Counted from the stretch's first letter, positions 1 through 64,000 are shown. The stretch: DNA of 64,000 nt from Thermoanaerobaculia bacterium (GCA_963666565.1 OY762911.1:928001-992000), one strand, 5' to 3'. The notes: generated from the letters alone by a model not told the origin. Translations and numbers: made by a program.

Positions 1-1
1 G

Positions 2-271
2 CTCGCCCGATTCGAGCGGCGCGTCGTCGCCGCCGCCGCCAGGCGGGACGAGGTCCTGCGCGGCCGGGTCATGAGGCTGCGCGAGCACTGCCTGCCGAAC
101 GGCACGCTCCAGGAGCGCGTGTTCACGTCGCTCCACTGCCTGGCGTCCTACGGCCCCGCTCTCGTGCGGGAACTCGGGTCGATCGACCGGGATCCGCGGC
201 GCCTGCAGCCCCTGTCGGTGGACCGCGCCCGCGCGGAGGGCGGCGAAACTGCGGGACGGCCGCCCGCGTAG
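2..271 (+). CDS. bshC: Bacillithiol biosynthesis cysteine-adding enzyme BshC, 3' end (partial)
   Basis: Frame open from the window edge; C-terminal motif HCLPNGTLQERV..LASYG; directly upstream of bshA. Confidence 0.75.
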   Translation, partial: LARFERRVVAAAARRDEVLRGRVMRLREHCLPNGTLQERVFTSLHCLASYGPALVRELGSIDRDPRRLQPLSVDRARAEGGETAGRPPA

Positions 272-282
272 AAGTGGATCCG

Positions 283-1596
283 ATGCGGATAGGGATCTGC
301 TGCTTTCCGAGCTACGGGGGCTCCGGGGTGGTCGCCTCGGAACTGGCCCTCGCGCTGGCCGAGGGAGGCGACGACGTCCACGTCGTCAGTTCGGACCGGC
401 CGCCGCGCCTCGACGAGCGGCCCGGCGTCCGCTTTCATCGCGTGGACGGATCGGAGATCGAGGAGCACGGCCTGTTCGACCGGCCGCTGCACACCCTTGC
501 CCTCGCCAACCGGCTGGCCGAGGTGGCGGCGGCCGCCCGGCTCGACGTGATCCACGCTCACTACGCCGCGCCCCATGCCGTCGCGGCCCTGCTGGCCCGG
601 CGGATGCTCGCGGACGGTGCGGGCGCTGGGCCGCCCTGCCCGGTCGTCACGACGGTTCACGGCACGGACGTGAGCCTGGTGGGCGCCCGGCCGAGCTACC
701 GGGACGTCGTCGGCTGGGCGCTGCGCAGCAGCGACCGGGTCACGGCGCCGTCGGAAGCGCTGGCGCGCGAGGCGGCGGACCGCTTCTCGCTCGACGAACC
801 GGTCGAGGTGATTCCGAACTTCGTGCCGCCCGCCGCCGGCGGCCGCTCGCCCCGGTCGTCGGGGTCCGGGTTCAACGAGCCGGTGGACGAGTCCGCCGGG
901 GACGGCGAGGCTCGTCCCGCCGCGGAAGCCGCGTTGCCGGCCGGCCTGGAGATCGTCCACGTCTCGAACTTCCGTCCGGTCAAGCGGGCGGCGGACGTCG
1001 TGGCGGCGTTCGCGCTGGTGCGCCGGGAACTGCCGGCGCGGCTGTGCATGGTGGGGGACGGCCCCGACCGGGAGGCCGCCGAGCGCCGGTGCCGGGAACT
1101 CGGGATCGCCGAGCACGTGACCTTCCTCGGCAACCAGGCCCACGTGGAACCGATCCTGGAGCGGGGCGACCTGTTCCTGTCCGCGTCGGAGAGCGAGAGT
1201 TTCGGCCTGGCGTCGCTCGAGGCCCTGGCGCTCGGCGTGCCCGTCGTTGCGACCCGGACCGGCGGCGTGCCCGAGGTGGTCCGCGAGAACCGTAACGGGC
1301 TGCTCTGCCCGGTCGGCGACGTGGAGGCGCTGGCCGCGAGTTGCGTGGCGCTCCTGGGCGACGGCTTGCGTCGACGGGCCTTCGCGGAGCACGGCCGTCG
1401 CTGGGCGCGCTCCCGCTTCGACCGGGGACGGATCGTCGCGCAGTACCGGGAGTTGTACCGCGCTACACTGACGGCCCCGGTTCGAGCGCCTGCCGACGGG
1501 CGCCCGGACTGGGCGCGCGGCGCGGAAGGCGTAGCGCGCGTTGGTGGAGCGGCGGCCCCCGATGATCGCGCGCTCCTAGGGAAGGCAGACGCATGA
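283..1596 (+). CDS. bshA: N-acetyl-alpha-D-glucosaminyl L-malate synthase (GT4)
   Basis: MRIGICCFPSYGGSGVVA, HAHYAAPHA, HGTDV, HVSNFRPVKR and ESFGLASLEA motifs. Confidence 0.9.
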   Translation: MRIGICCFPSYGGSGVVASELALALAEGGDDVHVVSSDRPPRLDERPGVRFHRVDGSEIEEHGLFDRPLHTLALANRLAEVAAAARLDVIHAHYAAPHAVAALLARRMLADGAGAGPPCPVVTTVHGTDVSLVGARPSYRDVVGWALRSSDRVTAPSEALAREAADRFSLDEPVEVIPNFVPPAAGGRSPRSSGSGFNEPVDESAGDGEARPAAEAALPAGLEIVHVSNFRPVKRAADVVAAFALVRRELPARLCMVGDGPDREAAERRCRELGIAEHVTFLGNQAHVEPILERGDLFLSASESESFGLASLEALALGVPVVATRTGGVPEVVRENRNGLLCPVGDVEALAASCVALLGDGLRRRAFAEHGRRWARSRFDRGRIVAQYRELYRATLTAPVRAPADGRPDWARGAEGVARVGGAAAPDDRALLGKADA

Positions 1597-2000
1597 CAGA
1601 ACCGGCAGCGCCCCCACCGCCACCCCCGCCCGATCCGCCGGCGCCTCCACCGCCGCCCGATCCGCCCGGTTCCGACGGCGCCTCGTCGAACCGGAACCTG
1701 ATGGTCGTGCTTGCCTACCTGTGGATCCTCGTCCTGGTGCCGCTGCTCCTCGAAGAATCGGACGAAGACGTTCGCTGGCACGCCAAGCACGGCCTCGTCC
1801 TGATGGGGGCGGAGTTCGCGCTGTGGATCGCCCTCCAGGTCGCCCTGTTCGCGATGGGCGGCATCGGCTGCGTCCTGGCGCCGTTCATCTTCATGCTGTT
1901 CGTCGCGTTCGTCGCGGTGCGGATCGCCTGCATCGTGCGCGGGGTCAACGGCCAGCGCCTGGAGATTCCCGTGCTGACGCCCCTGGTCGACCGATTCTGA
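1593..2000 (+). CDS. DUF4870-like membrane protein with Pro-rich N-terminus
   Basis: LAYL..DEDVRWHAKHG pattern, three hydrophobic segments, ATGA overlap with bshA. Confidence 0.7.
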   Translation: MTEPAAPPPPPPPDPPAPPPPPDPPGSDGASSNRNLMVVLAYLWILVLVPLLLEESDEDVRWHAKHGLVLMGAEFALWIALQVALFAMGGIGCVLAPFIFMLFVAFVAVRIACIVRGVNGQRLEIPVLTPLVDRF

Positions 2001-2040
2001 GGCGAGCCGGGAGGTTGCGCCGCGGTAGCCGGGTGCGCGG

Positions 2041-2147
2041 CTGGGTGCGCGGGTCTTCCGACCCGCTGCCGCCGGAGGCGGCATGAGATGCGCGCCGGCC
2101 GTTTGCTGGGTGCGCGGGTCTTCCGACCCGCCGCCGCCGGAGGCGGC
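2041..2147 (+). repeat. Two tandem REP-like copies (2041-2082, 2106-2147)
   Basis: CTGGGTGC-GCGGGTC-TTCC-GACCCGC-(T/C)-GCCGCC-GGA-GGCGGC twice at 65-bp spacing. Confidence 0.95.
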
Positions 2148-2549
2148 ATGAGAAGCGTGCCGGCCGTCAAGCGGGTTCGGCTTGCCCTGCTCCTGTCCGC
2201 CGGCCTGGTCCTGGGCGCCGCCGCCTTCGACATGACGCGGCCGCCGGAGCGCCAACTCTCGGCGCGCGGCGCCGACGCCCTGATCGGCGCCTACCAGGCG
2301 ACGGTCTCGCCCCTCCTCACCCGCGCCGGCGTGCGCTGCCGCTTCCAGCCGACCTGCAGCGAGTACACGCGGACGACCGTCCGGGACCGCGGACTGGCGG
2401 CGGGCAGTCTGCGCGGTCTGGCCCGGCTGGCCCGGTGCGGACCGTGGACGCCGGCCGGCACCGTGGATCCTCCGGTACGGATCGCCGGTGGTCCGGCCCT
2501 GTGGCCGGCTTCCGGAAGAAACGTGGCCCCGAAGCGGCCACCGCATTGA
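2148..2549 (+). CDS. yidD: Membrane protein insertion efficiency factor YidD-like
   Basis: YQ..SP, CRFQPTCSEY, RLARCGPW..G.VDPP motifs. Confidence 0.85.
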   Translation: MRSVPAVKRVRLALLLSAGLVLGAAAFDMTRPPERQLSARGADALIGAYQATVSPLLTRAGVRCRFQPTCSEYTRTTVRDRGLAAGSLRGLARLARCGPWTPAGTVDPPVRIAGGPALWPASGRNVAPKRPPH

Positions 2550-2550
2550 C

Positions 2551-2886
2551 ATGACCGTCTGGCCCACCGAAGTCCGCCGGGACCACGAAGCGCGCCTGCT
2601 GCGGGTGCGCTGGCAGGACGGCCACGAGAGCGCATACGAGTACGACGTCCTGCGCGGCTACTGCCCCTGCGCCATGTGCCAGGGCCACAACGCGGGTCCG
2701 CTGCGGTTTCAGCCGCCGCCGCGGCCGGTAACGGCGCAGACCGTGTCCCAGGTCGGCAACTACGCGCTCAGCATCGCCTGGTCCGACGGTCACTGGACCG
2801 GCATCTACCGCTTCGACCTTCTGCGGCGCCTCTGCCCCTGCGACGAATGCCGGGTGCGCGGGTCTTCCGACCCGCTGCCGCCGTAG
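2551..2886 (+). CDS. DUF971 / GBBH-N-like metal-binding protein
   Basis: WQDGH, LRGYCPCAMC, VGNYAL..WSDGH.TGIY, CPCDEC; C-terminus and stop lie inside a REP copy. Confidence 0.85.
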   Translation: MTVWPTEVRRDHEARLLRVRWQDGHESAYEYDVLRGYCPCAMCQGHNAGPLRFQPPPRPVTAQTVSQVGNYALSIAWSDGHWTGIYRFDLLRRLCPCDECRVRGSSDPLPP

Positions 2887-2984
2887 GCGGCGGACGGTAG
2901 CGTCGCCGGCCTTTGGCCGGCGGCCCGATTGTCCGGGCTTCGCCGCTTCGCCCCCTGTGCGGGTCAGAAGACCCGCGCACCCAG
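2850..2984. repeat. REPIN-like composite (inverted REP pair with hairpin spacer)
   Basis: Forward copy 2850-2891, reverse copy 2959-2984; spacer CGTCGCCGGCCTTTGGCCGGCGGCC shared with 35000-35141. Confidence 0.9.
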
Positions 2985-3019
2985 CGGACGACCCACGCAG
3001 GCGGCGGATGAGCCGCGGG

Positions 3020-3709
3020 TCAGGCGCACTCTCGCTCGGCGAGCCGGCAGGCCCGCTCCCAGTCGGCGGCCGTGTTCACGTTCAGCAGGACCTCCTCGGG
3101 GTCTCCGAACCGGCTCGCATCGACCGGCTCGACGCGCAGGCCGGTACAGCGGGTGAGCGGGTAGAGGCGGTAGTCGCCCCGTTCGACTCGGGCCGCCAGC
3201 CGCTCCAGCGCCGGCGGCGTCCAGAGCGCGCAGGTCGGGTTCATGGATCGCGGGTCGCCGGGATCGGTCGTCGCCGCGGCCAGGTCGGCGCCGGATGCGG
3301 CGAGTTCGGCCAGCAGGTCGACCGGCGCCAGCGGCAGGTCGCAGGCCAGAACGAGCAGGCCGTGCCCCGGCCGGAACCGGGCCGCGCCCAGCACACCGGC
3401 CGCGGGGCCCGAACCTGGCCCGTCCGGCGCCGCCGAGACGGGGAGGCCGCGGTCGACCGGACCGGCTTCGGCGCCGAAGTCGCCGGCAGCGACGACGATC
3501 TCCTCGACCGCGGCAACGGCGGCAAGCCGGCCGACCGCCCGCTCGACCAGCGTCGGTCCCGGCGCACCGGATCGCGAACCGGGAAGGCGGAGGACCGCCT
3601 TGTTGCCCCCCAGCCGGTTCCCCCTGCCGCCCGCGAGCACGACGCCGGCGATCGGGCTGCTAGGCTGCGCCCGCTTCGCGCCCGCGGCATCCGGCCGGGG
3701 CGGTTTCAT
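3020..3709 (-). CDS. mobA: Molybdenum cofactor guanylyltransferase MobA-like
   Basis: [33 protein letters not shown] motifs. Confidence 0.85.
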
Positions 3710-3726
3710 CTCTGGAGATCGACCAG

Positions 3727-4308
3727 ATGCACTCTTCACACACCGGACCCTGGAGCCGTTTCTTGATCTACGCCGCTTCCGCCGTTCTGCTGGCCGCGCC
3801 GAGCCTCGGCCAGGACTCGCCCCCGAGGGTAGCCCTCGAAACGAACCACGGCACGATCGTGCTGGAACTGAACCCGGAGAAGGCGCCGGTCACGGTCGAG
3901 AACTTCCTCGACTACGTGGACCGCGGCTGGTACGACGGCACCGTCTTCCATCGCGTGATCGCGGACTTCATGATCCAGGGCGGCGGCTTCACGGCCGACA
4001 TGCAGAAGAAGATCACCCGGCCGGAGATCGAGAACGAGTCGAAGAACGGTCTCTCCAACAAGCGCGGCACGATCGCCATGGCACGCACCGGCGAGCCGCA
4101 CAGCGCCACGGCGCAGTTCTTCATCAACCTCGTGGACAACGACGGCCTGGACGGAAAGCCCAATAGTTGGGGCTACGCCGTCTTCGGCAAGGTCGTCGAG
4201 GGCATCGACGTGGTCGACTCCATCGCGAAGGTCGAGGTCAAGCCCGGCCGCGTGAGCGAGGCGGAGCCGCAGGAGCAGGTGAAGCTGATCGGCGCCAAGC
4301 GCCAGTAG
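3727..4308 (+). CDS. ppiA: Periplasmic cyclophilin-type peptidyl-prolyl isomerase
   Basis: Signal peptide; [35 protein letters not shown]. Confidence 0.92.
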
Positions 4309-4431
4309 CGCCCGGCGGCTCGACCGCACCGTCGCGGGCCGCCGCCCGACCATCTTCGGACCGAAGGAACTCGGCGCGCCGGCCACTCGGTCCGGCCGGG
4401 GGTGCCCGCGTTCCCGCCTTCGCGGGAGCGG

Positions 4432-4516
4432 TGGTGCCGAAGGCCGGACTCGAACCGGCACGGGTTGCCCCACACGGCCCTCAACCGTGCGCGTCTACCA
4501 ATTCCGCCACTTCGGC
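4432..4516 (-). tRNA. tRNA-Leu (anticodon GAG)
   Basis: GCCGAAG acceptor stem, CACGG-TTGAGGG-CCGTG anticodon arm, long variable arm, GTTCGAGTC, encoded CCA; downstream of secG as is usual. Confidence 0.95.
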
Positions 4517-4539
4517 TCTGGCCACGTCTTCCGCTGGAT

Positions 4540-4968
4540 CTAGCCCTGGTTGTTGCCGCCGGCCTCGGGCTCGGCGTCCGTCGTCGCATTGCCGGCGCCG
4601 TCACCGTCTCCGGCGTCGCCGGCCTCGGCCGGCGCGCTCTCCGTTGCCTCGGCGGGTGCCGTGGCTGCCGGCGCCGCTTCCGGCGCGGCGGGCACCACTT
4701 CCTCCATCACGGAGTCGACCCCGCTCATGACCGACGACGTGTCCCGCTTCTGCCAGAAGCCGATCGTCAGGGTGGTCATGATGAAGAGGACGAAGCAGGC
4801 GACGGTCAGCTTGTGCAGGAGCGTGGCGGCCCCGCGGGCGCCGAAGGCGGCCTGGGAGGCGCCGCCCCCGAACACGGACAGGTCGGCCCCCTTGCCCTGC
4901 TGCAGCAGGACGACGAGGACCAGGAACAACGAAACCGCCACGTGGACGGTGTACAGCACGAAGATCAA
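4540..4968 (-). CDS. secG: Preprotein translocase subunit SecG
   Basis: VLLQQGKGADL..FGGG..FGARG; TTG start with GGAG RBS; tpiA-secG-tRNA-Leu synteny. Confidence 0.93.
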   Translation of the reverse strand: MIFVLYTVHVAVSLFLVLVVLLQQGKGADLSVFGGGASQAAFGARGAATLLHKLTVACFVLFIMTTLTIGFWQKRDTSSVMSGVDSVMEEVVPAAPEAAPAATAPAEATESAPAEAGDAGDGDGAGNATTDAEPEAGGNNQG

Positions 4969-5016
4969 GTCAATCTCCCCTCTGGGGTGTCCGCAACGCG
5001 AGCGCGGCGCCGTTCG

Positions 5017-5799
5017 TCAGGGCTGTGAGCCGCCGGCGGAACCCGTGGAAAGACGAATGATACGCAGGAACGAGGAAGGATCAAGACTTGCGCCGCCGAT
5101 GAGGAAGCCGTCGATGTCCGGCCGGCCGATCAGATCCCGGCAGTTGCCGGCGTTCACCGAGCCGCCGTAGAGGATCCGGGTCGAGTCGCCGAGGCCGGCC
5201 CGATGGCCGTTGAGCCGCGCCCGCAGGTGGCCGTGGACGGCGGCGGCGATCCGCGGCGAGGCGCTGAGACCGGTGCCGATGGCCCATACCGGTTCGTAGG
5301 CGACCGTCGCGCCGACTCCGGCGCCGTCGGCCTCGGCGAGCACGTCGAGCACGGCGCCCAACTGGGCGTCGAGGACCGCCTCCGTCTCGTTCGCCTCCCG
5401 TTGCTCCAGGGTTTCGCCCACGCAGACGACCGGGACGAGCCCGGCGTCGAGGGCGCGCCGGGCCTTGTGCGCCACGTCCTCGTTCGACTCGCCGTGGTAC
5501 TCGCGCCGTTCCGAGTGGCCGGCCAGGGCCCAGGAAGCGCCGGCGTCGACGATCTGGGCGGCGGCGACGTCGCCGGTGTAGGCGCCGGCTTCCTCGGCGT
5601 GGACGTCCTGGGCGCCGACGGCGGCCCACTCGGGCATCGCCTTCGCCGCGAGATCGAGATGGACGGGCGCCGGGAACAGGACGACGTCGACCCGCGCATC
5701 GGGCGGGCCGGCGGCGGTCAGCGCCTCGGCGTAGGCCGCGACGTCCTCGCGGAGCAGGTTCATCTTCCAGTTCCCGGCGACGATGGCTCGACGTTTCAC
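5017..5799 (-). CDS. tpiA: Triosephosphate isomerase
   Basis: AGNWKMN, GHSERR, AYEPVWAIGTG, LYGGSV, LIGGASL; GTG start after GGAG. Confidence 0.97.
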   Translation of the reverse strand: MKRRAIVAGNWKMNLLREDVAAYAEALTAAGPPDARVDVVLFPAPVHLDLAAKAMPEWAAVGAQDVHAEEAGAYTGDVAAAQIVDAGASWALAGHSERREYHGESNEDVAHKARRALDAGLVPVVCVGETLEQREANETEAVLDAQLGAVLDVLAEADGAGVGATVAYEPVWAIGTGLSASPRIAAAVHGHLRARLNGHRAGLGDSTRILYGGSVNAGNCRDLIGRPDIDGFLIGGASLDPSSFLRIIRLSTGSAGGSQP

Positions 5800-5854
5800 T
5801 TGTTCTCTCCTGAGTCCCTGCCAGACCCGCGCTGGGCGACGATCGGCGTGCGCG

Positions 5855-7095
5855 TCATGTTCCCTCCCTGCCGGCGGCGCGGAGCGCCTCGACTGCGGGC
5901 AGTCGCTCACCGGCGAGCAGCGCCAGGGAGGCGCCGCCGCCGGTCGAGACGTGATCGATCTCTTCGGACAGCTTCTCCAGCCGGACCGCGGCCACCGTTT
6001 CGCCGCCGCCGATCGCGGTGAACCCGTCGCAGGCGGCGACGGCCCGCGCCACCGCGCGGCTGCCGGCGTCGAACGGCCGCGTCTCGAAGACGCCCATCGG
6101 GCCGTTCCAGAACAGGGTCGCGGCGCCGGCGATCGCGTCGGCGAAGGCGGCCCGGGTCTCCGGCCCGATGTCGACGGCCAGCCACCCCTCCGGTACGCCG
6201 TCCTCGATCGACACCGTGTGGACCGACTGTTCCGAAAGCGTCGCGTCGAGGGACTCCGTGGCCACGAGGTCGATGGGCAGAAGCAGTTCGGCGCCGCGGG
6301 CCGCGGTCTCGGCCTCGATCTCGCGGGCCAGGTCGAAGCTCTCCGCCTCGACCAGCGAGGAGGCGAGCTCGACGCCGCGGGCGGCCAGGAACGCGTTGGC
6401 CATGCCGCCCCCGACCAGCACGCGGTCGACCAGCGGCAGCAGGTGCCGCAGCGCGCCGATCTTGCCGCGGATCTTCGCGCCGCCGACAACCAGCGCGAAC
6501 GGCCGCGGAGGGTCGTCGAGCAGGCGGCCGAGCTGACGCAGTTCGCGGTCGAGCAGCAGGCCGCTGAAGGCGGGTTCCATCCGGCCGCAGATGGCGGCGG
6601 TAGAGGCGTGGGCGCGGTGGGCCGTGCCGAAGGCGTCGTTCACGTAGACCTCGCCGAGGGCGGCCAGCCCGGCGGCGAAGTCCGGGTCGTTCGCTTCCTC
6701 GCCGGCGTGGAAGCGGAGGTTCTCGCAGAGGAGGACGCCGCCGTCGTCGAGCGCGGCCGCGGCGTTCCGGGCGGCCGGGCCGATGCAGTCCGGGGCGAAG
6801 GCGACCGGCCGGCCGAGCACGGAGGACAGCGCCGCGGCGACGGGACGCAGGCCGAACGACGGATCGGCCTTGCCCCGCGGGCGGCCCCGGTGCGACAGCA
6901 GGACGACGCGGGCGCCCGCGGCGCACAGGGCGTCGATGGTGGGCGCCGCTTCCCGCAGCCGGGTCGCGTCGAGGACCTCTTCGCCCGCCATCGGCACGTT
7001 GAAGTCGACGCGGACGACGACCCGCCTGCCCTGGAACGCGAACGCGGCGGCTGTCGCTTCAGGGCGCGCTTCCTCGCGGAAGGCGGAAGACGCAT
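5855..7095 (-). CDS. pgk: Phosphoglycerate kinase (apparent 1-bp frameshift after codon 4)
   Basis: RVDFNVP, LSHRGRP, ENLRF, NDAFGTAHRAHAS, WNGPMGVFE, STGGGASL; nearest ATG (7095) is one base out of frame. Confidence 0.92.
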
Positions 7096-7147
7096 GGTGC
7101 CTGAGCGCGAGCGAGCCGTCCGCCAGAGCGGCCTGGAGGTTCCTCCG

Positions 7148-7189
7148 CCGGGTGCGCGGGTCGTCTGACCCGCTGCCGCCGAAGGCGGC
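7148..7189 (+). repeat. REP-like copy
   Basis: GGGTGC-GCGGGTC-GTCT-GACCCGC-T-GCCGCC-GAA-GGCGGC. Confidence 0.9.
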
Positions 7190-7313
7190 CGGAGAGACGC
7201 GCCGGCTGTCGGGCCGGCTCTGGTCGGGCTGGTTCCTGGTAGCGGTCAACGTCCAAGTCTCGGCCGCCGCGGCTGCCGTGGCCGCCGCGCACGCGGAGGA
7301 TAACGTCGCCGGC

Positions 7314-8486
7314 ATGTCCGCGGCCAACGAAGCGGCCGGCCCGTTGGAGGGCTTCGTGCTCGGCATCGAAACGTCCTGCGACGACACCGCCTGCGCGGTG
7401 CTCGACGCGAAGGGCCGGGTGCTCTCGTCGGTCGTCTCGAGCCAACTGGACGTACACCGCCCGTTCGGCGGCGTCGTGCCGGAGGCGGCGTCGCGGGAGC
7501 ACCTACGCAACTGGCCCGCCGTGTCGGCGGCGGCGCTCGAGGAGGCGGGCGTGGACTGGTCCGGCGTCGGCGCGGTCGCGGCGACCCGCGGGCCCGGCCT
7601 CGTCGGGTCGCTCCTCGTCGGCCTTTCGCTCGGCAAGGCGATCGGCTACTCGCTCGGCGTGCCGTTCCTCGCCGTGCATCATCTGGAGGGGCACCTGTAC
7701 TCGCCGTTGCTCCGGTCCGACGGCGCGAGCCGGCCCGTGCCCGAGTCGATGGTCGGCCTGGTGGTCTCCGGCGGCCACACCAGCCTGCTCGCCGTCGACG
7801 GCCCGTCCGGCGCGGTGACCAGTCTGGCCGAGACGCGGGACGACGCGATCGGCGAAGCATTCGACAAGATCGGCCACCGCATCGGCCTGGCCTTCCCGGC
7901 CGGCGCCGAGGTCGACCGGCTGGCGGAACTCGGCGATCCGGCGGCCTGTCCGTTCCGGGTGGCCAGGATCAAGTCCAGCGAACTGGCCTTCTCGTACTCG
8001 GGCCTGAAGAGCCAGGCGCTGCGCGCGCTCGGCGAGATCGAGGCGGGGAACGGCGCCGGCTATGGCACCCCGGCGCACCCGGTGGGCGGCTCTGCGGACA
8101 CTTCGATCGAAGACGAAGCCTGGCCTCGGGAGGTGCTCGACCTGTTCGCCGGGTTCCGGCGCGCCGCGGTCGCGCAGTTGATCGACCGCCTGGACCGGCT
8201 GTGCGACGAGCGGCCGGTGGAGCGGCTCTCCGTCTCGGGCGGGGTGGCGGCGAACCGCCTGCTGCGTCGGGAGGTTGCGCTCTGGGGCGAGCGTCGCGGC
8301 GCCGAGGTGCTGCTCGTGCCGCTCCGCTACTGCGGCGACAACGCGGCGATGATCGCCCATGCCGGCCTGCTGCGCCTCCGTCGCGGCGACGTCGACGACC
8401 CCCGCTCCGCGGATGCGGAGAGCCGGATCCCCTTCGCGCCCCGGACTGCGAAGAAGCAGCTTGGGCAGCGAGTCGCGCCGGCCTGA
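7314..8486 (+). CDS. tsaD: tRNA N6-threonylcarbamoyltransferase TsaD
   Basis: LGIETSCDDT, GGVVPEAASREH, HHLEGH, SGGHT, DDAIGEAFDK, SGGVAAN, DNAAMIA. Confidence 0.95.
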   Translation: MSAANEAAGPLEGFVLGIETSCDDTACAVLDAKGRVLSSVVSSQLDVHRPFGGVVPEAASREHLRNWPAVSAAALEEAGVDWSGVGAVAATRGPGLVGSLLVGLSLGKAIGYSLGVPFLAVHHLEGHLYSPLLRSDGASRPVPESMVGLVVSGGHTSLLAVDGPSGAVTSLAETRDDAIGEAFDKIGHRIGLAFPAGAEVDRLAELGDPAACPFRVARIKSSELAFSYSGLKSQALRALGEIEAGNGAGYGTPAHPVGGSADTSIEDEAWPREVLDLFAGFRRAAVAQLIDRLDRLCDERPVERLSVSGGVAANRLLRREVALWGERRGAEVLLVPLRYCGDNAAMIAHAGLLRLRRGDVDDPRSADAESRIPFAPRTAKKQLGQRVAPA

Positions 8487-8505
8487 CGGCCGGCTCGCTT
8501 CTCTT

Positions 8506-8547
8506 GCCGCCTTCGGCGACGGCGGGTCGGAAGACCCGCGCACCCAG
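8506..8547 (-). repeat. REP-like copy between convergent tsaD and thiG
   Basis: Reverse complement of the consensus with a GAA loop. Confidence 0.9.
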
Positions 8548-8554
8548 CGGCCGC

Positions 8555-9334
8555 CTAGTCGATGAGCCCCCCCAGCGGCGACGATGCCGTCGCGTAGAGC
8601 TTCTTCGGAATCCGCCCGGCGTTCGCCGCCAGCCAGCCGGCCTCCACAGCCAGCTTCATCGCGCGCGCCATCCGCACCGGATCGCGGGCGCCGGCGACGC
8701 CGGTGTTCATCAGCACGCCGTCGGCGCCGAGCTCCATCGCCAGGGCGGCGTCGCTGGCGGTGCCGACGCCGGCGTCCACGATCACCGGCACGTTGGCCTG
8801 CTCGACGATGATCCGCAGGTTCGCCGGGTTGCGGATTCCCATCCCGGAGCCGATCGGCGCCGCGAGCGGCATCACCGCGGCCGCGCCCAGGTCCTCCAGC
8901 TTGCGGCAGGTGATCGGATCGTCCGTCGTGTAGGGAAGCACGACGAAGTCGTCGGCGACCAGCTCCCGGGTCGCCGCGAGCAGCTCTTCGTTGTCCGGGA
9001 AGAGCGTCTTCTCGTCGCCGATCACCTCCAGCTTGACCCAGTTCCATCCGCCCAGTTCCCGCGCCAGCCGGGCGGTCCGCACCGCGTCGTCCGCGGTGTA
9101 GCAGGCGGCGGTGTTGGGCAGCAGCAGGTAGCGGTCCTGGTCGATGCGGTCGATCAGCGACCCCTTGCCCAGGTCGTCCAGGTTGACGCGGCGGAGCGCC
9201 ACCGTGACCATCTCCGTGCCGGACGCGGCGAAGGCCTCGACCATCACCTGTTCGTCGCGGTACTTGCCGGTGCCGAGAATGAGGCGCGAGCGGAACTCGC
9301 GTCCGGCGATGACGAGCGGTTCTGGAGCGGTCAT
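8555..9334 (-). CDS. thiG: Thiazole synthase
   Basis: [45 protein letters not shown]. Confidence 0.96.
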
Positions 9335-9356
9335 GGCGTCTGTCTCTCGGGCTGCC

Positions 9357-10007
9357 TCAGGCGCTGCGCGCGGGCACGAAGTACTCGGTGCCCCGGATTT
9401 GCCGCGAGATGTGGTGGAGCAGCTCCTCGAAGTCGGTCGGCTTGTGCTCGAAATCCATGTTGCGGCTGTCCACGACCAGCAGAGGCGACCCGTCGTAGTG
9501 GTAGTAGTGGTGGTTGTAGGCCTCGATCAGTTCGCTCATGTAGTCGGCGGAGATGTTCTGCTCGATGGCGCGGCTGCGCTTGCGGATCCGCGCCATGCAG
9601 GTCTCGACGTCGGCGGTGAGGAAGATGAGGAGGTCCGGCTGGCGCAACTGCGGCTCGAGCAGGTCGTAGAGCTTCTCGAACAGCATCAGGTCGCCGTCCG
9701 TCAGGTTGAGAAACGCGAAGAGTCTGCTCTTGGCGAAAGTGTAGTCGGCGAGGCGGACGGGATCGAACAGCTCCTCCTGGGCCAGGTCGAGTTGCTGCTT
9801 GTAGCGCGTCAGCAGGAAGTAGAGCTCGGTCTGGAAGGCGGTACCGGGCCGATCCTGGTAGAACGCCTCGAGGAACGGGTTGTCCACGTCCTCGAGGATC
9901 TTCACGCCCTCGAAGCGCTGCGCGAGCATCTCGACCAGGGTCGTCTTGCCTACGCCGATCGGTCCGTCGACGGCCAGGTACCGGTACGGGAGCGCGTCCA
10001 CGGGCAC
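9357..10007 (-). CDS. Deoxynucleoside kinase
   Basis: [11 protein letters not shown]-loop, [25 protein letters not shown]. Confidence 0.88.
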
Positions 10008-10108
10008 TGCGCGGACTATACAATCCCCCGGCGGCGCCGGGCGCGGCCGCGGAGACGGCTTCGGCCGGCGTCGGCGCGAGACCCAAGAGGACTTCCGATA
10101 GGGGGAGA

Positions 10109-11155
10109 GTGAGAGTGAATCCCTGGTGGCGGAGACCGGCGGCGGACGAGAAACCTGAACCGGCGCGGCGAAAGAAGGCGAGGGCCAAAGGCGAGGACGA
10201 GCCGAAGGTCGAGGCCGCCGGCCAGGCCGAGGCGAAGGCCGGCGGCGGCTCGACCGCTCCCGCGCCGAAGGAAGACGAGGCCGCGGCGCCCGCGGCCGCC
10301 GAGGCGCGGGCGGGCGCGGAGGAGGACGTGGCCGCGACTTCCGGCGAGGCGCCGGCCTCGGCGGCCCCCGTCGTCGACGAACCTCCCGTTTCTCCGGCCC
10401 TGGAAGCCGCTACGGAACCCGCGTCGCCCGCCCGGCCGAACAGCGACGACGCGGGCGACGGCGGCGACGCGAGCCACGCCGCCGACGCGAGCCACGCCGC
10501 CGACACGAGCCACGCCGGCGAGGCCGCCGCGTCCGCGCCGCCCAGACGCCGCCGCCGCCGCCGGCGTTCCCGTCGGGGCGGCCGCGGCGCTGCCGCCCAC
10601 GGGCAGGACGAAGCCGACCGGCAGGGCAAGGCAGGCAAGCAGGACGAGGCCCGCGAGGACCGGAAGGCCCAGGCCGCGGACGCGCCGCCGCGCGCGCGGC
10701 GTTCCGGCGGGCCGGGCCGCGCCGCCGTGTTGCTCGACCTCGGCGGGCTGGAACGCAGCCTGGACGGCGGTTCGCCGCTCGACCCGGAGGGCCTGCTGGC
10801 GCGGCTGGACGCCGATCTCGGCAAGCTCGTGCTGCGCCGCGTCTATGCCGACGCCAGCGATCGGGCGCTGGACCGCAAGGCGCTGCACGGCGGAGGCGCC
10901 GAGGTCGTCGACGTGCCTTCGGGCGCGGAAGTCCGCGGCTGCTCCGCCGCGGTGCGGATCGTCGTGGACGCGCTGGAGCTCTGCTACACCAAGCGCGGCG
11001 TGGACACGGTGGTCCTGGCGGCGACCTCGGTCCAGATGCTGCCCCTTGTCGCCAAGCTGCAGCAGAACGGCGTGACGGTCGTCGGTCTCGGGGGGCCGGA
11101 AGGCGACCCGCAGGTACGCGCCCAGTGCGACCGCTTCATCGATCTTTCCGGCTGA
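10109..11155 (+). CDS. NYN/LabA-like domain protein with long disordered, Arg-rich N-terminus
   Basis: RRVYAD, RIVVDALELCY, PLVAKL..G.TVVGLG, CDRFI; the usual acidic catalytic motifs appear altered. Confidence 0.75.
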   Translation: MRVNPWWRRPAADEKPEPARRKKARAKGEDEPKVEAAGQAEAKAGGGSTAPAPKEDEAAAPAAAEARAGAEEDVAATSGEAPASAAPVVDEPPVSPALEAATEPASPARPNSDDAGDGGDASHAADASHAADTSHAGEAAASAPPRRRRRRRRSRRGGRGAAAHGQDEADRQGKAGKQDEAREDRKAQAADAPPRARRSGGPGRAAVLLDLGGLERSLDGGSPLDPEGLLARLDADLGKLVLRRVYADASDRALDRKALHGGGAEVVDVPSGAEVRGCSAAVRIVVDALELCYTKRGVDTVVLAATSVQMLPLVAKLQQNGVTVVGLGGPEGDPQVRAQCDRFIDLSG

Positions 11156-11222
11156 GCGGCTCTCCCCTTTCTCCGGCGCAAGCTGCTAGGGTTCCGCGTT
11201 CGCTCGGCGCGGCGGCTGAGAT

Positions 11223-11299
11223 GCACCCTTAGCTCAACTGGATAGAGCGTTGGACTACGGATCCAAAGGTTGGGGGTTCGACTCCTCCAGGGTGCACCA
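11223..11299 (+). tRNA. tRNA-Arg (anticodon ACG)
   Basis: GCACCCT acceptor stem, AGCTCAACTGGATAGAGC D-arm, TTGGA-CTACGGA-TCCAA anticodon arm, GTTCGACTC, CCA. Confidence 0.96.
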
Positions 11300-11342
11300 C
11301 CTTCTCCCGGAACCGCGTAGAGCGTCGTAGAGCGTCGTCCGC

Positions 11343-11395
11343 ACGGACCAAGGCTTGGGGGTTCGACTCCTCCAGGGTGCACCATCTTCTCCCGG
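11343..11395 (+). repeat. Duplicated 3' half of tRNA-Arg (pseudo-tRNA or att-like scar)
   Basis: 11355-11395 matches 11270-11310 at 40 of 41 positions. Confidence 0.85.
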
Positions 11396-11399
11396 TCGC

Positions 11400-12056
11400 C
11401 TACGGCCTCAGCCGTTCGATCGTCCTGGTTCCCAGGCGCTGAATCGCCGCGACGACGTCGACGTTGCCCGGGTCGAGCAGCCACAGGAGCGTCGCTCCGC
11501 GGACGGCGGCGAGAACCTGGAAAGCGGTTTCGGCCGGATCGACGTCGGCCCGGATCTCGCCTGCATCCCGTCCCTCCCGAACGGCCTGTTCGATCGCCGC
11601 CGCGAAGCGGTCGTTGCCGGCTCTGAACAGATCGATCTTCGCGTTCAGCGGCCCGAGCGAATCCGCCATCAGCATGAACAGCGCTCGCATCCAGTGTTCG
11701 GCGTCGCGGAGCAGTTCCGAGTAGCCGGTGAAGATGCGGTTCAGGCCGGCCAGGCCGGCGACTCCGTTTTCCGGCTCGAAGACCTCGTCGCCGGCGCGGG
11801 TCTGCAGACGGGCGACGATCGCCTCGACGATTCCCTCCTTCGAGCCGAAGCGGAGCGAAACGAGAGCGCTCGAGTAGCCGGCCTCCCTGCCGATCTGCTC
11901 GAGGGTCGTCGCGGTGTAGCCCTGGCGGCCGAACAGGATCGCGGCGGCCTGCAGGATCTGGCGCTCCGACTCGGCGCGCCGTTCCGCCTGGGTGCGCCGC
12001 GGGCGCCCGCCGCCGCGCTGCCGGGCGTCCGGGTTCGCGTTGACGGGCTCTGACAT
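11400..12056 (-). CDS. TetR/AcrR family regulator
   Basis: ILQAAAILF..GY.ATTLEQI..EAG....FGSKE helix-turn-helix; GEIRADVDP. Confidence 0.9.
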   Translation of the reverse strand: MSEPVNANPDARQRGGGRPRRTQAERRAESERQILQAAAILFGRQGYTATTLEQIGREAGYSSALVSLRFGSKEGIVEAIVARLQTRAGDEVFEPENGVAGLAGLNRIFTGYSELLRDAEHWMRALFMLMADSLGPLNAKIDLFRAGNDRFAAAIEQAVREGRDAGEIRADVDPAETAFQVLAAVRGATLLWLLDPGNVDVVAAIQRLGTRTIERLRP

Positions 12057-12107
12057 GCCTGACGTGGTCGAGTGGGGTGGCTGCCGGCGACTCGGCAAGA
12101 CCAAGCG

Positions 12108-12196
12108 GTGCAACCCGATGGCGGGCGGAGTGAGGCGCCGGCGAGTTCCTCGCTCGGCCCGACGCCGCCGTGCAACCCGCTCGCGGGCGGAGTGAG
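12108..12196. repeat. 27-bp direct repeat pair in the TetR / acyl-CoA dehydrogenase divergent intergenic region
   Basis: GTGCAACCCG(ATG/CTC)GCGGGCGGAGTGAG at 12108-12134 and 12170-12196. Confidence 0.8.
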
Positions 12197-12231
12197 ACTC
12201 TATCCCCAGGCGCCTGCCGGGCGAGCGGGCC

Positions 12232-12254
12232 GGTGCGCGGGTCTTCCGACCCGC
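12232..12254 (+). repeat. REP-like copy (first hairpin only)
   Basis: GGTGC-GCGGGTC-TTCC-GACCCGC. Confidence 0.85.
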
Positions 12255-12355
12255 TCCGGGCGACGGCGCGGAGCGACGGCGACCGAAGGGGAAGCCGCCG
12301 GCCGGCGGGCGGCGCCATTCCCGGCTCTGCAAGCTCTTCGGCTACGCTGACGAGC

Positions 12356-13456
12356 GTGCAGACGGAGTTCTCGCGCGAACAGCGACTGCTCCGCGACATC
12401 GTGTCGCGGGCGCTGCGGGACAAGTCGCCGCCGGAGGCCGTGCGCGAGCAGATGGCGACGGACCGCGGCTACGACCCGGACGTCTGGCAGGAGCTCTGCG
12501 GCGACGTCGGGCTGGCCGGCGTGCACGTTCCGGAGGCGTATGGCGGCGCCGGCGGCGGTGCGGTCGAACTCGGCATCGTCGCCGAGGAGATGGGGCGAAC
12601 GCTGTTCTGCGGCCCCTGGTTCGCTTCGGCTGCGATGGCCGGAACCGCGCTGCTCGAGGCGGCGAACGACGAGGACCGGCAATCGCTCCTGCCCGGAGTC
12701 GCCGACGGCTCGACGATCGCGACTCTCGTGCTGGACGACCTGAACGGTCCAGCCGGCGTCGGTAGCTCGATCCGCGCCGAGGAGGACGGGAAGCTGTCCG
12801 GGACGGCGGCGATGGCCGTCGATGCCCATGTCGCCGACCTGCTGCTGGTCGTGGCGAGCGGCGCCGGCGGGCTCGGGCTGTACGCGCTCGAACGCGGCGC
12901 GGCCGGTCTCTCGGTCGAACCGCTCCAGGTCGTCGATCCGACCCGCAAGCTGTCCCGGGTCGTGCTGGCCGACGTGCCGGGCCGCCGCGTCGGCGAAGTG
13001 ACCGGCGAGGCCCTGGACCGGATCTGGGACCGGATCTGCTCCGCCCTGGCTCACGAGACGATCGGCGGCGCGCAGCACCTCTTCGAGACGACGGTGAACT
13101 ACACGAAGGAGCGGTACCAGTTCGGGCGACCGATCGGCTCCTTCCAGGCGCTCAAGCACCGCTGCGCCGACCTGCTGCTCGAGATCGAGATCGCCCGCGC
13201 GCTCGTCCACCACTCGGCGCGCTGCCTCGACGCCGGCGAGGGCGAGCCGTACGCCGCCAGCATGGCGAAGGCGGCGGCCGCCGACGCCTGCATGAGCGCG
13301 GCCAGAGCCGGCATCCAGTTGCGCGGCGGGATCGGCTTCACCTGGGAGAACGACACCCACCTCTGGTTCAAGCGGGCGAAGGGTTCGGAGGTCCTGTTCG
13401 GCACCCCGGCGATCCACCGGGAACGGATGATGACGATGCTGGAGGGCGCGGCATGA
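12356..13456 (+). CDS. Acyl-CoA dehydrogenase family protein
   Basis: VPEAYGG.G, R.QFGRPIGSFQALKHRCAD, GGIGFTWE. Confidence 0.9.
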   Translation: MQTEFSREQRLLRDIVSRALRDKSPPEAVREQMATDRGYDPDVWQELCGDVGLAGVHVPEAYGGAGGGAVELGIVAEEMGRTLFCGPWFASAAMAGTALLEAANDEDRQSLLPGVADGSTIATLVLDDLNGPAGVGSSIRAEEDGKLSGTAAMAVDAHVADLLLVVASGAGGLGLYALERGAAGLSVEPLQVVDPTRKLSRVVLADVPGRRVGEVTGEALDRIWDRICSALAHETIGGAQHLFETTVNYTKERYQFGRPIGSFQALKHRCADLLLEIEIARALVHHSARCLDAGEGEPYAASMAKAAAADACMSAARAGIQLRGGIGFTWENDTHLWFKRAKGSEVLFGTPAIHRERMMTMLEGAA

Positions 13457-14697
13457 CGCCGGAACGGATCCGCCGCGAGGTCTCGGCCTGGCTCGACGCG
13501 AACTGGCGCGTCGACCGTCCCCTGATCGAGTGGCGGAACATTCTGCTCGAAGGCGGCTGGGCCGCCCCGCACTGGCCCGAGGAGTGGTACGGACGCGGCT
13601 TCACGCTCGACCAGACCATCGTCGTCGCGGAGGTCTTCCGGGAGAAGGACGTGGTTCGGGCCGCTCAGGTCGGTCCGCGGGGACTGGCGTCGGAGACGAT
13701 CCTGGCCTGTGGCTCGGACGACCAGAAGCGGCGCTTCCTGCGGCCCATCCTGACCGGAGAGCACACCTGGTGCCAGCTCTTCAGCGAGCCGGGCAGCGGT
13801 TCCGATCTGGCGGGCCTGAGCACCCGGGCCGAGTTGAAGGACGGCAAGTGGATCGTCAACGGCCAGAAAGTCTGGAACACGAGCGCCCACCACGCGGACT
13901 TCGGGTTGCTCGTCGCGCGCACCGACTGGGACGTGCCGAAGCACCAGGGGATCAGCTACTTCCTGCTCGACATGCGGCAGCCGGGAGTCGAGGCGCGGCC
14001 GCTCCGGCAGATGAACGGCCACCAGTCGTTCAACGAGGTCTTCATGACGAACGCCGTCGTGCCGCCGGAGGACCTGATCGGCGGCGAGGGCAACGGCTGG
14101 CACGTGGCGAAGACCACGCTCTCCTTCGAACGGCGCGGCTTCAGCCGCCGGGTGCGCGGTTCCTCCCTGGACGGGCCGAAGCAGGGGCCGATCTACGCGG
14201 AGTACGAGGAAGAGCTCCGGATCGCGACGGAGCCCTACACCTGGTACCCGCAGCGCGAGGGCCGGGTGGACCTCGTCCTGCCGCGCGCCCGGGAAACCGG
14301 TGCGATCGACGAGCCGGCGACGCGGCAGGAGATCGCGAAGCTGATTTGCCTGCATACCGGCGCGCGGCTCGCCTCCGACGGCGCCGAGGCCAGGCGCAAG
14401 GCCGGCACCACGGAGATCATCCCGGCCGGGTCGATCGGCAAGCTCGCCGCGAGCGTCATAGCCCGCCAGGCCTCCGTGGTCCACACGATGATCTCCGGCG
14501 CGGACGCCATGCTGAGCGGTCCCGACTCCGCCGCGGACGGGATCATCGCGGAGGTCCTGGTCTCGGTGCCCGCCATCTCGATCGCTGGCGGCACAGACGA
14601 GATCCAGCGCAACATCATCTCCGAGCGCGTGCTGGGGATGCCGAAGGGGTACCGCGCCGACCAGGGCCCGTTCCGCGACATCAAGCGCAACGCGTAG
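13453..14697 (+). CDS. Acyl-CoA dehydrogenase family protein
   Basis: WCQLFSEPGSGSDLA, NGQKVW, FNEVF, IAGGTDEIQRNII; ATGA-coupled to the upstream ACAD. Confidence 0.92.
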   Translation: MTPERIRREVSAWLDANWRVDRPLIEWRNILLEGGWAAPHWPEEWYGRGFTLDQTIVVAEVFREKDVVRAAQVGPRGLASETILACGSDDQKRRFLRPILTGEHTWCQLFSEPGSGSDLAGLSTRAELKDGKWIVNGQKVWNTSAHHADFGLLVARTDWDVPKHQGISYFLLDMRQPGVEARPLRQMNGHQSFNEVFMTNAVVPPEDLIGGEGNGWHVAKTTLSFERRGFSRRVRGSSLDGPKQGPIYAEYEEELRIATEPYTWYPQREGRVDLVLPRARETGAIDEPATRQEIAKLICLHTGARLASDGAEARRKAGTTEIIPAGSIGKLAASVIARQASVVHTMISGADAMLSGPDSAADGIIAEVLVSVPAISIAGGTDEIQRNIISERVLGMPKGYRADQGPFRDIKRNA

Positions 14698-14710
14698 GCG
14701 CCCGTTCCCG

Positions 14711-16609
14711 GTGCGGCACGGACTTCCACCGCGGGTAGCCGGGGCGCGGCTTCGGGCGCCGGCGGCCGGCGCCCGCGGCAATCCGCTCCCGGCGCCACGC
14801 GGGCCTCTGCCACGGGCTGCCGGGGCGCGGCTGGCGGCGGCCTGCCTCCTGGCCTGCGCCTGCGGCAATCCGCTTCCGGTGGTCGAGGCCGGCGGCGACT
14901 ACGAGCCGTTGGCCGATCCTCTCGTCGATCCGCCGTCGTTGTACGAGCTGTACCCGGTCGCCGAGCCGCAACGGGCCGATACCGCCACGACGATCGTGCG
15001 GCACGACTTCTCCCAGCCGGCAACGCTCAACCCGCTCTTTCCGTCCGGCGCGGCGTCCGCCTGGACGATGTTCGGGATGCTCTTCGAGTGGCTCGTCATC
15101 CGCCATGGCAACCCGGCGAACTACGACTGGAACACGAACGTCGTCCTCGCGGTGCAACCGTCGGAGGACCTGCGTTCCGTCACGCTCGAGCTGAATCCCG
15201 AGCTGCGATGGCACGACGGCGAACCCTGGACGGCTCACGACGTCGTGTTCTCGCTCGAAGCGCTGCGCGACGAACGGGTGCCGGTGAGCTTCTGGCCGAC
15301 GGCGCGCGACCTGATCGCCGGCGCCTCGGCGGAGGGTGCTCACCGGGTGCGCTTCGACTTCGCCGGGCTCCTGGCGCCGCAGTTGCGCCTGGAGGCGCTT
15401 GTCTTTCCCATCATGCCGCTCCACATCGTGGGAAACGCCGGCGAACGCGCCGCCGACCCGACGCTCCGGTCGTCGCCCTACTACAACCGCTACGGCCGCG
15501 AGGCGGTGATCGGCAGCGGCCCGTTCCGCTTCGTGGAATGGCGGACCAACGACCGGGTCGTCCTCGAACGGTGGGAGGACCACTACCTCTTCGACCGCGC
15601 GCCGCCGGCCGCGAAGACGATGATCTTCAAGTTCCAGCCCGACCGGAACCTCGCCTTCCTCCAGTTCCTGGGCGGCGAGTACGACCAGATCTACGTCGAC
15701 GCGAACATCTTCGCCCGGCAGGCGAAGGGAGAGTTGTTCGAGGCGAGGGCGGTGAAGGGCCGTCACGCGTCGGCCCTGCTCCTTTGCATCGTGTGGAACA
15801 TGGACGGCAGCAATCCGTTCTTCGTCGACCCGTTGGTGCGCCGGGCGCTCTCCCACGCCTACGACGCCGAGACGGTGCTACGCCGCGTCGGCCACGGGCT
15901 GTACCGGCGCTCCTACGGTTTCATGGTGGAAGAACGCTGGGACTACGAACCGGCGCTCCTCGATCAGGCCCTCGACTACGACCTGGCGCGCGCCGCCGAA
16001 CTCCTCGACCGGGCCGGCTGGCTTGCCGATCCCGACACGGGCTGGCGGTACAAGGAGATCGACGGCGAGCGGATTCGCTTCAGCTTCGAACTGTCGTACA
16101 CCGCCGGTCTGACCTACGTACCGCCGACGCTCGACATCCTGCGCGAGGACTTCCGCCGCCTCGGGGTCGAGATGGTCACGCGCGCCTACGAGAGCGCTTC
16201 GCTCAACGAGAAGCGGCTGGACCACGACTTCCAGGCCCTCGGAACGATCGGCGGCACGACCCAGGATCCGAACTCCCTCCGCAACCAGTTGGCCACCGAC
16301 GCCTACGACGGCGGCCGCAACAGCGGCGGCTACTCGAACCCCAGGGTCGACGAGCTGTTCGAGCTCGGCAAGCGGGAACAGGACGCGGCGAAACGCACCG
16401 CGATCTACCGGGAGATCCACCGGGAGGTCTACCGCGACCAGCCCGTCCTGTTCATCTTCCACGTCAGCTTCCTGTGGGTGTTCAACGACGACATCCGCGG
16501 CGTCGAATTCGGCCCGATGGGCACGATCCTCCTGTGGCCGACCCCGCCCGAGGGCTGGCCGTCCCGGACCGGCCCGGGCTGGTGGCGCGAGCGGCCGGCG
16601 GCCGAGTGA
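14711..16609 (+). CDS. ABC transporter substrate-binding lipoprotein, family 5 (start uncertain)
   Basis: Lipobox-like LACAC, TLNP, WHDGEP.TA.DV.FS, IGSGPFRF, VRRALS, YSNPRVD. Confidence 0.85.
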   Translation: MRHGLPPRVAGARLRAPAAGARGNPLPAPRGPLPRAAGARLAAACLLACACGNPLPVVEAGGDYEPLADPLVDPPSLYELYPVAEPQRADTATTIVRHDFSQPATLNPLFPSGAASAWTMFGMLFEWLVIRHGNPANYDWNTNVVLAVQPSEDLRSVTLELNPELRWHDGEPWTAHDVVFSLEALRDERVPVSFWPTARDLIAGASAEGAHRVRFDFAGLLAPQLRLEALVFPIMPLHIVGNAGERAADPTLRSSPYYNRYGREAVIGSGPFRFVEWRTNDRVVLERWEDHYLFDRAPPAAKTMIFKFQPDRNLAFLQFLGGEYDQIYVDANIFARQAKGELFEARAVKGRHASALLLCIVWNMDGSNPFFVDPLVRRALSHAYDAETVLRRVGHGLYRRSYGFMVEERWDYEPALLDQALDYDLARAAELLDRAGWLADPDTGWRYKEIDGERIRFSFELSYTAGLTYVPPTLDILREDFRRLGVEMVTRAYESASLNEKRLDHDFQALGTIGGTTQDPNSLRNQLATDAYDGGRNSGGYSNPRVDELFELGKREQDAAKRTAIYREIHREVYRDQPVLFIFHVSFLWVFNDDIRGVEFGPMGTILLWPTPPEGWPSRTGPGWWRERPAAE

Positions 16610-16692
16610 CTTCGGCGGCTTGCCCAACTCCGTCGACCGGCGGTAGCGTCGAGGCGCGACAGAGGATGAATAGGGCCGTTGCTCCGTTTCCG

Positions 16693-16718
16693 CTGGGTGC
16701 GCGGGTCTTCTGACCCGC
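16693..16718 (+). repeat. REP-like copy at the left edge of the defence island
   Basis: CTGGGTGC-GCGGGTC-TTCT-GACCCGC, followed by GCCGC-GGA-GCGGC. Confidence 0.88.
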
Positions 16719-16754
16719 CCCCCGGGTGGCGCCGCGGAGCGGCGGAGACCGGAG

Positions 16755-17031
16755 ATCTCCCTCCCGAGGCGCTCAAGTCCTTCGTGAACGACCAGGCCAG
16801 CACGCGCGGCTACAGCTCGTCGAGCGAGTACGTCCGCGAACTGATCCGCAAGGACCACGACCGCCAGCGACTACGCGAACGGCTTTTCGCCGGCGCCGCA
16901 TCGCCGAAGGGCGCCGTGGCCGACGCGGACTGCTTCGACGGCCTTCGCGACCGGGTCCGCAGAGCCGGCCGTCAGTGAGCGGCAAGCGCGTTGCGCTGCG
17001 CGAGCGGGCCCTCCGCGACATCGACAAGGCG
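16755..17031 (+). pseudogene. ParD-like antitoxin (5'-truncated, frameshifted) plus first ~19 codons of a ParE/RelE-like toxin
   Basis: ISL/PEALKSFV..RGY.SSSEYVRELIRKD.DRQRLR with no start codon; GTGA-coupled VSGKRVALRERALRDID, then similarity ends. Confidence 0.7.
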
Positions 17032-17086
17032 ACAGTGGACCCCCGGATACGATGCACCCTCGACGGACTCTGGAGGCTTGGCGCGA

Positions 17087-17629
17087 ATGTCCGATGAGCC
17101 GAGAAAGCAGCAGTCGAAGCGACACCACAATCTGATTCGCAGCTACGGGCTGTTGTGGGACCGGAAGAAGGTCCAATGGAAGGGGCGGGAAGCAGGGTTG
17201 CCGGGCCGTATCCGCGTCAAGACGGGTCCAGTGGATTTTCGCCATCAGGTGGGCATCTACGCCCTCTACGATGAGGAGTTCCGCCTCCTCTACGTCGGAC
17301 AGGCCGGGAGTGGCCGCAAGACACTGTTCGATCGCCTGAAGCTGCATTGCAATCCTCGGCGGAGGAAAGACGGTGGGATCCCGGGTCTGGCTGGCAGGTG
17401 GAGGTACTTCTCCTGGTTTGGGCTCCGCGGCGTCAGAACGACGTACAACGAGTTGGCCGGACCTACCAAAGGCCGGCAGACGACCGAGGCTCACGCCCTC
17501 AACGCACTGGAAGCCGTCGCTATCGAGATCGCAGATCCCGACCTCAACCGGCAGGGCGGCAGTCTGCCGAACGACGCGGAGTACCTGCAGGTGCCGGCGG
17601 CGGACAAGAGCGAGGCGGAGGAGTGCTAG
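17087..17629 (+). CDS. GIY-YIG nuclease family protein
   Basis: GIYALY...LLYVGQAG...RL..H, late LE and LN residues. Confidence 0.8.
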   Translation: MSDEPRKQQSKRHHNLIRSYGLLWDRKKVQWKGREAGLPGRIRVKTGPVDFRHQVGIYALYDEEFRLLYVGQAGSGRKTLFDRLKLHCNPRRRKDGGIPGLAGRWRYFSWFGLRGVRTTYNELAGPTKGRQTTEAHALNALEAVAIEIADPDLNRQGGSLPNDAEYLQVPAADKSEAEEC

Positions 17630-17700
17630 CCCCGGACGCGATGCTGAGAGCGCCGGGCGATGGAGAAACCGCAAGGCACCGTTGGTAGGCTCGGCAGACG

Positions 17701-18600
17701 ATGAAGCAACAGACGGTCGGCGCGGTGGCGCCCGCGAACGCGACGGGCACCGGGCGCCGCATCGCCCGCCGTGGGAAGCCGCGACGCAAGCGGCTGATCG
17801 CGTTCGGCTGGTACGGCGGCAAATTCAGCCATCTGGACTTCATCCTCCCCCGTCTCCCTGCTGACGCCGAGCACTTTTGCGACGTGTTTGGCGGATCGGC
17901 GGCGGTGCTGATCAACCGGGAACCCGCGCCTGTCGAGACCTACAACGATCTCGACGAGGAGCTGGTCAACTTCTTCGTGCAGCTCCGCGACAACGGCGCG
18001 GAGCTCATCAGGGCGATCGGGTTGACTCCGTTCTCGCGCGGTGAGCTTGAGAGGGCCTGCGGCTACGAACGCGACCTCACCGCCCTTGAGCGAGCACGCC
18101 GGTTCTTCGTGCGCGCTCGCCAGACCCGAACTGGATTGGCACAAACGAGCAGCCAAGGACGGTGGGCTCATTGCGTTCTCACGTCGAGGGCAGGCATGGC
18201 AGGCGCCGTGTCCCGCTGGCTCGGATCGGTCGAGGGACTGGCCGAGATCGTGCAACGCCTTCAGCGCGTTCAGATCGAGAACGCGCCAGCGGTCGAGGTG
18301 ATCCGCCGCTACGACACGGACCGGACGCTCTTCTACCTGGATCCGCCCTACGTTCATTCAGCCCGTGGGGACGCTTCCGCCTACGCGCACGAAATGACCG
18401 ACGGGGACCATGCAGATCTCGCCACGACCTTGGCGACCATCCGTGGCCGAGCGGTGCTTTCCGGCTATCGCACGCCCCTCTATGACGATCTCTACAGCGG
18501 ATGGCGCCGGATCGACGCCCCGAAGAAGACGGCTCACTCGGTACGCCAGGTCCGGCAGGAGTCCCTGTGGGTGAACTTCGATCCGGGTGGGGCAGGATGA
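17701..18600 (+). CDS. Dam-like (D12 class) DNA adenine methyltransferase
   Basis: WYGGK, DVFGGSAAV, YNDLD, FYLDPPY. Confidence 0.92.
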   Translation: MKQQTVGAVAPANATGTGRRIARRGKPRRKRLIAFGWYGGKFSHLDFILPRLPADAEHFCDVFGGSAAVLINREPAPVETYNDLDEELVNFFVQLRDNGAELIRAIGLTPFSRGELERACGYERDLTALERARRFFVRARQTRTGLAQTSSQGRWAHCVLTSRAGMAGAVSRWLGSVEGLAEIVQRLQRVQIENAPAVEVIRRYDTDRTLFYLDPPYVHSARGDASAYAHEMTDGDHADLATTLATIRGRAVLSGYRTPLYDDLYSGWRRIDAPKKTAHSVRQVRQESLWVNFDPGGAG

Positions 18601-19676
18601 ACCACGAGTCCCTTGCCCGTTGGCTGCGGGAGCGCTGGGACTTGGTGTCCGAGCAGGCCGTGCCGAAGGAGGATCCGGAGGTCGACCGGCTGGTCGACAG
18701 CAGCGTCAAGAGCATCCGCTACGCCGTTCTGACCCAACTTCTCGGCAAGCTGGCCGATCCGTCGCGAGACATCCTCTGCCTTCAGCGAGGCGATCCCGAC
18801 GATGCTGACGTCGCTGGCCGCTGGGATGCTCGCAGCCTCTGCAGCAAGGTCGTCGTGCCGTGGGATCAGGAGAACCAAAGCGTCCTCGGCGGCAGCACGG
18901 ATCCCTACGTGAACAACCCGCTCAGGAGGCCGAGCCTCAAGGACCAGTTGGAGTCCCTCAAGCGGCGATCGGAGTGGGAGGCCTTGGTCGCCTTCTTGGA
19001 ACGTGTGTCCGCGGAAGACAGCCGGTCAGCTCTTGAGCAGGCGATCCATCGTTCCCTGCTGGCGATCAGGCGGCGGCTGGACCGCCAAGTGGTCCACTAT
19101 GGCGTGCCTCCCCGCGTGAGCCTAGATCAGCTTCTCAACGTGCTTGAGAACTACCTGAGAACCCCCAGCCAGGGTCTCAGGGCGCTGGCCGTCGCCTCGG
19201 CGCTCTTCCGTACGCTGGGTGCCGCCCTCGGTCTGTTCAGCGTCGCGAGCCAGGGCTTGAACGAAGCAGACAGCGCGACGGGCGCTGCCGGCGACATCCT
19301 CTGCGCCGGCGACGACGGCCGAACGCTGATGGCCGTCGAGGTCAAGGACCGTCCGCAGACGCTCGTAGACTTGGAAGCGGGGATCGCCAAGGTGAGAGAG
19401 GCGGGAGTGTCAAGGCTGCTCTTCGTCGTACCAGGAGTCGTCGAGAAGGACGCTGATCAGATTCGTCGCCGCTGCGCGGCTGTTTGGGCGCAGGGTATCG
19501 ACGTGTACAGGGCCGAGCTGGTCACTCTCACGAGGATCAGCTTCATGCTGGTGGACGAAGTCTGGCGGCGAGAGTTCCTTGAGGAACTGGGTGCAGAGCT
19601 CAATCGGAGGAACGCACCATTCGGCCATCGCGGCGCGCTCGCGAGCCTACTGGACGAGCTAGACGGACCGGTCTGA
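18597..19676 (+). CDS. SacI-family-like restriction endonuclease
   Basis: DARSLCSKVVVPW, DPYVNNPLR, NEAD..GAAGDI...AVEVKD (PD-D/ExK); ATGA-coupled to the MTase. Confidence 0.7.
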   Translation: MNHESLARWLRERWDLVSEQAVPKEDPEVDRLVDSSVKSIRYAVLTQLLGKLADPSRDILCLQRGDPDDADVAGRWDARSLCSKVVVPWDQENQSVLGGSTDPYVNNPLRRPSLKDQLESLKRRSEWEALVAFLERVSAEDSRSALEQAIHRSLLAIRRRLDRQVVHYGVPPRVSLDQLLNVLENYLRTPSQGLRALAVASALFRTLGAALGLFSVASQGLNEADSATGAAGDILCAGDDGRTLMAVEVKDRPQTLVDLEAGIAKVREAGVSRLLFVVPGVVEKDADQIRRRCAAVWAQGIDVYRAELVTLTRISFMLVDEVWRREFLEELGAELNRRNAPFGHRGALASLLDELDGPV

Positions 19677-19774
19677 TCCGAGAGTGGACTGGAAGCCATC
19701 GGCCTCAGCAGGAATTGAACGGCACGTTGGAAGTCTCAAGTGCAACCCTGCGGAGAGTTGTTCGGGGAGCGCAG

Positions 19775-21961
19775 CTAGAGCCATTGGTTTGTCGGTCTGG
19801 TCTTGAGCCGATCCGAGAACTCGCTCATCATCACCTTGGCCCTAGCCTCGTCGACTGCGAGAACGTCCTTGACGCGCCGCATCAGCTCGTGGAGTACGTC
19901 CTCCCGGACCCGATTGGACAGTCGAATTCCCAGCAGTGTCGGGAAGATCGAGGAGTAGGCTTCACGAACGTCTCGCGCTCTTGGCGCTAGCGCCAAGAAG
20001 TCCGCCAGAAACTCTGGCCGCATCATGTAGTCGGCACCCCGTTCTTTCACCAGATCACGAGTTACGGTACGGACCGTTGTCTCCTGAGTAACCCACCAAG
20101 TCCGATATCCGTAGGGGTTTGCCCGCTTGTCTTCCCCCATGCTCCGTCGCTTTCCGTAGACGCTGAGCACCATCTTCGCGTCGTTCTCTGCTAGGATTCG
20201 CAGCTTGCCAGGCCGCGCCCGGTCGAGCTCGTCAGCCAACCTCGCGATATCCGCCTTTGACGTAAAACGTGTAAGGTCCTGGGTGCTTACGTACTGCAGG
20301 CCGAACCGCTCCACTAGGTACTTCCTGATCTGCTCGCCTCCCCGGGGAAAACGCAGAGAGTCAGGATCGCAAATCTGTTGGATGAACTCCCTCCAGCTCC
20401 GGGGCCCCTCAACGCCCTCGGAAGGTGCGAGCTTCGCGTAAAAGTAGGCTCTAATGAGGATCTTCGGACAGTTCTTAGCGATCTCCAGGTTCACTAGGCG
20501 CTCAGCCGCTTCAAAGTAGGCTTCAAACTCTCGATCAGAACCGACGACGTGCGAGTGGACCTCCTCAGACGCTGGCTGTGACAGGAGCAGGTCCGCTCCT
20601 GCGTCGCGTAGGAGACAAAGTAGGTTACACGTCATCTGATCCTCGCGCCGAAGGTAGCGTTCGGAGAGAGCGCGCACTAAGATATCGGTTCCTATCAACA
20701 GGACGAGACTCTCCGACATCGACTGGAAGTAGTCCACGATGCGAGGCTCGACCTTGAGTGAGAATAGCAGCGAATAGGTTCTGGCGAGCTTCGAGAAGAG
20801 CGCGCGTTCGTCCTCGCTGCTCTCATAGAGCGCGGACCGCACCGCTTCGAGCACGGCACTTCTCGCCGTGATCGCAGCTGGCCCGCTCAGCTTCTCGTCC
20901 TCGAGCGCCGTGTCCACATGATCCGCGATGAAGAGATCTTCGTAGTTTCCGATTCTCTGCTCGAGGAAGGCGGCGAGCTCGAGGCCGCGCGCCTCAAAGG
21001 TGCTGCCGATGGCACGCAAAGCGACCCGCGCTGCTATACGAGGTGAAACCTCGTCGTTTAGTGTCTGGATCCTCTCTTCCATTCGGTTGAGCACACGAGC
21101 CTTCAGAGACTCGTCCGTAATGTTCTCTTCCGCCACCAATCTTCGAGTTTCGTACGGAAGGCAATAGAGGTCGTCTTGGACGTAGCGGCGAATCTCCCGG
21201 CCCGTCGCGTTCCCCTTGGAAGAGAGCTGAGCAAGGCGGTCGTCCAACACAGGCTCAATGAACTGTCGAGCGGCCGGCAGAACGGTAGCTATCTTCTCAA
21301 CAATGTCCTGCCTGGACGCGAGCTGACCCTCGTCAGGGTCCGTTCCCTCCAACGCCCAGAGGATCAGGCTGTCGCATACGGGCTCGAGGAGATCACCGCT
21401 ATTCCTTCGGCGTTCGACTTCCTGGCCCAAGAAAACGCACATTGCACGATAGTCGACATGATCGGTCTTCTCGATAAGGGTGGCGCCGCCGAGGTTGTCG
21501 AGAAACGCCAGGTACTTCCTCAGATAGCTGTCGAACGCCGCGACCGTCGCCAGCGAGTGATTGACGTTGGCTACGATCCAATTGGCGTCGCGGATGCGTA
21601 CGAACACGCCCGTGTCTTGGGTGAGATCTTCTTGATCCAAATCGATGTGTTTGACGGACTGGGCGGTTACGTAGGTGAGGGCCTTTGGATCGCGTCCGAA
21701 GCTCTTCAGGCGATCAACCGTCTGTCGTATCTTGTGCTTGTGGTTTGCCTGTGTGCTGGCCTGAACGAAGCGCTTCCCGCCTTGATCTTGACGAACCTCA
21801 TTGTCAAAGAAGCCATCCGCTCCACCGTCATGGACGCCACCGAGCGGCACGTACTCGACACCAGACACCTCGGTGAGCATCACGTGAGCGAAGCGCTCGA
21901 AGTCGCTGCCGCCGACTTGTGTAAGGGCGATTTCGACGAGTTTATGGTCAATCGCTTTCAT
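19775..21961 (-). CDS. Hypothetical protein: N-terminal restriction-endonuclease-like domain plus C-terminal PIN-like region
   Basis: FERF..GGVHDGGADG..FVQAS at the N-terminus; LLIGTDILV..EEV..NDA..WVTQE at the C-terminus; visibly lower GC than the flanks. Confidence 0.6.
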   Translation of the reverse strand: MKAIDHKLVEIALTQVGGSDFERFAHVMLTEVSGVEYVPLGGVHDGGADGFFDNEVRQDQGGKRFVQASTQANHKHKIRQTVDRLKSFGRDPKALTYVTAQSVKHIDLDQEDLTQDTGVFVRIRDANWIVANVNHSLATVAAFDSYLRKYLAFLDNLGGATLIEKTDHVDYRAMCVFLGQEVERRRNSGDLLEPVCDSLILWALEGTDPDEGQLASRQDIVEKIATVLPAARQFIEPVLDDRLAQLSSKGNATGREIRRYVQDDLYCLPYETRRLVAEENITDESLKARVLNRMEERIQTLNDEVSPRIAARVALRAIGSTFEARGLELAAFLEQRIGNYEDLFIADHVDTALEDEKLSGPAAITARSAVLEAVRSALYESSEDERALFSKLARTYSLLFSLKVEPRIVDYFQSMSESLVLLIGTDILVRALSERYLRREDQMTCNLLCLLRDAGADLLLSQPASEEVHSHVVGSDREFEAYFEAAERLVNLEIAKNCPKILIRAYFYAKLAPSEGVEGPRSWREFIQQICDPDSLRFPRGGEQIRKYLVERFGLQYVSTQDLTRFTSKADIARLADELDRARPGKLRILAENDAKMVLSVYGKRRSMGEDKRANPYGYRTWWVTQETTVRTVTRDLVKERGADYMMRPEFLADFLALAPRARDVREAYSSIFPTLLGIRLSNRVREDVLHELMRRVKDVLAVDEARAKVMMSEFSDRLKTRPTNQWL

Positions 21962-22067
21962 TGGTGGGCTGAGGCGATCGCGAGCTACAGAAGAGGGCTT
22001 CGAGTGGCATGCGAGGCTACCATAAGGTGACGTGGTCCCCATGGACTCGACAGGTGACTAAGGAACG

Positions 22068-23174
22068 TCACTGGACCAGGGGACCGCTGATCTCTCGCTC
22101 GACGGTATCGAGAGGCTCGTCCAGAAGCGCCGCCGCCCGCACTGGCGAGATGAGCTGCTCGGCTAGGGCTCGCCAGACGAGACGCTTGAAGCGGCGGGGC
22201 TTCTCGAAGGCCGCGAAACCGTGGCCCTCGGGGATGGGTTCCGGTTCCGACTTGCGCCAGGAGCGGGCGTAGGTGATGAAGGCGTGCCGGACGGTCGCGG
22301 ACGGCAGGATGCCGACCTGGCCGAGGCGCAACAGCATCGCCGACGCCGAGACGCCATAGGCGCGCTTCAGACCCACGATCTCGTGGTAGGTGACCCGGCT
22401 GCGCCGGCGGCCCACTGCCTCCAGAAGATGCTCCGCCGGGACGAGAAAGGCGCCGGCGAAGCGGTTCATCGCGGCTTCCTGCTTGATCGCCGGGTTGTCG
22501 ATCGAGCCGATGACGCGGTGGGCAAGCTCGTGGGCGAGGGTCAGACGTTTGCGTTCGAGGCTGATCCGGCTGGAGACCATGACAGCCTCCGCGACGGGCT
22601 CCCCGCTTCGGAGCACGCGGCAGGCCAGGCCGTGAACGCGTTCGGGAAGGTCCTCCTCGACGACCTTGATCCCCTTGTCCTCAAGAAGCTCGCAGAGGCT
22701 GGGAAGCGGTTCCATGCCGAGATTCCAGGCCTCGCGCAGGGCATTGGCCCTGGAGTCGATCTCGGCTTCGCTGACGATGCCGTTGCGCCGCAGCCGGTTG
22801 GCCCACTCGACGGAGGCGGGAAGATCGAGGATCTGCTCGATCGCCAGATAGCGCTCAAGGGTGTCGATCAGGATCGCCTCCGCCCTGTCGCGGTCGCGGG
22901 CGGTGCTGCGGGAGTGCTTGCGGAACTCGAGTCCGTCGAGAGACTCGACCTGGCCGCTCATCAGGAAGTCCAGGGAGACATCGAGAGCCTTGCCCAGCCC
23001 GACCAGAACCGCCGACGACGGGAGCATCTTGCCGGTTTCGTACTTGCTGATCGCCTGTGCGCTGACCTTGGGGGTCATCCGGTCGGCGAGCGCGCGCATG
23101 GAGAGGCCCGACCGCTTTCGTGCGAGACGGAGTCGTTGTCCGAACCTGGCGCCTGCCCTCCGTGAATCAACCAT
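22068..23174 (-). CDS. XRE-family HTH fused to ImmA/IrrE metallopeptidase
   Basis: RLRLARKRSGLS..AISKYETG helix-turn-helix; TLAHELAH and NRFAGAFLVP. Confidence 0.9.
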   Translation of the reverse strand: MVDSRRAGARFGQRLRLARKRSGLSMRALADRMTPKVSAQAISKYETGKMLPSSAVLVGLGKALDVSLDFLMSGQVESLDGLEFRKHSRSTARDRDRAEAILIDTLERYLAIEQILDLPASVEWANRLRRNGIVSEAEIDSRANALREAWNLGMEPLPSLCELLEDKGIKVVEEDLPERVHGLACRVLRSGEPVAEAVMVSSRISLERKRLTLAHELAHRVIGSIDNPAIKQEAAMNRFAGAFLVPAEHLLEAVGRRRSRVTYHEIVGLKRAYGVSASAMLLRLGQVGILPSATVRHAFITYARSWRKSEPEPIPEGHGFAAFEKPRRFKRLVWRALAEQLISPVRAAALLDEPLDTVEREISGPLVQ

Positions 23175-23411
23175 GAGTAGACAGATAGACGGTAAGAACA
23201 GTGTAGTGTAAACCGGGCCTGCAGTCACGTCGCGGCTGGCTGCGGGGGAGGAAGCTCTCGAGTGGGTGCGCCGGGGTGCCGTCCGTGCGCCCGATGGCGG
23301 GCGCCCGGACCGGTTCGCGGGTGACGCGGGTCGCGCCACTCGGGTTCCCGCCGGCTTCCGCCGCACGCGGCTATGAGACGCGCCGGCCGCGGGCCGGCTC
23401 CGCTTCGGGCG

Positions 23412-24290
23412 CTATCCGCCCCGCTGCGCCCGGATCCGCGCGATCGCCTTCGCGACGTCGTACCGGTCGTCTCCCTCGTAGCGAGGCGCCTGCTCGGCGA
23501 ACGCGGCCTCGACGTCGTTCCACCGCGTGTGCGCGTACTCGATGACGTGGGGATGGGTCAGCAGGTAGAAGCGGTCTTCGCGGATCTGCTGGAGCACCAT
23601 GTCGGCGGCCTCGTCCGCGGACATCGCGTGCTCGGCGCTGAGTTTGCCCCCGGCCGGATTGGCCTCCCGGGGACCGCCGAGGTGCTCGGGCCGGCGCTCC
23701 GAGGAACGCCAGATGCTCGTCGCCACCCAACCGGGGCAGAAGACGCTGACGCCGACGTGCTCTGGCAGTTCGGCGCGCAGCACGTCGGAGATGGCGAGTA
23801 CGGCGTGCTTCGAGGCGGTGTACACGGCGGAACCCGGGAAGGGGATGCCGAGACTGTGCTCGGAGCCCGTGTTCACGATGCGGGATTCCCTGCCGCCCTC
23901 GATGAAGCGGGGCGCGAATACGCGGATGCCGTTCAGCACGCCCTCGACGTTCACGCTGAGGATCCAGCGCACGTCGTCGGCGCTGAACCCGTAGGCCGGC
24001 GCCCGGCCCGCGCCGACGCCGGCGTTGTTGAACAGCAGTTCGACGGACCCGAAGGCCGCCCAGGCGTCGTCGGCCAGGCGCTCGAGATCCTCTTCCCGCG
24101 CGACGTCGACGCGCGCCGCCAGCGCCTTCGCGCCGAGGGCTTCCGCTTCGCGGGCGACGCTCTCCGCGGCGTCCTGTTCCACGTCGGCGACCGCGACGTT
24201 GACGCCGTCGCGCGCCAGGGCCAGCGCGATGGCGCGGCCGATGCCGTTGCCGCCTCCGGTGATGACTGCCGAACGGCCTTCCAGCTCCAT
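23412..24290 (-). CDS. SDR family oxidoreductase
   Basis: TGGGNGIG, NNAGV, YTASK. Confidence 0.92.
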   Translation of the reverse strand: MELEGRSAVITGGGNGIGRAIALALARDGVNVAVADVEQDAAESVAREAEALGAKALAARVDVAREEDLERLADDAWAAFGSVELLFNNAGVGAGRAPAYGFSADDVRWILSVNVEGVLNGIRVFAPRFIEGGRESRIVNTGSEHSLGIPFPGSAVYTASKHAVLAISDVLRAELPEHVGVSVFCPGWVATSIWRSSERRPEHLGGPREANPAGGKLSAEHAMSADEAADMVLQQIREDRFYLLTHPHVIEYAHTRWNDVEAAFAEQAPRYEGDDRYDVAKAIARIRAQRGG

Positions 24291-24403
24291 TGTTCGATCT
24301 CCTTGTGAGGATTGAGGGAGTGTCGCAAGGGCGCCCCGACCCAAGGGAAGGCGGGCATTCTGCCCGCGCCCGGTGCGAAGCGACAGTCGGCTTCGGGCGG
24401 CGC

Positions 24404-25471
24404 CTACCCTCGCAGGAGCGGCAGGACGTCTTCGGTGAACCGCTCCGCGGCCTCCCGGCCAGGAGCGCTCGGTGCCAGGAAGTTCGGCCCGGCAACCGCG
24501 AACTTCTCGATGCCGAGGTCGAGCAGAGCCTCGAGCCTGACCGCGCAGTGCTCGGGGCTGCCAACGATCGCGTAGCCGTCGATGAACTCGTCCGTGAGCG
24601 CGGTCGTCTGCTGCCCGCCCTCCCGGCCGTGGGCGGTCATGTCGTAGCGGTCGTGGATGTTGCGGAACACCTCCGTCTGCTGCTCGTCGGCCGGACCGGA
24701 GATCTCTCCGTACATGACGGAGAAGCGGGCGAAGAGCCCGGTGGAGGCCCGCCCGAGTTCGCGGCCGACTTCCGGATCGTCGCAGCAGACAACGTTCACG
24801 TAGGCGCCGAACCGGAGTGACGCCGGATCGCGGCCGGCCTCGGCCGCGGCGCTGCGGGCCGTCTCGATGCCCCAGGCGACACGCTTCGGGTCGGCGCCGA
24901 CGGCGAGCATGACCCGGTCGGCCTGCCGGGCGGCGATCCCGATCACCTTCGGCCCGGTGGCCGCGACCTCGACCGGGACCTTCGGACCGTCGCCGATCCA
25001 GCGGATGCTGCTCGCGGAGGGCCCGTGGGCAAGCCCGAGCTTCTTCGCGAGCGGGGCCGCTTCGTCCGGGATGCCCGTGTCCTCGAAGGCCACCTCCTCG
25101 CCGCGGAGGTACTTCTGCAGAACGAGCAGATAGTCCTCGAACCAGCCGAGGCGGGCAGGCGCGCGGCCAAGGTGCGCCAGCGCGCTGTCGCCGCGCCCGA
25201 TGCCCAGCACCATGCGTCCCCGCGAGACCCGCTGCACGGAGAGCGCCGAGGAAGCGGTCGTCGCCGGGTGGCGGGTGACCGGATTCGTCACCGATGTCGC
25301 GACCCGCAGCGTTTCCGTCGCGGTAGCGCCCAGCGCGAGGCAAACGTAGGGATCGCCGGAGAGGTTCTGCGAATCGACGACGTTCATGCCGTCCCAGCCC
25401 CTGGCCTCCGCCTGACGGGCGAACTCGGCACTCCGGGTCGGCGCGGCGACGGTTGCGGTCCAGAACTCCAT
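24404..25471 (-). CDS. LLM-class flavin-dependent oxidoreductase
   Basis: DSQNL.GDPY, VTNPVTRHP, GRMVLGIGRGDS, AATGPK. Confidence 0.9.
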   Translation of the reverse strand: MEFWTATVAAPTRSAEFARQAEARGWDGMNVVDSQNLSGDPYVCLALGATATETLRVATSVTNPVTRHPATTASSALSVQRVSRGRMVLGIGRGDSALAHLGRAPARLGWFEDYLLVLQKYLRGEEVAFEDTGIPDEAAPLAKKLGLAHGPSASSIRWIGDGPKVPVEVAATGPKVIGIAARQADRVMLAVGADPKRVAWGIETARSAAAEAGRDPASLRFGAYVNVVCCDDPEVGRELGRASTGLFARFSVMYGEISGPADEQQTEVFRNIHDRYDMTAHGREGGQQTTALTDEFIDGYAIVGSPEHCAVRLEALLDLGIEKFAVAGPNFLAPSAPGREAAERFTEDVLPLLRG

Positions 25472-25490
25472 TGGGCGTCTTCCTTCCTGC

Positions 25491-26177
25491 TCAGTCCCGT
25501 GAGCGCGCACGATATCCGTCGGCCAGGTCGCGAATCTCCCGGTTCTCGAGGATCCCCTCACGGCGTCCGTCCAGCGTCGCCTGGAGCATCGCTTCGCCGA
25601 TCGCCCGGTTGCCAACGGTGAGCGACCGAAACCCGCGGAGCAGGGCGCCGATCGCGGCGCCCATGCGGTGGTATGCCGTCATGCGGTCGGGCTTCACCTC
25701 GTGGAGGATGCCGGCGGGCCGCCAGCAGACGCAGCCGCCGAGTCCGAGCTCGCACAGGGCCTGCTCGGTTTCCGCCTTGACGCGGGCCCAGTTCATCCGG
25801 CTCTCCAGGCTCGTGCCGGAACCGCTCACGAAGTGGAAGATCGCCTGCGGACTCGCCGCGAGCACCGCTCGTCCGGCCGCGAGCGCGAAGTCGTAGGTGA
25901 TCCGCCGGTACTCGGCCGGATCGCGGACTTCGCTGGAGGAACGCCCGAGGCAGAAGCACACCGCGTCGAGCCCTTCGAGGCTGTCCCGGATCGGACGGAG
26001 ATCCAGGAAATCCCGGCACTCCACCGGACGCAGGCGAGGCGCCGAGTACGGCAACGGACGCCGGGAGACCGCGCGCACTTCGGCGACCCGGGAGTCGTCG
26101 AGCCAGGCGCGAGCAACGCCGGCGCCGACCAAACCCGTCGGCCCGAAGACCACGGCCTTGAGTTGCGGGTTGCTCAT
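25491..26177 (-). CDS. NAD(P)-binding epimerase / TIP30-like oxidoreductase
   Basis: FGPTGLVG, CFCLG, WARVKAETE. Confidence 0.8.
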   Translation of the reverse strand: MSNPQLKAVVFGPTGLVGAGVARAWLDDSRVAEVRAVSRRPLPYSAPRLRPVECRDFLDLRPIRDSLEGLDAVCFCLGRSSSEVRDPAEYRRITYDFALAAGRAVLAASPQAIFHFVSGSGTSLESRMNWARVKAETEQALCELGLGGCVCWRPAGILHEVKPDRMTAYHRMGAAIGALLRGFRSLTVGNRAIGEAMLQATLDGRREGILENREIRDLADGYRARSRD

Positions 26178-26323
26178 ATGGTCAGCGGAGACAGCAGCGG
26201 TGGGTGGCTGGGGCCGCGCTACTTGCTGCGCCCCGGCGGCCTTGTTGTCCGCGCCGCTCCGCGGTCAGCGGTCCTTGGCGAGGAGGAACCCGTCGGACGG
26301 CAGGTCCGAACCGAGCGCTGGCG

Positions 26324-26701
26324 TCAGTCGAAGGTCCACTCGCGGGGCTCCTTGCCCTCTTCGGGCTGAGCCTCGCGGACGACGACCGCCGGGGTTGCTC
26401 CCTGCTCATAGGTGAAGACGTACTTCAGGGCCTTCCGGTTCTCCTCCGGCACCGGGTCGGCATGGGTGGCCAGTTCCGGGCCGTCGAACACGTTGAACTG
26501 GCAGAACTCCTCGGCCTGGCAGATGAAGCGGGCCATCTGGACCCAGTCCTCCATCTTCGTGTCGGGCTCGATCCAGGCGCCGAACGACAGGCCGGTCAGA
26601 CCGACGATGTTGAGCGGCGGCGGCGCGTCGCCCTGCTGCTGGGCCGCGGCGCCGAGCGGCAGGAGGAGTGAGATGGCGAGGACGAGCGCGCGTCGATTCA
26701 T
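26324..26701 (-). CDS. Small secreted hypothetical protein
   Basis: Signal peptide MNRRALVLAISLLL..AAA-Q; ATGA overlap with the esterase stop. Confidence 0.7.
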   Translation of the reverse strand: MNRRALVLAISLLLPLGAAAQQQGDAPPPLNIVGLTGLSFGAWIEPDTKMEDWVQMARFICQAEEFCQFNVFDGPELATHADPVPEENRKALKYVFTYEQGATPAVVVREAQPEEGKEPREWTFD

Positions 26702-28308
26702 GGCTGGGTCACCTCGAAGAAACGGTCCCATAATGCCATGCGGTCCCGGTGGAGGTGACTGCCGGCCTCGATCGTCAAACCGAACTCGAGGTGCCGGGCC
26801 GTGTCCGGCTTGAACTCGGGCCACGCCGGAAGGTCCGGGCCGCCCGGCGGGTTCGGGTCGCCGGCGGACGCGAAGGCGACCCAGTAGCCGGACATCGCCT
26901 CGGCGAGTTCACGGTCCTCCTCCGCGTACTCGTAGTCCAGCTTGTCCAGGTTGTCGAACGCGTAGGCGATCTCGGCCGCGTGGTAGGCGCCGTAGAACTC
27001 CTTCTCGGGGTGTGGCGGGGCGTGCGTGAAGAGATAGAGCCAAGCCGGCGAGGACACGGTCTCCGAGAGCGTCGCCCAGGTCTTCATGTGCCAAGCGAAG
27101 ACGCGGTCGGAGAAGGCGTCGATGAAGGCGCGCCTCGCGTCCGCGTCGGTGGCCACGGGATAGGCCTCGAAGAAGGCGTCGGCCACGTCGGGGAACTGGC
27201 TCTTCACCAAGAACTCGACGCCGGACTTGTTGGAAGGCAGCATGCGGCCCATCAGGCTGGTCGCCTCGTCGCGGTTCGAGCCTACGAGCACCGGCACGTC
27301 GGCCTGCTCGCCGGCCCGGTAGATCTCGGCGACCTGCTTCGGCAGCACCCAGCCGTCGACGTTCGGCCTCGTCGCGAAGGCGCCCTGCTTCGAGGCCTCG
27401 GCCAGGATCGCCTCGGCGTCCAGTTCGCGCAGGCGGGCCGCCGCGGCCTCGCCATCGCCTTCGATGCCGAGACGCTTCGCGAACGCCTCGCCGGCGCTCT
27501 CGGCCGAGCCATCTTCGGACGAGCCGCCTTCGGACTGCCGCAACGCCGGCAGGCCGTCGAAGAAGCCGCCGCTCTGGCCGATCGCCCGGTGGAACAGGCC
27601 GCGCGCCAAGGGCGAAGCCTGCAGCACGTTGACGCTCCAGGCGCCGGCCGACTCGCCGAAGATCGTCACGCGGTCAGGGTCGCCGCCGAAGGTCGCGATG
27701 TTGTCCCGCACCCACTGCAGGGCGAAGATCTGGTCCAGGACGCCGTAGTTGCCGGAAACCCCCTGGTCGGACTCGGCCGACAGGGCAGGATGGGCAAGAT
27801 ACCCGAAGGCGCCCAGCCGGTAGTTCACCGTCACCACGACGACGCCCTTTCGCGCCAGCGCCGTGCCGTCGTAGAGCGGCAGCGAACCCGATCCGCGGGT
27901 GAGCGCGCCGCCGTGGATCCAGACCATCACCGGCAGGCGATCGCCCTCGCCGCCCGCGGTCCAGAGGTTGAGGTACAGGCAGTCCTCGCTCACTTCGACC
28001 AAGGGCTGGGCGTAGAAGCCGCCCTCTGGGTACGGCGCCTGCATGCAGGACGGCGGCTCGACGATCGCGTCGATGGGCGTTCTGCCCGGGGTCACGGGCC
28101 GCGGCGGCCGGAAGCGGAGGTCACCGAGCGGCGGCTCCGCGTAGGGAATGCCGAGATAGGTGTGGAAGTCGGGCTCGTCCTCGCCGACGAAGCCCATCAC
28201 GTAGCCGCTCGTGGTCAACTTGACCGGGCCGAACTGAGCCGCAGCCGCGGAGACAATAGAGAAGAAGGCGGCCGAGGCGAACGCGAAGCGGCTGGCAAGG
28301 GGAGTCAT
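26698..28308 (-). CDS. Type-B carboxylesterase, secreted
   Basis: LGIPYAEPP, SEDCLYLN, WIHGG, FGESAG, AYHAAE. Confidence 0.93.
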   Translation of the reverse strand: MTPLASRFAFASAAFFSIVSAAAAQFGPVKLTTSGYVMGFVGEDEPDFHTYLGIPYAEPPLGDLRFRPPRPVTPGRTPIDAIVEPPSCMQAPYPEGGFYAQPLVEVSEDCLYLNLWTAGGEGDRLPVMVWIHGGALTRGSGSLPLYDGTALARKGVVVVTVNYRLGAFGYLAHPALSAESDQGVSGNYGVLDQIFALQWVRDNIATFGGDPDRVTIFGESAGAWSVNVLQASPLARGLFHRAIGQSGGFFDGLPALRQSEGGSSEDGSAESAGEAFAKRLGIEGDGEAAAARLRELDAEAILAEASKQGAFATRPNVDGWVLPKQVAEIYRAGEQADVPVLVGSNRDEATSLMGRMLPSNKSGVEFLVKSQFPDVADAFFEAYPVATDADARRAFIDAFSDRVFAWHMKTWATLSETVSSPAWLYLFTHAPPHPEKEFYGAYHAAEIAYAFDNLDKLDYEYAEEDRELAEAMSGYWVAFASAGDPNPPGGPDLPAWPEFKPDTARHLEFGLTIEAGSHLHRDRMALWDRFFEVTQP

Positions 28309-28333
28309 CGGCCGGTTCTATCGCACGCCGCGC

Positions 28334-29587
28334 CTACTTGGCGACATCGTAGGACGTCAGCGATTCCTGATCCCGGATGTAGAACGCGCCGTTGGCGACC
28401 ACCGGATGCGCCCAGGTGAAGTCGCCGCGGTACTCGATCTCGAACCGGCCCCGCTCCTCGTAGCCCTCGGGCGTGGCGACCGCCAGCCCGACCTTGTTCT
28501 TCTCGCTGAGAAGGAAGAGCTTGCCGTCGGCCATCACCAGGGAACCCTTGCCGACGCTGCGCGCGCGCCAGTGGACTTCGCCCGTCTCGATGTCGACGCT
28601 CGTCAGCGCGGGGCCGAAGAAGCTGTAGAGCGTCCCCTCGTGGGCAACGACGCCGCCGTGGTGGTTCTGGAGCCGGGTCTCGAAGTACGCCTGCTCACTG
28701 GAGAAGGAACCGCCCTCGGCTTCGACGGCGACCCGGACCGCGCCGCCGCCGATGCCGTAGGACGCCGAGTAGAAGACGAGGTCGCCGTCGAGAACCGGCG
28801 TGGCGATGTTGATCGCGTTCACGGTGGACGGCCGCTCGTAGCGCCACAGCAAGGCGCCGTCCTCGGCGCGTACGCCGACGCCGGCTTGGCCGGTGAATCC
28901 GATCAGCACCTCGACGCCGTCCAGCTCGCGCAAGATGAGCGAGGAGTAGGAGGCCGCGTCGGCCAGTTCGGCCGAACGCCAGATCGTGCTCCCGTCGCCG
29001 GCCGAGAGGGCAGCGATGGCGCCGTCCGGGCCGCCCGGCATGACGAACACCCGGTCGCGGACGACGAGCGGCGACTCGCTGATGCCCCAGCGGGTGTTCG
29101 GGCTGCCGAAACGCTCGAGCATGTTGAACTGCCAGATCACCTCGCCGGTTTGCTTCGCGAGCTTCGCGACCTCGCCCATCCCGTTCTGCACGAAGAGCGA
29201 GTCGCCATCGATCGTCGGCGTCGAGCGGGGGCCGTCGCCCCTGTCGAGGTGGTCGTAAAGGGGGCCCAGCTTCCGCATCCAGACCTCGCCGCCGTCGCCG
29301 GCGCGCAGCCGGAAGACCGCGCTCTGGCCGTCGCGGGTACCCTGAACGTAGATCGCATCGCCCTCGACGGCGACCGTCCCGTAGCCCTGGCCCAGCGTCT
29401 CGATCCGCCAGTTGACGGCCGGGCCCTCCGGCGGCCACTCGTCCAGGAGACCGGTCTCGGCCGAGATCCCGGCGCGGTCGGGCCCGCGCCATTGCAGCCA
29501 GTCGTCCGCGTACGCGGCCGCCCCGAATCCGGCGGCTATCGCGGCCACAGGGAACAGGCGAGTTCCTCTCAGGATCATCATGCGCAT
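28334..29587 (-). CDS. PQQ-like beta-propeller (BamB-like) protein
   Basis: DWLQWRGP.R.G, GPRSTP, repeated G..W blades, TWAHPVV. Confidence 0.85.
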   Translation of the reverse strand: MRMMILRGTRLFPVAAIAAGFGAAAYADDWLQWRGPDRAGISAETGLLDEWPPEGPAVNWRIETLGQGYGTVAVEGDAIYVQGTRDGQSAVFRLRAGDGGEVWMRKLGPLYDHLDRGDGPRSTPTIDGDSLFVQNGMGEVAKLAKQTGEVIWQFNMLERFGSPNTRWGISESPLVVRDRVFVMPGGPDGAIAALSAGDGSTIWRSAELADAASYSSLILRELDGVEVLIGFTGQAGVGVRAEDGALLWRYERPSTVNAINIATPVLDGDLVFYSASYGIGGGAVRVAVEAEGGSFSSEQAYFETRLQNHHGGVVAHEGTLYSFFGPALTSVDIETGEVHWRARSVGKGSLVMADGKLFLLSEKNKVGLAVATPEGYEERGRFEIEYRGDFTWAHPVVANGAFYIRDQESLTSYDVAK

Positions 29588-29874
29588 CGTCGCTCCCAAA
29601 GTTACTGGCTGGCCGGCCAGCATTATACTGGCCAGCCGTACCGTACCCGGAGCGTACTCGCTCGGGGTTCCGCGAGCGCACCGCGGGGCGGACATCCACA
29701 ACGAAGCGATCACGGCGTCCCTGTCGGTGAAGCCCGGCCAGGACCTACCTGGAGGAGAACGTGGAAACGGCGAGCGTTGAACTCGTCGACCACGCGGTCG
29801 CGGAACTCGACGCTCTCTTCGTACCCGAGAGAGTGGCCGGGCCGTGGTGAACGGTGTTACCGTACACTCGTGGC

Positions 29875-30162
29875 GTGATCGTTCGTTCCGTCCGTCACCG
29901 GGGACTGCGTCGCCTGCTCGAAGACGACAACCCCCGGTTTCTGCCGCAGAAGCTCGTAGACCGGGTGCGCAAGGTCTTGACCGTGTTGATTCTGGCCGAG
30001 CACATCGACGAGTTTCTTGCCGCTGCGCCCCCTGGCTGGCGGGTGCATCGGCTCTCGGGCAACCGGCGGGAATGGAGCGTCTCGGTCTCGGGCAACTGGC
30101 GGATCACGTTCGAGGAAACGGACGAATACGTGGCCCGTTTGAATCTGGAGGACTACCACTGA
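29875..30162 (+). CDS. higB: HigB/RelE-like toxin
   Basis: IRSVRHRGL-like start, WRVHRLSG, WSVSVSGNWRITF, LEDYH. Confidence 0.9.
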   Translation: MIVRSVRHRGLRRLLEDDNPRFLPQKLVDRVRKVLTVLILAEHIDEFLAAAPPGWRVHRLSGNRREWSVSVSGNWRITFEETDEYVARLNLEDYH

Positions 30163-30476
30163 TGGCAAGCAGCGGAATCAACGTGACGATGACGCCTTCC
30201 CACCCGGGCGACTTCATCCGCACCGAGGTCATCGAAGAACTGGGTCTCTCCGTCACGAAGGCTGCCGAGATTCTCGGCGTGCGCAGGGCGACCCTCTCGG
30301 CCCTGTTGAACGGGAAGTCGGCTCTCTCGGCGGAAATGGCCCTGCGTATCGAGAAGGCGTTCGACGTCAGCATGGACGTGCTGCTGCGGATGCAGGCCTG
30401 GTACGACGCTTCGCGAGTACGGGCTCGCGCGGACGAGATCGTCGTCCAGCGCTACGAGGCCCCGCAGGGCGCGTAG
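30162..30476 (+). CDS. higA: HigA antitoxin
   Basis: HPGDFI..LSVTKAAEILGV.R..LS..LNG..SAEMALRIEKAF..MQAWYD. Confidence 0.92.
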   Translation: MASSGINVTMTPSHPGDFIRTEVIEELGLSVTKAAEILGVRRATLSALLNGKSALSAEMALRIEKAFDVSMDVLLRMQAWYDASRVRARADEIVVQRYEAPQGA

Positions 30477-30479
30477 GGC

Positions 30480-31967
<1,488 letters not shown>

Positions 31968-31990
31968 GCTCGTGTCTCCTGCCGTCCAGC

Positions 31991-32572
31991 CTACTTGCAG
32001 TCGTCGTAGCGCCAGTGCCAGGGTTCCCAGTCGAAGCCGCCGGCGTTGCCCAGCGGGTAGCTCTCGGTGAAGCAGAAGTCGGCGGCGTGCCGCTTCAGCC
32101 ACCGGTACGCGGGCGTGTCCTTGAAGTCGGCGTCGCTCGGCACGAAGTCGAGGGCGCGGCCGGTGATGTGCTCGGAGTAGCCGGGCGGCGCGGTCCAGCG
32201 GACGGCGTTCAGGAACGGCCGCCCGCCCGCCAGGAGGCCTTCCAGGACCCGCTTCTGGAAGCCGTAGCTGCGGAAACCGGAGTCCACTTCCAGCCGGATG
32301 CCCTGCTCCAGGGCGGCCGCCGCCATCGCGACGACGGCGTCGCGCGTTTCCGGGGTGACGTAGATGCCGAGCTCTCCGGCCAGTGCGTCAGGCACCTTCG
32401 CGAGCTCCGCCGGGTCGGCGGCGTGGTCGATGCGGTTGCCCCGCCACGGCGGCGGCACGTCGTAGACGATGCCGTTCAGTTCGACCCGTTCGACCGCCGG
32501 TTCTACCGGCTCCTGCGGCCGCGCGGCCCCGGGGAGCGCGTGGAGCAGAACGCAGAGCGCGGCGGCCGGCAA
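31991..32572 (-). CDS. M15B (VanY-like) D-Ala-D-Ala carboxypeptidase (start uncertain)
   Basis: SGFRSY, APPGYSEH.TG.ALD, EPWHWRY. Confidence 0.85.
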   Translation of the reverse strand: MPAAALCVLLHALPGAARPQEPVEPAVERVELNGIVYDVPPPWRGNRIDHAADPAELAKVPDALAGELGIYVTPETRDAVVAMAAAALEQGIRLEVDSGFRSYGFQKRVLEGLLAGGRPFLNAVRWTAPPGYSEHITGRALDFVPSDADFKDTPAYRWLKRHAADFCFTESYPLGNAGGFDWEPWHWRYDDCK

Positions 32573-32607
32573 AGCGGAGCCGGCCTGACGGCGGGCGCGT
32601 CTTCCTG

Positions 32608-32649
32608 GCCGTCTTCGGCGGCAGCGGGTCGGAAGACCCGCGCACCCAG
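32608..32649 (-). repeat. REP-like copy
   Basis: Reverse complement of the consensus with a GAA loop. Confidence 0.9.
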
Positions 32650-32758
32650 TGGGCGGCCAGTTCCATGCAAGCCGGCGCTGCGATTTCGCGGCGCGGGCTG
32701 CTAGGATTCCAGTCTCTGCAAGCATCCCGGTCCATTCTTCCCGAACGAGGACTCAACC

Positions 32759-33829
32759 ATGCGCAAGCTCACCCTCGCCTCGCTCGCTCTCCTCGTCGCC
32801 TTTCCGGCCCTGGCCGCGGAGGGAGACGGCATCAAGCGGATGCCGAACGGCAAGCCCGACCTCTCGGGCGTCTACGACGCAGGCACGATCACTCCGGTCG
32901 ATCGCCCGCCGCAGTACGGCGACAACCTGTACCTGACGCCGGAGGAGGCGCAGGAGATGGAAGAGGAAAGGGACAGGCTCTGGCGGTCCCTCGAAGAGGA
33001 CCGGAAGGGCGGCGGCGCCGATCGGACCGCACCCAAGAAGGGCGGGGACGGCGACAACCGCTTCGGCGGCGGCGGCGTAGGCGGCTACAACGCCTTCTGG
33101 ATCGACCCCGGTTCCGAGGCGGTGATCGTGGACGGCAAGTTCCGCACCTCGATCATCTACGAGCCGAAGAACGGTCGGCGGCCCGCGATGACGCCGGCGG
33201 CCATGCGCCGGATGGCCACGAACTTCGCCTCGTTCATCCACGACAACGACGGCACCGCCTCCTGGCTGGACCAGGAAGGTCCCGGGCCGTTCGACGGTCC
33301 CGAGACCCTGGCCCTGGCCGAGCGCTGTCTGCTCGGGTTCGTCGGCGGACCGCCGCTGCTGCCCAGCCTGTACAACAACTACGCGCGGATCATGCAGACC
33401 GAGAACCACGTCGTCATCATGGCGGAGATGGTCCACGACGCCCGGATCGTCCGCATCGACGACGAGCACAGCCCCGAGGAGATCGACTGGTGGCTCGGCG
33501 ACGGCGTCGGTCACTGGGAGGGCGACACGCTCGTCGTCAACACGCGCAACTTCCGCAACCAGACGGGTCTCCCCGGCGGCAGCGAGACGATGCACGTGGA
33601 AGAGCGCTTCACCCGCACCGAGGACGGCAACCTGCTCTACCACTTCCGGGTCGACGACCCGGGCTCATGGACGGGACCGTGGGCCGGCGAGTACACCTGG
33701 CAGGCGAAGGACAGCCTCGTCTACGAGTACGCCTGCCACGAAGGCAACTACGCGATGGGCAACGTCCTGCGCGGCGCCCGGCTGCTCGAATCGGAGTACG
33801 ACCAGCCCCAGAGCACCGGCGGCGAGTAG
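32759..33829 (+). CDS. Secreted conserved hypothetical protein
   Basis: Signal peptide; GKPDLSG, G.WEGDTLVV, YEYACHEGNY. Confidence 0.8.
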   Translation: MRKLTLASLALLVAFPALAAEGDGIKRMPNGKPDLSGVYDAGTITPVDRPPQYGDNLYLTPEEAQEMEEERDRLWRSLEEDRKGGGADRTAPKKGGDGDNRFGGGGVGGYNAFWIDPGSEAVIVDGKFRTSIIYEPKNGRRPAMTPAAMRRMATNFASFIHDNDGTASWLDQEGPGPFDGPETLALAERCLLGFVGGPPLLPSLYNNYARIMQTENHVVIMAEMVHDARIVRIDDEHSPEEIDWWLGDGVGHWEGDTLVVNTRNFRNQTGLPGGSETMHVEERFTRTEDGNLLYHFRVDDPGSWTGPWAGEYTWQAKDSLVYEYACHEGNYAMGNVLRGARLLESEYDQPQSTGGE

Positions 33830-33949
33830 AGAGCCGGAGCGCTGCACACTGGGGTGCGCCGGCGTGCCACCCGTGCACCCGCTGACGGACGCGCCGACCG
33901 GTTAGCGGGCTGCGCGGTAGCCGAAGCGCCACACGCCGCGGCCGCGGTC

Positions 33950-34912
33950 TCAGTCGTCGAGGCTGGCCCAGACGTAGCCGATCCAGACCGCTTCCGGCGA
34001 CAGCGGGCCGTTGCCGTAGGGCGCGTACTTCTCCGGCAGGCCGTCCTTCTGGACGTCCTCGAGCGACTTGCCGGCGCTCTTCTGCCTGTGGATGAAGTCG
34101 ATCGTCTCCGCGACGTAGTCGTGGTAGCGCTGCAAGTCGACCTTCGTCGCCAGCGGCCCGTGGCCGGGGATGATCTTCGTCTCGTCGTCGACGATGTCGA
34201 GCAACTGAGCCATGTTGTCGCGCAGGCCGAGCGCGCTGCCGCCGACGTCCCGGTCGATGTACGGGTAGCCGCCGAGGTTCGGGAACTGGTCGCCGGCGTG
34301 GACCACGTTCGAGTCGCGGAAGAAGATCGCCGCGTCGCCGTCCGTGTGCGCGGGGTTGCCGAAGTGGATCACGTCGATCGCCTCGCCGTTCCAGTGCAGC
34401 GTGACGCTCTCGTTGAACGTCACGATCGGCAGCGCCTCGGGCGGGAACGGCGTCGCCGAGAAGTTGGCGCCGGCGTGCCGGTTCTCCAGCAGCCGCTTGC
34501 GCACGTTCGCGTGCGCGACGATCGCGGAGTCGGCCCCGAAGGCCGCGTTGCCGCCCGCGTGGTCGAAGTGGTAGTGCGAGTTGACGACGAAATCGATCCT
34601 GCCTTCCTGGATCTCCGCCACCGCCGCCTTGATCTTGGGCGCCACCGGGATCATCCCGTCGTCGACGATCAGGATGCCGTCCTCGCCCGCGGAGACGGCG
34701 AGGTTGCCTACCCGGCCGGGCCCGGGCAGGAGCAGATGGACCGTGTCGCTCAACCGGGTGCGTTCCCAAACGGTCTGTTCGCCTGCCAGTTCGCCCCAGG
34801 CGTCGATGTCGAGCTGGGCCGCGGCCGGGGTGGCCATGCCGGCGGCCAGCGCCGCGATCGCGAGGCCAAGGAAGGCCGGACGAGTGCAGTTCTTCGAGCT
34901 TTCTTCGATCAT
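33950..34912 (-). CDS. Secreted MBL-fold metallo-hydrolase
   Basis: SHYHFDHAGGN, HTDGD, HAGD, IPGHG. Confidence 0.9.
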   Translation of the reverse strand: MIEESSKNCTRPAFLGLAIAALAAGMATPAAAQLDIDAWGELAGEQTVWERTRLSDTVHLLLPGPGRVGNLAVSAGEDGILIVDDGMIPVAPKIKAAVAEIQEGRIDFVVNSHYHFDHAGGNAAFGADSAIVAHANVRKRLLENRHAGANFSATPFPPEALPIVTFNESVTLHWNGEAIDVIHFGNPAHTDGDAAIFFRDSNVVHAGDQFPNLGGYPYIDRDVGGSALGLRDNMAQLLDIVDDETKIIPGHGPLATKVDLQRYHDYVAETIDFIHRQKSAGKSLEDVQKDGLPEKYAPYGNGPLSPEAVWIGYVWASLDD

Positions 34913-34999
34913 CGTTTCTCTCCGCGTTCGGTTGCCCTCACTGCCAACCCTACTCCTACCGCGCGGCGCCGCCGTACCGCTGGGTGCGGCTGGGTGTGG

Positions 35000-35141
35000 C
35001 TGGGTGTGCGGGTCTTCCGACCCGCTGCCGCCGGAGGCGGCCGACGAAATCGTCGCCGGCCTTTGGCCGGCGGCCTGTTTCTCCGGGCTGCACCGCTTCG
35101 CGGTTTCGCCCGTGGGCGGGTCGGAAGACCCGCGCACCCAG
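35000..35141. repeat. REPIN-like composite (inverted REP pair)
   Basis: Forward 35000-35041, reverse 35116-35141; spacer homologous to 2892-2958; preceded by 10-bp CTGGGTGYGG tandems. Confidence 0.9.
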
Positions 35142-35148
35142 CGGAGAG

Positions 35149-35793
35149 TCACCGTCGCGAAGACGGCTGCAAGCCCCGGGTCTCCGCCGTCGAAACCAAC
35201 GTGACCGGCCCCTTCGCGCCCTCGATCACCGCCGTCATCTCGGGCTCTCCCGCCGACACTGCGACGTTCAGCCCGAGACCCGCCAGCACCGCACCGAGTT
35301 CCGCCGCATCCGGCGTCGAGATCCCGAACGACACCAACTCCCCGCCAACAGGCGTCGTCGTTGCCGGATGCGGAGACTCCCGCCAGTCGATGAAGAAGGG
35401 CATCCCGTAGCCGCCCCCCTGCGGGAACAGCAGGTCCCAGATCAGCAGCCCTCCGTCCGCCGTGCGCCGACGCGTCTCCACCGGACCGGCAGACGAGATT
35501 CCGGCCTCTTCCAGCAGCCCCTTCGTGACGACGAGATCGCCCTGCGCCGCCCAGGTCACGAGCCCCCCGCCGCTCATCGCGGCCATCCCCGCGACCATCT
35601 GGCTCTCGACCGACTGGGCCGGATCCGGCGCGATGATCTCGAGGTACGTGTCACCCAAGCTCAGCAGGGCATTGCGCGTACCGAGCCCCTCATGCGAGCC
35701 GCCGAACACCGGCGCCACGCCGAAGACGTCCGCCGCCCAGGCCATACCCTCGTCGAGGTCGGCGACCGCGTACATGAAATGGTCGATCCTCAT
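35149..35793 (-). CDS. VOC / glyoxalase-like family protein
   Basis: IDH..AV.DL, GG.H..LGTRNALL, YLEIIAPDP, PFFIDW..HP. Confidence 0.88.
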   Translation of the reverse strand: MRIDHFMYAVADLDEGMAWAADVFGVAPVFGGSHEGLGTRNALLSLGDTYLEIIAPDPAQSVESQMVAGMAAMSGGGLVTWAAQGDLVVTKGLLEEAGISSAGPVETRRRTADGGLLIWDLLFPQGGGYGMPFFIDWRESPHPATTTPVGGELVSFGISTPDAAELGAVLAGLGLNVAVSAGEPEMTAVIEGAKGPVTLVSTAETRGLQPSSRR

Positions 35794-35950
35794 CTTGCTG
35801 CTCCCATCGCTGTTCTCGGGCAGAAGCCGGGACTCCCCCTCGCCGCCGTCGCCGGCGTATCCCCAGCCCAAGAGAAACAGGACGACGACAACGGTCGTCC
35901 TTTACCACGAAAGCAGTCTACGACCACTCCGAACCAGTTGAGGACCTGCC

Positions 35951-36322
35951 ATGAAACAGTCCATTCTGATCGCCGCCGCCGTCGCCCTTGCCTTCGCGCC
36001 CGCAGCCCTGGCCGCCGACAACGCACCCGTCCTCGGCAAGTGGACGTCGATGACCGAAACGCCCCAGGGCACCTTCGAGGTCGTGTACGAGTTCACGGAA
36101 GTCGACGGCGAGCTCAAGGGCGCCTGGAGCAACCCGCGCCGGAACGGCGACCTGACGAACGTGTCCTGGGACGGCGAGACGCTCAAGTTCGGCCGGGAGG
36201 TCGGAAGGGGCGGCCAGACCTTCAACCTCAACTTCGAGGCGACGGTCGACGCCGACGCGATGACCGGCAAGATGATCACTCCCCGCGGCGAGCGCGAGTT
36301 CACGGCGACCCGCAACAAGTAG
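35951..36322 (+). CDS. Small secreted hypothetical protein
   Basis: GAGG RBS, signal peptide, G.W beta-rich body. Confidence 0.75.
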   Translation: MKQSILIAAAVALAFAPAALAADNAPVLGKWTSMTETPQGTFEVVYEFTEVDGELKGAWSNPRRNGDLTNVSWDGETLKFGREVGRGGQTFNLNFEATVDADAMTGKMITPRGEREFTATRNK

Positions 36323-36412
36323 GAGGCTCGCGGTCGGCCGGCGCCTTCGGCGCCGGAGCCGGGTGGTCGCCGCCCGTTGGCCGGCGGCTGCTTTCGTGGG
36401 GCTCCGCCCCAG

Positions 36413-36527
36413 GCGGGTCGGAAGACCCGCGCACCCGGCGCAGATCGCGGGCTGTCCCACACTGGGTGCGCGGGTCTTCCGACCCGCTGCCGCCGGAGGC
36501 GGCCAGAAAGACGCGCCGCGAAGCGGC
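36413..36527. repeat. REP-like cluster (reverse 36413-36436, forward 36462-36503, GCCGC-GAA-GCGGC tail)
   Basis: Consensus matches on both strands, between convergent genes. Confidence 0.9.
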
Positions 36528-36537
36528 GACGGCTCTC

Positions 36538-37614
36538 CTACTCCAGATGCTTCTTCAGGAACGCGCTCACCTCCGCGAACACGTCCTCCGACTCCGGCGA
36601 CCCTACGAGGATCAGGTAGTCCGCGTGGGCAACTCCCTCGTAGACGTGCAGGTCGGCCACGACTCCGGCGGCTCGTAGCTTGCGGTGCGTCCGCGCCGTA
36701 TCGCTAAGGAACATGTCGCGCGTGCCGGTGATCAGGTACGTCGGCGGGAACCCCTCGAAGTCGCCGTAGACGGGCGAGATCAGCGGATCCTTCATGTCGT
36801 GTCCGTCGGCGTAGAGCCGCGCCGCCGCGCCGAGGAACCCGTCGTAGGTGACCAGGATGCGGTCCAGCCCTTCGTTCGTGAACAGGCTGTCGCTGGTCTT
36901 GGTCAGGTCGGCCCAGGGCGTTCCGGCATAGATCGCTCCCGGTACATCGAGACCCAGGGCGATGAAGCGGTGAACCGCCGCCAGCGACAACCCGCCGCCC
37001 GCCGACGTACCGCCGATGGCGATGGACTTCGCGGACCGGCTCTCCAGCAGGTGATCGTAGACCGTGACCACGTCCTCGACCGCGGCCGGGAACGGGTGCT
37101 CCGGCGGCATGCGGTAGTCCACGGAAAGGGCCGCGATTCCCGCGCGGGACGCGACCATGGCCGCCTCGGTGACGGAGGCGTCGCCGCCGTTGAGCACGTA
37201 CCCGCCGCCGTGTACGTGCAGGAAGAGATGCTCCGCGTGCCGGGGATGGACTTTCTCGGGCGTCACCCGGTAGACCGTCACGTCCTCGATCTCGTCCTTC
37301 TCGATCGAGACGCCGAACCCGCTCGCGATCTGGTCGAGGTTGGCGTTGGCCGTCGCCTTCTGCATCACGAGCCACTGTTCGTCGCTCTGCGGCGTCTGCT
37401 GCTTCGACGCGGCGACGCTGGGGGCGGGCGTCGCGGCGAGCGCCGCCCGGAGCTGCTCGCTGGCGCCGGATGGCGGCGGCACGACCCGCTCGCCGACGTT
37501 CCAGGCGCCGGACTCCTGGGCTGTTGCGGGCTGTGGGCCAGCGACCGCGAACGCCGTGGCCATCGTCAACGCCAGCGGAACGGCGAGTGCGGTTCGGGAC
37601 TTGAATCTCTTCAC
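36538..37614 (-). CDS. Secreted HSL-family alpha/beta hydrolase
   Basis: HGGG, DYRMPPEHPFPA, GTSAGG, catalytic D and H; GTG start. Confidence 0.9.
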   Translation of the reverse strand: MKRFKSRTALAVPLALTMATAFAVAGPQPATAQESGAWNVGERVVPPPSGASEQLRAALAATPAPSVAASKQQTPQSDEQWLVMQKATANANLDQIASGFGVSIEKDEIEDVTVYRVTPEKVHPRHAEHLFLHVHGGGYVLNGGDASVTEAAMVASRAGIAALSVDYRMPPEHPFPAAVEDVVTVYDHLLESRSAKSIAIGGTSAGGGLSLAAVHRFIALGLDVPGAIYAGTPWADLTKTSDSLFTNEGLDRILVTYDGFLGAAARLYADGHDMKDPLISPVYGDFEGFPPTYLITGTRDMFLSDTARTHRKLRAAGVVADLHVYEGVAHADYLILVGSPESEDVFAEVSAFLKKHLE

Positions 37615-37666
37615 GGGGCTTTCTCCCTCCAGCGAATGCAGTGAGCCGCCGACGATACCCTCTGTC

Positions 37667-37730
37667 GGTGCGCGGGTCTTCCGACGCGCTGCCGCCGAAG
37701 GCGGCGAACTGAACGCGCCGCGAAGCGGCG
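37667..37730 (+). repeat. REP-like copy with GAA tail hairpin
   Basis: GGTGC-GCGGGTC-TTCC-GACGCGC-T-GCCGCC-GAA-GGCGGC ... GCCGC-GAA-GCGGC. Confidence 0.85.
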
Positions 37731-37774
37731 ACCTTGTTGCGGAGTCCGGCTCCGACCCGCAAGAAAGGACCACG

Positions 37775-38314
37775 ATGGCTCGACTCCCCTACCTGGACGT
37801 GGACGATCTCGCTCCCGAGGACCGCAGGCTCCTCGATCCGCCGCTCAACCTCTTCCGGGTCCTCGCGTACTGCCCCGCCGGCGCCCGCGCCTTCGGCCGT
37901 CTGGGCCTCTGGATTCGCTTCAAGACGAAGCTCGATCCGCGCCTGCGCCAGATGGCGATCCTCCGCGTCGGCGCCGTCACCCGCACCGGCTACGAGTACA
38001 GCCACCACATCGAACTCGGCCGCGAGTTCGGTCTCTCGGACGACGACATCCGGGCCGTCGTCGCTGGGCCGGAGGACGAGTCGCTGACCGAGGTCGAACG
38101 GCTCGTCGTCGCCGCGGCCGACGAGATGACGACCGGTCTCGGCATCGGCGCCGAGACCTTCAAGGCGTTGCGGGGCCACCTCGACGAGGGAATGATGGTC
38201 GAGTTGACGATGACCCTCTCCTACTACAACGGCGTCGTTCGGATGCTGAACTCGCTGGACATCGACGTCGAGCCCGACTACGAGCGCTACCTGGAGGAGT
38301 TCCCGCTACGGTAG
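37775..38314 (+). CDS. Carboxymuconolactone decarboxylase / AhpD-like protein (copy 1)
   Basis: MARLPY, LDPRLR.MAILRV, YEYSHH, YYN.V.R. Confidence 0.85.
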   Translation: MARLPYLDVDDLAPEDRRLLDPPLNLFRVLAYCPAGARAFGRLGLWIRFKTKLDPRLRQMAILRVGAVTRTGYEYSHHIELGREFGLSDDDIRAVVAGPEDESLTEVERLVVAAADEMTTGLGIGAETFKALRGHLDEGMMVELTMTLSYYNGVVRMLNSLDIDVEPDYERYLEEFPLR

Positions 38315-38379
38315 GGAGTACCGCCCTCGGCGCTCCGTTGCCCGCCCGCGACTGCGTCGCCCACCCGCGCCGCCGCACA

Positions 38380-38446
38380 CTGGGTGCGCCGGCGTCCCCG
38401 CCGGCTGCCGCCGCAGGCGGCTGGAAGGACGCGCCGCGAAGCGGCG
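38380..38446 (+). repeat. REP-like copy, stem variant GCCGGCG/CGCCGGC
   Basis: CTGGGTGC-GCCGGCG-TCCC-CGCCGGC-T-GCCGCC-GCA-GGCGGC plus GAA tail. Confidence 0.85.
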
Positions 38447-38466
38447 ACGATGGAGGTTCCGGATCG

Positions 38467-39282
38467 ATGAAGACGCCTTTGGAGCAGACCCCCTCGGCCG
38501 GGGACCGGATCGACTTCCGCGGCCGCACCGCCGTCGTGACCGGCGGCGGCGCCCGAGGAGACGGCATCGGCAACGGCCGCGCCGCCGCCATCCTCCTGGC
38601 CCGCGCCGGCGCGGAGGTCGTCGTCGTGGACCGGGACGAAGAAGCCGCCCGAGGCACGGTCGAGATGATCGAGAACGAGGGCGGCGCCTCCCGCCTCTTC
38701 ATCGGCGACGTGACCAGCGAAGACGACTGCTCGGCCCTGGCGGCCTTCGCCGGCGAAACGTCCGCGCCGCCCACCGTGCTGATCAACAATGTCGGCATCG
38801 GCGCGCCCGGCACCGTCCTCGACACCGAGCCCGAGTTGTGGGACCGGGTGATGAAGGTCAACGTCCGGTCGATGGTCCAGGCGTCCCGCGCCCTGATTCC
38901 GGGGATGGCCGAGGCCGGCGGCGGCGCCATCGTCAACATCAGCTCCATCTCCGCCATCCGTCCCAAGGGCCTCACCCCCTACTCGGCGTCGAAGGGCGCT
39001 GTCATCTCGCTGACCCGGGCGATGGCCGTCGACCACGCCGGGGCTGGCATCCGCGTCAACGCGGTGCTGCCCGGGCCGGTCTGGACGCCGATGGTCCAGC
39101 GCCCGACGATGACCCCCGAAATCCGCGAGCGGCGCAAGAACGCCTCGGCGCTGCGGATCGAAGGAACAGGCTGGGACGTCGGTCGCGCCGTCGTCTTCCT
39201 TGCCTCCGAACACGCCCGCTACATCACCGGCCAGGCGCTGGTCGTCGACGGCGGCGTCACCGTGCTGTCCCCCGTCCGCTGA
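38467..39282 (+). CDS. SDR family oxidoreductase
   Basis: TGGG..GIGNGRA, NNVGI, YSASK, GIRVNAVLPG, VDGG. Confidence 0.92.
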   Translation: MKTPLEQTPSAGDRIDFRGRTAVVTGGGARGDGIGNGRAAAILLARAGAEVVVVDRDEEAARGTVEMIENEGGASRLFIGDVTSEDDCSALAAFAGETSAPPTVLINNVGIGAPGTVLDTEPELWDRVMKVNVRSMVQASRALIPGMAEAGGGAIVNISSISAIRPKGLTPYSASKGAVISLTRAMAVDHAGAGIRVNAVLPGPVWTPMVQRPTMTPEIRERRKNASALRIEGTGWDVGRAVVFLASEHARYITGQALVVDGGVTVLSPVR

Positions 39283-39379
39283 CCGGCGCCGGCGTCTCGG
39301 GCCTGCCTCCGCTATCGTCGCCGGCCATGGGCCGGCGGCCCGTTGTTCGGGCTGTGCCGCTCCGCGGCGCCGCCCGTGG

Positions 39380-39405
39380 GCGGGTCGGAAGACCCGCGCA
39401 CCCAG
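39380..39405 (-). repeat. REP-like copy (half of a REPIN-like composite)
   Basis: GCGGGTCGGAAGACCCGCGCACCCAG preceded by the shared spacer. Confidence 0.88.
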
Positions 39406-39442
39406 CGCGCCCGGTGGCTGTTCCATGCAAGAGAGGATCAAG

Positions 39443-39983
39443 ATGGCTCGACTCCCCTACCTCGACGTGGACGATCTGGCGCCCGAAGACCGGCAAACTG
39501 CTCGACCGCCCGATCAACCTGGCGCGGATGCTCGCCCACAGCCCCGCCGGGACGCGCGCCTTTCGCCACACGGGCGGCTGGATCCGCTTCAAGTCCCGCT
39601 TCGACTCGCGGCTGCGCGAGATGGCCATCCTGCGGATCGGCGTCATCACCCGCACCGACTACGAGTACAGCCACCACATCGAATTCGGCCGCCAGTTCGG
39701 GATGTCCGACGACGACATCCGCGCCGTCATCGCGGGGCCGGAAGCCGCGGAGCTCCCGGAACTCGAACGCCTCGTCCTCACCGCCGCCGACGAAGTGACC
39801 GAGGATCTCAGCATCAGCACCGAGACCTTCGACGCGCTACGCCGTCACCTCGACGCCGAACTCCTCGTCGAACTGACGATCATCGTCTCCTACTACAACG
39901 CCGTCGTGCGCCTTCTCCGGTCGCTGGAGATCGACGTCGAGCCCGGCTACGACCGCTACCTGGAGGAGTTCCCGCTGCCGTAG
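39443..39983 (+). pseudogene. CMD/AhpD-like protein copy 2 with +1 frameshift near codon 17
   Basis: 541 bp versus 540 bp for the paralog; MARLPYLDVDDLAPEDR then continues in another frame as KLLDRPINL. Confidence 0.8.
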
Positions 39984-40018
39984 CTCCCCCGCCTCCCTTC
40001 GATGGTGGCAGGGGTGTC

Positions 40019-40083
40019 GGTGCGCGGGTCTTCTGACCCGCTGCCGCCGTAGGGCGGCCAGAGGGACGCGCCGCGAAGCGGCG
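40019..40083 (+). repeat. REP-like copy with GAA tail
   Basis: GGTGC-GCGGGTC-TTCT-GACCCGC-T-GCCGCC-GTAG-GGCGGC. Confidence 0.85.
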
Positions 40084-40176
40084 ACGACAGCCGGTGGACC
40101 GCCGGGTTTGGCGACGGCGTAGGATAAGCAGGCTCGTTGGCTGGCCGTAACACAGGACTTCAGACACGGGGCGACC

Positions 40177-41415
40177 ATGCTTGAGAGGCTGGCAGTACGC
40201 GACTTCAAGTCGCTGGTGGATGTGACCGTGAAGTTCCCGCGGCTCGCGGTTCTCTTCGGTCCGAACGCGGCCGGCAAGAGCAACCTGCTGGACGCGATCA
40301 CCGCGCTGTCCTGGATCGGCAACGCACGGACACTCTCGGATGTGCTCGGAGGCCCGATGCCGCTGCGCGGCTACGCTCTGGAGAGCTTCTCGTTCCCGGC
40401 CGGCGGCCTGCCCGCGCTCCTGAAGAAGCGCGAGGCGCAGTTCTCGATGGAAGCGGACCTCGTCGTAGGCGCGGAGCGCTACCGGTATCGCGCTGCTCCG
40501 AAGATCGACTTCGCGTCCGGGCGGTTGAAGGTGGCCGACGAGTATCTGGCCCTCCTGACGAAGACGGGCAAGGCGAAGGGAAAGCCTGCCATCGAGCGCG
40601 TCGACTCGAAGCTCCATGTGCGGCGCAAGGGCAAGCCCGCCCACCCTCGCCAGGAACCGGTCGGCATGAACCACACGATCCTGTCGGACCGGAGCCTCGC
40701 CGGGGACGAGTATCGGTGGCTGGATGCGGTCCGCCAGGAGCTCGGCGAGTGGTGCACCCACTATCTGGATCCCGGTCTCGCAATGAGGGTTCCGCGACCG
40801 CCGGCGGACGTCCTCGACGTGGGAGCGCATGGCGAGAACATCGCACCGTTTCTCTACAAGCTCCGCGCCGAGGAGCCGAAACGCTTCGCTGCCGTTTCCC
40901 GGACGCTCCGGACGATCGTGCCAAGCGTGGAATCCCTTGCCGTGCAACTCGACGAGCGTCGAGGCACTCTCGACATCCTGATCCGTCAGTCTGGCGTGGA
41001 GTACTCCTCTCGCATCGTCTCCGAAGGGACGCTCCGAGTCCTGGCCCTGTGTGCGATCGCCGTCAACCCATGGGCGGCTTCGTTGCTCGCCTTCGAGGAA
41101 CCCGAGAACGGCGTTCACCCTCGGCGGCTTGAACTCATCGCGCGGCTCTTGGCTTCGCTGGCGCTCGAGGAGGGCCGTCAGGTAATCGTCACCACGCATT
41201 CGCCTCTGTTCTGCGATGCCGTGCTGAAGCTCGGATCCTCAGCGGGGGATGACATTGGCCTGTTCAACGTTCGCCGTGTCGATCAGGCCACGGCGGTCGA
41301 GCGGTTCGACCCGACGCCGATGTTCAAGGACCAGGAGATCGCATCCGCCTTGTCCAACTCGGCGGAGGACGGCCTGTTCGAAAGCCTGCTGCTGCGAGGT
41401 CTGATCGATGAGTGA
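40177..41415 (+). CDS. ABC-type (AAA_21-like) ATPase
   Basis: GPNAAGKSN Walker A, SEGTLR signature, AFEEPENGVHP, TTHS. Confidence 0.9.
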   Translation: MLERLAVRDFKSLVDVTVKFPRLAVLFGPNAAGKSNLLDAITALSWIGNARTLSDVLGGPMPLRGYALESFSFPAGGLPALLKKREAQFSMEADLVVGAERYRYRAAPKIDFASGRLKVADEYLALLTKTGKAKGKPAIERVDSKLHVRRKGKPAHPRQEPVGMNHTILSDRSLAGDEYRWLDAVRQELGEWCTHYLDPGLAMRVPRPPADVLDVGAHGENIAPFLYKLRAEEPKRFAAVSRTLRTIVPSVESLAVQLDERRGTLDILIRQSGVEYSSRIVSEGTLRVLALCAIAVNPWAASLLAFEEPENGVHPRRLELIARLLASLALEEGRQVIVTTHSPLFCDAVLKLGSSAGDDIGLFNVRRVDQATAVERFDPTPMFKDQEIASALSNSAEDGLFESLLLRGLIDE

Positions 41416-42028
41416 TCGGCCCGCCGTGGCCGTCGACATCTTCGCGGAAGACAGGGCGCAGGAGGTGTTCGTCGATGCACTCCTCGGGAGGATCGCCCGT
41501 GAGGAGAACGTGGCGTTGAGCGTCCAGACCAGATCGGCCAAGGGCGGCGGTCCGCGAGCCTTGAGCGAGTTTCGCGCGTATCAGGTCCTCCTCGAGAAGG
41601 GCGTCGTCCGGGGCGCCGTGCCGGACCTGGTGGTCGTCGTCATCGACGGCAACTGCGCCACGCCGACAAGAAAGAGAGACGAAATCAGGGAGGCGACCCG
41701 ACCAGGCTTGATCAATCGTGTGGTGGCGGGGTGCCCCAATCCTCACGTCGAGCGGTGGTTCCTTGGCGATCCCGACAGCTTCCACGAGGTCGTCGGTCAT
41801 CGACCCGTCGTCGGCCCGGAGAAGTGCGAGCGCCAGCACTACAAGCGCCTCCTGAGGGAAGCGATTCGCCGGGGTCAAGGCGTGGCCCCTCTCGAAGGAG
41901 TCGAGTTCGCCCTGGAGTTGGTGGAGGCCATGGATCTCTACCGTGCGGGCAAGCTCGACTCTTCGTTGAGAGCCTTCGTTGAAGAACTGCGCGCGAAGTT
42001 CCGGCAGGTCGGAGCAAGCCGCTCTTGA
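41408..42028 (+). CDS. DUF4276/RloB-like (TOPRIM-like) partner protein
   Basis: IFAED, VVVIDGN, ERWFLGD, SLRAF; overlaps the ATPase stop. Confidence 0.6.
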   Translation: MSDRPAVAVDIFAEDRAQEVFVDALLGRIAREENVALSVQTRSAKGGGPRALSEFRAYQVLLEKGVVRGAVPDLVVVVIDGNCATPTRKRDEIREATRPGLINRVVAGCPNPHVERWFLGDPDSFHEVVGHRPVVGPEKCERQHYKRLLREAIRRGQGVAPLEGVEFALELVEAMDLYRAGKLDSSLRAFVEELRAKFRQVGASRS

Positions 42029-42113
42029 CCCGGCGGCCTACCCAGCGGGGTCCTCGGAGGGATCTGGGTGGGCACGCTGTTACCCAAAGGGCGTCCGGCG
42101 TAGTCGGTGACCC

Positions 42114-42515
42114 TCAGACGAGCCTGTTCAAATCGACATCGAGACCGGCCTCTCGTAGCTCCTTCGCTAGCCTCAACTTCCAGGCCTGATCATCGTCCAG
42201 GCGGACAAAGACCACGCCGTCATAGTCCGACGGGCGCTCGGCGCCCGTGTCGACTAGAGCGCACACGCGTTTCCTGCCGAGTCTGCCTACGAAGAACCCG
42301 AGCTCAAAGATCACGTTCTGTCTCGCTCTTGGCTGCAGATCGGCCGCGTCCTTCGCGCGACCTTCGTCATCTGGCGTGAGGACAGCTACAGCGAACCCGA
42401 CATGTGAGTGTTCCTCGAACTTCTCGATGATGGTCCGGCCTTTGCTGGGTCGCTCTTGGAGCACTATTGGATTCAGGTCAAGGCGCTCAAGCAGTCTCGC
42501 CACCTCGGTCTTCAT
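42114..42515 (-). pseudogene. TIR-like (CAP12/Pycsar-effector-type) nucleotide-binding domain, 5' degraded
   Basis: GRTIIEKFE, FAVAVLTPDDEG, RARQNVIFELGFF.G.LG, PSDYDG; no intact VFIVHG-type motif upstream. Confidence 0.75.
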
Positions 42516-43850
42516 CGCGCTGTGGCTCAGCCGACTGCAGGCCGCCCAGGAAAGACTCGCTACGGTCCGCCGCCGTGGCCGGGGCGAACATCGGCGAGTA
42601 GCCGATCCTCTGGAACTGCTCGACACAGCGCGTCCCCGGAGTACCCCGAGGGCGCCAGACCGCTCCTGTTGTGGTTGTGCATCCATTCCTTTCCGTTGGC
42701 CATGTTGTGGACGCGGATCTGCAACTTGCGGGCCGTCGTGACGCCCGCGATCGCGCCCCAGGTACACCCACCCACGAGCTTGACGACCGCCTTCGGGTCG
42801 CTTCGGCGTCCGAACACCGCTACGTTGCTCGACAGCTTCTCGGCAGGCAACTGCTGAACCTCCCGCCAGAGCGGTAGCCCGCAGCCGCACTTCGGTCCCC
42901 GGGGCGTAGAAACCGTCCTCCGAGAACGGCGAGGGGACGATCTCCCCGTCCCCGTTCAGCGGATCGTGGGTCTCGAGCCGGTAGTCCGTATCCACCGTGA
43001 GTTCCAGGACGGTGTCCCCGGTGCGCGAAACGTCGACAGTGTGAACTTCGCCCCCGCCGTCGCTCCAAGCGCGAAAACGATCCCTGTAGCCCTTGTCATG
43101 GCCCAGGAAGTCATCCCCAAAGGCCACCCTGACGCGCTCCGGCAACGAATCGGCGTCCAGGTTGATCGGCGTGCGGTAGCGATTGCCGTCGATCTCGACG
43201 TCCGTGGGGTCAGCGTTGGACTCGACCCTCAGGATCGATCCACGGGTGAAGACGGCCGTGTACGCGAGCCTCGGCGGTCCTGGCAACGAACCGCACAACC
43301 GTCGGGTCGGTCCAGACCGCCATCGCCCTCAACGCCGCTTCTCTCGCGGCAGGGGACATCTCGTCGTCAAGAACGTAAGGGATCACGCCGCCGACCCAGC
43401 TCGGAGGGACCCCTCTTCCCCACGGCGCGCCGCCGCCGGCGTTCGATGCGAGGAAGAGCAGGAGCGCCGCCAGAATGACGAACGGCCCCGCGAGATGCCG
43501 GGGCGGCGATCTCCCGGACGGTCATGCCCCGGACGAGACCGGCGACGACCTGGGCCTGAGCCGCCTGAACCCTAAACACGAACCGTCCACGAAAACGGGG
43601 CAACTCCAGTCGCCGTAGTTCCGGGCGAGCGGCCCGAGGAGCAACCGGAGCCGCGGCCTGGTGAGGAACTCGACGGGAACCGAGCGGACGACAAGCCCTG
43701 CGCCGTATGGCGAGCGTTCGACGCGAGTCACTCAACCCGGCCGCGTGGCGCCCGTCCGCCGCAGACAGGCCGCTTCCTCCGCAGCTTCCAGCGTTTCGAA
43801 GAAGATCTGACCGGCTGGTTCGGAGACTGGATCTTGGCGCGGCCTTCGCT

Positions 43851-46007
43851 TCACTCCTCCGATCCTACCCCTGGCGCCGTCAACCCCGTCTGCGTCAACA
43901 GGAACGTCGCCTCCGCGGCGACGAACTCGATCCGCTCGGACATCGGCAGACCCCGGCTGGCCGCGTGGCCCGCGTACGGGTGGTAGCGCATGATCACCGG
44001 CAGTCCCGATGACGTCGCCGCCTGCAACCGGGCGGCGACCTTGCGGGCCTGCAGCGGCGGCACGCGGGTGTCCAGGTCGCCTTGGGTGAGCATGACGGCG
44101 GGATAGGCGACGCCGTCGCGGATCGCCTGGTAGGGCGAGAAGCCGCGGAGCGACTCGAACTGGTCGGGGATCTCGCCGTCGCCGTACTCGAGCAGGGCGG
44201 GCATGTTGTTCGTCTCGGTGAAGGTGTAGAAGCGGATCAGGTCGAGTTCGGGGAAGCCGCAGAGGACGGCGCGGTAGAGGTCGGGGCGCTGGGTCAGCGA
44301 GGCGCCCACGAGCAGTCCGCCGTTGCTGGCGCCGTGGATCGCCAGGCGGTCCGGGTCGCTGTAGCCCTCGGCGATCAGCCATTCGCCGGCGGAGATGAAG
44401 TCGTCGAAGACGGTCTGCTTGTTGTGGAGCATCCCGGCCCGGTGCCACTCCTCGCCGTACTCGCTGCCGCCGCGCAGCGTGGCGACGGCGTAGACGCCGC
44501 CGGCTTCGAGCCACAGGGCCGCCAGCGGGTTGAACCGCGGCGTCAGGGAGACGTTGAAGCCGCCGTAGCCGTTGAGCAGGGCGGGTGTCGAGCCGTCGGG
44601 CTCGAAGTCCGCCCGGTGAGCGACGTACATGGGCGCGGACGTGCCGTCCTTCGAGGTGTAGCGCACTTGCTTCAGCACGTAGTCGTCGCCGGAGAAGGGC
44701 GCCCGGGCTTCCTGGAAGACCTCGCGCGTGCCCGCCTTCAGGTCGAGCAGCCAGGTGACGGGCGGCTGCAGGTAGGAGACGAGCGACAGCAGTGCCTTGC
44801 CCTCGCCGGCGCCGCGGATGCTGGCGTTGTGGTGCTCTGGCACCTCGACCTCGCCGGCCGGCGTGCCGTCGAGTTGGAAGACCCGGATTCGGCTCGCCAC
44901 GTGGTGCAGGTAGGTCAGGTAGAGCTTGCCGTCGAGGACCGAGACGCCCTGGAGGACGTCGTCGGCTTCCGGCACGACTTCGCGCCAGTGCGCGACCTCG
45001 GGCAGGTCGAGGTCGACTTCCATCAGCCGGTTGAGCGGCGCGTCCAGGTTGGTGCGCACGAACAAACGGCCGTCGCTGTGGTGGGTGTTGAAGCGAGCCT
45101 CCATGCCGGCGACGATGGGCGTCGCCTCCCAGGTTCCGATCTCCACCAGGTACAGGTCGCTTCGCGCCCAGCCGTGCTGGACGCCGACCAGCAGCTTCTC
45201 CTCGTCGAGCAGCTCGGCGCGGACGAAGCTGCGCGGCCCGATCCCCTCGCCGAAGACCAGCGTGTCGTCGGCACGCGCCGTGCCGAATCTGTGGAACCTG
45301 ACCCGCGAACCTTCGATGCGGTCGCGCACCGTGTAGTAGATGCCGCTGCCGTCCTTGGCGAAGAACGCCTGGTCGTTCAGCGCCCGCGGCAGCTCGAAGT
45401 CGAGGTCGACGTTCCGTTCGAGGTCCCGCAGGCGGACCGTCGTCTCGTCCTCGCCGCCGATGCGGACGTTGTAGAGCAGGAGCTTCCCGTCGGGCGAAAC
45501 GGAGACGATCCCGAGGTGCGCGTAGTCGCTGCCGGCCTCCGCCGGGTCGATCACGACCTCGTACTCGCCCGCCGGATCGATGGGTGCGGGCCCGGCCCCG
45601 GGCGCATCGTCCGGGGCTTCGCGCCGCACGATCGAGGCCAGCTCCTCGCCCGTGCGCCGCAGCGTGAAGAGTTCGTACTCGCCGGCCTTGTTCGGCGAAC
45701 CGACGGCCGGCGTGTCCAGCAGTTCCCGCAGCCGCCGCCTGGCCCAGTCGCGCTCCGGCGGCTCGCCCACGATCAGTTCGGCGTACTCGTTCTGCCGGTC
45801 GATGAAGGCGCGCGTCTCCGGGCTGTCCTGGTCCTCCAGCCAGCGGTAGGGATCCTCGAACTCGACTCCGTGGAGCGTCTCGATGAAGGCGATCCGCTCC
45901 GTCTCCGGCGGTGGTGGATAGTCCCCGCCGCATGCGGCGAGGCCGAGGAGCAGACCGGCGAACATCGGGAACCGGGGCTTCGGCAGATTCAAGGAGCCTG
46001 GCATCAT
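43851..46007 (-). CDS. Prolyl oligopeptidase (S9A), lipoprotein
   Basis: [36 protein letters not shown]. Confidence 0.93.
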
Positions 46008-46246
46008 GACGGTGCGACCTCGATGGTGGCGGGATAGGGGCGACGCACGCCTCAACCCTAGCGCCAGCAGACTGACGGAGGCGCCCCTTGCATCGCTGGT
46101 GCGCGGCTTTACGCCCTTGCACATGCTGCCCTTCCAGTTACGGACCGTGAAGACGTTCCGTAGAATGCGGCTCATGTGGGCGACGGACGGCCCACAGGTG
46201 GTCTCGTCTTGCTGTGGGACCGTCTACGTCGAGGAAGGAAGGGACG

Positions 46247-46588
46247 ATGGGTGTCGACGCTGTCTGGACCCTGAAACTGGCGGTCAGGACCCACGAGGAG
46301 AACGGCGTTTGGGTTGCGGACTGCCCCGCGCTCGACATCGCCAGCCAAGGGAACGACCCGGAAGACGCGGTCAAGATGCTCAGAGAGGCGGTCGAGCTGG
46401 TGATGGAGCGCTGCCTGGAGAAGAACACGTGGATCGCCTTCCTCGAAGAACGGGGAGTGACGCCGACCCGCCACTCGATGACCTCTTTCACGCAGCCGAA
46501 GTTCGACGACGAGGCGGACTACGTCGAGTTCCCGATCTGGATCATCAGCGATGCCGGGGCGTCGACGACTGCATCCGGTCGCTCCTGA
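46247..46588 (+). CDS. hicB: HicB-like antitoxin
   Basis: WVADCPALDIASQG..EDA...REA. Confidence 0.8.
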   Translation: MGVDAVWTLKLAVRTHEENGVWVADCPALDIASQGNDPEDAVKMLREAVELVMERCLEKNTWIAFLEERGVTPTRHSMTSFTQPKFDDEADYVEFPIWIISDAGASTTASGRS

Positions 46589-46784
46589 CCGAGCGATCAG
46601 AGCGTTCGAGAGGGCCGGCGGCACGCTGGTTCGGCAGAAAGGCGGACACGCAATCATCGATGCCGATGGTTGGCCTCGGCCCGTCGTGATCCCGATGCAC
46701 CGTCGGGACGTTTCGCCTGGGACGCTTCGCGGCAACATCAGGACCGCGGGCCTCTCCGTGGAGGAGTTCCTCGACCTCCTCTAG
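46551..46784 (+). CDS. hicA: HicA-like toxin
   Basis: RQKGGH, VVIPMH..DV.PGTL..IRTAGLSVEEFL.LL. Confidence 0.82.
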   Translation: MPGRRRLHPVAPDRAIRAFERAGGTLVRQKGGHAIIDADGWPRPVVIPMHRRDVSPGTLRGNIRTAGLSVEEFLDLL

Positions 46785-46811
46785 CGAAGCGTCGCGTTGA
46801 CCAACCGCGGC

Positions 46812-47210
46812 ATGTCTGGCACAGTGACCGAGGTGAGCAAACCGCTCAAGCGTGTCGTCGCGGTGGTCGTCCTGCTGGGATGCCAGACGCCGGGTACGTT
46901 CGCGCTCGCGGCCGGGTTGGACTTGGCGGCTCACTTCCTTCCGTTCGGGCACGAGCACGACCTCGCTGACCTGACGAGGTCGGCGACGCATGGGCATCAC
47001 CACGACGGCGAGGCGGTGCCCGACCATGACCACCTCGCCATGGTGGATGGCGAGACGGACCTGACGCGGCCCGGCCCGTCGGCGGTCGCGGTGCTGGCGG
47101 CGCCCTCTTCGGCGTCGGTGACGCTCGCCGAGGGAACGCCCTTTGAGGCGGCGTCCAGACGCGGACCGCCGCCGCTTCTGTTCCAGACTCACTGCGCGCT
47201 GTTGCTCTGA
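46812..47210 (+). CDS. His-rich CzcI/DUF2946-like protein (start uncertain)
   Basis: HEHD, HGHHHD, HDH and C-terminal RGPP..H.ALLL; upstream of czcCBA. Confidence 0.6.
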   Translation: MSGTVTEVSKPLKRVVAVVVLLGCQTPGTFALAAGLDLAAHFLPFGHEHDLADLTRSATHGHHHDGEAVPDHDHLAMVDGETDLTRPGPSAVAVLAAPSSASVTLAEGTPFEAASRRGPPPLLFQTHCALLL

Positions 47211-47270
47211 TCCGCGGCCCCGGCCGGGTGCGATTCGTACCCGGAACCTGGACGCGGAAAGGAGTCAGCC

Positions 47271-48656
47271 ATGCATCGCTTCATCCCGATCGGCCTTCTG
47301 GCCGGTCTTCTCGGCGCCGCCGGGGCGGCCCAGGACGGGCCGGCCGCCACCGGGGCCGAGTTCCTCTCGATCCTCGACGAGTTGCGCACCGCCGTTCGCG
47401 ACAGCTCTGCCGCCGGGGCGGCCCAGGACGGGCCGGTCGTCACCGAGGCGGAGTTCCTCTCGGTCCTCGACGCGGCGCACCCGGCCGTGCGGGAGAGATC
47501 TACTGCCGGCGCGGCTCAGGACGGGCCCGTCGTCACCGAGGCCGAGTTCCTTTCGGTGCTCGACGAGGCGCATCCCGCCGTTCGCGAGAGGGCCGCGGCT
47601 GTGACGCGGGCCGAAGCCGGCCTGCTGGCGTCGCGGACGTTGAACAATCCGGTCGTCGAGGCGGTCCGCGAGGACCCGAACGGGCCGCTCGGGCAGACGG
47701 ACTTGCTCGTCTCCTGGCAGATTCCGGGTGCCGCGCGCCGTCCCGAGATCGAGGCCCGCGAAGGCGAGATCGGGGCCGCCCGTCGCCGGCTGGCGCACGA
47801 CCTGCTGGGCCATCGCCTGGCGATGAGGGAGGCCTATGCGGGTTGGGCGGTGGCCGACGCGCGGCGGCAACGACTGACGCTGCAGGCTGAGCGGGTCGGA
47901 TCGCTTGCGCAACGTGAGGCCGTTCGCGCGGCGAGGGGGGAGGCGTCCGGACTCGAAGCCCGCCGGCTGGGCTTGGCCGCGGCCACGCTCCGATCCCGCG
48001 TCGCTCTGGCCGCCGGGGCGAGCGAACGGGCGAAGGCAAAGGCGGCGGCCTGGCATCCTCGTTTACCGCCCGACGCGCGGCCGGTTCTGCCCGAACTGCC
48101 GGACGCGCCGTCGCTGGAGGGGACCGATGCTCGGGTGCGCGCCGCCGAAGCGGATCTGGCCGCCGCCGAACTGACCGAACTCGCGACTCGGCCGATCGTC
48201 GCGTCGCCCGAGGTCACGCTGGGCTGGCAGGAGCAGGACGTCGGGCTCGGCTCGGTGGATGGACCGATCGTCGGCCTCGCGTGGTCGGTGCCGCTGTTCG
48301 ATCGGCGGCAGGCGGCTCGGCAGCGAGCGGACGCGGGGCTGGCGGCCGCGCGGGCAAGGCTGGAACTGGCGAAACGCGAGTCCACGGCCGCGCGGATGGC
48401 TGCGCGGGGGAACTTCGCGCGGCTTGCGTCCGCCTTGGCCGAAGCCCGGCAGGAACTTGGCGCCACGGGACGGATGCTGGACGGCGCCGAGGCGGCGTTT
48501 CGGCAGGGGGAGGCGGGCTTGACGGATCTGCTCGAGACGCTTCGCTCGGTGACGGAGGTTGAGTTGGCGGTGCTCGATCTGCATGAGGCGGCGCTGTCGG
48601 CGCACCGCGAGCTGGAACGGCTGGCGGCTGCTGGGGGAGGAGGGCCGGGGTCATGA
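47271..48656 (+). CDS. TolC/CzcC-like outer membrane efflux protein
   Basis: AAGGAG RBS, signal peptide, SVPLFDR, F.QGE.GL.DLL; three 31-aa N-terminal repeats. Confidence 0.85.
   Translation: MHRFIPIGLLAGLLGAAGAAQDGPAATGAEFLSILDELRTAVRDSSAAGAAQDGPVVTEAEFLSVLDAAHPAVRERSTAGAAQDGPVVTEAEFLSVLDEAHPAVRERAAAVTRAEAGLLASRTLNNPVVEAVREDPNGPLGQTDLLVSWQIPGAARRPEIEAREGEIGAARRRLAHDLLGHRLAMREAYAGWAVADARRQRLTLQAERVGSLAQREAVRAARGEASGLEARRLGLAAATLRSRVALAAGASERAKAKAAAWHPRLPPDARPVLPELPDAPSLEGTDARVRAAEADLAAAELTELATRPIVASPEVTLGWQEQDVGLGSVDGPIVGLAWSVPLFDRRQAARQRADAGLAAARARLELAKRESTAARMAARGNFARLASALAEARQELGATGRMLDGAEAAFRQGEAGLTDLLETLRSVTEVELAVLDLHEAALSAHRELERLAAAGGGGPGS
47319..47597 (+). repeat. 3 x 93-bp in-frame tandem repeat in czcC
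   Basis: AGAAQDGP..T.AEFLS.LD....AVR units at 47319, 47412 and 47505. Confidence 0.9.
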
Positions 48657-50569
48657 GGTGGGGTGGTTCCGTAGAAGGTTGGCGGATCCTGGCGGTCGCC
48701 GCTTCGCGGCGCGGTGTTTCCCGGAAGCGGACCGGAAGGTCCGCGCACCCAGAGCACGCGCTTGCCCGGTGGGGGAGTCTCTACCGCAAGCCCATTGCTC
48801 GCAGTGACGCCATGACGTTTGCAGAACGGAAGTGGGTCTCGCCGGAGTGGTTCTCTGGGTGCGCGGACCTTCTGGTCCGCTGCCGCCGAAGGCGGCCAGA
48901 AGCACGCGCCGGCCGAAGGCCGGCACCGCTTCGACGCGGCGGTTCCCTGCAAGGCCGGCGCACCCCATGTCTGGCGACTCTCGTGGGCGGGGCCGCAGTC
49001 AAGCCGCTGAACCTGGCGCTGGCGGCGTTGCTTCTCGCGGCGTGCGTCGGCTCGCCGGCGGCCGAGCGGCACGACCAAGACGACGATCACTCGGATGGAA
49101 GCTGGTCGGTCACGGCCATCGGCGAACGGTTCGAGGTCTTCCCCGAGATCGACGCTCTGGCGGAAGGCCGTGCGGCGACGGCCCACGTTCACGTGACCCG
49201 GCTCGCGGACTTCGCGCCCCTGGCGGAAGGGACGGTGGAGATCGTCCTGGTCGATGGCGAAGGCGAACAGGTCTTCCGCGCCGACGGCCCGACCGAACCC
49301 GGCCACTTTCTCATCGAACTGACTCCGCGGCGTGCCGGCGAGGCGGACCTGCTTTTCCGGATCGCCGACGGCGGCGTGGCCGGCAGCGAGGAGATCCCCG
49401 GCGGCCGGGTCGGCGTCGGCACGGCCGACCGCGGGGAAGGCCTCGTGCGGGCGCCATCGCTCCCCGCCGGGTCCGACGGCGGCGAGCCCGTCTCGTTCGG
49501 GAAGGAGCAGCAGTGGCAGGGCGGCTTCGCGACCGTCTGGGTGCGGGAAGGCCGCCTGGCCCGGAGCGTCGCCGGCGTCGCCTCCTTCCGCCCGCCGGCG
49601 GGCGGCGAGAGCGCGATCACCGCGCAGGTCGACGGCGTCGTCCAGCCGCCCGCGGGCGCCCGTTCCTGGCCGTTCGTCGGGCGGCGCGTGGAACGGAACG
49701 CCGCCCTGTTCCGGGTCGTCCCGCTGGTCGCGGCCGAGCGCAGCCTGGCGACCCTCGAAGGAGAACTCGAAGCCCTGACCACGGAACTGGAGAGCGCCCA
49801 CTCGCGCAGCTCGCGTCTCGGCGAGCTCCTGGCCCTCGAAGCGGTCAGCGAGCGTGAGGTCGAGGAGGCTGGCGTCCGCGCCCGGATGCTCGAAGCGCGC
49901 CACCGGGCGGCGGAACGGGACCTCGAGTCGGCCCGCGCCTCGCGCGAAGGCGGGGCCGACAGCGCGGGCATCTCGCTGCGCGCCCCGTTCTCGGGCCGGG
50001 TCGCGGCCGTTACCACGACGCCCGGCGCCACCGTCGCCGCCGGCGACTCTCTCGCCCGGCTGGTGCGGACCGACGTCGTCTGGATCGAGGTCGCGCTGCC
50101 GCCGCAGGACGCGCGGCGGCTGATGGACGCGGGCCTGCGCGGCCTCGTTCTCGACGACCCGGAGAGCGGCCCGGTGCGCGTCGAAGGCGACCTCTCCCTC
50201 GTCTCCGTCTCGCCCGAACTCTCGCCGCGCACCGGCACGGTCACGGTGCTGCTGGAGGCGCCCGGCATCGCCGGCACGGGCTTCGCGCTCGGCTCCACCG
50301 TCGCGGCGCAGGTGCTGATGGCCGGCGAGGACGCGGGCATCGTGGTGCCCGCCTCGGCCGTGGTCGACGACGGCGGCGTGCCGGTCGTGTTCCTGCAACT
50401 CGCCGGCGAGGACTTCCAGCGGCAGACGGTGACCGTGCTCGGCCGGCAGGGAGACCGGGTGCTCGTTGGCGGGCTCGCGCCGGGCCAGCGCCTGGTGACC
50501 CGCGGCGGCGACGCCATCCGTCGTTCGTCCCTCATGGCGAGCGGCGACGCCCACGGCCATGTCCACTGA
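48653..50569 (+). CDS. CzcB-like RND periplasmic adaptor (true start uncertain)
   Basis: Lipobox LAAC, LRAPFSG, VPASAVVDDGG, C-terminal HGHVH. Confidence 0.82.
   Translation: MRWGGSVEGWRILAVAASRRGVSRKRTGRSAHPEHALARWGSLYRKPIARSDAMTFAERKWVSPEWFSGCADLLVRCRRRRPEARAGRRPAPLRRGGSLQGRRTPCLATLVGGAAVKPLNLALAALLLAACVGSPAAERHDQDDDHSDGSWSVTAIGERFEVFPEIDALAEGRAATAHVHVTRLADFAPLAEGTVEIVLVDGEGEQVFRADGPTEPGHFLIELTPRRAGEADLLFRIADGGVAGSEEIPGGRVGVGTADRGEGLVRAPSLPAGSDGGEPVSFGKEQQWQGGFATVWVREGRLARSVAGVASFRPPAGGESAITAQVDGVVQPPAGARSWPFVGRRVERNAALFRVVPLVAAERSLATLEGELEALTTELESAHSRSSRLGELLALEAVSEREVEEAGVRARMLEARHRAAERDLESARASREGGADSAGISLRAPFSGRVAAVTTTPGATVAAGDSLARLVRTDVVWIEVALPPQDARRLMDAGLRGLVLDDPESGPVRVEGDLSLVSVSPELSPRTGTVTVLLEAPGIAGTGFALGSTVAAQVLMAGEDAGIVVPASAVVDDGGVPVVFLQLAGEDFQRQTVTVLGRQGDRVLVGGLAPGQRLVTRGGDAIRRSSLMASGDAHGHVH
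48727..48896. repeat. REP-like pair, stem variant GCGGACC/GGTCCGC
   Basis: Reverse 48727-48752 and forward 48855-48896, both with the compensated stem. Confidence 0.88.
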
Positions 50570-50651
50570 GGTTCGAGCGGTGGGACCCCTGGAGCGACTG
50601 TCGGCCCTCGTCGGCACGCCCCGGCGCGGCGACGTGTCCTGAGGTTCGACC

Positions 50652-53600
50652 ATGGGACCCCTGGAGAGACTGCTCCGCTTGTCGCTGCGCCACCGCCTGC
50701 TGGTGGTCGCGGCGGCGGCGGTGCTCACCGTCGTCGGGGCGGCGTGGATCCTGAACCTGCCGGTGGACATCTTCCCCGACCTCTCGGCCCCCACGGTGAC
50801 CGTGATCACCGAGGCGCCGGGAAAGGCCGCCGAGGAGGTCGAGCTTCTCGTGACTTATGCGGTCGAGTCCGCGATCAACGGATCGCCGGGCGTGCGGCGG
50901 CTGCGTTCCATCTCGGCCGACGGCATCTCGGTGGCCTGGGTCGAGTTCGACTGGGGCACCGACATCTACCGGGCACGCCAAGTCGTGAACGAGCGGCTGC
51001 AGCGCGTCGACCTGCCGGCGCAGGCGGAGAGGCCGGAGCTCGGGCCGATCTCCTCGATCATGGGCGAGATCACCTTCATCGCGATGACCTCGGCGCCGGT
51101 CGAGGACGGCGGCGTCGACGCGATGGAACTGCGCCGCGTCGCCGAGACGGTCGTCCGCCGCAACCTGTTGTCGATCCCCGGGGTCTCGCAAGTCGTGCCC
51201 ATCGGCGGCGAACGGCGGCAGCTTCAGGTCACGGTGCGGCCGACCGCCCTGGCCCAGAACGGCCTGCCGCTCGCGGACGTCATCGACGCCGTGGCCAGGT
51301 CCAGCCGCAGCCTCGCCGCCGGCTTCCACGTGGAGGCCGGCGAGGAGCACATCGTGCGCGTCCGCAGCCGCGCCCGGACGCCGGGCGAAGTCGCCGCGTC
51401 CGTCGTGCGGGTCGATGGCGGCATTCCGCTGCGGGTCGGCGACGTGGCCGAGGTCGAGTGGGGGCCTGCCCCGGCGCGCGGGACCGGCTCCTACCGCAAC
51501 CGCCCGGCGGTCATCCTGTCGGTGCAGAAGCAGCCGGGGGCCAACACGCTGGAGCTCACCCGGACGATCGACGGCGCCCTCGCCCGGCTGCAGACGGTGC
51601 TCCCCGCGGGCGTCGTGCTCGAGAGCGAGAACTTCCGCCAGGCCGACTTCATCGAGGTGGCGATCGGCAACGTCGCCGAGGCGCTGCGCGACGGGGCGAT
51701 CCTCGTCATCGTCATCCTGGCGCTGTTTCTGGGGAGCGTCCGCACCACGTTCATCTCGGCGTTCGCGATCCCGCTGTCGCTCGTTGCCGGGGTTCTCGCG
51801 ATCGCGGCCTTCGGGCTGCAGATCGACACGATGACGCTCGGCGGCCTGTCGATCGCCATCGGGCTGCTGGTGGACGACGCGATCATCGCGATCGAGAACA
51901 TCTTCCGGCGGATGCGGGACGAGCGCGGCCTGCCGGAGGGCGAGCGCCGCCCGGCCGAAGAGGTCGTGGCGGCTGCGACGCGGGAGGTGCTGAGCCCGAT
52001 TCTGCTGGCGACCCTGATCGTCGTCCTGGTCTTCGTGCCGATCTTCTTCCTGCCGGGGCTGGAGGGCCGCCTGCTGCGGCCGCTCGGCTTCGCCTTCATC
52101 GCGGCGCTCGCCGCGTCGCTGATGGTGGCGCTGACGGTGACGCCGGTGCTCGCCGTGCTGTTCCTGGGCCGGGCGCGGGCGCTCCGGGCGCGGCCGCCGT
52201 GGCTGCTGCGCGCCTTCCGGTCGGCCTACGCGCCGACCCTCGACTGGTGCCTCTCGCATCGCTGGGCGGTGCTCGGTTCGGCGGCCGCGCTGGTGATGGT
52301 CGCGGTCGCGCTGCTGCCGGGGTTGGGCCGCAGCTTCCTGCCGGCCTTCAACGAGGGATCGCTGACCGTCACGGTGGTGAGCCCGCCCGGCATCCCGCTG
52401 GCGGAGAGCGACCGGCTGGGCAGCCGGGTCGAGGAGGCGCTGCTCGCGTTCCCGGAGGTCGTCTCGACCAGCCGGCGCACCGGCCGCGCCGAACGGGACG
52501 AGCACGTCCAGGGGGTGAACGCCTCGGAGATGGAGGTCGTGCTGGCGCCGCTCGAAGACGGTCGCTCCAAGGACGAACTGGTCGCCGGGATGCGGCAGGC
52601 CGTGGCCGGAATTCCGGCGGTGACCGTCTCGTTCGGGCAGCCGATCAGCCACCGGATCGACCACATGATCTCGGGCTCGCGGACGAACCTGGCGGTGAAA
52701 GTCGAGGGACCCGACCTCGCGGTGCTGCGGACGCTGGCAGCGCGGATCGAGCAGGTGCTGGCCACCGTGCCCGGCATCGTCGATCTCTCGAACGAGGAGC
52801 AGTCGCCGGTGCCGCAGATGGTGGTCGACTTCGACCGCGCGGCGATGGCCCGCTACGGCTTGAGCCTGGCCGACGCGGGCGAGGCGGTCGAGGCGCTGTT
52901 CCAGGGCGTCGTCGTCGGCGAGATCGTGGAGGAGGGTCTGGCGTCCGACATCGCCGTCCGCCTGCCGCCGGATCTTCGGGCCGAGCCGGACAAGGTGGCG
53001 GCGCTGCCGGTCTCGACGCCGCGCGGGGACCTCGTCCGCCTGGGCGCCGTCGCTGGCGTGCGGCACGCCCTCGGCCCGTCGCTCATCCGGCGGGAGAACG
53101 CCCAGCGGGTGGCGATGGTGACCGCCAACGTCGCCGGCGCCGACCTGGTCGGCACGGTGGAGCGGGCCCAGGCCGCGCTCGACGCCGAGATCGACCTGCC
53201 GGCCGGCTACCTGGTGACCTTCGGCGGGCAGTTCGAGGAGGCCGGCCGCCGCCTGTACACGATGGGCCTGCTCGTCGCGCTCATCCTGGCGGGCATGTAC
53301 GGGCTGCTCTACCTGGAGTTCGGCAGCCACCGCGACACCCTGGCGATGCTCGTCAACGTGCCGCTCGCCCTGGTCGGCGGCGTGGTCGCGGTGGCGCTGG
53401 GCGGCGGCGTGCTGTCGCTGGCGACGGTGGTCGGCTTCGTCACCCTGTTCGGGATCGCGACCCGCAACGGCGTGCTGCTGGTGAGCAACTACCGGCGGCT
53501 GCTCGCCGCGGGGCTGCCGCTGGACGAAGCCGTGCGGCGCGGCTCGGAGGAGCGCATGGCGCCCATCCTGATGACCGCGCTGACGGCCGGCCTGGCGCTG

Positions 53601-53738
53601 GTGCCGCTGGTGCTGGGCGCCGGCGAGCCCGGCAACGAGATCCTGAGCCCGATGGCCCAGGTCATCCTCGGCGGCCTGCTGACGTCGACGTTCCTGAACC
53701 TGGTGGTCGTGCCCGTGCTCTACGCTAGGCGGTCATGA
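50652..53738 (+). CDS. CzcA/CusA-family heavy-metal RND permease
   Basis: LPVDIFPD, AIGLLVDDAI, FLPAFNEG, GIATRNG, PILMTA. Confidence 0.93.
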   Translation: MGPLERLLRLSLRHRLLVVAAAAVLTVVGAAWILNLPVDIFPDLSAPTVTVITEAPGKAAEEVELLVTYAVESAINGSPGVRRLRSISADGISVAWVEFDWGTDIYRARQVVNERLQRVDLPAQAERPELGPISSIMGEITFIAMTSAPVEDGGVDAMELRRVAETVVRRNLLSIPGVSQVVPIGGERRQLQVTVRPTALAQNGLPLADVIDAVARSSRSLAAGFHVEAGEEHIVRVRSRARTPGEVAASVVRVDGGIPLRVGDVAEVEWGPAPARGTGSYRNRPAVILSVQKQPGANTLELTRTIDGALARLQTVLPAGVVLESENFRQADFIEVAIGNVAEALRDGAILVIVILALFLGSVRTTFISAFAIPLSLVAGVLAIAAFGLQIDTMTLGGLSIAIGLLVDDAIIAIENIFRRMRDERGLPEGERRPAEEVVAAATREVLSPILLATLIVVLVFVPIFFLPGLEGRLLRPLGFAFIAALAASLMVALTVTPVLAVLFLGRARALRARPPWLLRAFRSAYAPTLDWCLSHRWAVLGSAAALVMVAVALLPGLGRSFLPAFNEGSLTVTVVSPPGIPLAESDRLGSRVEEALLAFPEVVSTSRRTGRAERDEHVQGVNASEMEVVLAPLEDGRSKDELVAGMRQAVAGIPAVTVSFGQPISHRIDHMISGSRTNLAVKVEGPDLAVLRTLAARIEQVLATVPGIVDLSNEEQSPVPQMVVDFDRAAMARYGLSLADAGEAVEALFQGVVVGEIVEEGLASDIAVRLPPDLRAEPDKVAALPVSTPRGDLVRLGAVAGVRHALGPSLIRRENAQRVAMVTANVAGADLVGTVERAQAALDAEIDLPAGYLVTFGGQFEEAGRRLYTMGLLVALILAGMYGLLYLEFGSHRDTLAMLVNVPLALVGGVVAVALGGGVLSLATVVGFVTLFGIATRNGVLLVSNYRRLLAAGLPLDEAVRRGSEERMAPILMTALTAGLALVPLVLGAGEPGNEILSPMAQVILGGLLTSTFLNLVVVPVLYARRS

Positions 53739-55504
53739 GTCGCTTGGTCCGCTTCGCCGCTGTTCTCGCCCTTCCCCTGCTCCTCGCCTGCAGCGGGGAG
53801 ATCTCCCGCGACGCCTCCGCCGACGCCGCCCTCATCGCCGCCGCCGGCGACGAGTACCTCGACTTCGTCGCCGCCCGCGACCCCTACCTCAAGTTCCGGC
53901 GCGGCGAGCGGGTGGAGTCCTTCCCGGACTCGACCCTCGAAGCCGCCGAAGTCGACGCCGCCTTCGCCCGGGATCTCCTCGATCGGCTGGCCGCCATCGA
54001 CGAAGAGGCGATCGACCACGAGGACTGGCTTTCGCTCGAACTCCTGCGCTGGAACCTCGGCATGCTGGTCGAAGCGCCGAAGCACTACTGGGCCGACTTC
54101 AACGTCACCCCCTACGCGGGCGGCGGCTTCGTCCTGAACATCCTTCACCAGGTGCTCGGCGCCGCTCCGGTCGCGACCGACGAGGACCGCGCGCACTATC
54201 TCCACCTGCTCGGCGAGTACGCCCAGGCCATCGGCCAACTCGCCGACAAGGTGGCCGGGCAGAAGGAGCGCGGCATCTACCTGCCGAAGGCGCAGGTTCC
54301 CGCCGTCGCTGGGATGTTCGAGGGCTACCGCGGCCGGCTCGACGAGCTGTTCGTGCCTGCCGCCGACCGCGCCGGCGACGGGGCCGGCGACTTCCTGGCC
54401 CAGGTCCGCGAGGCGGTCGAGACCGCGGTCGACCCGCAGTTCGCCCGCCTGATCGCCGAGCTCGGCGACGACTACCTGGATTCGGCGCCGGAGCAGGTCG
54501 GTCTGGGCGCCGTGCCCGGCGGCCGCGAGCTCTACGTCCACCGCGTGCGGATGCACACGACGACAAACCTCACGCCGGAGGAGATCCACCAGCTCGGCCT
54601 CGACGAAGTCGCGCGCCTCGAAGCGGAATTGGCGGCGCTGCGCGAGGAGATCGGCTTCAAGGCCGCGTCCGAAGAGACCGCAATGAAGGAGTTCCTCGAC
54701 CAGGTCCGCGCCGACCCGCGCTTCATCGCGGCGTCGCCCGAGGAGGTCGAGGAGCGCTACATGGGCTACATCGAGAAGATCGAGCCGCACGTGGCCGACT
54801 ACTTCAGCGTGTTGCCCGAAGCGCCCTACGGCGTCCGCCGGCTCGATGAGACCTCCGAGGCGACGATGACCTTCGGCGTCTACCAGCTACCGACCTCCGT
54901 CAACCCGCGGGGCGAGTATCGCTACAACGGCTCCGACCTCGAGAACCGCTCCCTGTTCTCGGCTCAGGGGCTGATCTACCACGAGCTGATCCCCGGCCAT
55001 CACTTCCAGCTCGCCCTGGCCAACGAGCGCGAGGACCTGCCCCGCTTCCGCCGCGAGACGATCGGCTACGGCGCCTTCACCGAGGGCTGGGCCGAGTACG
55101 CCGCCAACCTCGGCAAGGAGATGGGCGTCTACGAGAACGCCTACGACCTGTACGGCCGCCTGGTGATGGAGATGTTCATCTCCTGCCGCCTGGTGCTCGA
55201 TACCGGCATGAACTACTTCGGCTGGGACATCGAGCGCGCCCGCGAGTACATGAGCGCGCGGGTCGTCTACTCCGACGTCGAGGTCGCCACCGAACTCCTG
55301 CGCTACTCCGCCGACATCCACGGCCAGGCGCTGGCCTACCGCATCGGCAACCTGGAGATCGCCCGACTCCGGGCGAAAGCCGAAGAAGCCCTCGGGGAGA
55401 AGTTCGACATCAAGGCCTTCCACGCCGCCGTCATCGGTAGCGGCGCCATGCCGATGGTCGTGCTGGAAGAGCACATCGACTGGTGGATCGACCAGCAGGA
55501 GTAA
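53735..55504 (+). CDS. DUF885 family lipoprotein
   Basis: LLAC lipobox, HELIPGHHFQ, EGWAEYA, RLVLDTG, GQALAY. Confidence 0.9.
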   Translation: MSRLVRFAAVLALPLLLACSGEISRDASADAALIAAAGDEYLDFVAARDPYLKFRRGERVESFPDSTLEAAEVDAAFARDLLDRLAAIDEEAIDHEDWLSLELLRWNLGMLVEAPKHYWADFNVTPYAGGGFVLNILHQVLGAAPVATDEDRAHYLHLLGEYAQAIGQLADKVAGQKERGIYLPKAQVPAVAGMFEGYRGRLDELFVPAADRAGDGAGDFLAQVREAVETAVDPQFARLIAELGDDYLDSAPEQVGLGAVPGGRELYVHRVRMHTTTNLTPEEIHQLGLDEVARLEAELAALREEIGFKAASEETAMKEFLDQVRADPRFIAASPEEVEERYMGYIEKIEPHVADYFSVLPEAPYGVRRLDETSEATMTFGVYQLPTSVNPRGEYRYNGSDLENRSLFSAQGLIYHELIPGHHFQLALANEREDLPRFRRETIGYGAFTEGWAEYAANLGKEMGVYENAYDLYGRLVMEMFISCRLVLDTGMNYFGWDIERAREYMSARVVYSDVEVATELLRYSADIHGQALAYRIGNLEIARLRAKAEEALGEKFDIKAFHAAVIGSGAMPMVVLEEHIDWWIDQQE

Positions 55505-55522
55505 GCCGCCGGGCGCGCTCCG

Positions 55523-55600
55523 CTGGGTGCGCGGGTCTTCCGACCCGCTTGCCGCCGAAGGCGGCCAGGAGAATCGTCGCCGGCCTTTGGCCGGCGGCCC
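55523..55600 (+). repeat. REP-like copy with REPIN spacer hairpin
   Basis: Consensus with GAA loop, then CGTCGCCGGCCTTTGGCCGGCGGCC. Confidence 0.9.
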
Positions 55601-55675
55601 TTCCTGGTCCTGGGCGCCATCAAGCCATGGCCCCGGATACGATTTGGCGCGACCCTCGGCATTCGAGGACAGGCA

Positions 55676-55915
55676 ATGAAGTTGCACTACTACCACGACG
55701 CGGACAGCCTCTACGTGGAGTTCAGGCACGAACCGAGCGCAGAAACCCGGGAGATTGCCGACGGTCTGCGACTCCACCGCCTGCGCGCGGCCGACGCGCT
55801 GCAGTTGGCGGCGGCGCTCATGGCGGCCTCGGAGGATCCGTCCGCCCTTGAGTTCGTGGTCAGCGACGAACGACTTTCGCAGGCAGCGCGGGCGGAGGGC
55901 TTCCGCGTCCGCTGA
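55676..55915 (+). pseudogene. Chimeric ORF: DUF2283-like N-terminus fused to a PIN/VapC-like C-terminus
   Basis: MKLHYY.DADSLYVEF....AETREIADG joined to LRAADALQLAAAL..FV.SD.RL..AARAEGF. Confidence 0.7.
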
Positions 55916-55956
55916 TGGGGCGGCGTAGGCCGTCCTCGGCGTTGGCGCCCCATCCC

Positions 55957-56034
55957 ATGTCCGACAACCACACGCAGCGCATCGTCGACAAGGTGTGGAG
56001 CTTCGCGCACCTGCTCCGCGACGGGAGGCGGTAG
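55957..56034 (+). pseudogene. N-terminal fragment of a type I RM HsdM subunit
   Basis: MSDNHTQRIVDKVWSFAHLLRDG then stop; resembles the EcoKI-type LVAKLW..LRDG start. Confidence 0.6.
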
Positions 56035-56071
56035 TCTGTACGGCACCGCTACCGAAGAGGGAGGACTTGCC

Positions 56072-56887
56072 ATGCGCCGACCCGGAATCCCCGTCACCAT
56101 CTTCGCCACGTTCGTCGCCTTCATCGCCTTCCCGGCGTGCCAGACCGACACTGCCGGCGAGGCGGCCGCCGAAGGCGAGATGGACGCCGAGCACGAAGAA
56201 AGCGCGGGCGACGGCGAGGTCCACTGGTCCTACGAAGGCGACACCGGTCCCGCCATGTGGGGCTCCCTCGACCCGTCCTTCGCGGCCTGCGACGACGGCA
56301 CGCGGCAGTCGCCCGTGGACATCGCCGGGGCGGTGGCCGGCGGCGAGAGCGAACTCGAGATCCGCTGGCAGGCCGGCGACGCCGAGGTAGTCGACAACGG
56401 CCACACCATCGTGGTCAACGTGGCGGAGGGAAGCGCGATCAGTCTGGAGGGACGGGAGTTCGCGCTGCTGCAGTTCCACTTCCACCATCCCAGTGAGCAC
56501 ACGGTGGAGGGAAGCGCAGCCCCGATCGACATCCACTTCGTGCACGCGGCCGCGGAGGGCGACCTGGCGGTGATCGGAGTGTTCCTGGAGGCGGGCGAAG
56601 CCGATCCGACCATCCAGAGCATCTGGGATGCGATTCCTTCCGCCGGCGAGTCGCCCGGAGCACTGGCCGCGTTCGATCCGCGAGCGTTGCTGCCGGAGGG
56701 AGGCAGCCACTACCGCTATCCCGGTTCACTGACCACGCCGGGCTGCTCGGAGATCGTCAGTTGGGTGGTGATGGCCGAGTCGATCGCGGTTTCCCAGGAG
56801 CAGGTCGAGGCGTTCGCGGCCATCTATCCGATGAACGCGCGCCCGGTGCAGCCGCTGAACGAACGGACGATCGAACGGAAGGACTGA
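56072..56887 (+). CDS. Alpha-class carbonic anhydrase, lipoprotein
   Basis: WSYEG, QSPVDI, NGHT, QFHFH.PSEH, GSLTTP.CSE.V.W, NARPVQPLN. Confidence 0.92.
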   Translation: MRRPGIPVTIFATFVAFIAFPACQTDTAGEAAAEGEMDAEHEESAGDGEVHWSYEGDTGPAMWGSLDPSFAACDDGTRQSPVDIAGAVAGGESELEIRWQAGDAEVVDNGHTIVVNVAEGSAISLEGREFALLQFHFHHPSEHTVEGSAAPIDIHFVHAAAEGDLAVIGVFLEAGEADPTIQSIWDAIPSAGESPGALAAFDPRALLPEGGSHYRYPGSLTTPGCSEIVSWVVMAESIAVSQEQVEAFAAIYPMNARPVQPLNERTIERKD

Positions 56888-56902
56888 GCCGTTCGTTCGG
56901 CT

Positions 56903-58168
56903 TCACGCGCCGCTGTCCCGGTCGCGTTCTTCGCGAACGGTCCGGGTGCTGTCCACGCTTGAGGGAAGCCGTCGCCGCATCGTCGCGGCGCCGGCGGCGA
57001 AGTCGCCTCCGCCGACCACTTCGTCCTCCCAGAGGCACTCCAGGAAACGCTCCCACGGCAGAATCCAGATCCCGTCGTCCGTGCGTCTGACCGCGTCCTC
57101 GTTGCAGACGACGATGGCGGTCCGCGGACAGTGCTCCTCGACGAACGCTCGCAGGCCCTTGAGGTCCGCTCGCCGCACTCGGCTGGCGCCCTTGACTTCG
57201 AGCGCCACTTCCCCGTCGCGGCCCAGGACGAAGTCGCACTCGCGACCGGACCTCGTGCGCCAGAACCGGATGGGGAAGTCGCGCTCGCGGTAGGAGCGGT
57301 AGGCCAGCAACTCCATCAGGACGAAGTGTTCCAGGGCGCGCCCGAACTCGGGTCCCGCGGCCTTCTCGATGCGCCGGCCCGCGATGTGGTTCGCGACGCC
57401 CACGTCGAACAGGTAGAACTTCGGCGCGGCGGTGATCACGGATCGCGAAGGCCGCCGGCTGAAGGGCTCGACGAGCACGCCGAGCAGCGTGTCGACCAGG
57501 ATTTGGAAGTACTCCTTGACGGTCTTCGAACTGACGCCGCAGTCCCGCGCGACGTTGCTGTAGTTCAGCATCTCGCCGTTGCAGAACGCGAGCGCCTCGA
57601 AGAACCGCGAGAACGCGGGGGCGTTGCGGGTCAGTCCCTCGTCGAACACCTCCTCCTTGAGGTAGTCGTCCACGTACCCGGCCAGCGCTCGGCGATGGTG
57701 CGCCGAGTCGTAGTGCTCGGGGACGAGCCCGCGGTTCAGGGCCGCCAGCAGGTCGAAGTCGGGGATCTCGCGCCAAGTCAGCGGATGAAGCGCGAAGCGC
57801 CAAGCGCGGCCGCCGAGGAGGTTGGCGCTTCCGCGCTTCAGTTTGCGGGCGCTGGAGCCGCACAGGACGAAGCTGAGGCGTTCGCTCTCGATGAGTCGAT
57901 GCACTTCGTCGAGGAGCGCGGGCGCCTTCTGGACCTCGTCGATCAGGATCGGCAACTTGCGCCTGGCGCCCTCGGCCGCCGCGATGCGTTCGCCGAGGGT
58001 CCAGGGCGCGCGGGTGAACTCGAGCATCAGGCGCGTGTCGAGCAGGTCGAAGCGAATCGACTCCGGGAACTGCTGCTGGAGCAGCGTGGACTTTCCGGTC
58101 TTCCTGGCGCCCCAGAGGAAGGCCGACTGGCCGCGCGGCAGTTCGATCCTGAGTTCGCGGGGATACAC
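56903..58168 (-). CDS. ATP-binding protein (AAA_14 plus DUF4143)
   Basis: GARKTGKS, IDEVQK, GSSAR, KFYLFDVG, FWRT..E.DF..EVK. Confidence 0.88.
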   Translation of the reverse strand: MYPRELRIELPRGQSAFLWGARKTGKSTLLQQQFPESIRFDLLDTRLMLEFTRAPWTLGERIAAAEGARRKLPILIDEVQKAPALLDEVHRLIESERLSFVLCGSSARKLKRGSANLLGGRAWRFALHPLTWREIPDFDLLAALNRGLVPEHYDSAHHRRALAGYVDDYLKEEVFDEGLTRNAPAFSRFFEALAFCNGEMLNYSNVARDCGVSSKTVKEYFQILVDTLLGVLVEPFSRRPSRSVITAAPKFYLFDVGVANHIAGRRIEKAAGPEFGRALEHFVLMELLAYRSYRERDFPIRFWRTRSGRECDFVLGRDGEVALEVKGASRVRRADLKGLRAFVEEHCPRTAIVVCNEDAVRRTDDGIWILPWERFLECLWEDEVVGGGDFAAGAATMRRRLPSSVDSTRTVREERDRDSGA

Positions 58169-58453
58169 GGTGGTGGGGTCTCCGATCTCGGAGTGTACTC
58201 CGAAATAGTCGAACTATCTCGGAGTTCGCTCCGGGAACGGAGGAGGTGCGGGATAACTGCCCACCGCGTGGGCGATGATCGCCCACGCGATGGGCGATCA
58301 TCAGCGAACGTTGTGAGAGTAGCCTTCGGGCCAATGAGAGCGCTCCTCTTCACCCTGCCCCGCGGTCTGGACGTGGAGAGCTTCGAGTCGCTCGGCCGGG
58401 AGTCGGGTCGCGGCACGCCGATCGGGGGAGTTGTTGTTGCGATCCGGCGCTAG

Positions 58454-60201
58454 CCCGCATGTTTCACCGATGCGGCGTTCGCGTCGGGTTTTGAGCTGAG
58501 GAAGGCGTTTTGGCGTTGGCCGGAGGCTCTCGCTGGGCTTGGGCGTCGCAGGCGGGTTCGAGTCGGCGTACGGAAGCGTCGCAGGCGGCTGCGGCGGCGC
58601 GGCTGGGCGATCTTCGGACGCACTTCGGCCGGGTGTCGATGCAAGGCGTGTTGTTGTGGGGTCCGATTCCGAGTCGGGTTTCAGGCCGGCGGGTGGTAGA
58701 GGGGTTTTCGTTGGAGGTTTGCCAAGGCCTGGGCGAAGTCGTTCTGCCAGGGGAAGGCGTCGGACAGGTGGATCCAGATGCGGCGGTGGGTGATGCGCAC
58801 TCTGGCGGCGACCTTGAGCAGGTGGAGGCGCAGAGTGCCGCACTGGAGGCGGGCCTTGCCGGTATCCGCGAGAGCGAGCCGTCGCACGGCGGCGAGCAGG
58901 ACGTAGGCGAAGGAGGAGAAGTAGAGGCGCAGTTGATTGGCGGCCATGGTGGCGCTCGAGGTGCGGTCGGCGAAGAGGTCGAGTTGCTGCTCCTTGATGC
59001 GGTTTTCCATGTCTCCGCGGGCGCAGTAGAGCTGCTCGTAGAGCGGCTGCTTGCCGGCGCGGCTCCTCCGCAGACTGGACACGACGAAGCGGGGATTCGC
59101 GCCCTTCGCGAGCCACTCCGCCTTGCCCACCACTCGCCTCTTGCGAGACCACGAAGTGTCGGTCCGGTAGCGGAACTCACGGAACCGGCGCGACGCCTTG
59201 CCGGTCGCATGGAAGCGCCGCCGCGACTTCTGAAGCGGTCGCCCAATCCGCCTCACAAGACGGCGATTCCTTGCCACGCCGAACACGAAGCCGATCCCCT
59301 GCCTCTCGCACCAGGCCATGATCCGCTCCCGGCAGAAGCCCGAGTCGCCGCGCAGGACGATTCGCACCTCCGGCCAAGCCTCCCGAATCCGGGCGACGAT
59401 CGGCGTCAACTCCCGGATCGTGCCCGCGCTGCCATCCTGATTCGACCGCCGCAGCCGCGCCAGCAGCAGGTGCTCGCCACAGAACGCGTACAGAGGCATG
59501 TAGCAGTACGTACCGTAGTAGCCGTGGAAGAACCGGCCCTCCTGAGCCCCGTGCAAAGGATCGTCGGTCGCATCGAGGTCCAGCACGATCTCCGCGGGCG
59601 CCTCCTCGTGAGCCTCCAGAAACAGGTCCACCAACAGACGATCCAACGCCTTCGTGTCTGCCGGGATCCGCTTGTAGCGGTCGCCCGCCGCCTTGCCCGG
59701 ACGAGACAACTCCAGCCGATTCAACGCCGATGCGCTCGCCAGCGGACGACCCTTGTCCCGCGTCCGACGACGATCCGCGCCCGTGATGTCCGACTTGCCC
59801 ACCAGCAACGCCATGAACGCGTCCCGGCGAAGCTGGTTGTGGTCATTCAGGTCCTCGTAGCCCAGAGCCAGACCGTAGACCCGCTGAGCCACCAGATCAC
59901 GCACCGTGTGCTCGACCGCCGAGGGATTCCGGTAGTCCCGAAAACACGACGCCATCCGCTCCAGAAGACCGAGGCGAGCCTCCGTCTCCCGAAGCAGCAC
60001 GCCGCCGCCCTCAGACGTCAACTGGCCGCCGTCGAAACGAACCGTCACCCGACGGCGACCGTGGCGACCAAACTCAAGCTGCGACGGAGTACACTCTGTG
60101 ATCACGGGCCTCGCTCCTGCGGATCCTCCAAATGTCTGATACCACTTGGATTATCTGCCGGAAGAGGCCCGATCTCAAATCACCCCCGTGAGATATGCGG
60201 G
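58454..60201 (-). mobile_element. IS1380-family insertion sequence
   Basis: Terminal inverted repeats CCCGCATGTTTCAC / CCCGCATATCTCAC, flanked by CTAG on both sides. Confidence 0.88.
58681..60105 (-). CDS. IS1380-family DDE transposase
   Basis: FDGG.LTS.GG, GYEDLND, LDLDATDD.LHG.QEG, RGDSGF, YCARGDMENRIKE, ANQLRL. Confidence 0.95.
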   Translation of the reverse strand: MITECTPSQLEFGRHGRRRVTVRFDGGQLTSEGGGVLLRETEARLGLLERMASCFRDYRNPSAVEHTVRDLVAQRVYGLALGYEDLNDHNQLRRDAFMALLVGKSDITGADRRRTRDKGRPLASASALNRLELSRPGKAAGDRYKRIPADTKALDRLLVDLFLEAHEEAPAEIVLDLDATDDPLHGAQEGRFFHGYYGTYCYMPLYAFCGEHLLLARLRRSNQDGSAGTIRELTPIVARIREAWPEVRIVLRGDSGFCRERIMAWCERQGIGFVFGVARNRRLVRRIGRPLQKSRRRFHATGKASRRFREFRYRTDTSWSRKRRVVGKAEWLAKGANPRFVVSSLRRSRAGKQPLYEQLYCARGDMENRIKEQQLDLFADRTSSATMAANQLRLYFSSFAYVLLAAVRRLALADTGKARLQCGTLRLHLLKVAARVRITHRRIWIHLSDAFPWQNDFAQALANLQRKPLYHPPA

Positions 60202-60243
60202 CTAGGCGCGGCAGAAGCGGCACGGAGCACTTCGGCTCTGCGA

Positions 60244-60269
60244 CTGGGTGCGCCGGCGCCCCCGCCGGC
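60244..60269 (+). repeat. REP-like copy, stem variant GCCGGCG/CGCCGGC
   Basis: CTGGGTGC-GCCGGCG-CCCC-CGCCGGC. Confidence 0.8.
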
Positions 60270-60298
60270 TTCTGGACTTCCGCCGCGCTAGATCAGCC

Positions 60299-61123
60299 AT
60301 GACGCCGAAGCTCCATCCGCTCAACCGGGACTTTCGCTGGGCACCCAGGGGCGGCCCCTATCGGCGCATCTCTTCCGCGCAGGCCCGCCAGTGGAGCGAG
60401 CAGGGCTTCTTCGTGCTGGAGGACGCGGTCGAGCCTTCCACGGTCGAGCGCCTGATCGCCGAGATCGACCCCTGGGAGGCGAAGGCCGAAGCGGCGCTGC
60501 GCGAGCTACCGGAGGGGCGTCGCTTCATCGCTCGCGCCGACGAGATTACCTTCACCGTCCACCTGGTGCTGCGCTCGGCTTTCCTGCGCGACTTCTGCGC
60601 CGGGCCTCTCTTCCGCGATCTCGCGTGGGACCTGGTGGGCCCGGACGTCCGGCTCTACTGGGACCAGGCGGTCTACAAGAAGCCGAGCGTTCCGGCCCCG
60701 TTTCCCTGGCACCAGGACAACGGCTACGGCTTCCTCGACCCGCAGGCCTACCTCACCTGCTGGATCGCGCTGACCGACGCCACGACCGGCAACGGCTGCC
60801 CCCGGGTGCTTCCGGGACTGCATCGCCACGGCACCCTGGAGCACTGGACGACCGATCTCGGCTACTGCTGCGCGGACGAGGACGCCGAAGGGGTCGCGGC
60901 GCCGGCACGAGCCGGCAGCATCGTCGTCTTCTCCTCGCTCACGCCGCATGCCACCGGGCCGAATCTCACGTCCGAGGTCCGCAAGGCGTACATCGTGCAG
61001 CTTGCCCCCGACGGGGCCCGTCGCATGGAGCCCGACGGGAGCGGCGGCTACCGGCCCGTTCTCCAGAACGACCCGGACCGGCAGTTTCCGATCCTGGTTG
61101 CCGGTGGGCCGCCCGGAACCTGA
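60299..61123 (+). CDS. Phytanoyl-CoA dioxygenase (PhyH) family Fe/2OG oxygenase
   Basis: WHQDNGY, WIALTDAT..NGC, PH..G.N...R. Confidence 0.9.
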   Translation: MTPKLHPLNRDFRWAPRGGPYRRISSAQARQWSEQGFFVLEDAVEPSTVERLIAEIDPWEAKAEAALRELPEGRRFIARADEITFTVHLVLRSAFLRDFCAGPLFRDLAWDLVGPDVRLYWDQAVYKKPSVPAPFPWHQDNGYGFLDPQAYLTCWIALTDATTGNGCPRVLPGLHRHGTLEHWTTDLGYCCADEDAEGVAAPARAGSIVVFSSLTPHATGPNLTSEVRKAYIVQLAPDGARRMEPDGSGGYRPVLQNDPDRQFPILVAGGPPGT

Positions 61124-61133
61124 CGGGACGGAT

Positions 61134-61174
61134 CCGCCTCCGGCGGCAGCGGGTCGGAAGACCCGCGCACCCAG
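61134..61174 (-). repeat. REP-like copy
   Basis: Reverse complement of the consensus with a GGA loop. Confidence 0.9.
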
Positions 61175-61287
61175 CGCACGACCCGGCTCCCTGCGCTGCC
61201 CCCGCTCGCATGTCGGCCGGTCCGAGGCGAAGCCTCGCTAGACTCGCAGTTCCTTCGCGTCGACCGCCTGCAGTGAGGAGAAGAGCC

Positions 61288-62436
61288 ATGCATGGACTTC
61301 GTTGGCGCCCGCTTGCGGCGCTCCTGGTCGCCCTGATGAGCGCGGCCGCTAGCTTCGGCCAGGCGACGGAGTCGGCGGAGCCGTTCAAGGTCGGGACCTT
61401 CGACATCGACGGCGTGCCGCGCGTCGGCCTCGTCCTGCGGGACAGCCTGGTGGTCGACATCGCGGAGGCGAACCGGGGGCTGGAGGCAGATCCGGCGTAC
61501 CCGAAGATGCCGATGCCGGAGGACATGCTCGAGCTCATCGGCCGCTACGAGTACGGCCTCAAGTACCGGCTGTACGAGATCGTGAACCATCTCGTCGGTA
61601 ACGAGCTCCTCGGCAGCGACGCGCCGCGGTACGTCCACCCCGTCGACGAGCTCCGAATCCGGCCGCCGATCATGTATCCGGGCAAGATCCTGAACGCCGC
61701 CGTCAACTTCTACAGTCACGTCAACGAGTCGGGAACCGAGGAAGAGCGGGCCGCTGCCCGGCGCCAGCGCCGGGAGAACCGCGGCGTCCCGTACCTCTTC
61801 CTCAAGCCGTCGCGGGGCGCGGTCGTCGGCAGCGGCGACAAGATCGTCATCCCGCACGGGCGCGACCGCACGGACTGGGAAGTCGAGCTGGGCGCGGTCA
61901 TCGGGCGGACGGCGAGGTACGTCTCCGCCGCCGACGCCCAGGACCACGTCTTCGGCTACATGGTCTCCATCGACGTCTCCGACCGCGGCGGGCGGCCGCC
62001 GGGAGGCAACCCCATCCGCAGCGACTGGTTCGTCGGCAAGGGGCACGACACCTTCGCGCCGCAGGGCCCGTGGATCGTGCCGCGCGAGTTCTACGGCGAT
62101 CCGATGGAGAACCTCCGCCAGACCCTGAGTGTCGACGGCACCCTGCTCCAGGAGGCGCGCGCCGGCGACATGATCCACTCGCTGTGGGAGCTGATCGAGT
62201 ACGGGTCGTCGATCATCACGCTCTATCCCGGCGACGTGATCAACAACGGCACCTCGGGCGGCACGGCGGCCGGCGCCGCCGCGATCCGCGGGCCGGAAGA
62301 TCGCTTCCTCAAGCCGGGCGAGGTGGTCGAGGCGTCGATCGACGGCATCGGCACGCTGCGGCTGCCGGTGGTGGCCGGGGAGAAGCCGCCGGGCGAGACG
62401 GGGGCGCGGCTGCCGCCGGTCAAGTCGTATCGCTGA
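61288..62436 (+). CDS. Fumarylacetoacetate hydrolase family protein with signal peptide
   Basis: NFYSH, DWEVELG, DVSDR, GK.HDTFAP.GPW, PGDVI..GT; GAGGAG RBS. Confidence 0.88.
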   Translation: MHGLRWRPLAALLVALMSAAASFGQATESAEPFKVGTFDIDGVPRVGLVLRDSLVVDIAEANRGLEADPAYPKMPMPEDMLELIGRYEYGLKYRLYEIVNHLVGNELLGSDAPRYVHPVDELRIRPPIMYPGKILNAAVNFYSHVNESGTEEERAAARRQRRENRGVPYLFLKPSRGAVVGSGDKIVIPHGRDRTDWEVELGAVIGRTARYVSAADAQDHVFGYMVSIDVSDRGGRPPGGNPIRSDWFVGKGHDTFAPQGPWIVPREFYGDPMENLRQTLSVDGTLLQEARAGDMIHSLWELIEYGSSIITLYPGDVINNGTSGGTAAGAAAIRGPEDRFLKPGEVVEASIDGIGTLRLPVVAGEKPPGETGARLPPVKSYR

Positions 62437-62592
62437 CTGCGCCCGTCCGCATGGAGGGCCCGCCGCGTCGCCGCAACGGGCGCGCGCCAGGCGCCCGCGC
62501 CCCGCACCCGTCGAGAGCGCGACGAGATTTAGTGTCGCTTGTGTGTCTCCGGTGTGTCGTCAGAGAGGCGGCGCTAGGCTAGAATCGTCTGC

Positions 62593-63834
62593 ATGACTGC
62601 ATCGTCTCCGCCGAGGAATTCGGCTCAGCGTCTGATGATCGGCTCACTCAACGCGATCCGCCTCGCGGCCACCACGACAGGCATCCTCCTTGTGACGCCG
62701 GCCATGGCTGCGGGCCTCAACCTCGACCGCCCCACCTTCGTCGACGACGTGGCGCCGATCCTTCACGCCAACTGTGTCTCCTGCCACCGGCCCGGCGAGA
62801 TCGGGCCGATGTCGCTGCGCACCTACGGCGAGGTTCGGCCGTGGGCCCGGTCCATCGCCCGCGCGGTCGAGAACCGGGACATGCCGCCGTGGGACGCCGA
62901 CCCGGGCTACGGGCCGTGGTTGAACGACATCAGCCTGAACGACGACGAGATCGCGGCGATCGTCCACTGGGCGACGAACGGCGCGCCCCGCGGCGAGGGC
63001 GACGAACCGGTCCATGAGCAGCCGGAGGCCGCGCGGGATTGGGCGTTCGGCGAACCGGACTGGGTGTTCGAGTTCGATCCCCACGAGGTGGCGGTGGAGG
63101 GACCGGACGAGTTTCGCGACGTGACGATCACGACCGGATTCGACGAGGATCGCTGGATCCGCGCGGTCGAGGTTCAGCCGGGAGACGGCAAGGTGCTTCA
63201 TCACTTCATTCTCTGGCGAGGCGGCGCCAGCGGGCCCTACCCGGAAAGCTGGATGGCGGTCTGGACCGCGGGCAGCGAGCCCCGCCAGTTCCCGGCGGGG
63301 TCCGCCCGCCTGCTGCAGAAGGGCCGCGCGATGATCGGCGATTTCCACTACCACCCGAGGGACGAAGCGGCAACCGACAGCACCCGCATCGGTCTCTGGT
63401 TCGCCGAACCCGAGGAAGTCGAAAAGGAACTGATCACGCTGCCGATCTGGAACGCCGGCATCGAGATCCCGGCGGGCGACCCGAACTACGAAGCGGAGAC
63501 GAGCCGCGTCTTCCAGGAAGACGTCCTGGTGCACGGGTTCACGCCGCACATGCACTACCGCGGAAAGTCCATGTTCTTCAGCGCGGAGCTTCCCGACGGC
63601 AGCACCAGGGATCTGCTCGGGGTCAGCCGCTACGACTTCGACTGGCAGACGACCTACCTGTTGTCCGAGCCGATCCGGCTGCCGGCCGGGACGCGAATCC
63701 ATGTGAAGGCCACCTTCGACAACTCGGCCGACAACCCCGAGAACCCCGACCCGACGGTCGACGTCAAGTGGGGTCTGGAATCCACCGACGAGATGCTGAA
63801 CGGCCTCGTCGACTACGTCGCGGCGGACAGATAG
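62593..63834 (+). CDS. Cytochrome c-like domain plus copper type II monooxygenase-like domain
   Basis: CVSCH heme motif; VLHH, HYHP, PHMH.RG, YDFDWQ, DEM. Confidence 0.8.
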   Translation: MTASSPPRNSAQRLMIGSLNAIRLAATTTGILLVTPAMAAGLNLDRPTFVDDVAPILHANCVSCHRPGEIGPMSLRTYGEVRPWARSIARAVENRDMPPWDADPGYGPWLNDISLNDDEIAAIVHWATNGAPRGEGDEPVHEQPEAARDWAFGEPDWVFEFDPHEVAVEGPDEFRDVTITTGFDEDRWIRAVEVQPGDGKVLHHFILWRGGASGPYPESWMAVWTAGSEPRQFPAGSARLLQKGRAMIGDFHYHPRDEAATDSTRIGLWFAEPEEVEKELITLPIWNAGIEIPAGDPNYEAETSRVFQEDVLVHGFTPHMHYRGKSMFFSAELPDGSTRDLLGVSRYDFDWQTTYLLSEPIRLPAGTRIHVKATFDNSADNPENPDPTVDVKWGLESTDEMLNGLVDYVAADR

Positions 63835-63855
63835 CGCTGGCCTGCGCGGCGGAAA

Positions 63856-63900
63856 CCGGGTGCGCCGGCGTCCCCGCCGGCATCCGGCGCGAAGCGCCGG
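63856..63900 (+). repeat. REP-like copy (variant stem) plus GAA hairpin
   Basis: GGGTGC-GCCGGCG-TCCC-CGCCGGC, then CCGGCGC-GAA-GCGCCGG. Confidence 0.8.
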
Positions 63901-63921
63901 CTTCCGGGCCTTCCGCCGCGC

Positions 63922-64000
63922 CTAGATCGCCAGATCGTTCAGATTGTAGTCCCGGATCACCCGCTCGAACGTCTCGCCGTTGAAGCGGAAGTCGTCCTCC
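63922..64000 (-). CDS. 3' end of an unidentified CDS (partial)
   Basis: Frame open to the window edge: EDDFRFNGETFERVIRDYNLNDLAI*. Confidence 0.45.
   Translation of the reverse strand, partial: EDDFRFNGETFERVIRDYNLNDLAI

Follow-up and report, generated by a model that had tools for sequence, protein, structure and literature searches.

The question raised by this locus was whether about two dozen GC-rich hairpins scattered over both strands of the window (the whole 64,000-nt stretch of Thermoanaerobaculia DNA analyzed) belong to one repeat family and, if so, what moves them. The ~24 copies listed in the preliminary description proved real, and a covariance model united 23 of them in one family (Table 1). 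Its unit, a foot, (C[TC])GGGTGC, followed by a 7-bp stem and a 4-nt loop, was 26 nt long, palindromic and present in high copy number, within the size of a short REP unit (20–40 nt), with GTGC, rarely GTAC, next to the stem instead of the canonical REP foot GT[AG]G. The 13-mer GGGTGCGCGGGTC, with at most one mismatch, occurred 19 times in the window, a number equaled in 0 of 100 dinucleotide shuffles (mean 0.72, largest 3). An unfiltered covariance-model search of the whole window returned 50 matches at E ≤ 1, of which 23 scored 35.2–43.9 bits and the next best 22.7 bits; as the window copies were in the training alignment they match by construction, and this clean gap is the informative part. 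The 23 copies were those described before, with starts differing by 0–14 nt; three minus-strand coordinates (8506, 32608 and 61134) had been placed 13–14 nt below the 28-nt core. The element was also longer than first described, since hairpin modules 2 and 3 trailed many copies.

Table 1. Repeat copies and related features in the window.
Feature	Position	Strand	Remarks
REP	2041..2068	+	stem GCGGGTC; first of direct pair 65 nt apart; then GCCGCC-GGAG-GCGGC module; 43.9 bits
REP	2106..2133	+	stem GCGGGTC; second of direct pair; 42.9 bits
REPIN doublet	2850..2984	REP 2850-2877 (+), REP 2957-2984 (-)	feet outside; central palindrome GCCGGCC-ttt-GGCCGGC
REP	7148..7175	+	stem GCGGGTC; loop gtct
REP	8520..8547	-	stem GCGGGTC
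Doubtful/degenerate copy	11988..12015	+	full foot CTGGGTGC; stem GCCGCGG/CCGCCGC (6/7); 22.7 bits, E 0.0018
REP	12229..12256	+	stem GCGGGTC; foot GCCGGTGC; 38.1 bits
Foot + half stem only, CCGGGTGCGCGGTTC	14148..14165	+	without hairpin; relic or chance
REP	16693..16720	+	stem GCGGGTC
Relic, related family	24343..24367	+	foot AAGGGAAG, stem GCGGGCA/TGCCCGC, loop ttc
REP	32622..32649	-	stem GCGGGTC
REPIN doublet	35000..35141	REP 35000-35027 (+), REP 35114-35141 (-)	left foot CTGGGTGT, two foot-only repeats before it
REP	36411..36438	-	stem GCGGGTC; foot opposite foot of copy 36462..36489
REP	36462..36489	+	stem GCGGGTC
REP	37664..37691	+	stem GCGGGTC, one mismatch (6/7); foot GTCGGTGC; 35.2 bits
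REP	38380..38407	+	minority stem GCCGGCG; loop tccc
REP	39378..39405	-	stem GCGGGTC
REP	40016..40043	+	stem GCGGGTC; foot GTCGGTGC
REP	48725..48752	-	minority stem GCGGACC
REP	48855..48882	+	minority stem GCGGACC; foot opposite foot of copy 48725..48752
REP	55523..55550	+	stem GCGGGTC; modules 2 and 3 present, three hairpins in a row
REP	60244..60271	+	minority stem GCCGGCG; loop cccc
REP	61147..61174	-	stem GCGGGTC
REP	63856..63883	+	minority stem GCCGGCG; loop tccc

The tally of stems given previously was confirmed exactly, with 18 copies of GCGGGTC (that at 37664 pairs at only six of seven positions), 3 GCCGGCG, 2 GCGGACC and 1 GCGGGCA. As had been claimed, the stem sequence changes while the structure is kept, because five of the seven pairs changed on both sides and none on one side only, a count made on rows that had been selected for pairing. 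The loop sequence co-varied with the stem, and the stem subfamilies are therefore separate lineages. The single GCGGGCA copy is genuine as a repeat, but its different foot assigned it to a related family; GGGAACGCGGGCA occurred four times in the genome. This relic resembled the CTGGGAAC+GCGGGCA REPs beside the second RAYT of a relative (G015).

Genome-wide, approximately 954 copies were catalogued in 4.79 Mb, ~810 of them with the main stem GCGGGTC. Perfect hairpins after GGTG[CT] numbered 887, compared to 15–131 for five control feet, and the GGGTGC foot led into a perfect 7/4/7 hairpin at 754 of 4094 sites, vs. 0 of 4094 for the reversed foot GCACCC. Copy centers lay mostly outside called genes (819 of 954), with 135 inside compared to ~825 expected at random, the genes having been predicted with our own codon-score caller, which yielded 3520 genes covering 86.4% of the genome. 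In the window, the final codons and stop of one open reading frame (2551-2886) were supplied by the left REP of the first doublet and module 2. Many copies formed inverted doublets of ~140 bp (REPINs) or tandem arrays, and 401 were singletons. Pairs with feet outside (n = 120, of which 66 were spaced 105–109 nt) outnumbered those with feet inside (n = 19). The doublet at 2850..2984 was predicted to fold as DNA with −59.9 kcal/mol (z −7.06).

The window itself was correctly said to lack a RAYT gene. A search for an HUH nuclease in the rest of the genome located a single Y1 HUH RAYT gene (G000:C1, ~749.1–749.9 kb). The gene lies 179 kb upstream of the window and has the same REPs on its flanks, in agreement with the proposed tie between the repeats and such an enzyme. 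It was the only match to the Y1_Tnp profile, and two profiles together with tblastn using 24 RAYTs pointed to this one locus. The protein scored 34.4 bits against Pfam Y1_Tnp (cut-off 23) and 76.3–77.9 bits against NCBIfam REP_Tyr_transpos, just below the equivalog cut-off of 80 (exceeded in 18 of 41 related genomes), but only 21.9 bits against the NCBIfam IS200 model (cut-off 55). The motifs MPNHIHAL and RRYIQHNP in the reading frame (L001:1057-1932) correspond to the HUH motif and the tyrosine in Y---NP, the latter listed as the signature of class 2 TnpA(Y1) (PMC6006769). Its best match among solved structures was E. coli TnpA(REP) (4ER8; E 2.2e-5, 27 bits only). Compared with the subclass rows of Table 1 in PMC6006769, the key motifs NHIH / WM / YIQHNP fitted none exactly and were nearest to subclasses 2.4, 2.6 and 2.7, all with WQ. 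Four tandem REPs run into the 3′ end of the gene, followed by one inverted copy, and the C-terminus is fused to REP-encoded repeats; foot-only repeats were present on both sides, and the foot variant GGGTAC also adjoined the gene. The 100-kb bin with the RAYT contained 106 copies vs. a mean of ~20.

Presence/absence polymorphism was observed at all four window sites tested, the orthologous sites being occupied in some species and empty in others. The doublet at 2850..2984 was missing in 9 of the 11 relatives in which both flanks were found, the copy at 7148..7175 was replaced by an empty site of 57–62 nt in 12 of 12, and that at 8520..8547 by one of 20 nt in 6 of 11 with both flanks found. One further site, that of the copy at 48725..48752, was a hot spot with four stem types: G001 and G022 had a GCGGACC REP at the orthologous position, whereas REPs of other stem types occupied it in 12 more relatives. 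No target-site duplication was detected at 77 doublets (offsets 0–6 nt, lengths 2–5 nt), counts being approximately those of a shuffled-partner control.

The same association of repeats and gene was found across the genus. Per-genome counts of the 13-mer were 1–775 across 25 genus members and 0–2 in each of 16 genomes from other genera of the order, and REPs flanked the RAYT at 19 of 19 genus loci examined. Three complete genomes without RAYT (G002, G010 and G021) had 1–4 copies in all, and the median in RAYT-less genomes was 33 copies vs. ~231 (summed by hand); G005 held 314 copies and no RAYT was found in its assembly of 40 contigs. In sister species, each RAYT lineage was flanked by its own stem variant with the foot constant, and these stems were the minority stems of the window. 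The RAYT tree grouped the proteins by flanking stem (GCGGGTC 100/98, GCCGGCG 93/86, GCGGACC 100/98) and required five changes of stem type, which is the lowest number possible.

With a probability of about 0.88, we consider the repeats to be a REP/REPIN–RAYT system, i.e., non-autonomous elements copied and moved by a single-copy RAYT/TnpA(REP) tyrosine HUH enzyme. By analogy with E. coli TnpA(REP) and IS200/IS605, the RAYT would read the folded 7-bp hairpin and unpaired 5′ foot GGGTGC on single-stranded DNA, probably cleave next to the foot via the tyrosine of YIQHNP with the HUH metal site (NHIH), and may rejoin the strand at another place, frequently next to a REP already there and without target duplication. 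The foot would act as a conserved address, and the stem differs from one RAYT lineage of the genus to another. Only the GCGGGTC-lineage RAYT is kept here, and ~810 of the 954 copies go with it. Copies with GCCGGCG, GCCGGCC, GCGGACC or GCGGGCC stems, and likewise the GCGGGCA relic, are most likely orphans in decay, their RAYT lineages having been lost here while surviving in sister species. Searches of this genome for traces of a lost RAYT, which included tblastn with 24 RAYTs, found none, and the loss is therefore deduced from the comparison only.

A different reading of the minority stems, which we regard as unlikely though worth weighing, is that the stem is not read: the single RAYT would mobilize every GGTGC-footed 7-bp hairpin, the minority stems would be live sublineages, and the match of RAYT clade and stem would reflect linkage. 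That match could indeed be mere co-inheritance of linked DNA. Large non-cognate populations point in this direction (176 and 163 GCGGGTC 13-mers in G019 and G020, which have a GCCGGCC RAYT; 91 GCCGGCC vs. 34 of the own type in G008, with a GCGGGTC RAYT; 108 in G003), and so does the finding that, of the four stems counted, the cognate one ranks first in just 7 of 13 single-RAYT genomes of a counted type. At one orthologous site the stem matched the RAYT type of the genome in 6 of 12 cases, and the lack of a RAYT remnant in this genome fits as well. However, the three largest GCCGGCG, the four largest GCCGGCC and the largest GCGGACC populations all occurred in genomes with the cognate RAYT, each gene had its own stem in all three two-RAYT genomes (G001, G015 and G017), and in this genome the own type was counted 775 times vs. 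69, 16 and 12 for the others, although the main type was counted as a 13-mer and the others as 23-nt hairpin patterns, which are not strictly comparable. The lineages marked by stem and loop together also argue against an unread stem, and so does pairing at six of seven positions, which was commoner in minority-stem (30 of 139) than in main-stem copies (59 of 810; Fisher p 1.8e-6). Chance hairpins in GC-only stems may inflate this excess among the minority stems. Overall, the suggestion that subfamilies may be read by different RAYT-like nucleases was supported at the genus level, through the flanks and the RAYT tree; this genome has one RAYT, and genome-wide counts agree with strict one-RAYT–one-stem specificity only in part.

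We consider it improbable that the RAYT is a bystander and that the hairpins are host-selected structural elements (mRNA 3′-end stabilizers, terminators or protein-binding sites) spread by recombination and kept by selection. Their placement would suit such a role: convergent intergenic regions were occupied more often (154 of 485) than co-directional ones (283 of 1960; divergent, 89 of 525), the foot strand was the gene strand in 115 of 175 singletons in co-directional regions, and pairing was conserved. Yet a copy number that differs among species of a single genus over the range 1–775, together with filled and empty sites, is unlike the behavior of conserved regulatory sites, REPs flanked every RAYT examined, and copies were fewest in RAYT-less genomes. 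As intrinsic terminators the foot-hairpins were rejected: none of the 11 in 30001-50000 was terminator-like, and the hairpin was followed by the consensus t.cCGgcg rather than a T-run. The two terminator calls in this interval corresponded to the central or the third module of an element. A secondary host use of the REPs is possible. A reading in which a DDE transposase mobilizes MITEs in trans and the inverted REPs serve as terminal inverted repeats could account for ~140-bp doublets with inverted ends but is very hard to reconcile with the missing target-site duplication, the 401 singletons, the direct tandem arrays and a Y1 HUH gene as the only gene flanked by elements.

As a REP/REPIN–RAYT system, the family is close to the E. 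coli REP/BIME elements and TnpA(REP) (RayT/YafM), the "REPtron". In both, the enzyme is a Y1 HUH protein carrying HUH and tyrosine motifs, the hairpin has a conserved 5′ foot that is left unpaired, and inverted pairs occur; one gene has its own REPs on its flanks, and several REP subfamilies go with that gene, comparable to Y, Z1 and Z2 of E. coli (PMC6006769). It differs in the foot (GGGTGC vs. GTAG), in the perfect 7-bp stem, long and bulged in E. coli, and in the longer N-terminal part of the RAYT. Among the GTAG-contact residues listed in PMC6006769, counted on the 4ER8 alignment, W94 and R104 are kept whereas Q95, E100 and H101 are replaced by M, D and R. The REPIN–RAYT systems of Pseudomonas (Bertels and Rainey, 2011; Group 3 RAYTs/subclass 2.5) are similar in that the REP doublet is the mobile unit (PMC5581495; PMC6006769), RAYTs are single-copy and vertically inherited, several RAYTs per genome each have their own REP family, and population sizes vary between close relatives. 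In contrast, the present system belongs to the Acidobacteriota, has another foot, a REPIN of ~140 nt built around a central palindrome and including a second hairpin module, frequent direct tandem arrays with periods of 25–40 nt, and NHIH / WM / YIQHNP instead of the DH[LF]H / WQ / YI[VI]ANP given for subclass 2.5 (PMC6006769, Table 1).

Closer still are hairpins with GGGTGC, GGGTAC, GGTGC or GTGC feet tabulated beside acidobacterial and planctomycete tnpA(REP) genes (rows AcapA01, AbacA01, GmalA01 and AcisA01; Quentin et al., 2018, PMC6006769, Table S1), with which the acidobacterial "TIRYT" genes (Di Nocera et al., 2013) can be grouped. The acidobacterial entries share foot and phylum with our family, and the PbraA01 row combines a GTGC foot with a 7-bp stem and a 3-nt loop, but stems are 9–22 nt in AcapA01, AbacA01 and GmalA01 and 7–12 in AcisA01, vs. 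7 bp here. These entries are REPtron flanks, presented in the rows consulted without description as a dispersed family of about a thousand copies, and the proteins were assigned either to subclass 2.2, as marginal members, or to 2.1 (PMC6006769). The GTAG and CGTC superfamilies (Di Nocera, De Gregorio and Rocco, 2013) likewise consist of many copies of short stem-loops bearing a tag, most of them located downstream of genes and some inside genes; the tag here is neither GTAG nor CGTC, and unlike the CGTC REPs as described there, our family has a dedicated transposase. IS200/IS605 TnpA belongs to the same enzyme superfamily and reads a hairpin and guide sequence on single-stranded DNA, whereas the RAYT is single-copy, does not travel with its ends and carries Y---NP (class 2) in place of Y---Q (PMC6006769).

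The proposal of a possibly undescribed class was thus overstated, since the foot had already been tabulated (Quentin et al., 2018) next to tnpA(REP) genes of Acidobacteria and the architecture is that of a classical REP/REPIN/REPtron; nothing that the preliminary description had named as refuting it was found outright, and a match to an already described family was found in part, through the foot. The repeats most probably exemplify a well-known type of system in an uncultured lineage of Acidobacteriota, and the RAYT would be a single domesticated tyrosine transposase gene.

Searches of the window confirmed that the repeat is real and that the copies had been accurately listed. With at most one mismatch, GGGTGCGCGGGTC matched 19 times in the window vs. 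a mean of 0.72 in 100 shuffles, none of which reached 19. A covariance model run with filters off returned 23 matches at 35–44 bits, with the next best at 22.7 bits; since its 84 training copies included those of the window, it is this gap in bit score, not the matches themselves, that counts. The 23 matches were copies named in the preliminary description, whose tally of stems (18 GCGGGTC, 3 GCCGGCG, 2 GCGGACC, and 1 GCGGGCA) was exact. The description had placed 24 copies in one family, which held for these 23; the copy at 24345 stands apart, its foot being AAGGGAAG, its stem GCGGGCA, and its loop 3 nt long.

The element had been described as a foot with a 7-bp stem and a short loop. This was correct for the REP core, in which an 8-nt foot precedes the 7-bp stem, whose two arms enclose a 4-nt pyrimidine loop (predicted fold as single-stranded DNA −8.5 to −10.2 kcal/mol), but fell short of the full extent, as further hairpins lay beyond the core. 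Genome-wide, 336 matches to a second hairpin, GCCGCCG-N-AGGCGGC, were counted, and 313 of these followed a REP on its 3′ side within 90 nt; for the palindrome CGCCGGCC-NNN-GGCCGGCG, the corresponding figures were 202 and 172. Feet among the 954 catalogued copies included CTGGGTGC (568), CCGGGTGC (239), and GTCGGTGC (74). The loops TTCC, TTCT, and CTCT went with the stem GCGGGTC, and TCCC, TCCT, and CCCT with GCCGGCG. In a REPIN doublet of approximately 140 nt, the palindrome lay between two REPs whose feet were on the outside; feet-outside pairs numbered 120 genome-wide, 66 of them spaced 105–109 nt centre to centre, vs. only 19 feet-inside pairs. No target-site duplication was found at the ends of 77 doublets. 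Direct tandem arrays of 2–7 units were present at 78 places in the genome, and in the 17 arrays with at least four units the period was near-constant within each array, ranging from 25 to 40 nt. Tandem foot repeats devoid of hairpins were also observed (see the table of coordinates) and may have been left behind by successive rounds of cleavage and rejoining there.

The genome-wide count suggested in the preliminary description was made by pattern scans of the single contig (4,786,144 bp, 70.2% GC) and yielded the 954 catalogued copies. GGGTGC sites were followed by a stem with 7/7 pairs in 754 of 4094 cases and with 6/7 pairs in 74, compared to 0 and 9 of 4094, respectively, for the reversed-foot control. 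Perfect 7-bp hairpins with loops of 3–7 nt numbered 887 after GGTG[CT] and 15–131 after five control feet. A whole-genome covariance-model search gave at least 171 matches (150 of 15,304 candidates scored), which is a floor only, so that the count rests on the pattern scans.

Stem types in the catalogue of this genome (n = 954, including five copies with other stems) and RAYTs of the genus flanked by each stem. G000, genome containing the window; other G numbers, genomes of relatives; a and b, first and second RAYT of one genome.
Stem	Perfect copies	Copies with 6/7 pairs	RAYTs flanked
GCGGGTC	751	59	G000, G003, G004, G008, G001a, G017a
GCCGGCG	74	19	G009, G016, G001b, G017b
GCCGGCC	16	8	G013, G014, G019, G020 (foot GTCGGTGC); G007 (foot CTGGGTGC)
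GCGGACC	12	1	G011, G022
GCGGGCC	7	2	G015a
GCGGGCA			G015b (foot CTGGGAAC)

Genes were called with a purpose-built codon log-odds caller (3520 genes, 86.4% of the genome); a caller that relied on a GC3 cut-off and took the first start codon was dropped, having over-extended 5′ ends, covered 73%, and placed 343 of the 954 copies "inside" genes. REP centres fell within called genes in 135 of 954 cases vs. approximately 825 expected; of the 135, 32 were at most 90 nt from a stop and 26 at most 90 nt from a start. Among intergenic regions, REPs were present in 154 of the 485 between convergent genes, 283 of the 1960 between co-directional genes, and 89 of the 525 between divergent genes. The REP at 2850 supplied the last codons (approximately 11) and the stop of a small, Cys-rich ORF, which has a different 3′ end in relatives with an empty site. 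Singletons were biased in orientation relative to replication direction (236/401, p 4.6e-4), a bias confounded with gene orientation (115 vs. 60 in co-directional regions) and thus not taken as lagging-strand evidence. The 100-kb bin around the RAYT contained 106 REPs, including arrays of 5–7 units, vs. a mean of approximately 20. In G022, the matches listed likewise clustered near its RAYT locus.

Coordinates of features in the window, on contig C1 of its genome (G000), and at loci (L) of this and related genomes.
Feature	Sequence	Position	Details
Window	G000:C1	928001-992000	
RAYT gene	G000:C1	~749.1-749.9 kb	179 kb upstream of the window
REP-rich bin	G000:C1	700000-800000	
GC-skew minimum	G000:C1	~880 kb	possible replication origin
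Orthologous place of GCCGGCC RAYT	G000:C1	751.6-753.0 kb	next intergenic region
Orthologous place of GGGAAC/GCGGGCA RAYT	G000:C1	1465.9-1468.0 kb	
Bracketed ORF, L072	G000:C1	751500-753100	
Bracketed ORF, L073	G000:C1	1465800-1468100	
Foot-only repeats (CTGGGTGC/CACTGGGYGCC)	L001 (RAYT locus of G000)	1066-1112	
Foot-only repeats	L001	2000-2040	beside RAYT
Foot-only repeats	window	34978-35007	before REP 35000
REPIN doublet	window	2846-2988	fold -59.9 kcal/mol, z -7.06
Cys-rich ORF	window	2551-2886	...CPCAMCQGH...CPCDEC..., ending in CPCDECRVRGSSDPLPP and stop
GCGGGCA copy	window	24343-24367	
CTAGTG[AT]C-foot hairpin	L062, L064, L069, L070, L071 (G003, G019, G020, G008, G014)	site of window 8435-8577	CCGGGTC-ttct-GACCCGG, foot ..CTAGTG[AT]C
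Second RAYT of G015	L054, G015:C1	~2.226 Mb	13 flanking REPs, arrays with 27- and 33-nt period

The search for a Y1 HUH RAYT, likewise suggested beforehand, recovered one gene in the genome, both with two profiles and with 24 related proteins as tblastn queries. It carries the motifs MPNHIHAL (HUH) and RRYIQHNP (Tyr) and scored 34.4 bits with Pfam Y1_Tnp (cut-off 23), 76.3 bits with NCBIfam REP_Tyr_transpos (cut-off 80), and 21.9 bits with the NCBIfam IS200 model (cut-off 55); its best solved relative was E. coli TnpA(REP) (4ER8, E 2.2e-5). The 3′ end of the gene continues into four tandem 27-nt REPs, two with a GGTAC foot, followed by an inverted REP; repeats of the foot alone are present to either side of the gene. 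The closest named relative (63% identity) belongs to a MAG labelled Candidatus Multivorans sp. (NCBI: Acidobacteriota, Thermoanaerobaculia). RAYTs 45–56% identical to this one were present in MAGs labelled Verrucomicrobiota, Gammaproteobacteria (Contendobacter, Lysobacterales, Accumulibacter), and Alphaproteobacteria (L015, L017, L019, L024, L045, and others), indicating that this RAYT type is spread across phyla.

Within the genus, a RAYT was present in 15 of the 24 other species genomes. The 13-mer of the main type occurred 775 times in this genome and 1–176 times in the 24 others; each of 16 genomes from the order's other genera had 0–2 matches. REPs sharing one kind of foot but with lineage-specific stems flanked every one of the 19 RAYT loci examined in the genus, and in the three two-RAYT genomes the stems always differed between the two genes. 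A maximum-likelihood tree of 23 RAYTs, with one truncated row left out, followed the flanking stem (GCGGGTC 100/98, GCCGGCG 93/86, GCGGACC 100/98, and GTCGGTGC-GCCGGCC 100/99) and required five stem-type changes within the genus, the minimum for six types. This match of RAYT clade and flanking stem may also reflect mere co-inheritance of adjacent DNA. More distant acidobacterial RAYTs retained a flanking GGTGC, with stems and loops different again. The second RAYT of G015 formed a long branch; the window copy at 24345 and, at the 48.7-kb site, a hairpin of G023 resemble relics of its family.

The compensatory stem changes proposed in the preliminary description were borne out in an alignment of 84 copies from the RAYT flanks and the window, 59 of them distinct. 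These rows were chosen for at least 6/7 pairs, which makes the paired percentage (98.8% of cells, vs. 19–44% with the partners slid) circular. Five of the seven pairs changed on both sides (62 cells), the covariation score was reached by 0 of 500 shuffles, and one-sided changes were absent, a lack of intermediates that is not circular.

Both filled and empty orthologous sites were found among relatives. The window's first 9 kb was syntenic across the genus (approximately 74–86% identity), with alignment breaks coinciding with REPs, and the segments orthologous to its REP sites were compared in 12 relatives. The REP at 7148 corresponded to a conserved 57–62-nt empty site in all 12. In place of the REPIN at 2850–3030, seven relatives had a conserved 48-nt segment and two had 5–8 nt, while two carried a single REP, in opposite orientations, and one lacked a flank. 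The site of the REP at 8520 was empty (20 nt) in six, held a different hairpin repeat in five, and had no flanks in one. The tandem pair 2041/2106 was common to three relatives, and the flanks were missing in four; the five further relatives with two flanks included one with a GCCGGCG REP, two with a 27–30-nt empty site, and one with a degenerate relic. The hairpin with a CTAGTG[AT]C foot, seen in five relatives, may belong to a second class of REPs in this genus; in the present genome its stem alone occurred twice and foot plus stem not at all.

At 48725, where the window carries a GCGGACC copy, 22 relatives were compared. GCGGACC with a similar right flank was found in two (G001 and G022), GCCGGCC in seven, GCCGGCG in four, and GCGGGTC in one, all in the same orientation. 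Among the eight relatives in which no REP was detected, two had a clean 77–78-nt empty site, and visual inspection of two more revealed a degenerate REP and a hairpin of the GGGAAC type. The occurrence of three other stem types in 12 species indicated that this place is a hot spot of insertion where elements are nested; an old shared insertion of the GCGGACC copy would fit G001 and G022, but was set aside because single-copy orthology is unsafe at a hot spot. Four public runs, available as contigs only, gave no information on ongoing excision or insertion; their contigs ended at REPs, where depth piled up, and all joints, lying between repeats, had short sides (21–31 letters).

The RAYT of this genome belongs to the GCGGGTC lineage only, and tblastn with 24 RAYTs found no remnants of other lineages beyond this one gene (best E 0.17). 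A full-sensitivity profile search of the places orthologous to two sister-species RAYTs likewise found no RAYT remnant there; both held main-type REPs and other ORFs. [quoted passage not shown] The largest populations of GCCGGCG (G017 232, G016 229, G009 202), GCCGGCC (G007 133, G014 114, G020 114, G019 105), and GCGGACC (G022 80) all occurred with a cognate RAYT, and G002, G010, and G021, which are complete genomes without a RAYT, contained 4, 1, and 1 copies of the four types. Mispaired copies in the present genome amounted to 30 of 139 for minority stems vs. 59 of 810 for the main stem. On the sequence evidence of cognate populations, RAYT-less lows, and excess mispairing, we read the minority stems here as probable orphans. 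The idea that stem subfamilies are read by different RAYTs agreed with the RAYT flanks and tree of the genus, but genome-wide abundances argued against a strict specificity of one RAYT for one stem: the cognate stem was the commonest of the four in only 7 of 13 single-RAYT genomes, large non-cognate populations occurred in G019, G020, G003, and G008, and G005, an assembly in 40 contigs, had 314 copies with no RAYT found.

The system is of a known kind, REP/REPIN-RAYT, and its architecture, enzyme family, linkage, and polymorphism fit that model. By analogy, the RAYT would recognise the hairpin and its 5′ foot on single-stranded DNA, its tyrosine would cleave next to the foot, and the strand would be rejoined without target duplication; the primary papers are those of Ton-Hoang and of Messing (2012). 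CRISPR was ruled out, the tandem arrays having periods of 25–40 nt and no spacers, and Rfam at gathering thresholds returned two tRNAs only in the window, the repeats matching no RNA family. The REPs depart from the canonical foot GT[AG]G, and the suggestion of a possibly undescribed class was not upheld: rows of Table S1 in Quentin et al. (2018; PMC6006769) give GGGTGC, GGGTAC, GGTGC, and GTGC as the feet of hairpins next to tnpA(REP) genes, among them AcapA01, AbacA01, GmalA01, and AcisA01 (read as Acidobacteria) and PbraA01 (read as a planctomycete). The motifs NHIH / WM / YIQHNP exactly matched no row in Table 1 of that paper. Di Nocera et al. (2013) named the acidobacterial genes "TIRYT", and Bertels et al. 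(2017; PMC5581495) tie abundant flanking 16-mers to RAYT Groups 2 and 3 only. Of the five GTAG-contact residues named for the 4ER8 protein in PMC6006769 (W94, Q95, E100, H101, and R104), W94 and R104 are kept in the RAYT of this genome, while Q95 is replaced by M, E100 by D, and H101 by R; "WM" is common to all genus RAYTs among those listed. We conjecture a relation between these changes and the G-for-A and C-for-G differences that the foot shows.

Taken together, a tentative reading, to which we assign a probability of roughly 0.3, is that the foot serves as a fixed handle and the stem as a changeable address read by the RAYT, with populations tracking their RAYT and new stems coming from neighbouring hairpins. 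At least six RAYT lineages of the genus would each keep their own stem; a stem population would grow with its RAYT and decay once the RAYT is lost, leaving layered orphan populations (four or five here). A new stem may arise when the foot lands beside another hairpin of the element, rather than through paired point mutations. The stem GCCGGCC is that of the REPIN central palindrome, and at one orthologous site the foot lies beside the palindrome alone in some species, with palindrome, second hairpin, REP stem, and foot in others.

REP-RAYT systems have been studied mostly in Proteobacteria, and no literature on REPs was found for this lineage (Thermoanaerobaculia; Multivoradales/Multivoraceae/Candidatus Multivorans). 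The present one is large (approximately 950 copies, approximately 0.2 per kb), has a non-GTAG foot, and belongs to an uncultured acidobacterial lineage. What is new is the genus-wide picture of a constant foot, lineage-specific stems, and putative orphan populations: one genus with at least six RAYT lineages, the stem of each its own and fully compensated. For annotation, REPs break assemblies, give genes stop codons and C-termini, and also lie within genes in frame. With RAYT numbers of 0, 1, or 2 and copy numbers from 1 to approximately 870, these genomes form a compact comparative set for asking which feature is read by a RAYT (foot, shape, or stem sequence) and what becomes of REP populations once their RAYT is lost. 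If the reading of a fixed foot and a changeable stem is true, the genus would offer a natural series for how a Y1 HUH enzyme shifts its DNA specificity.
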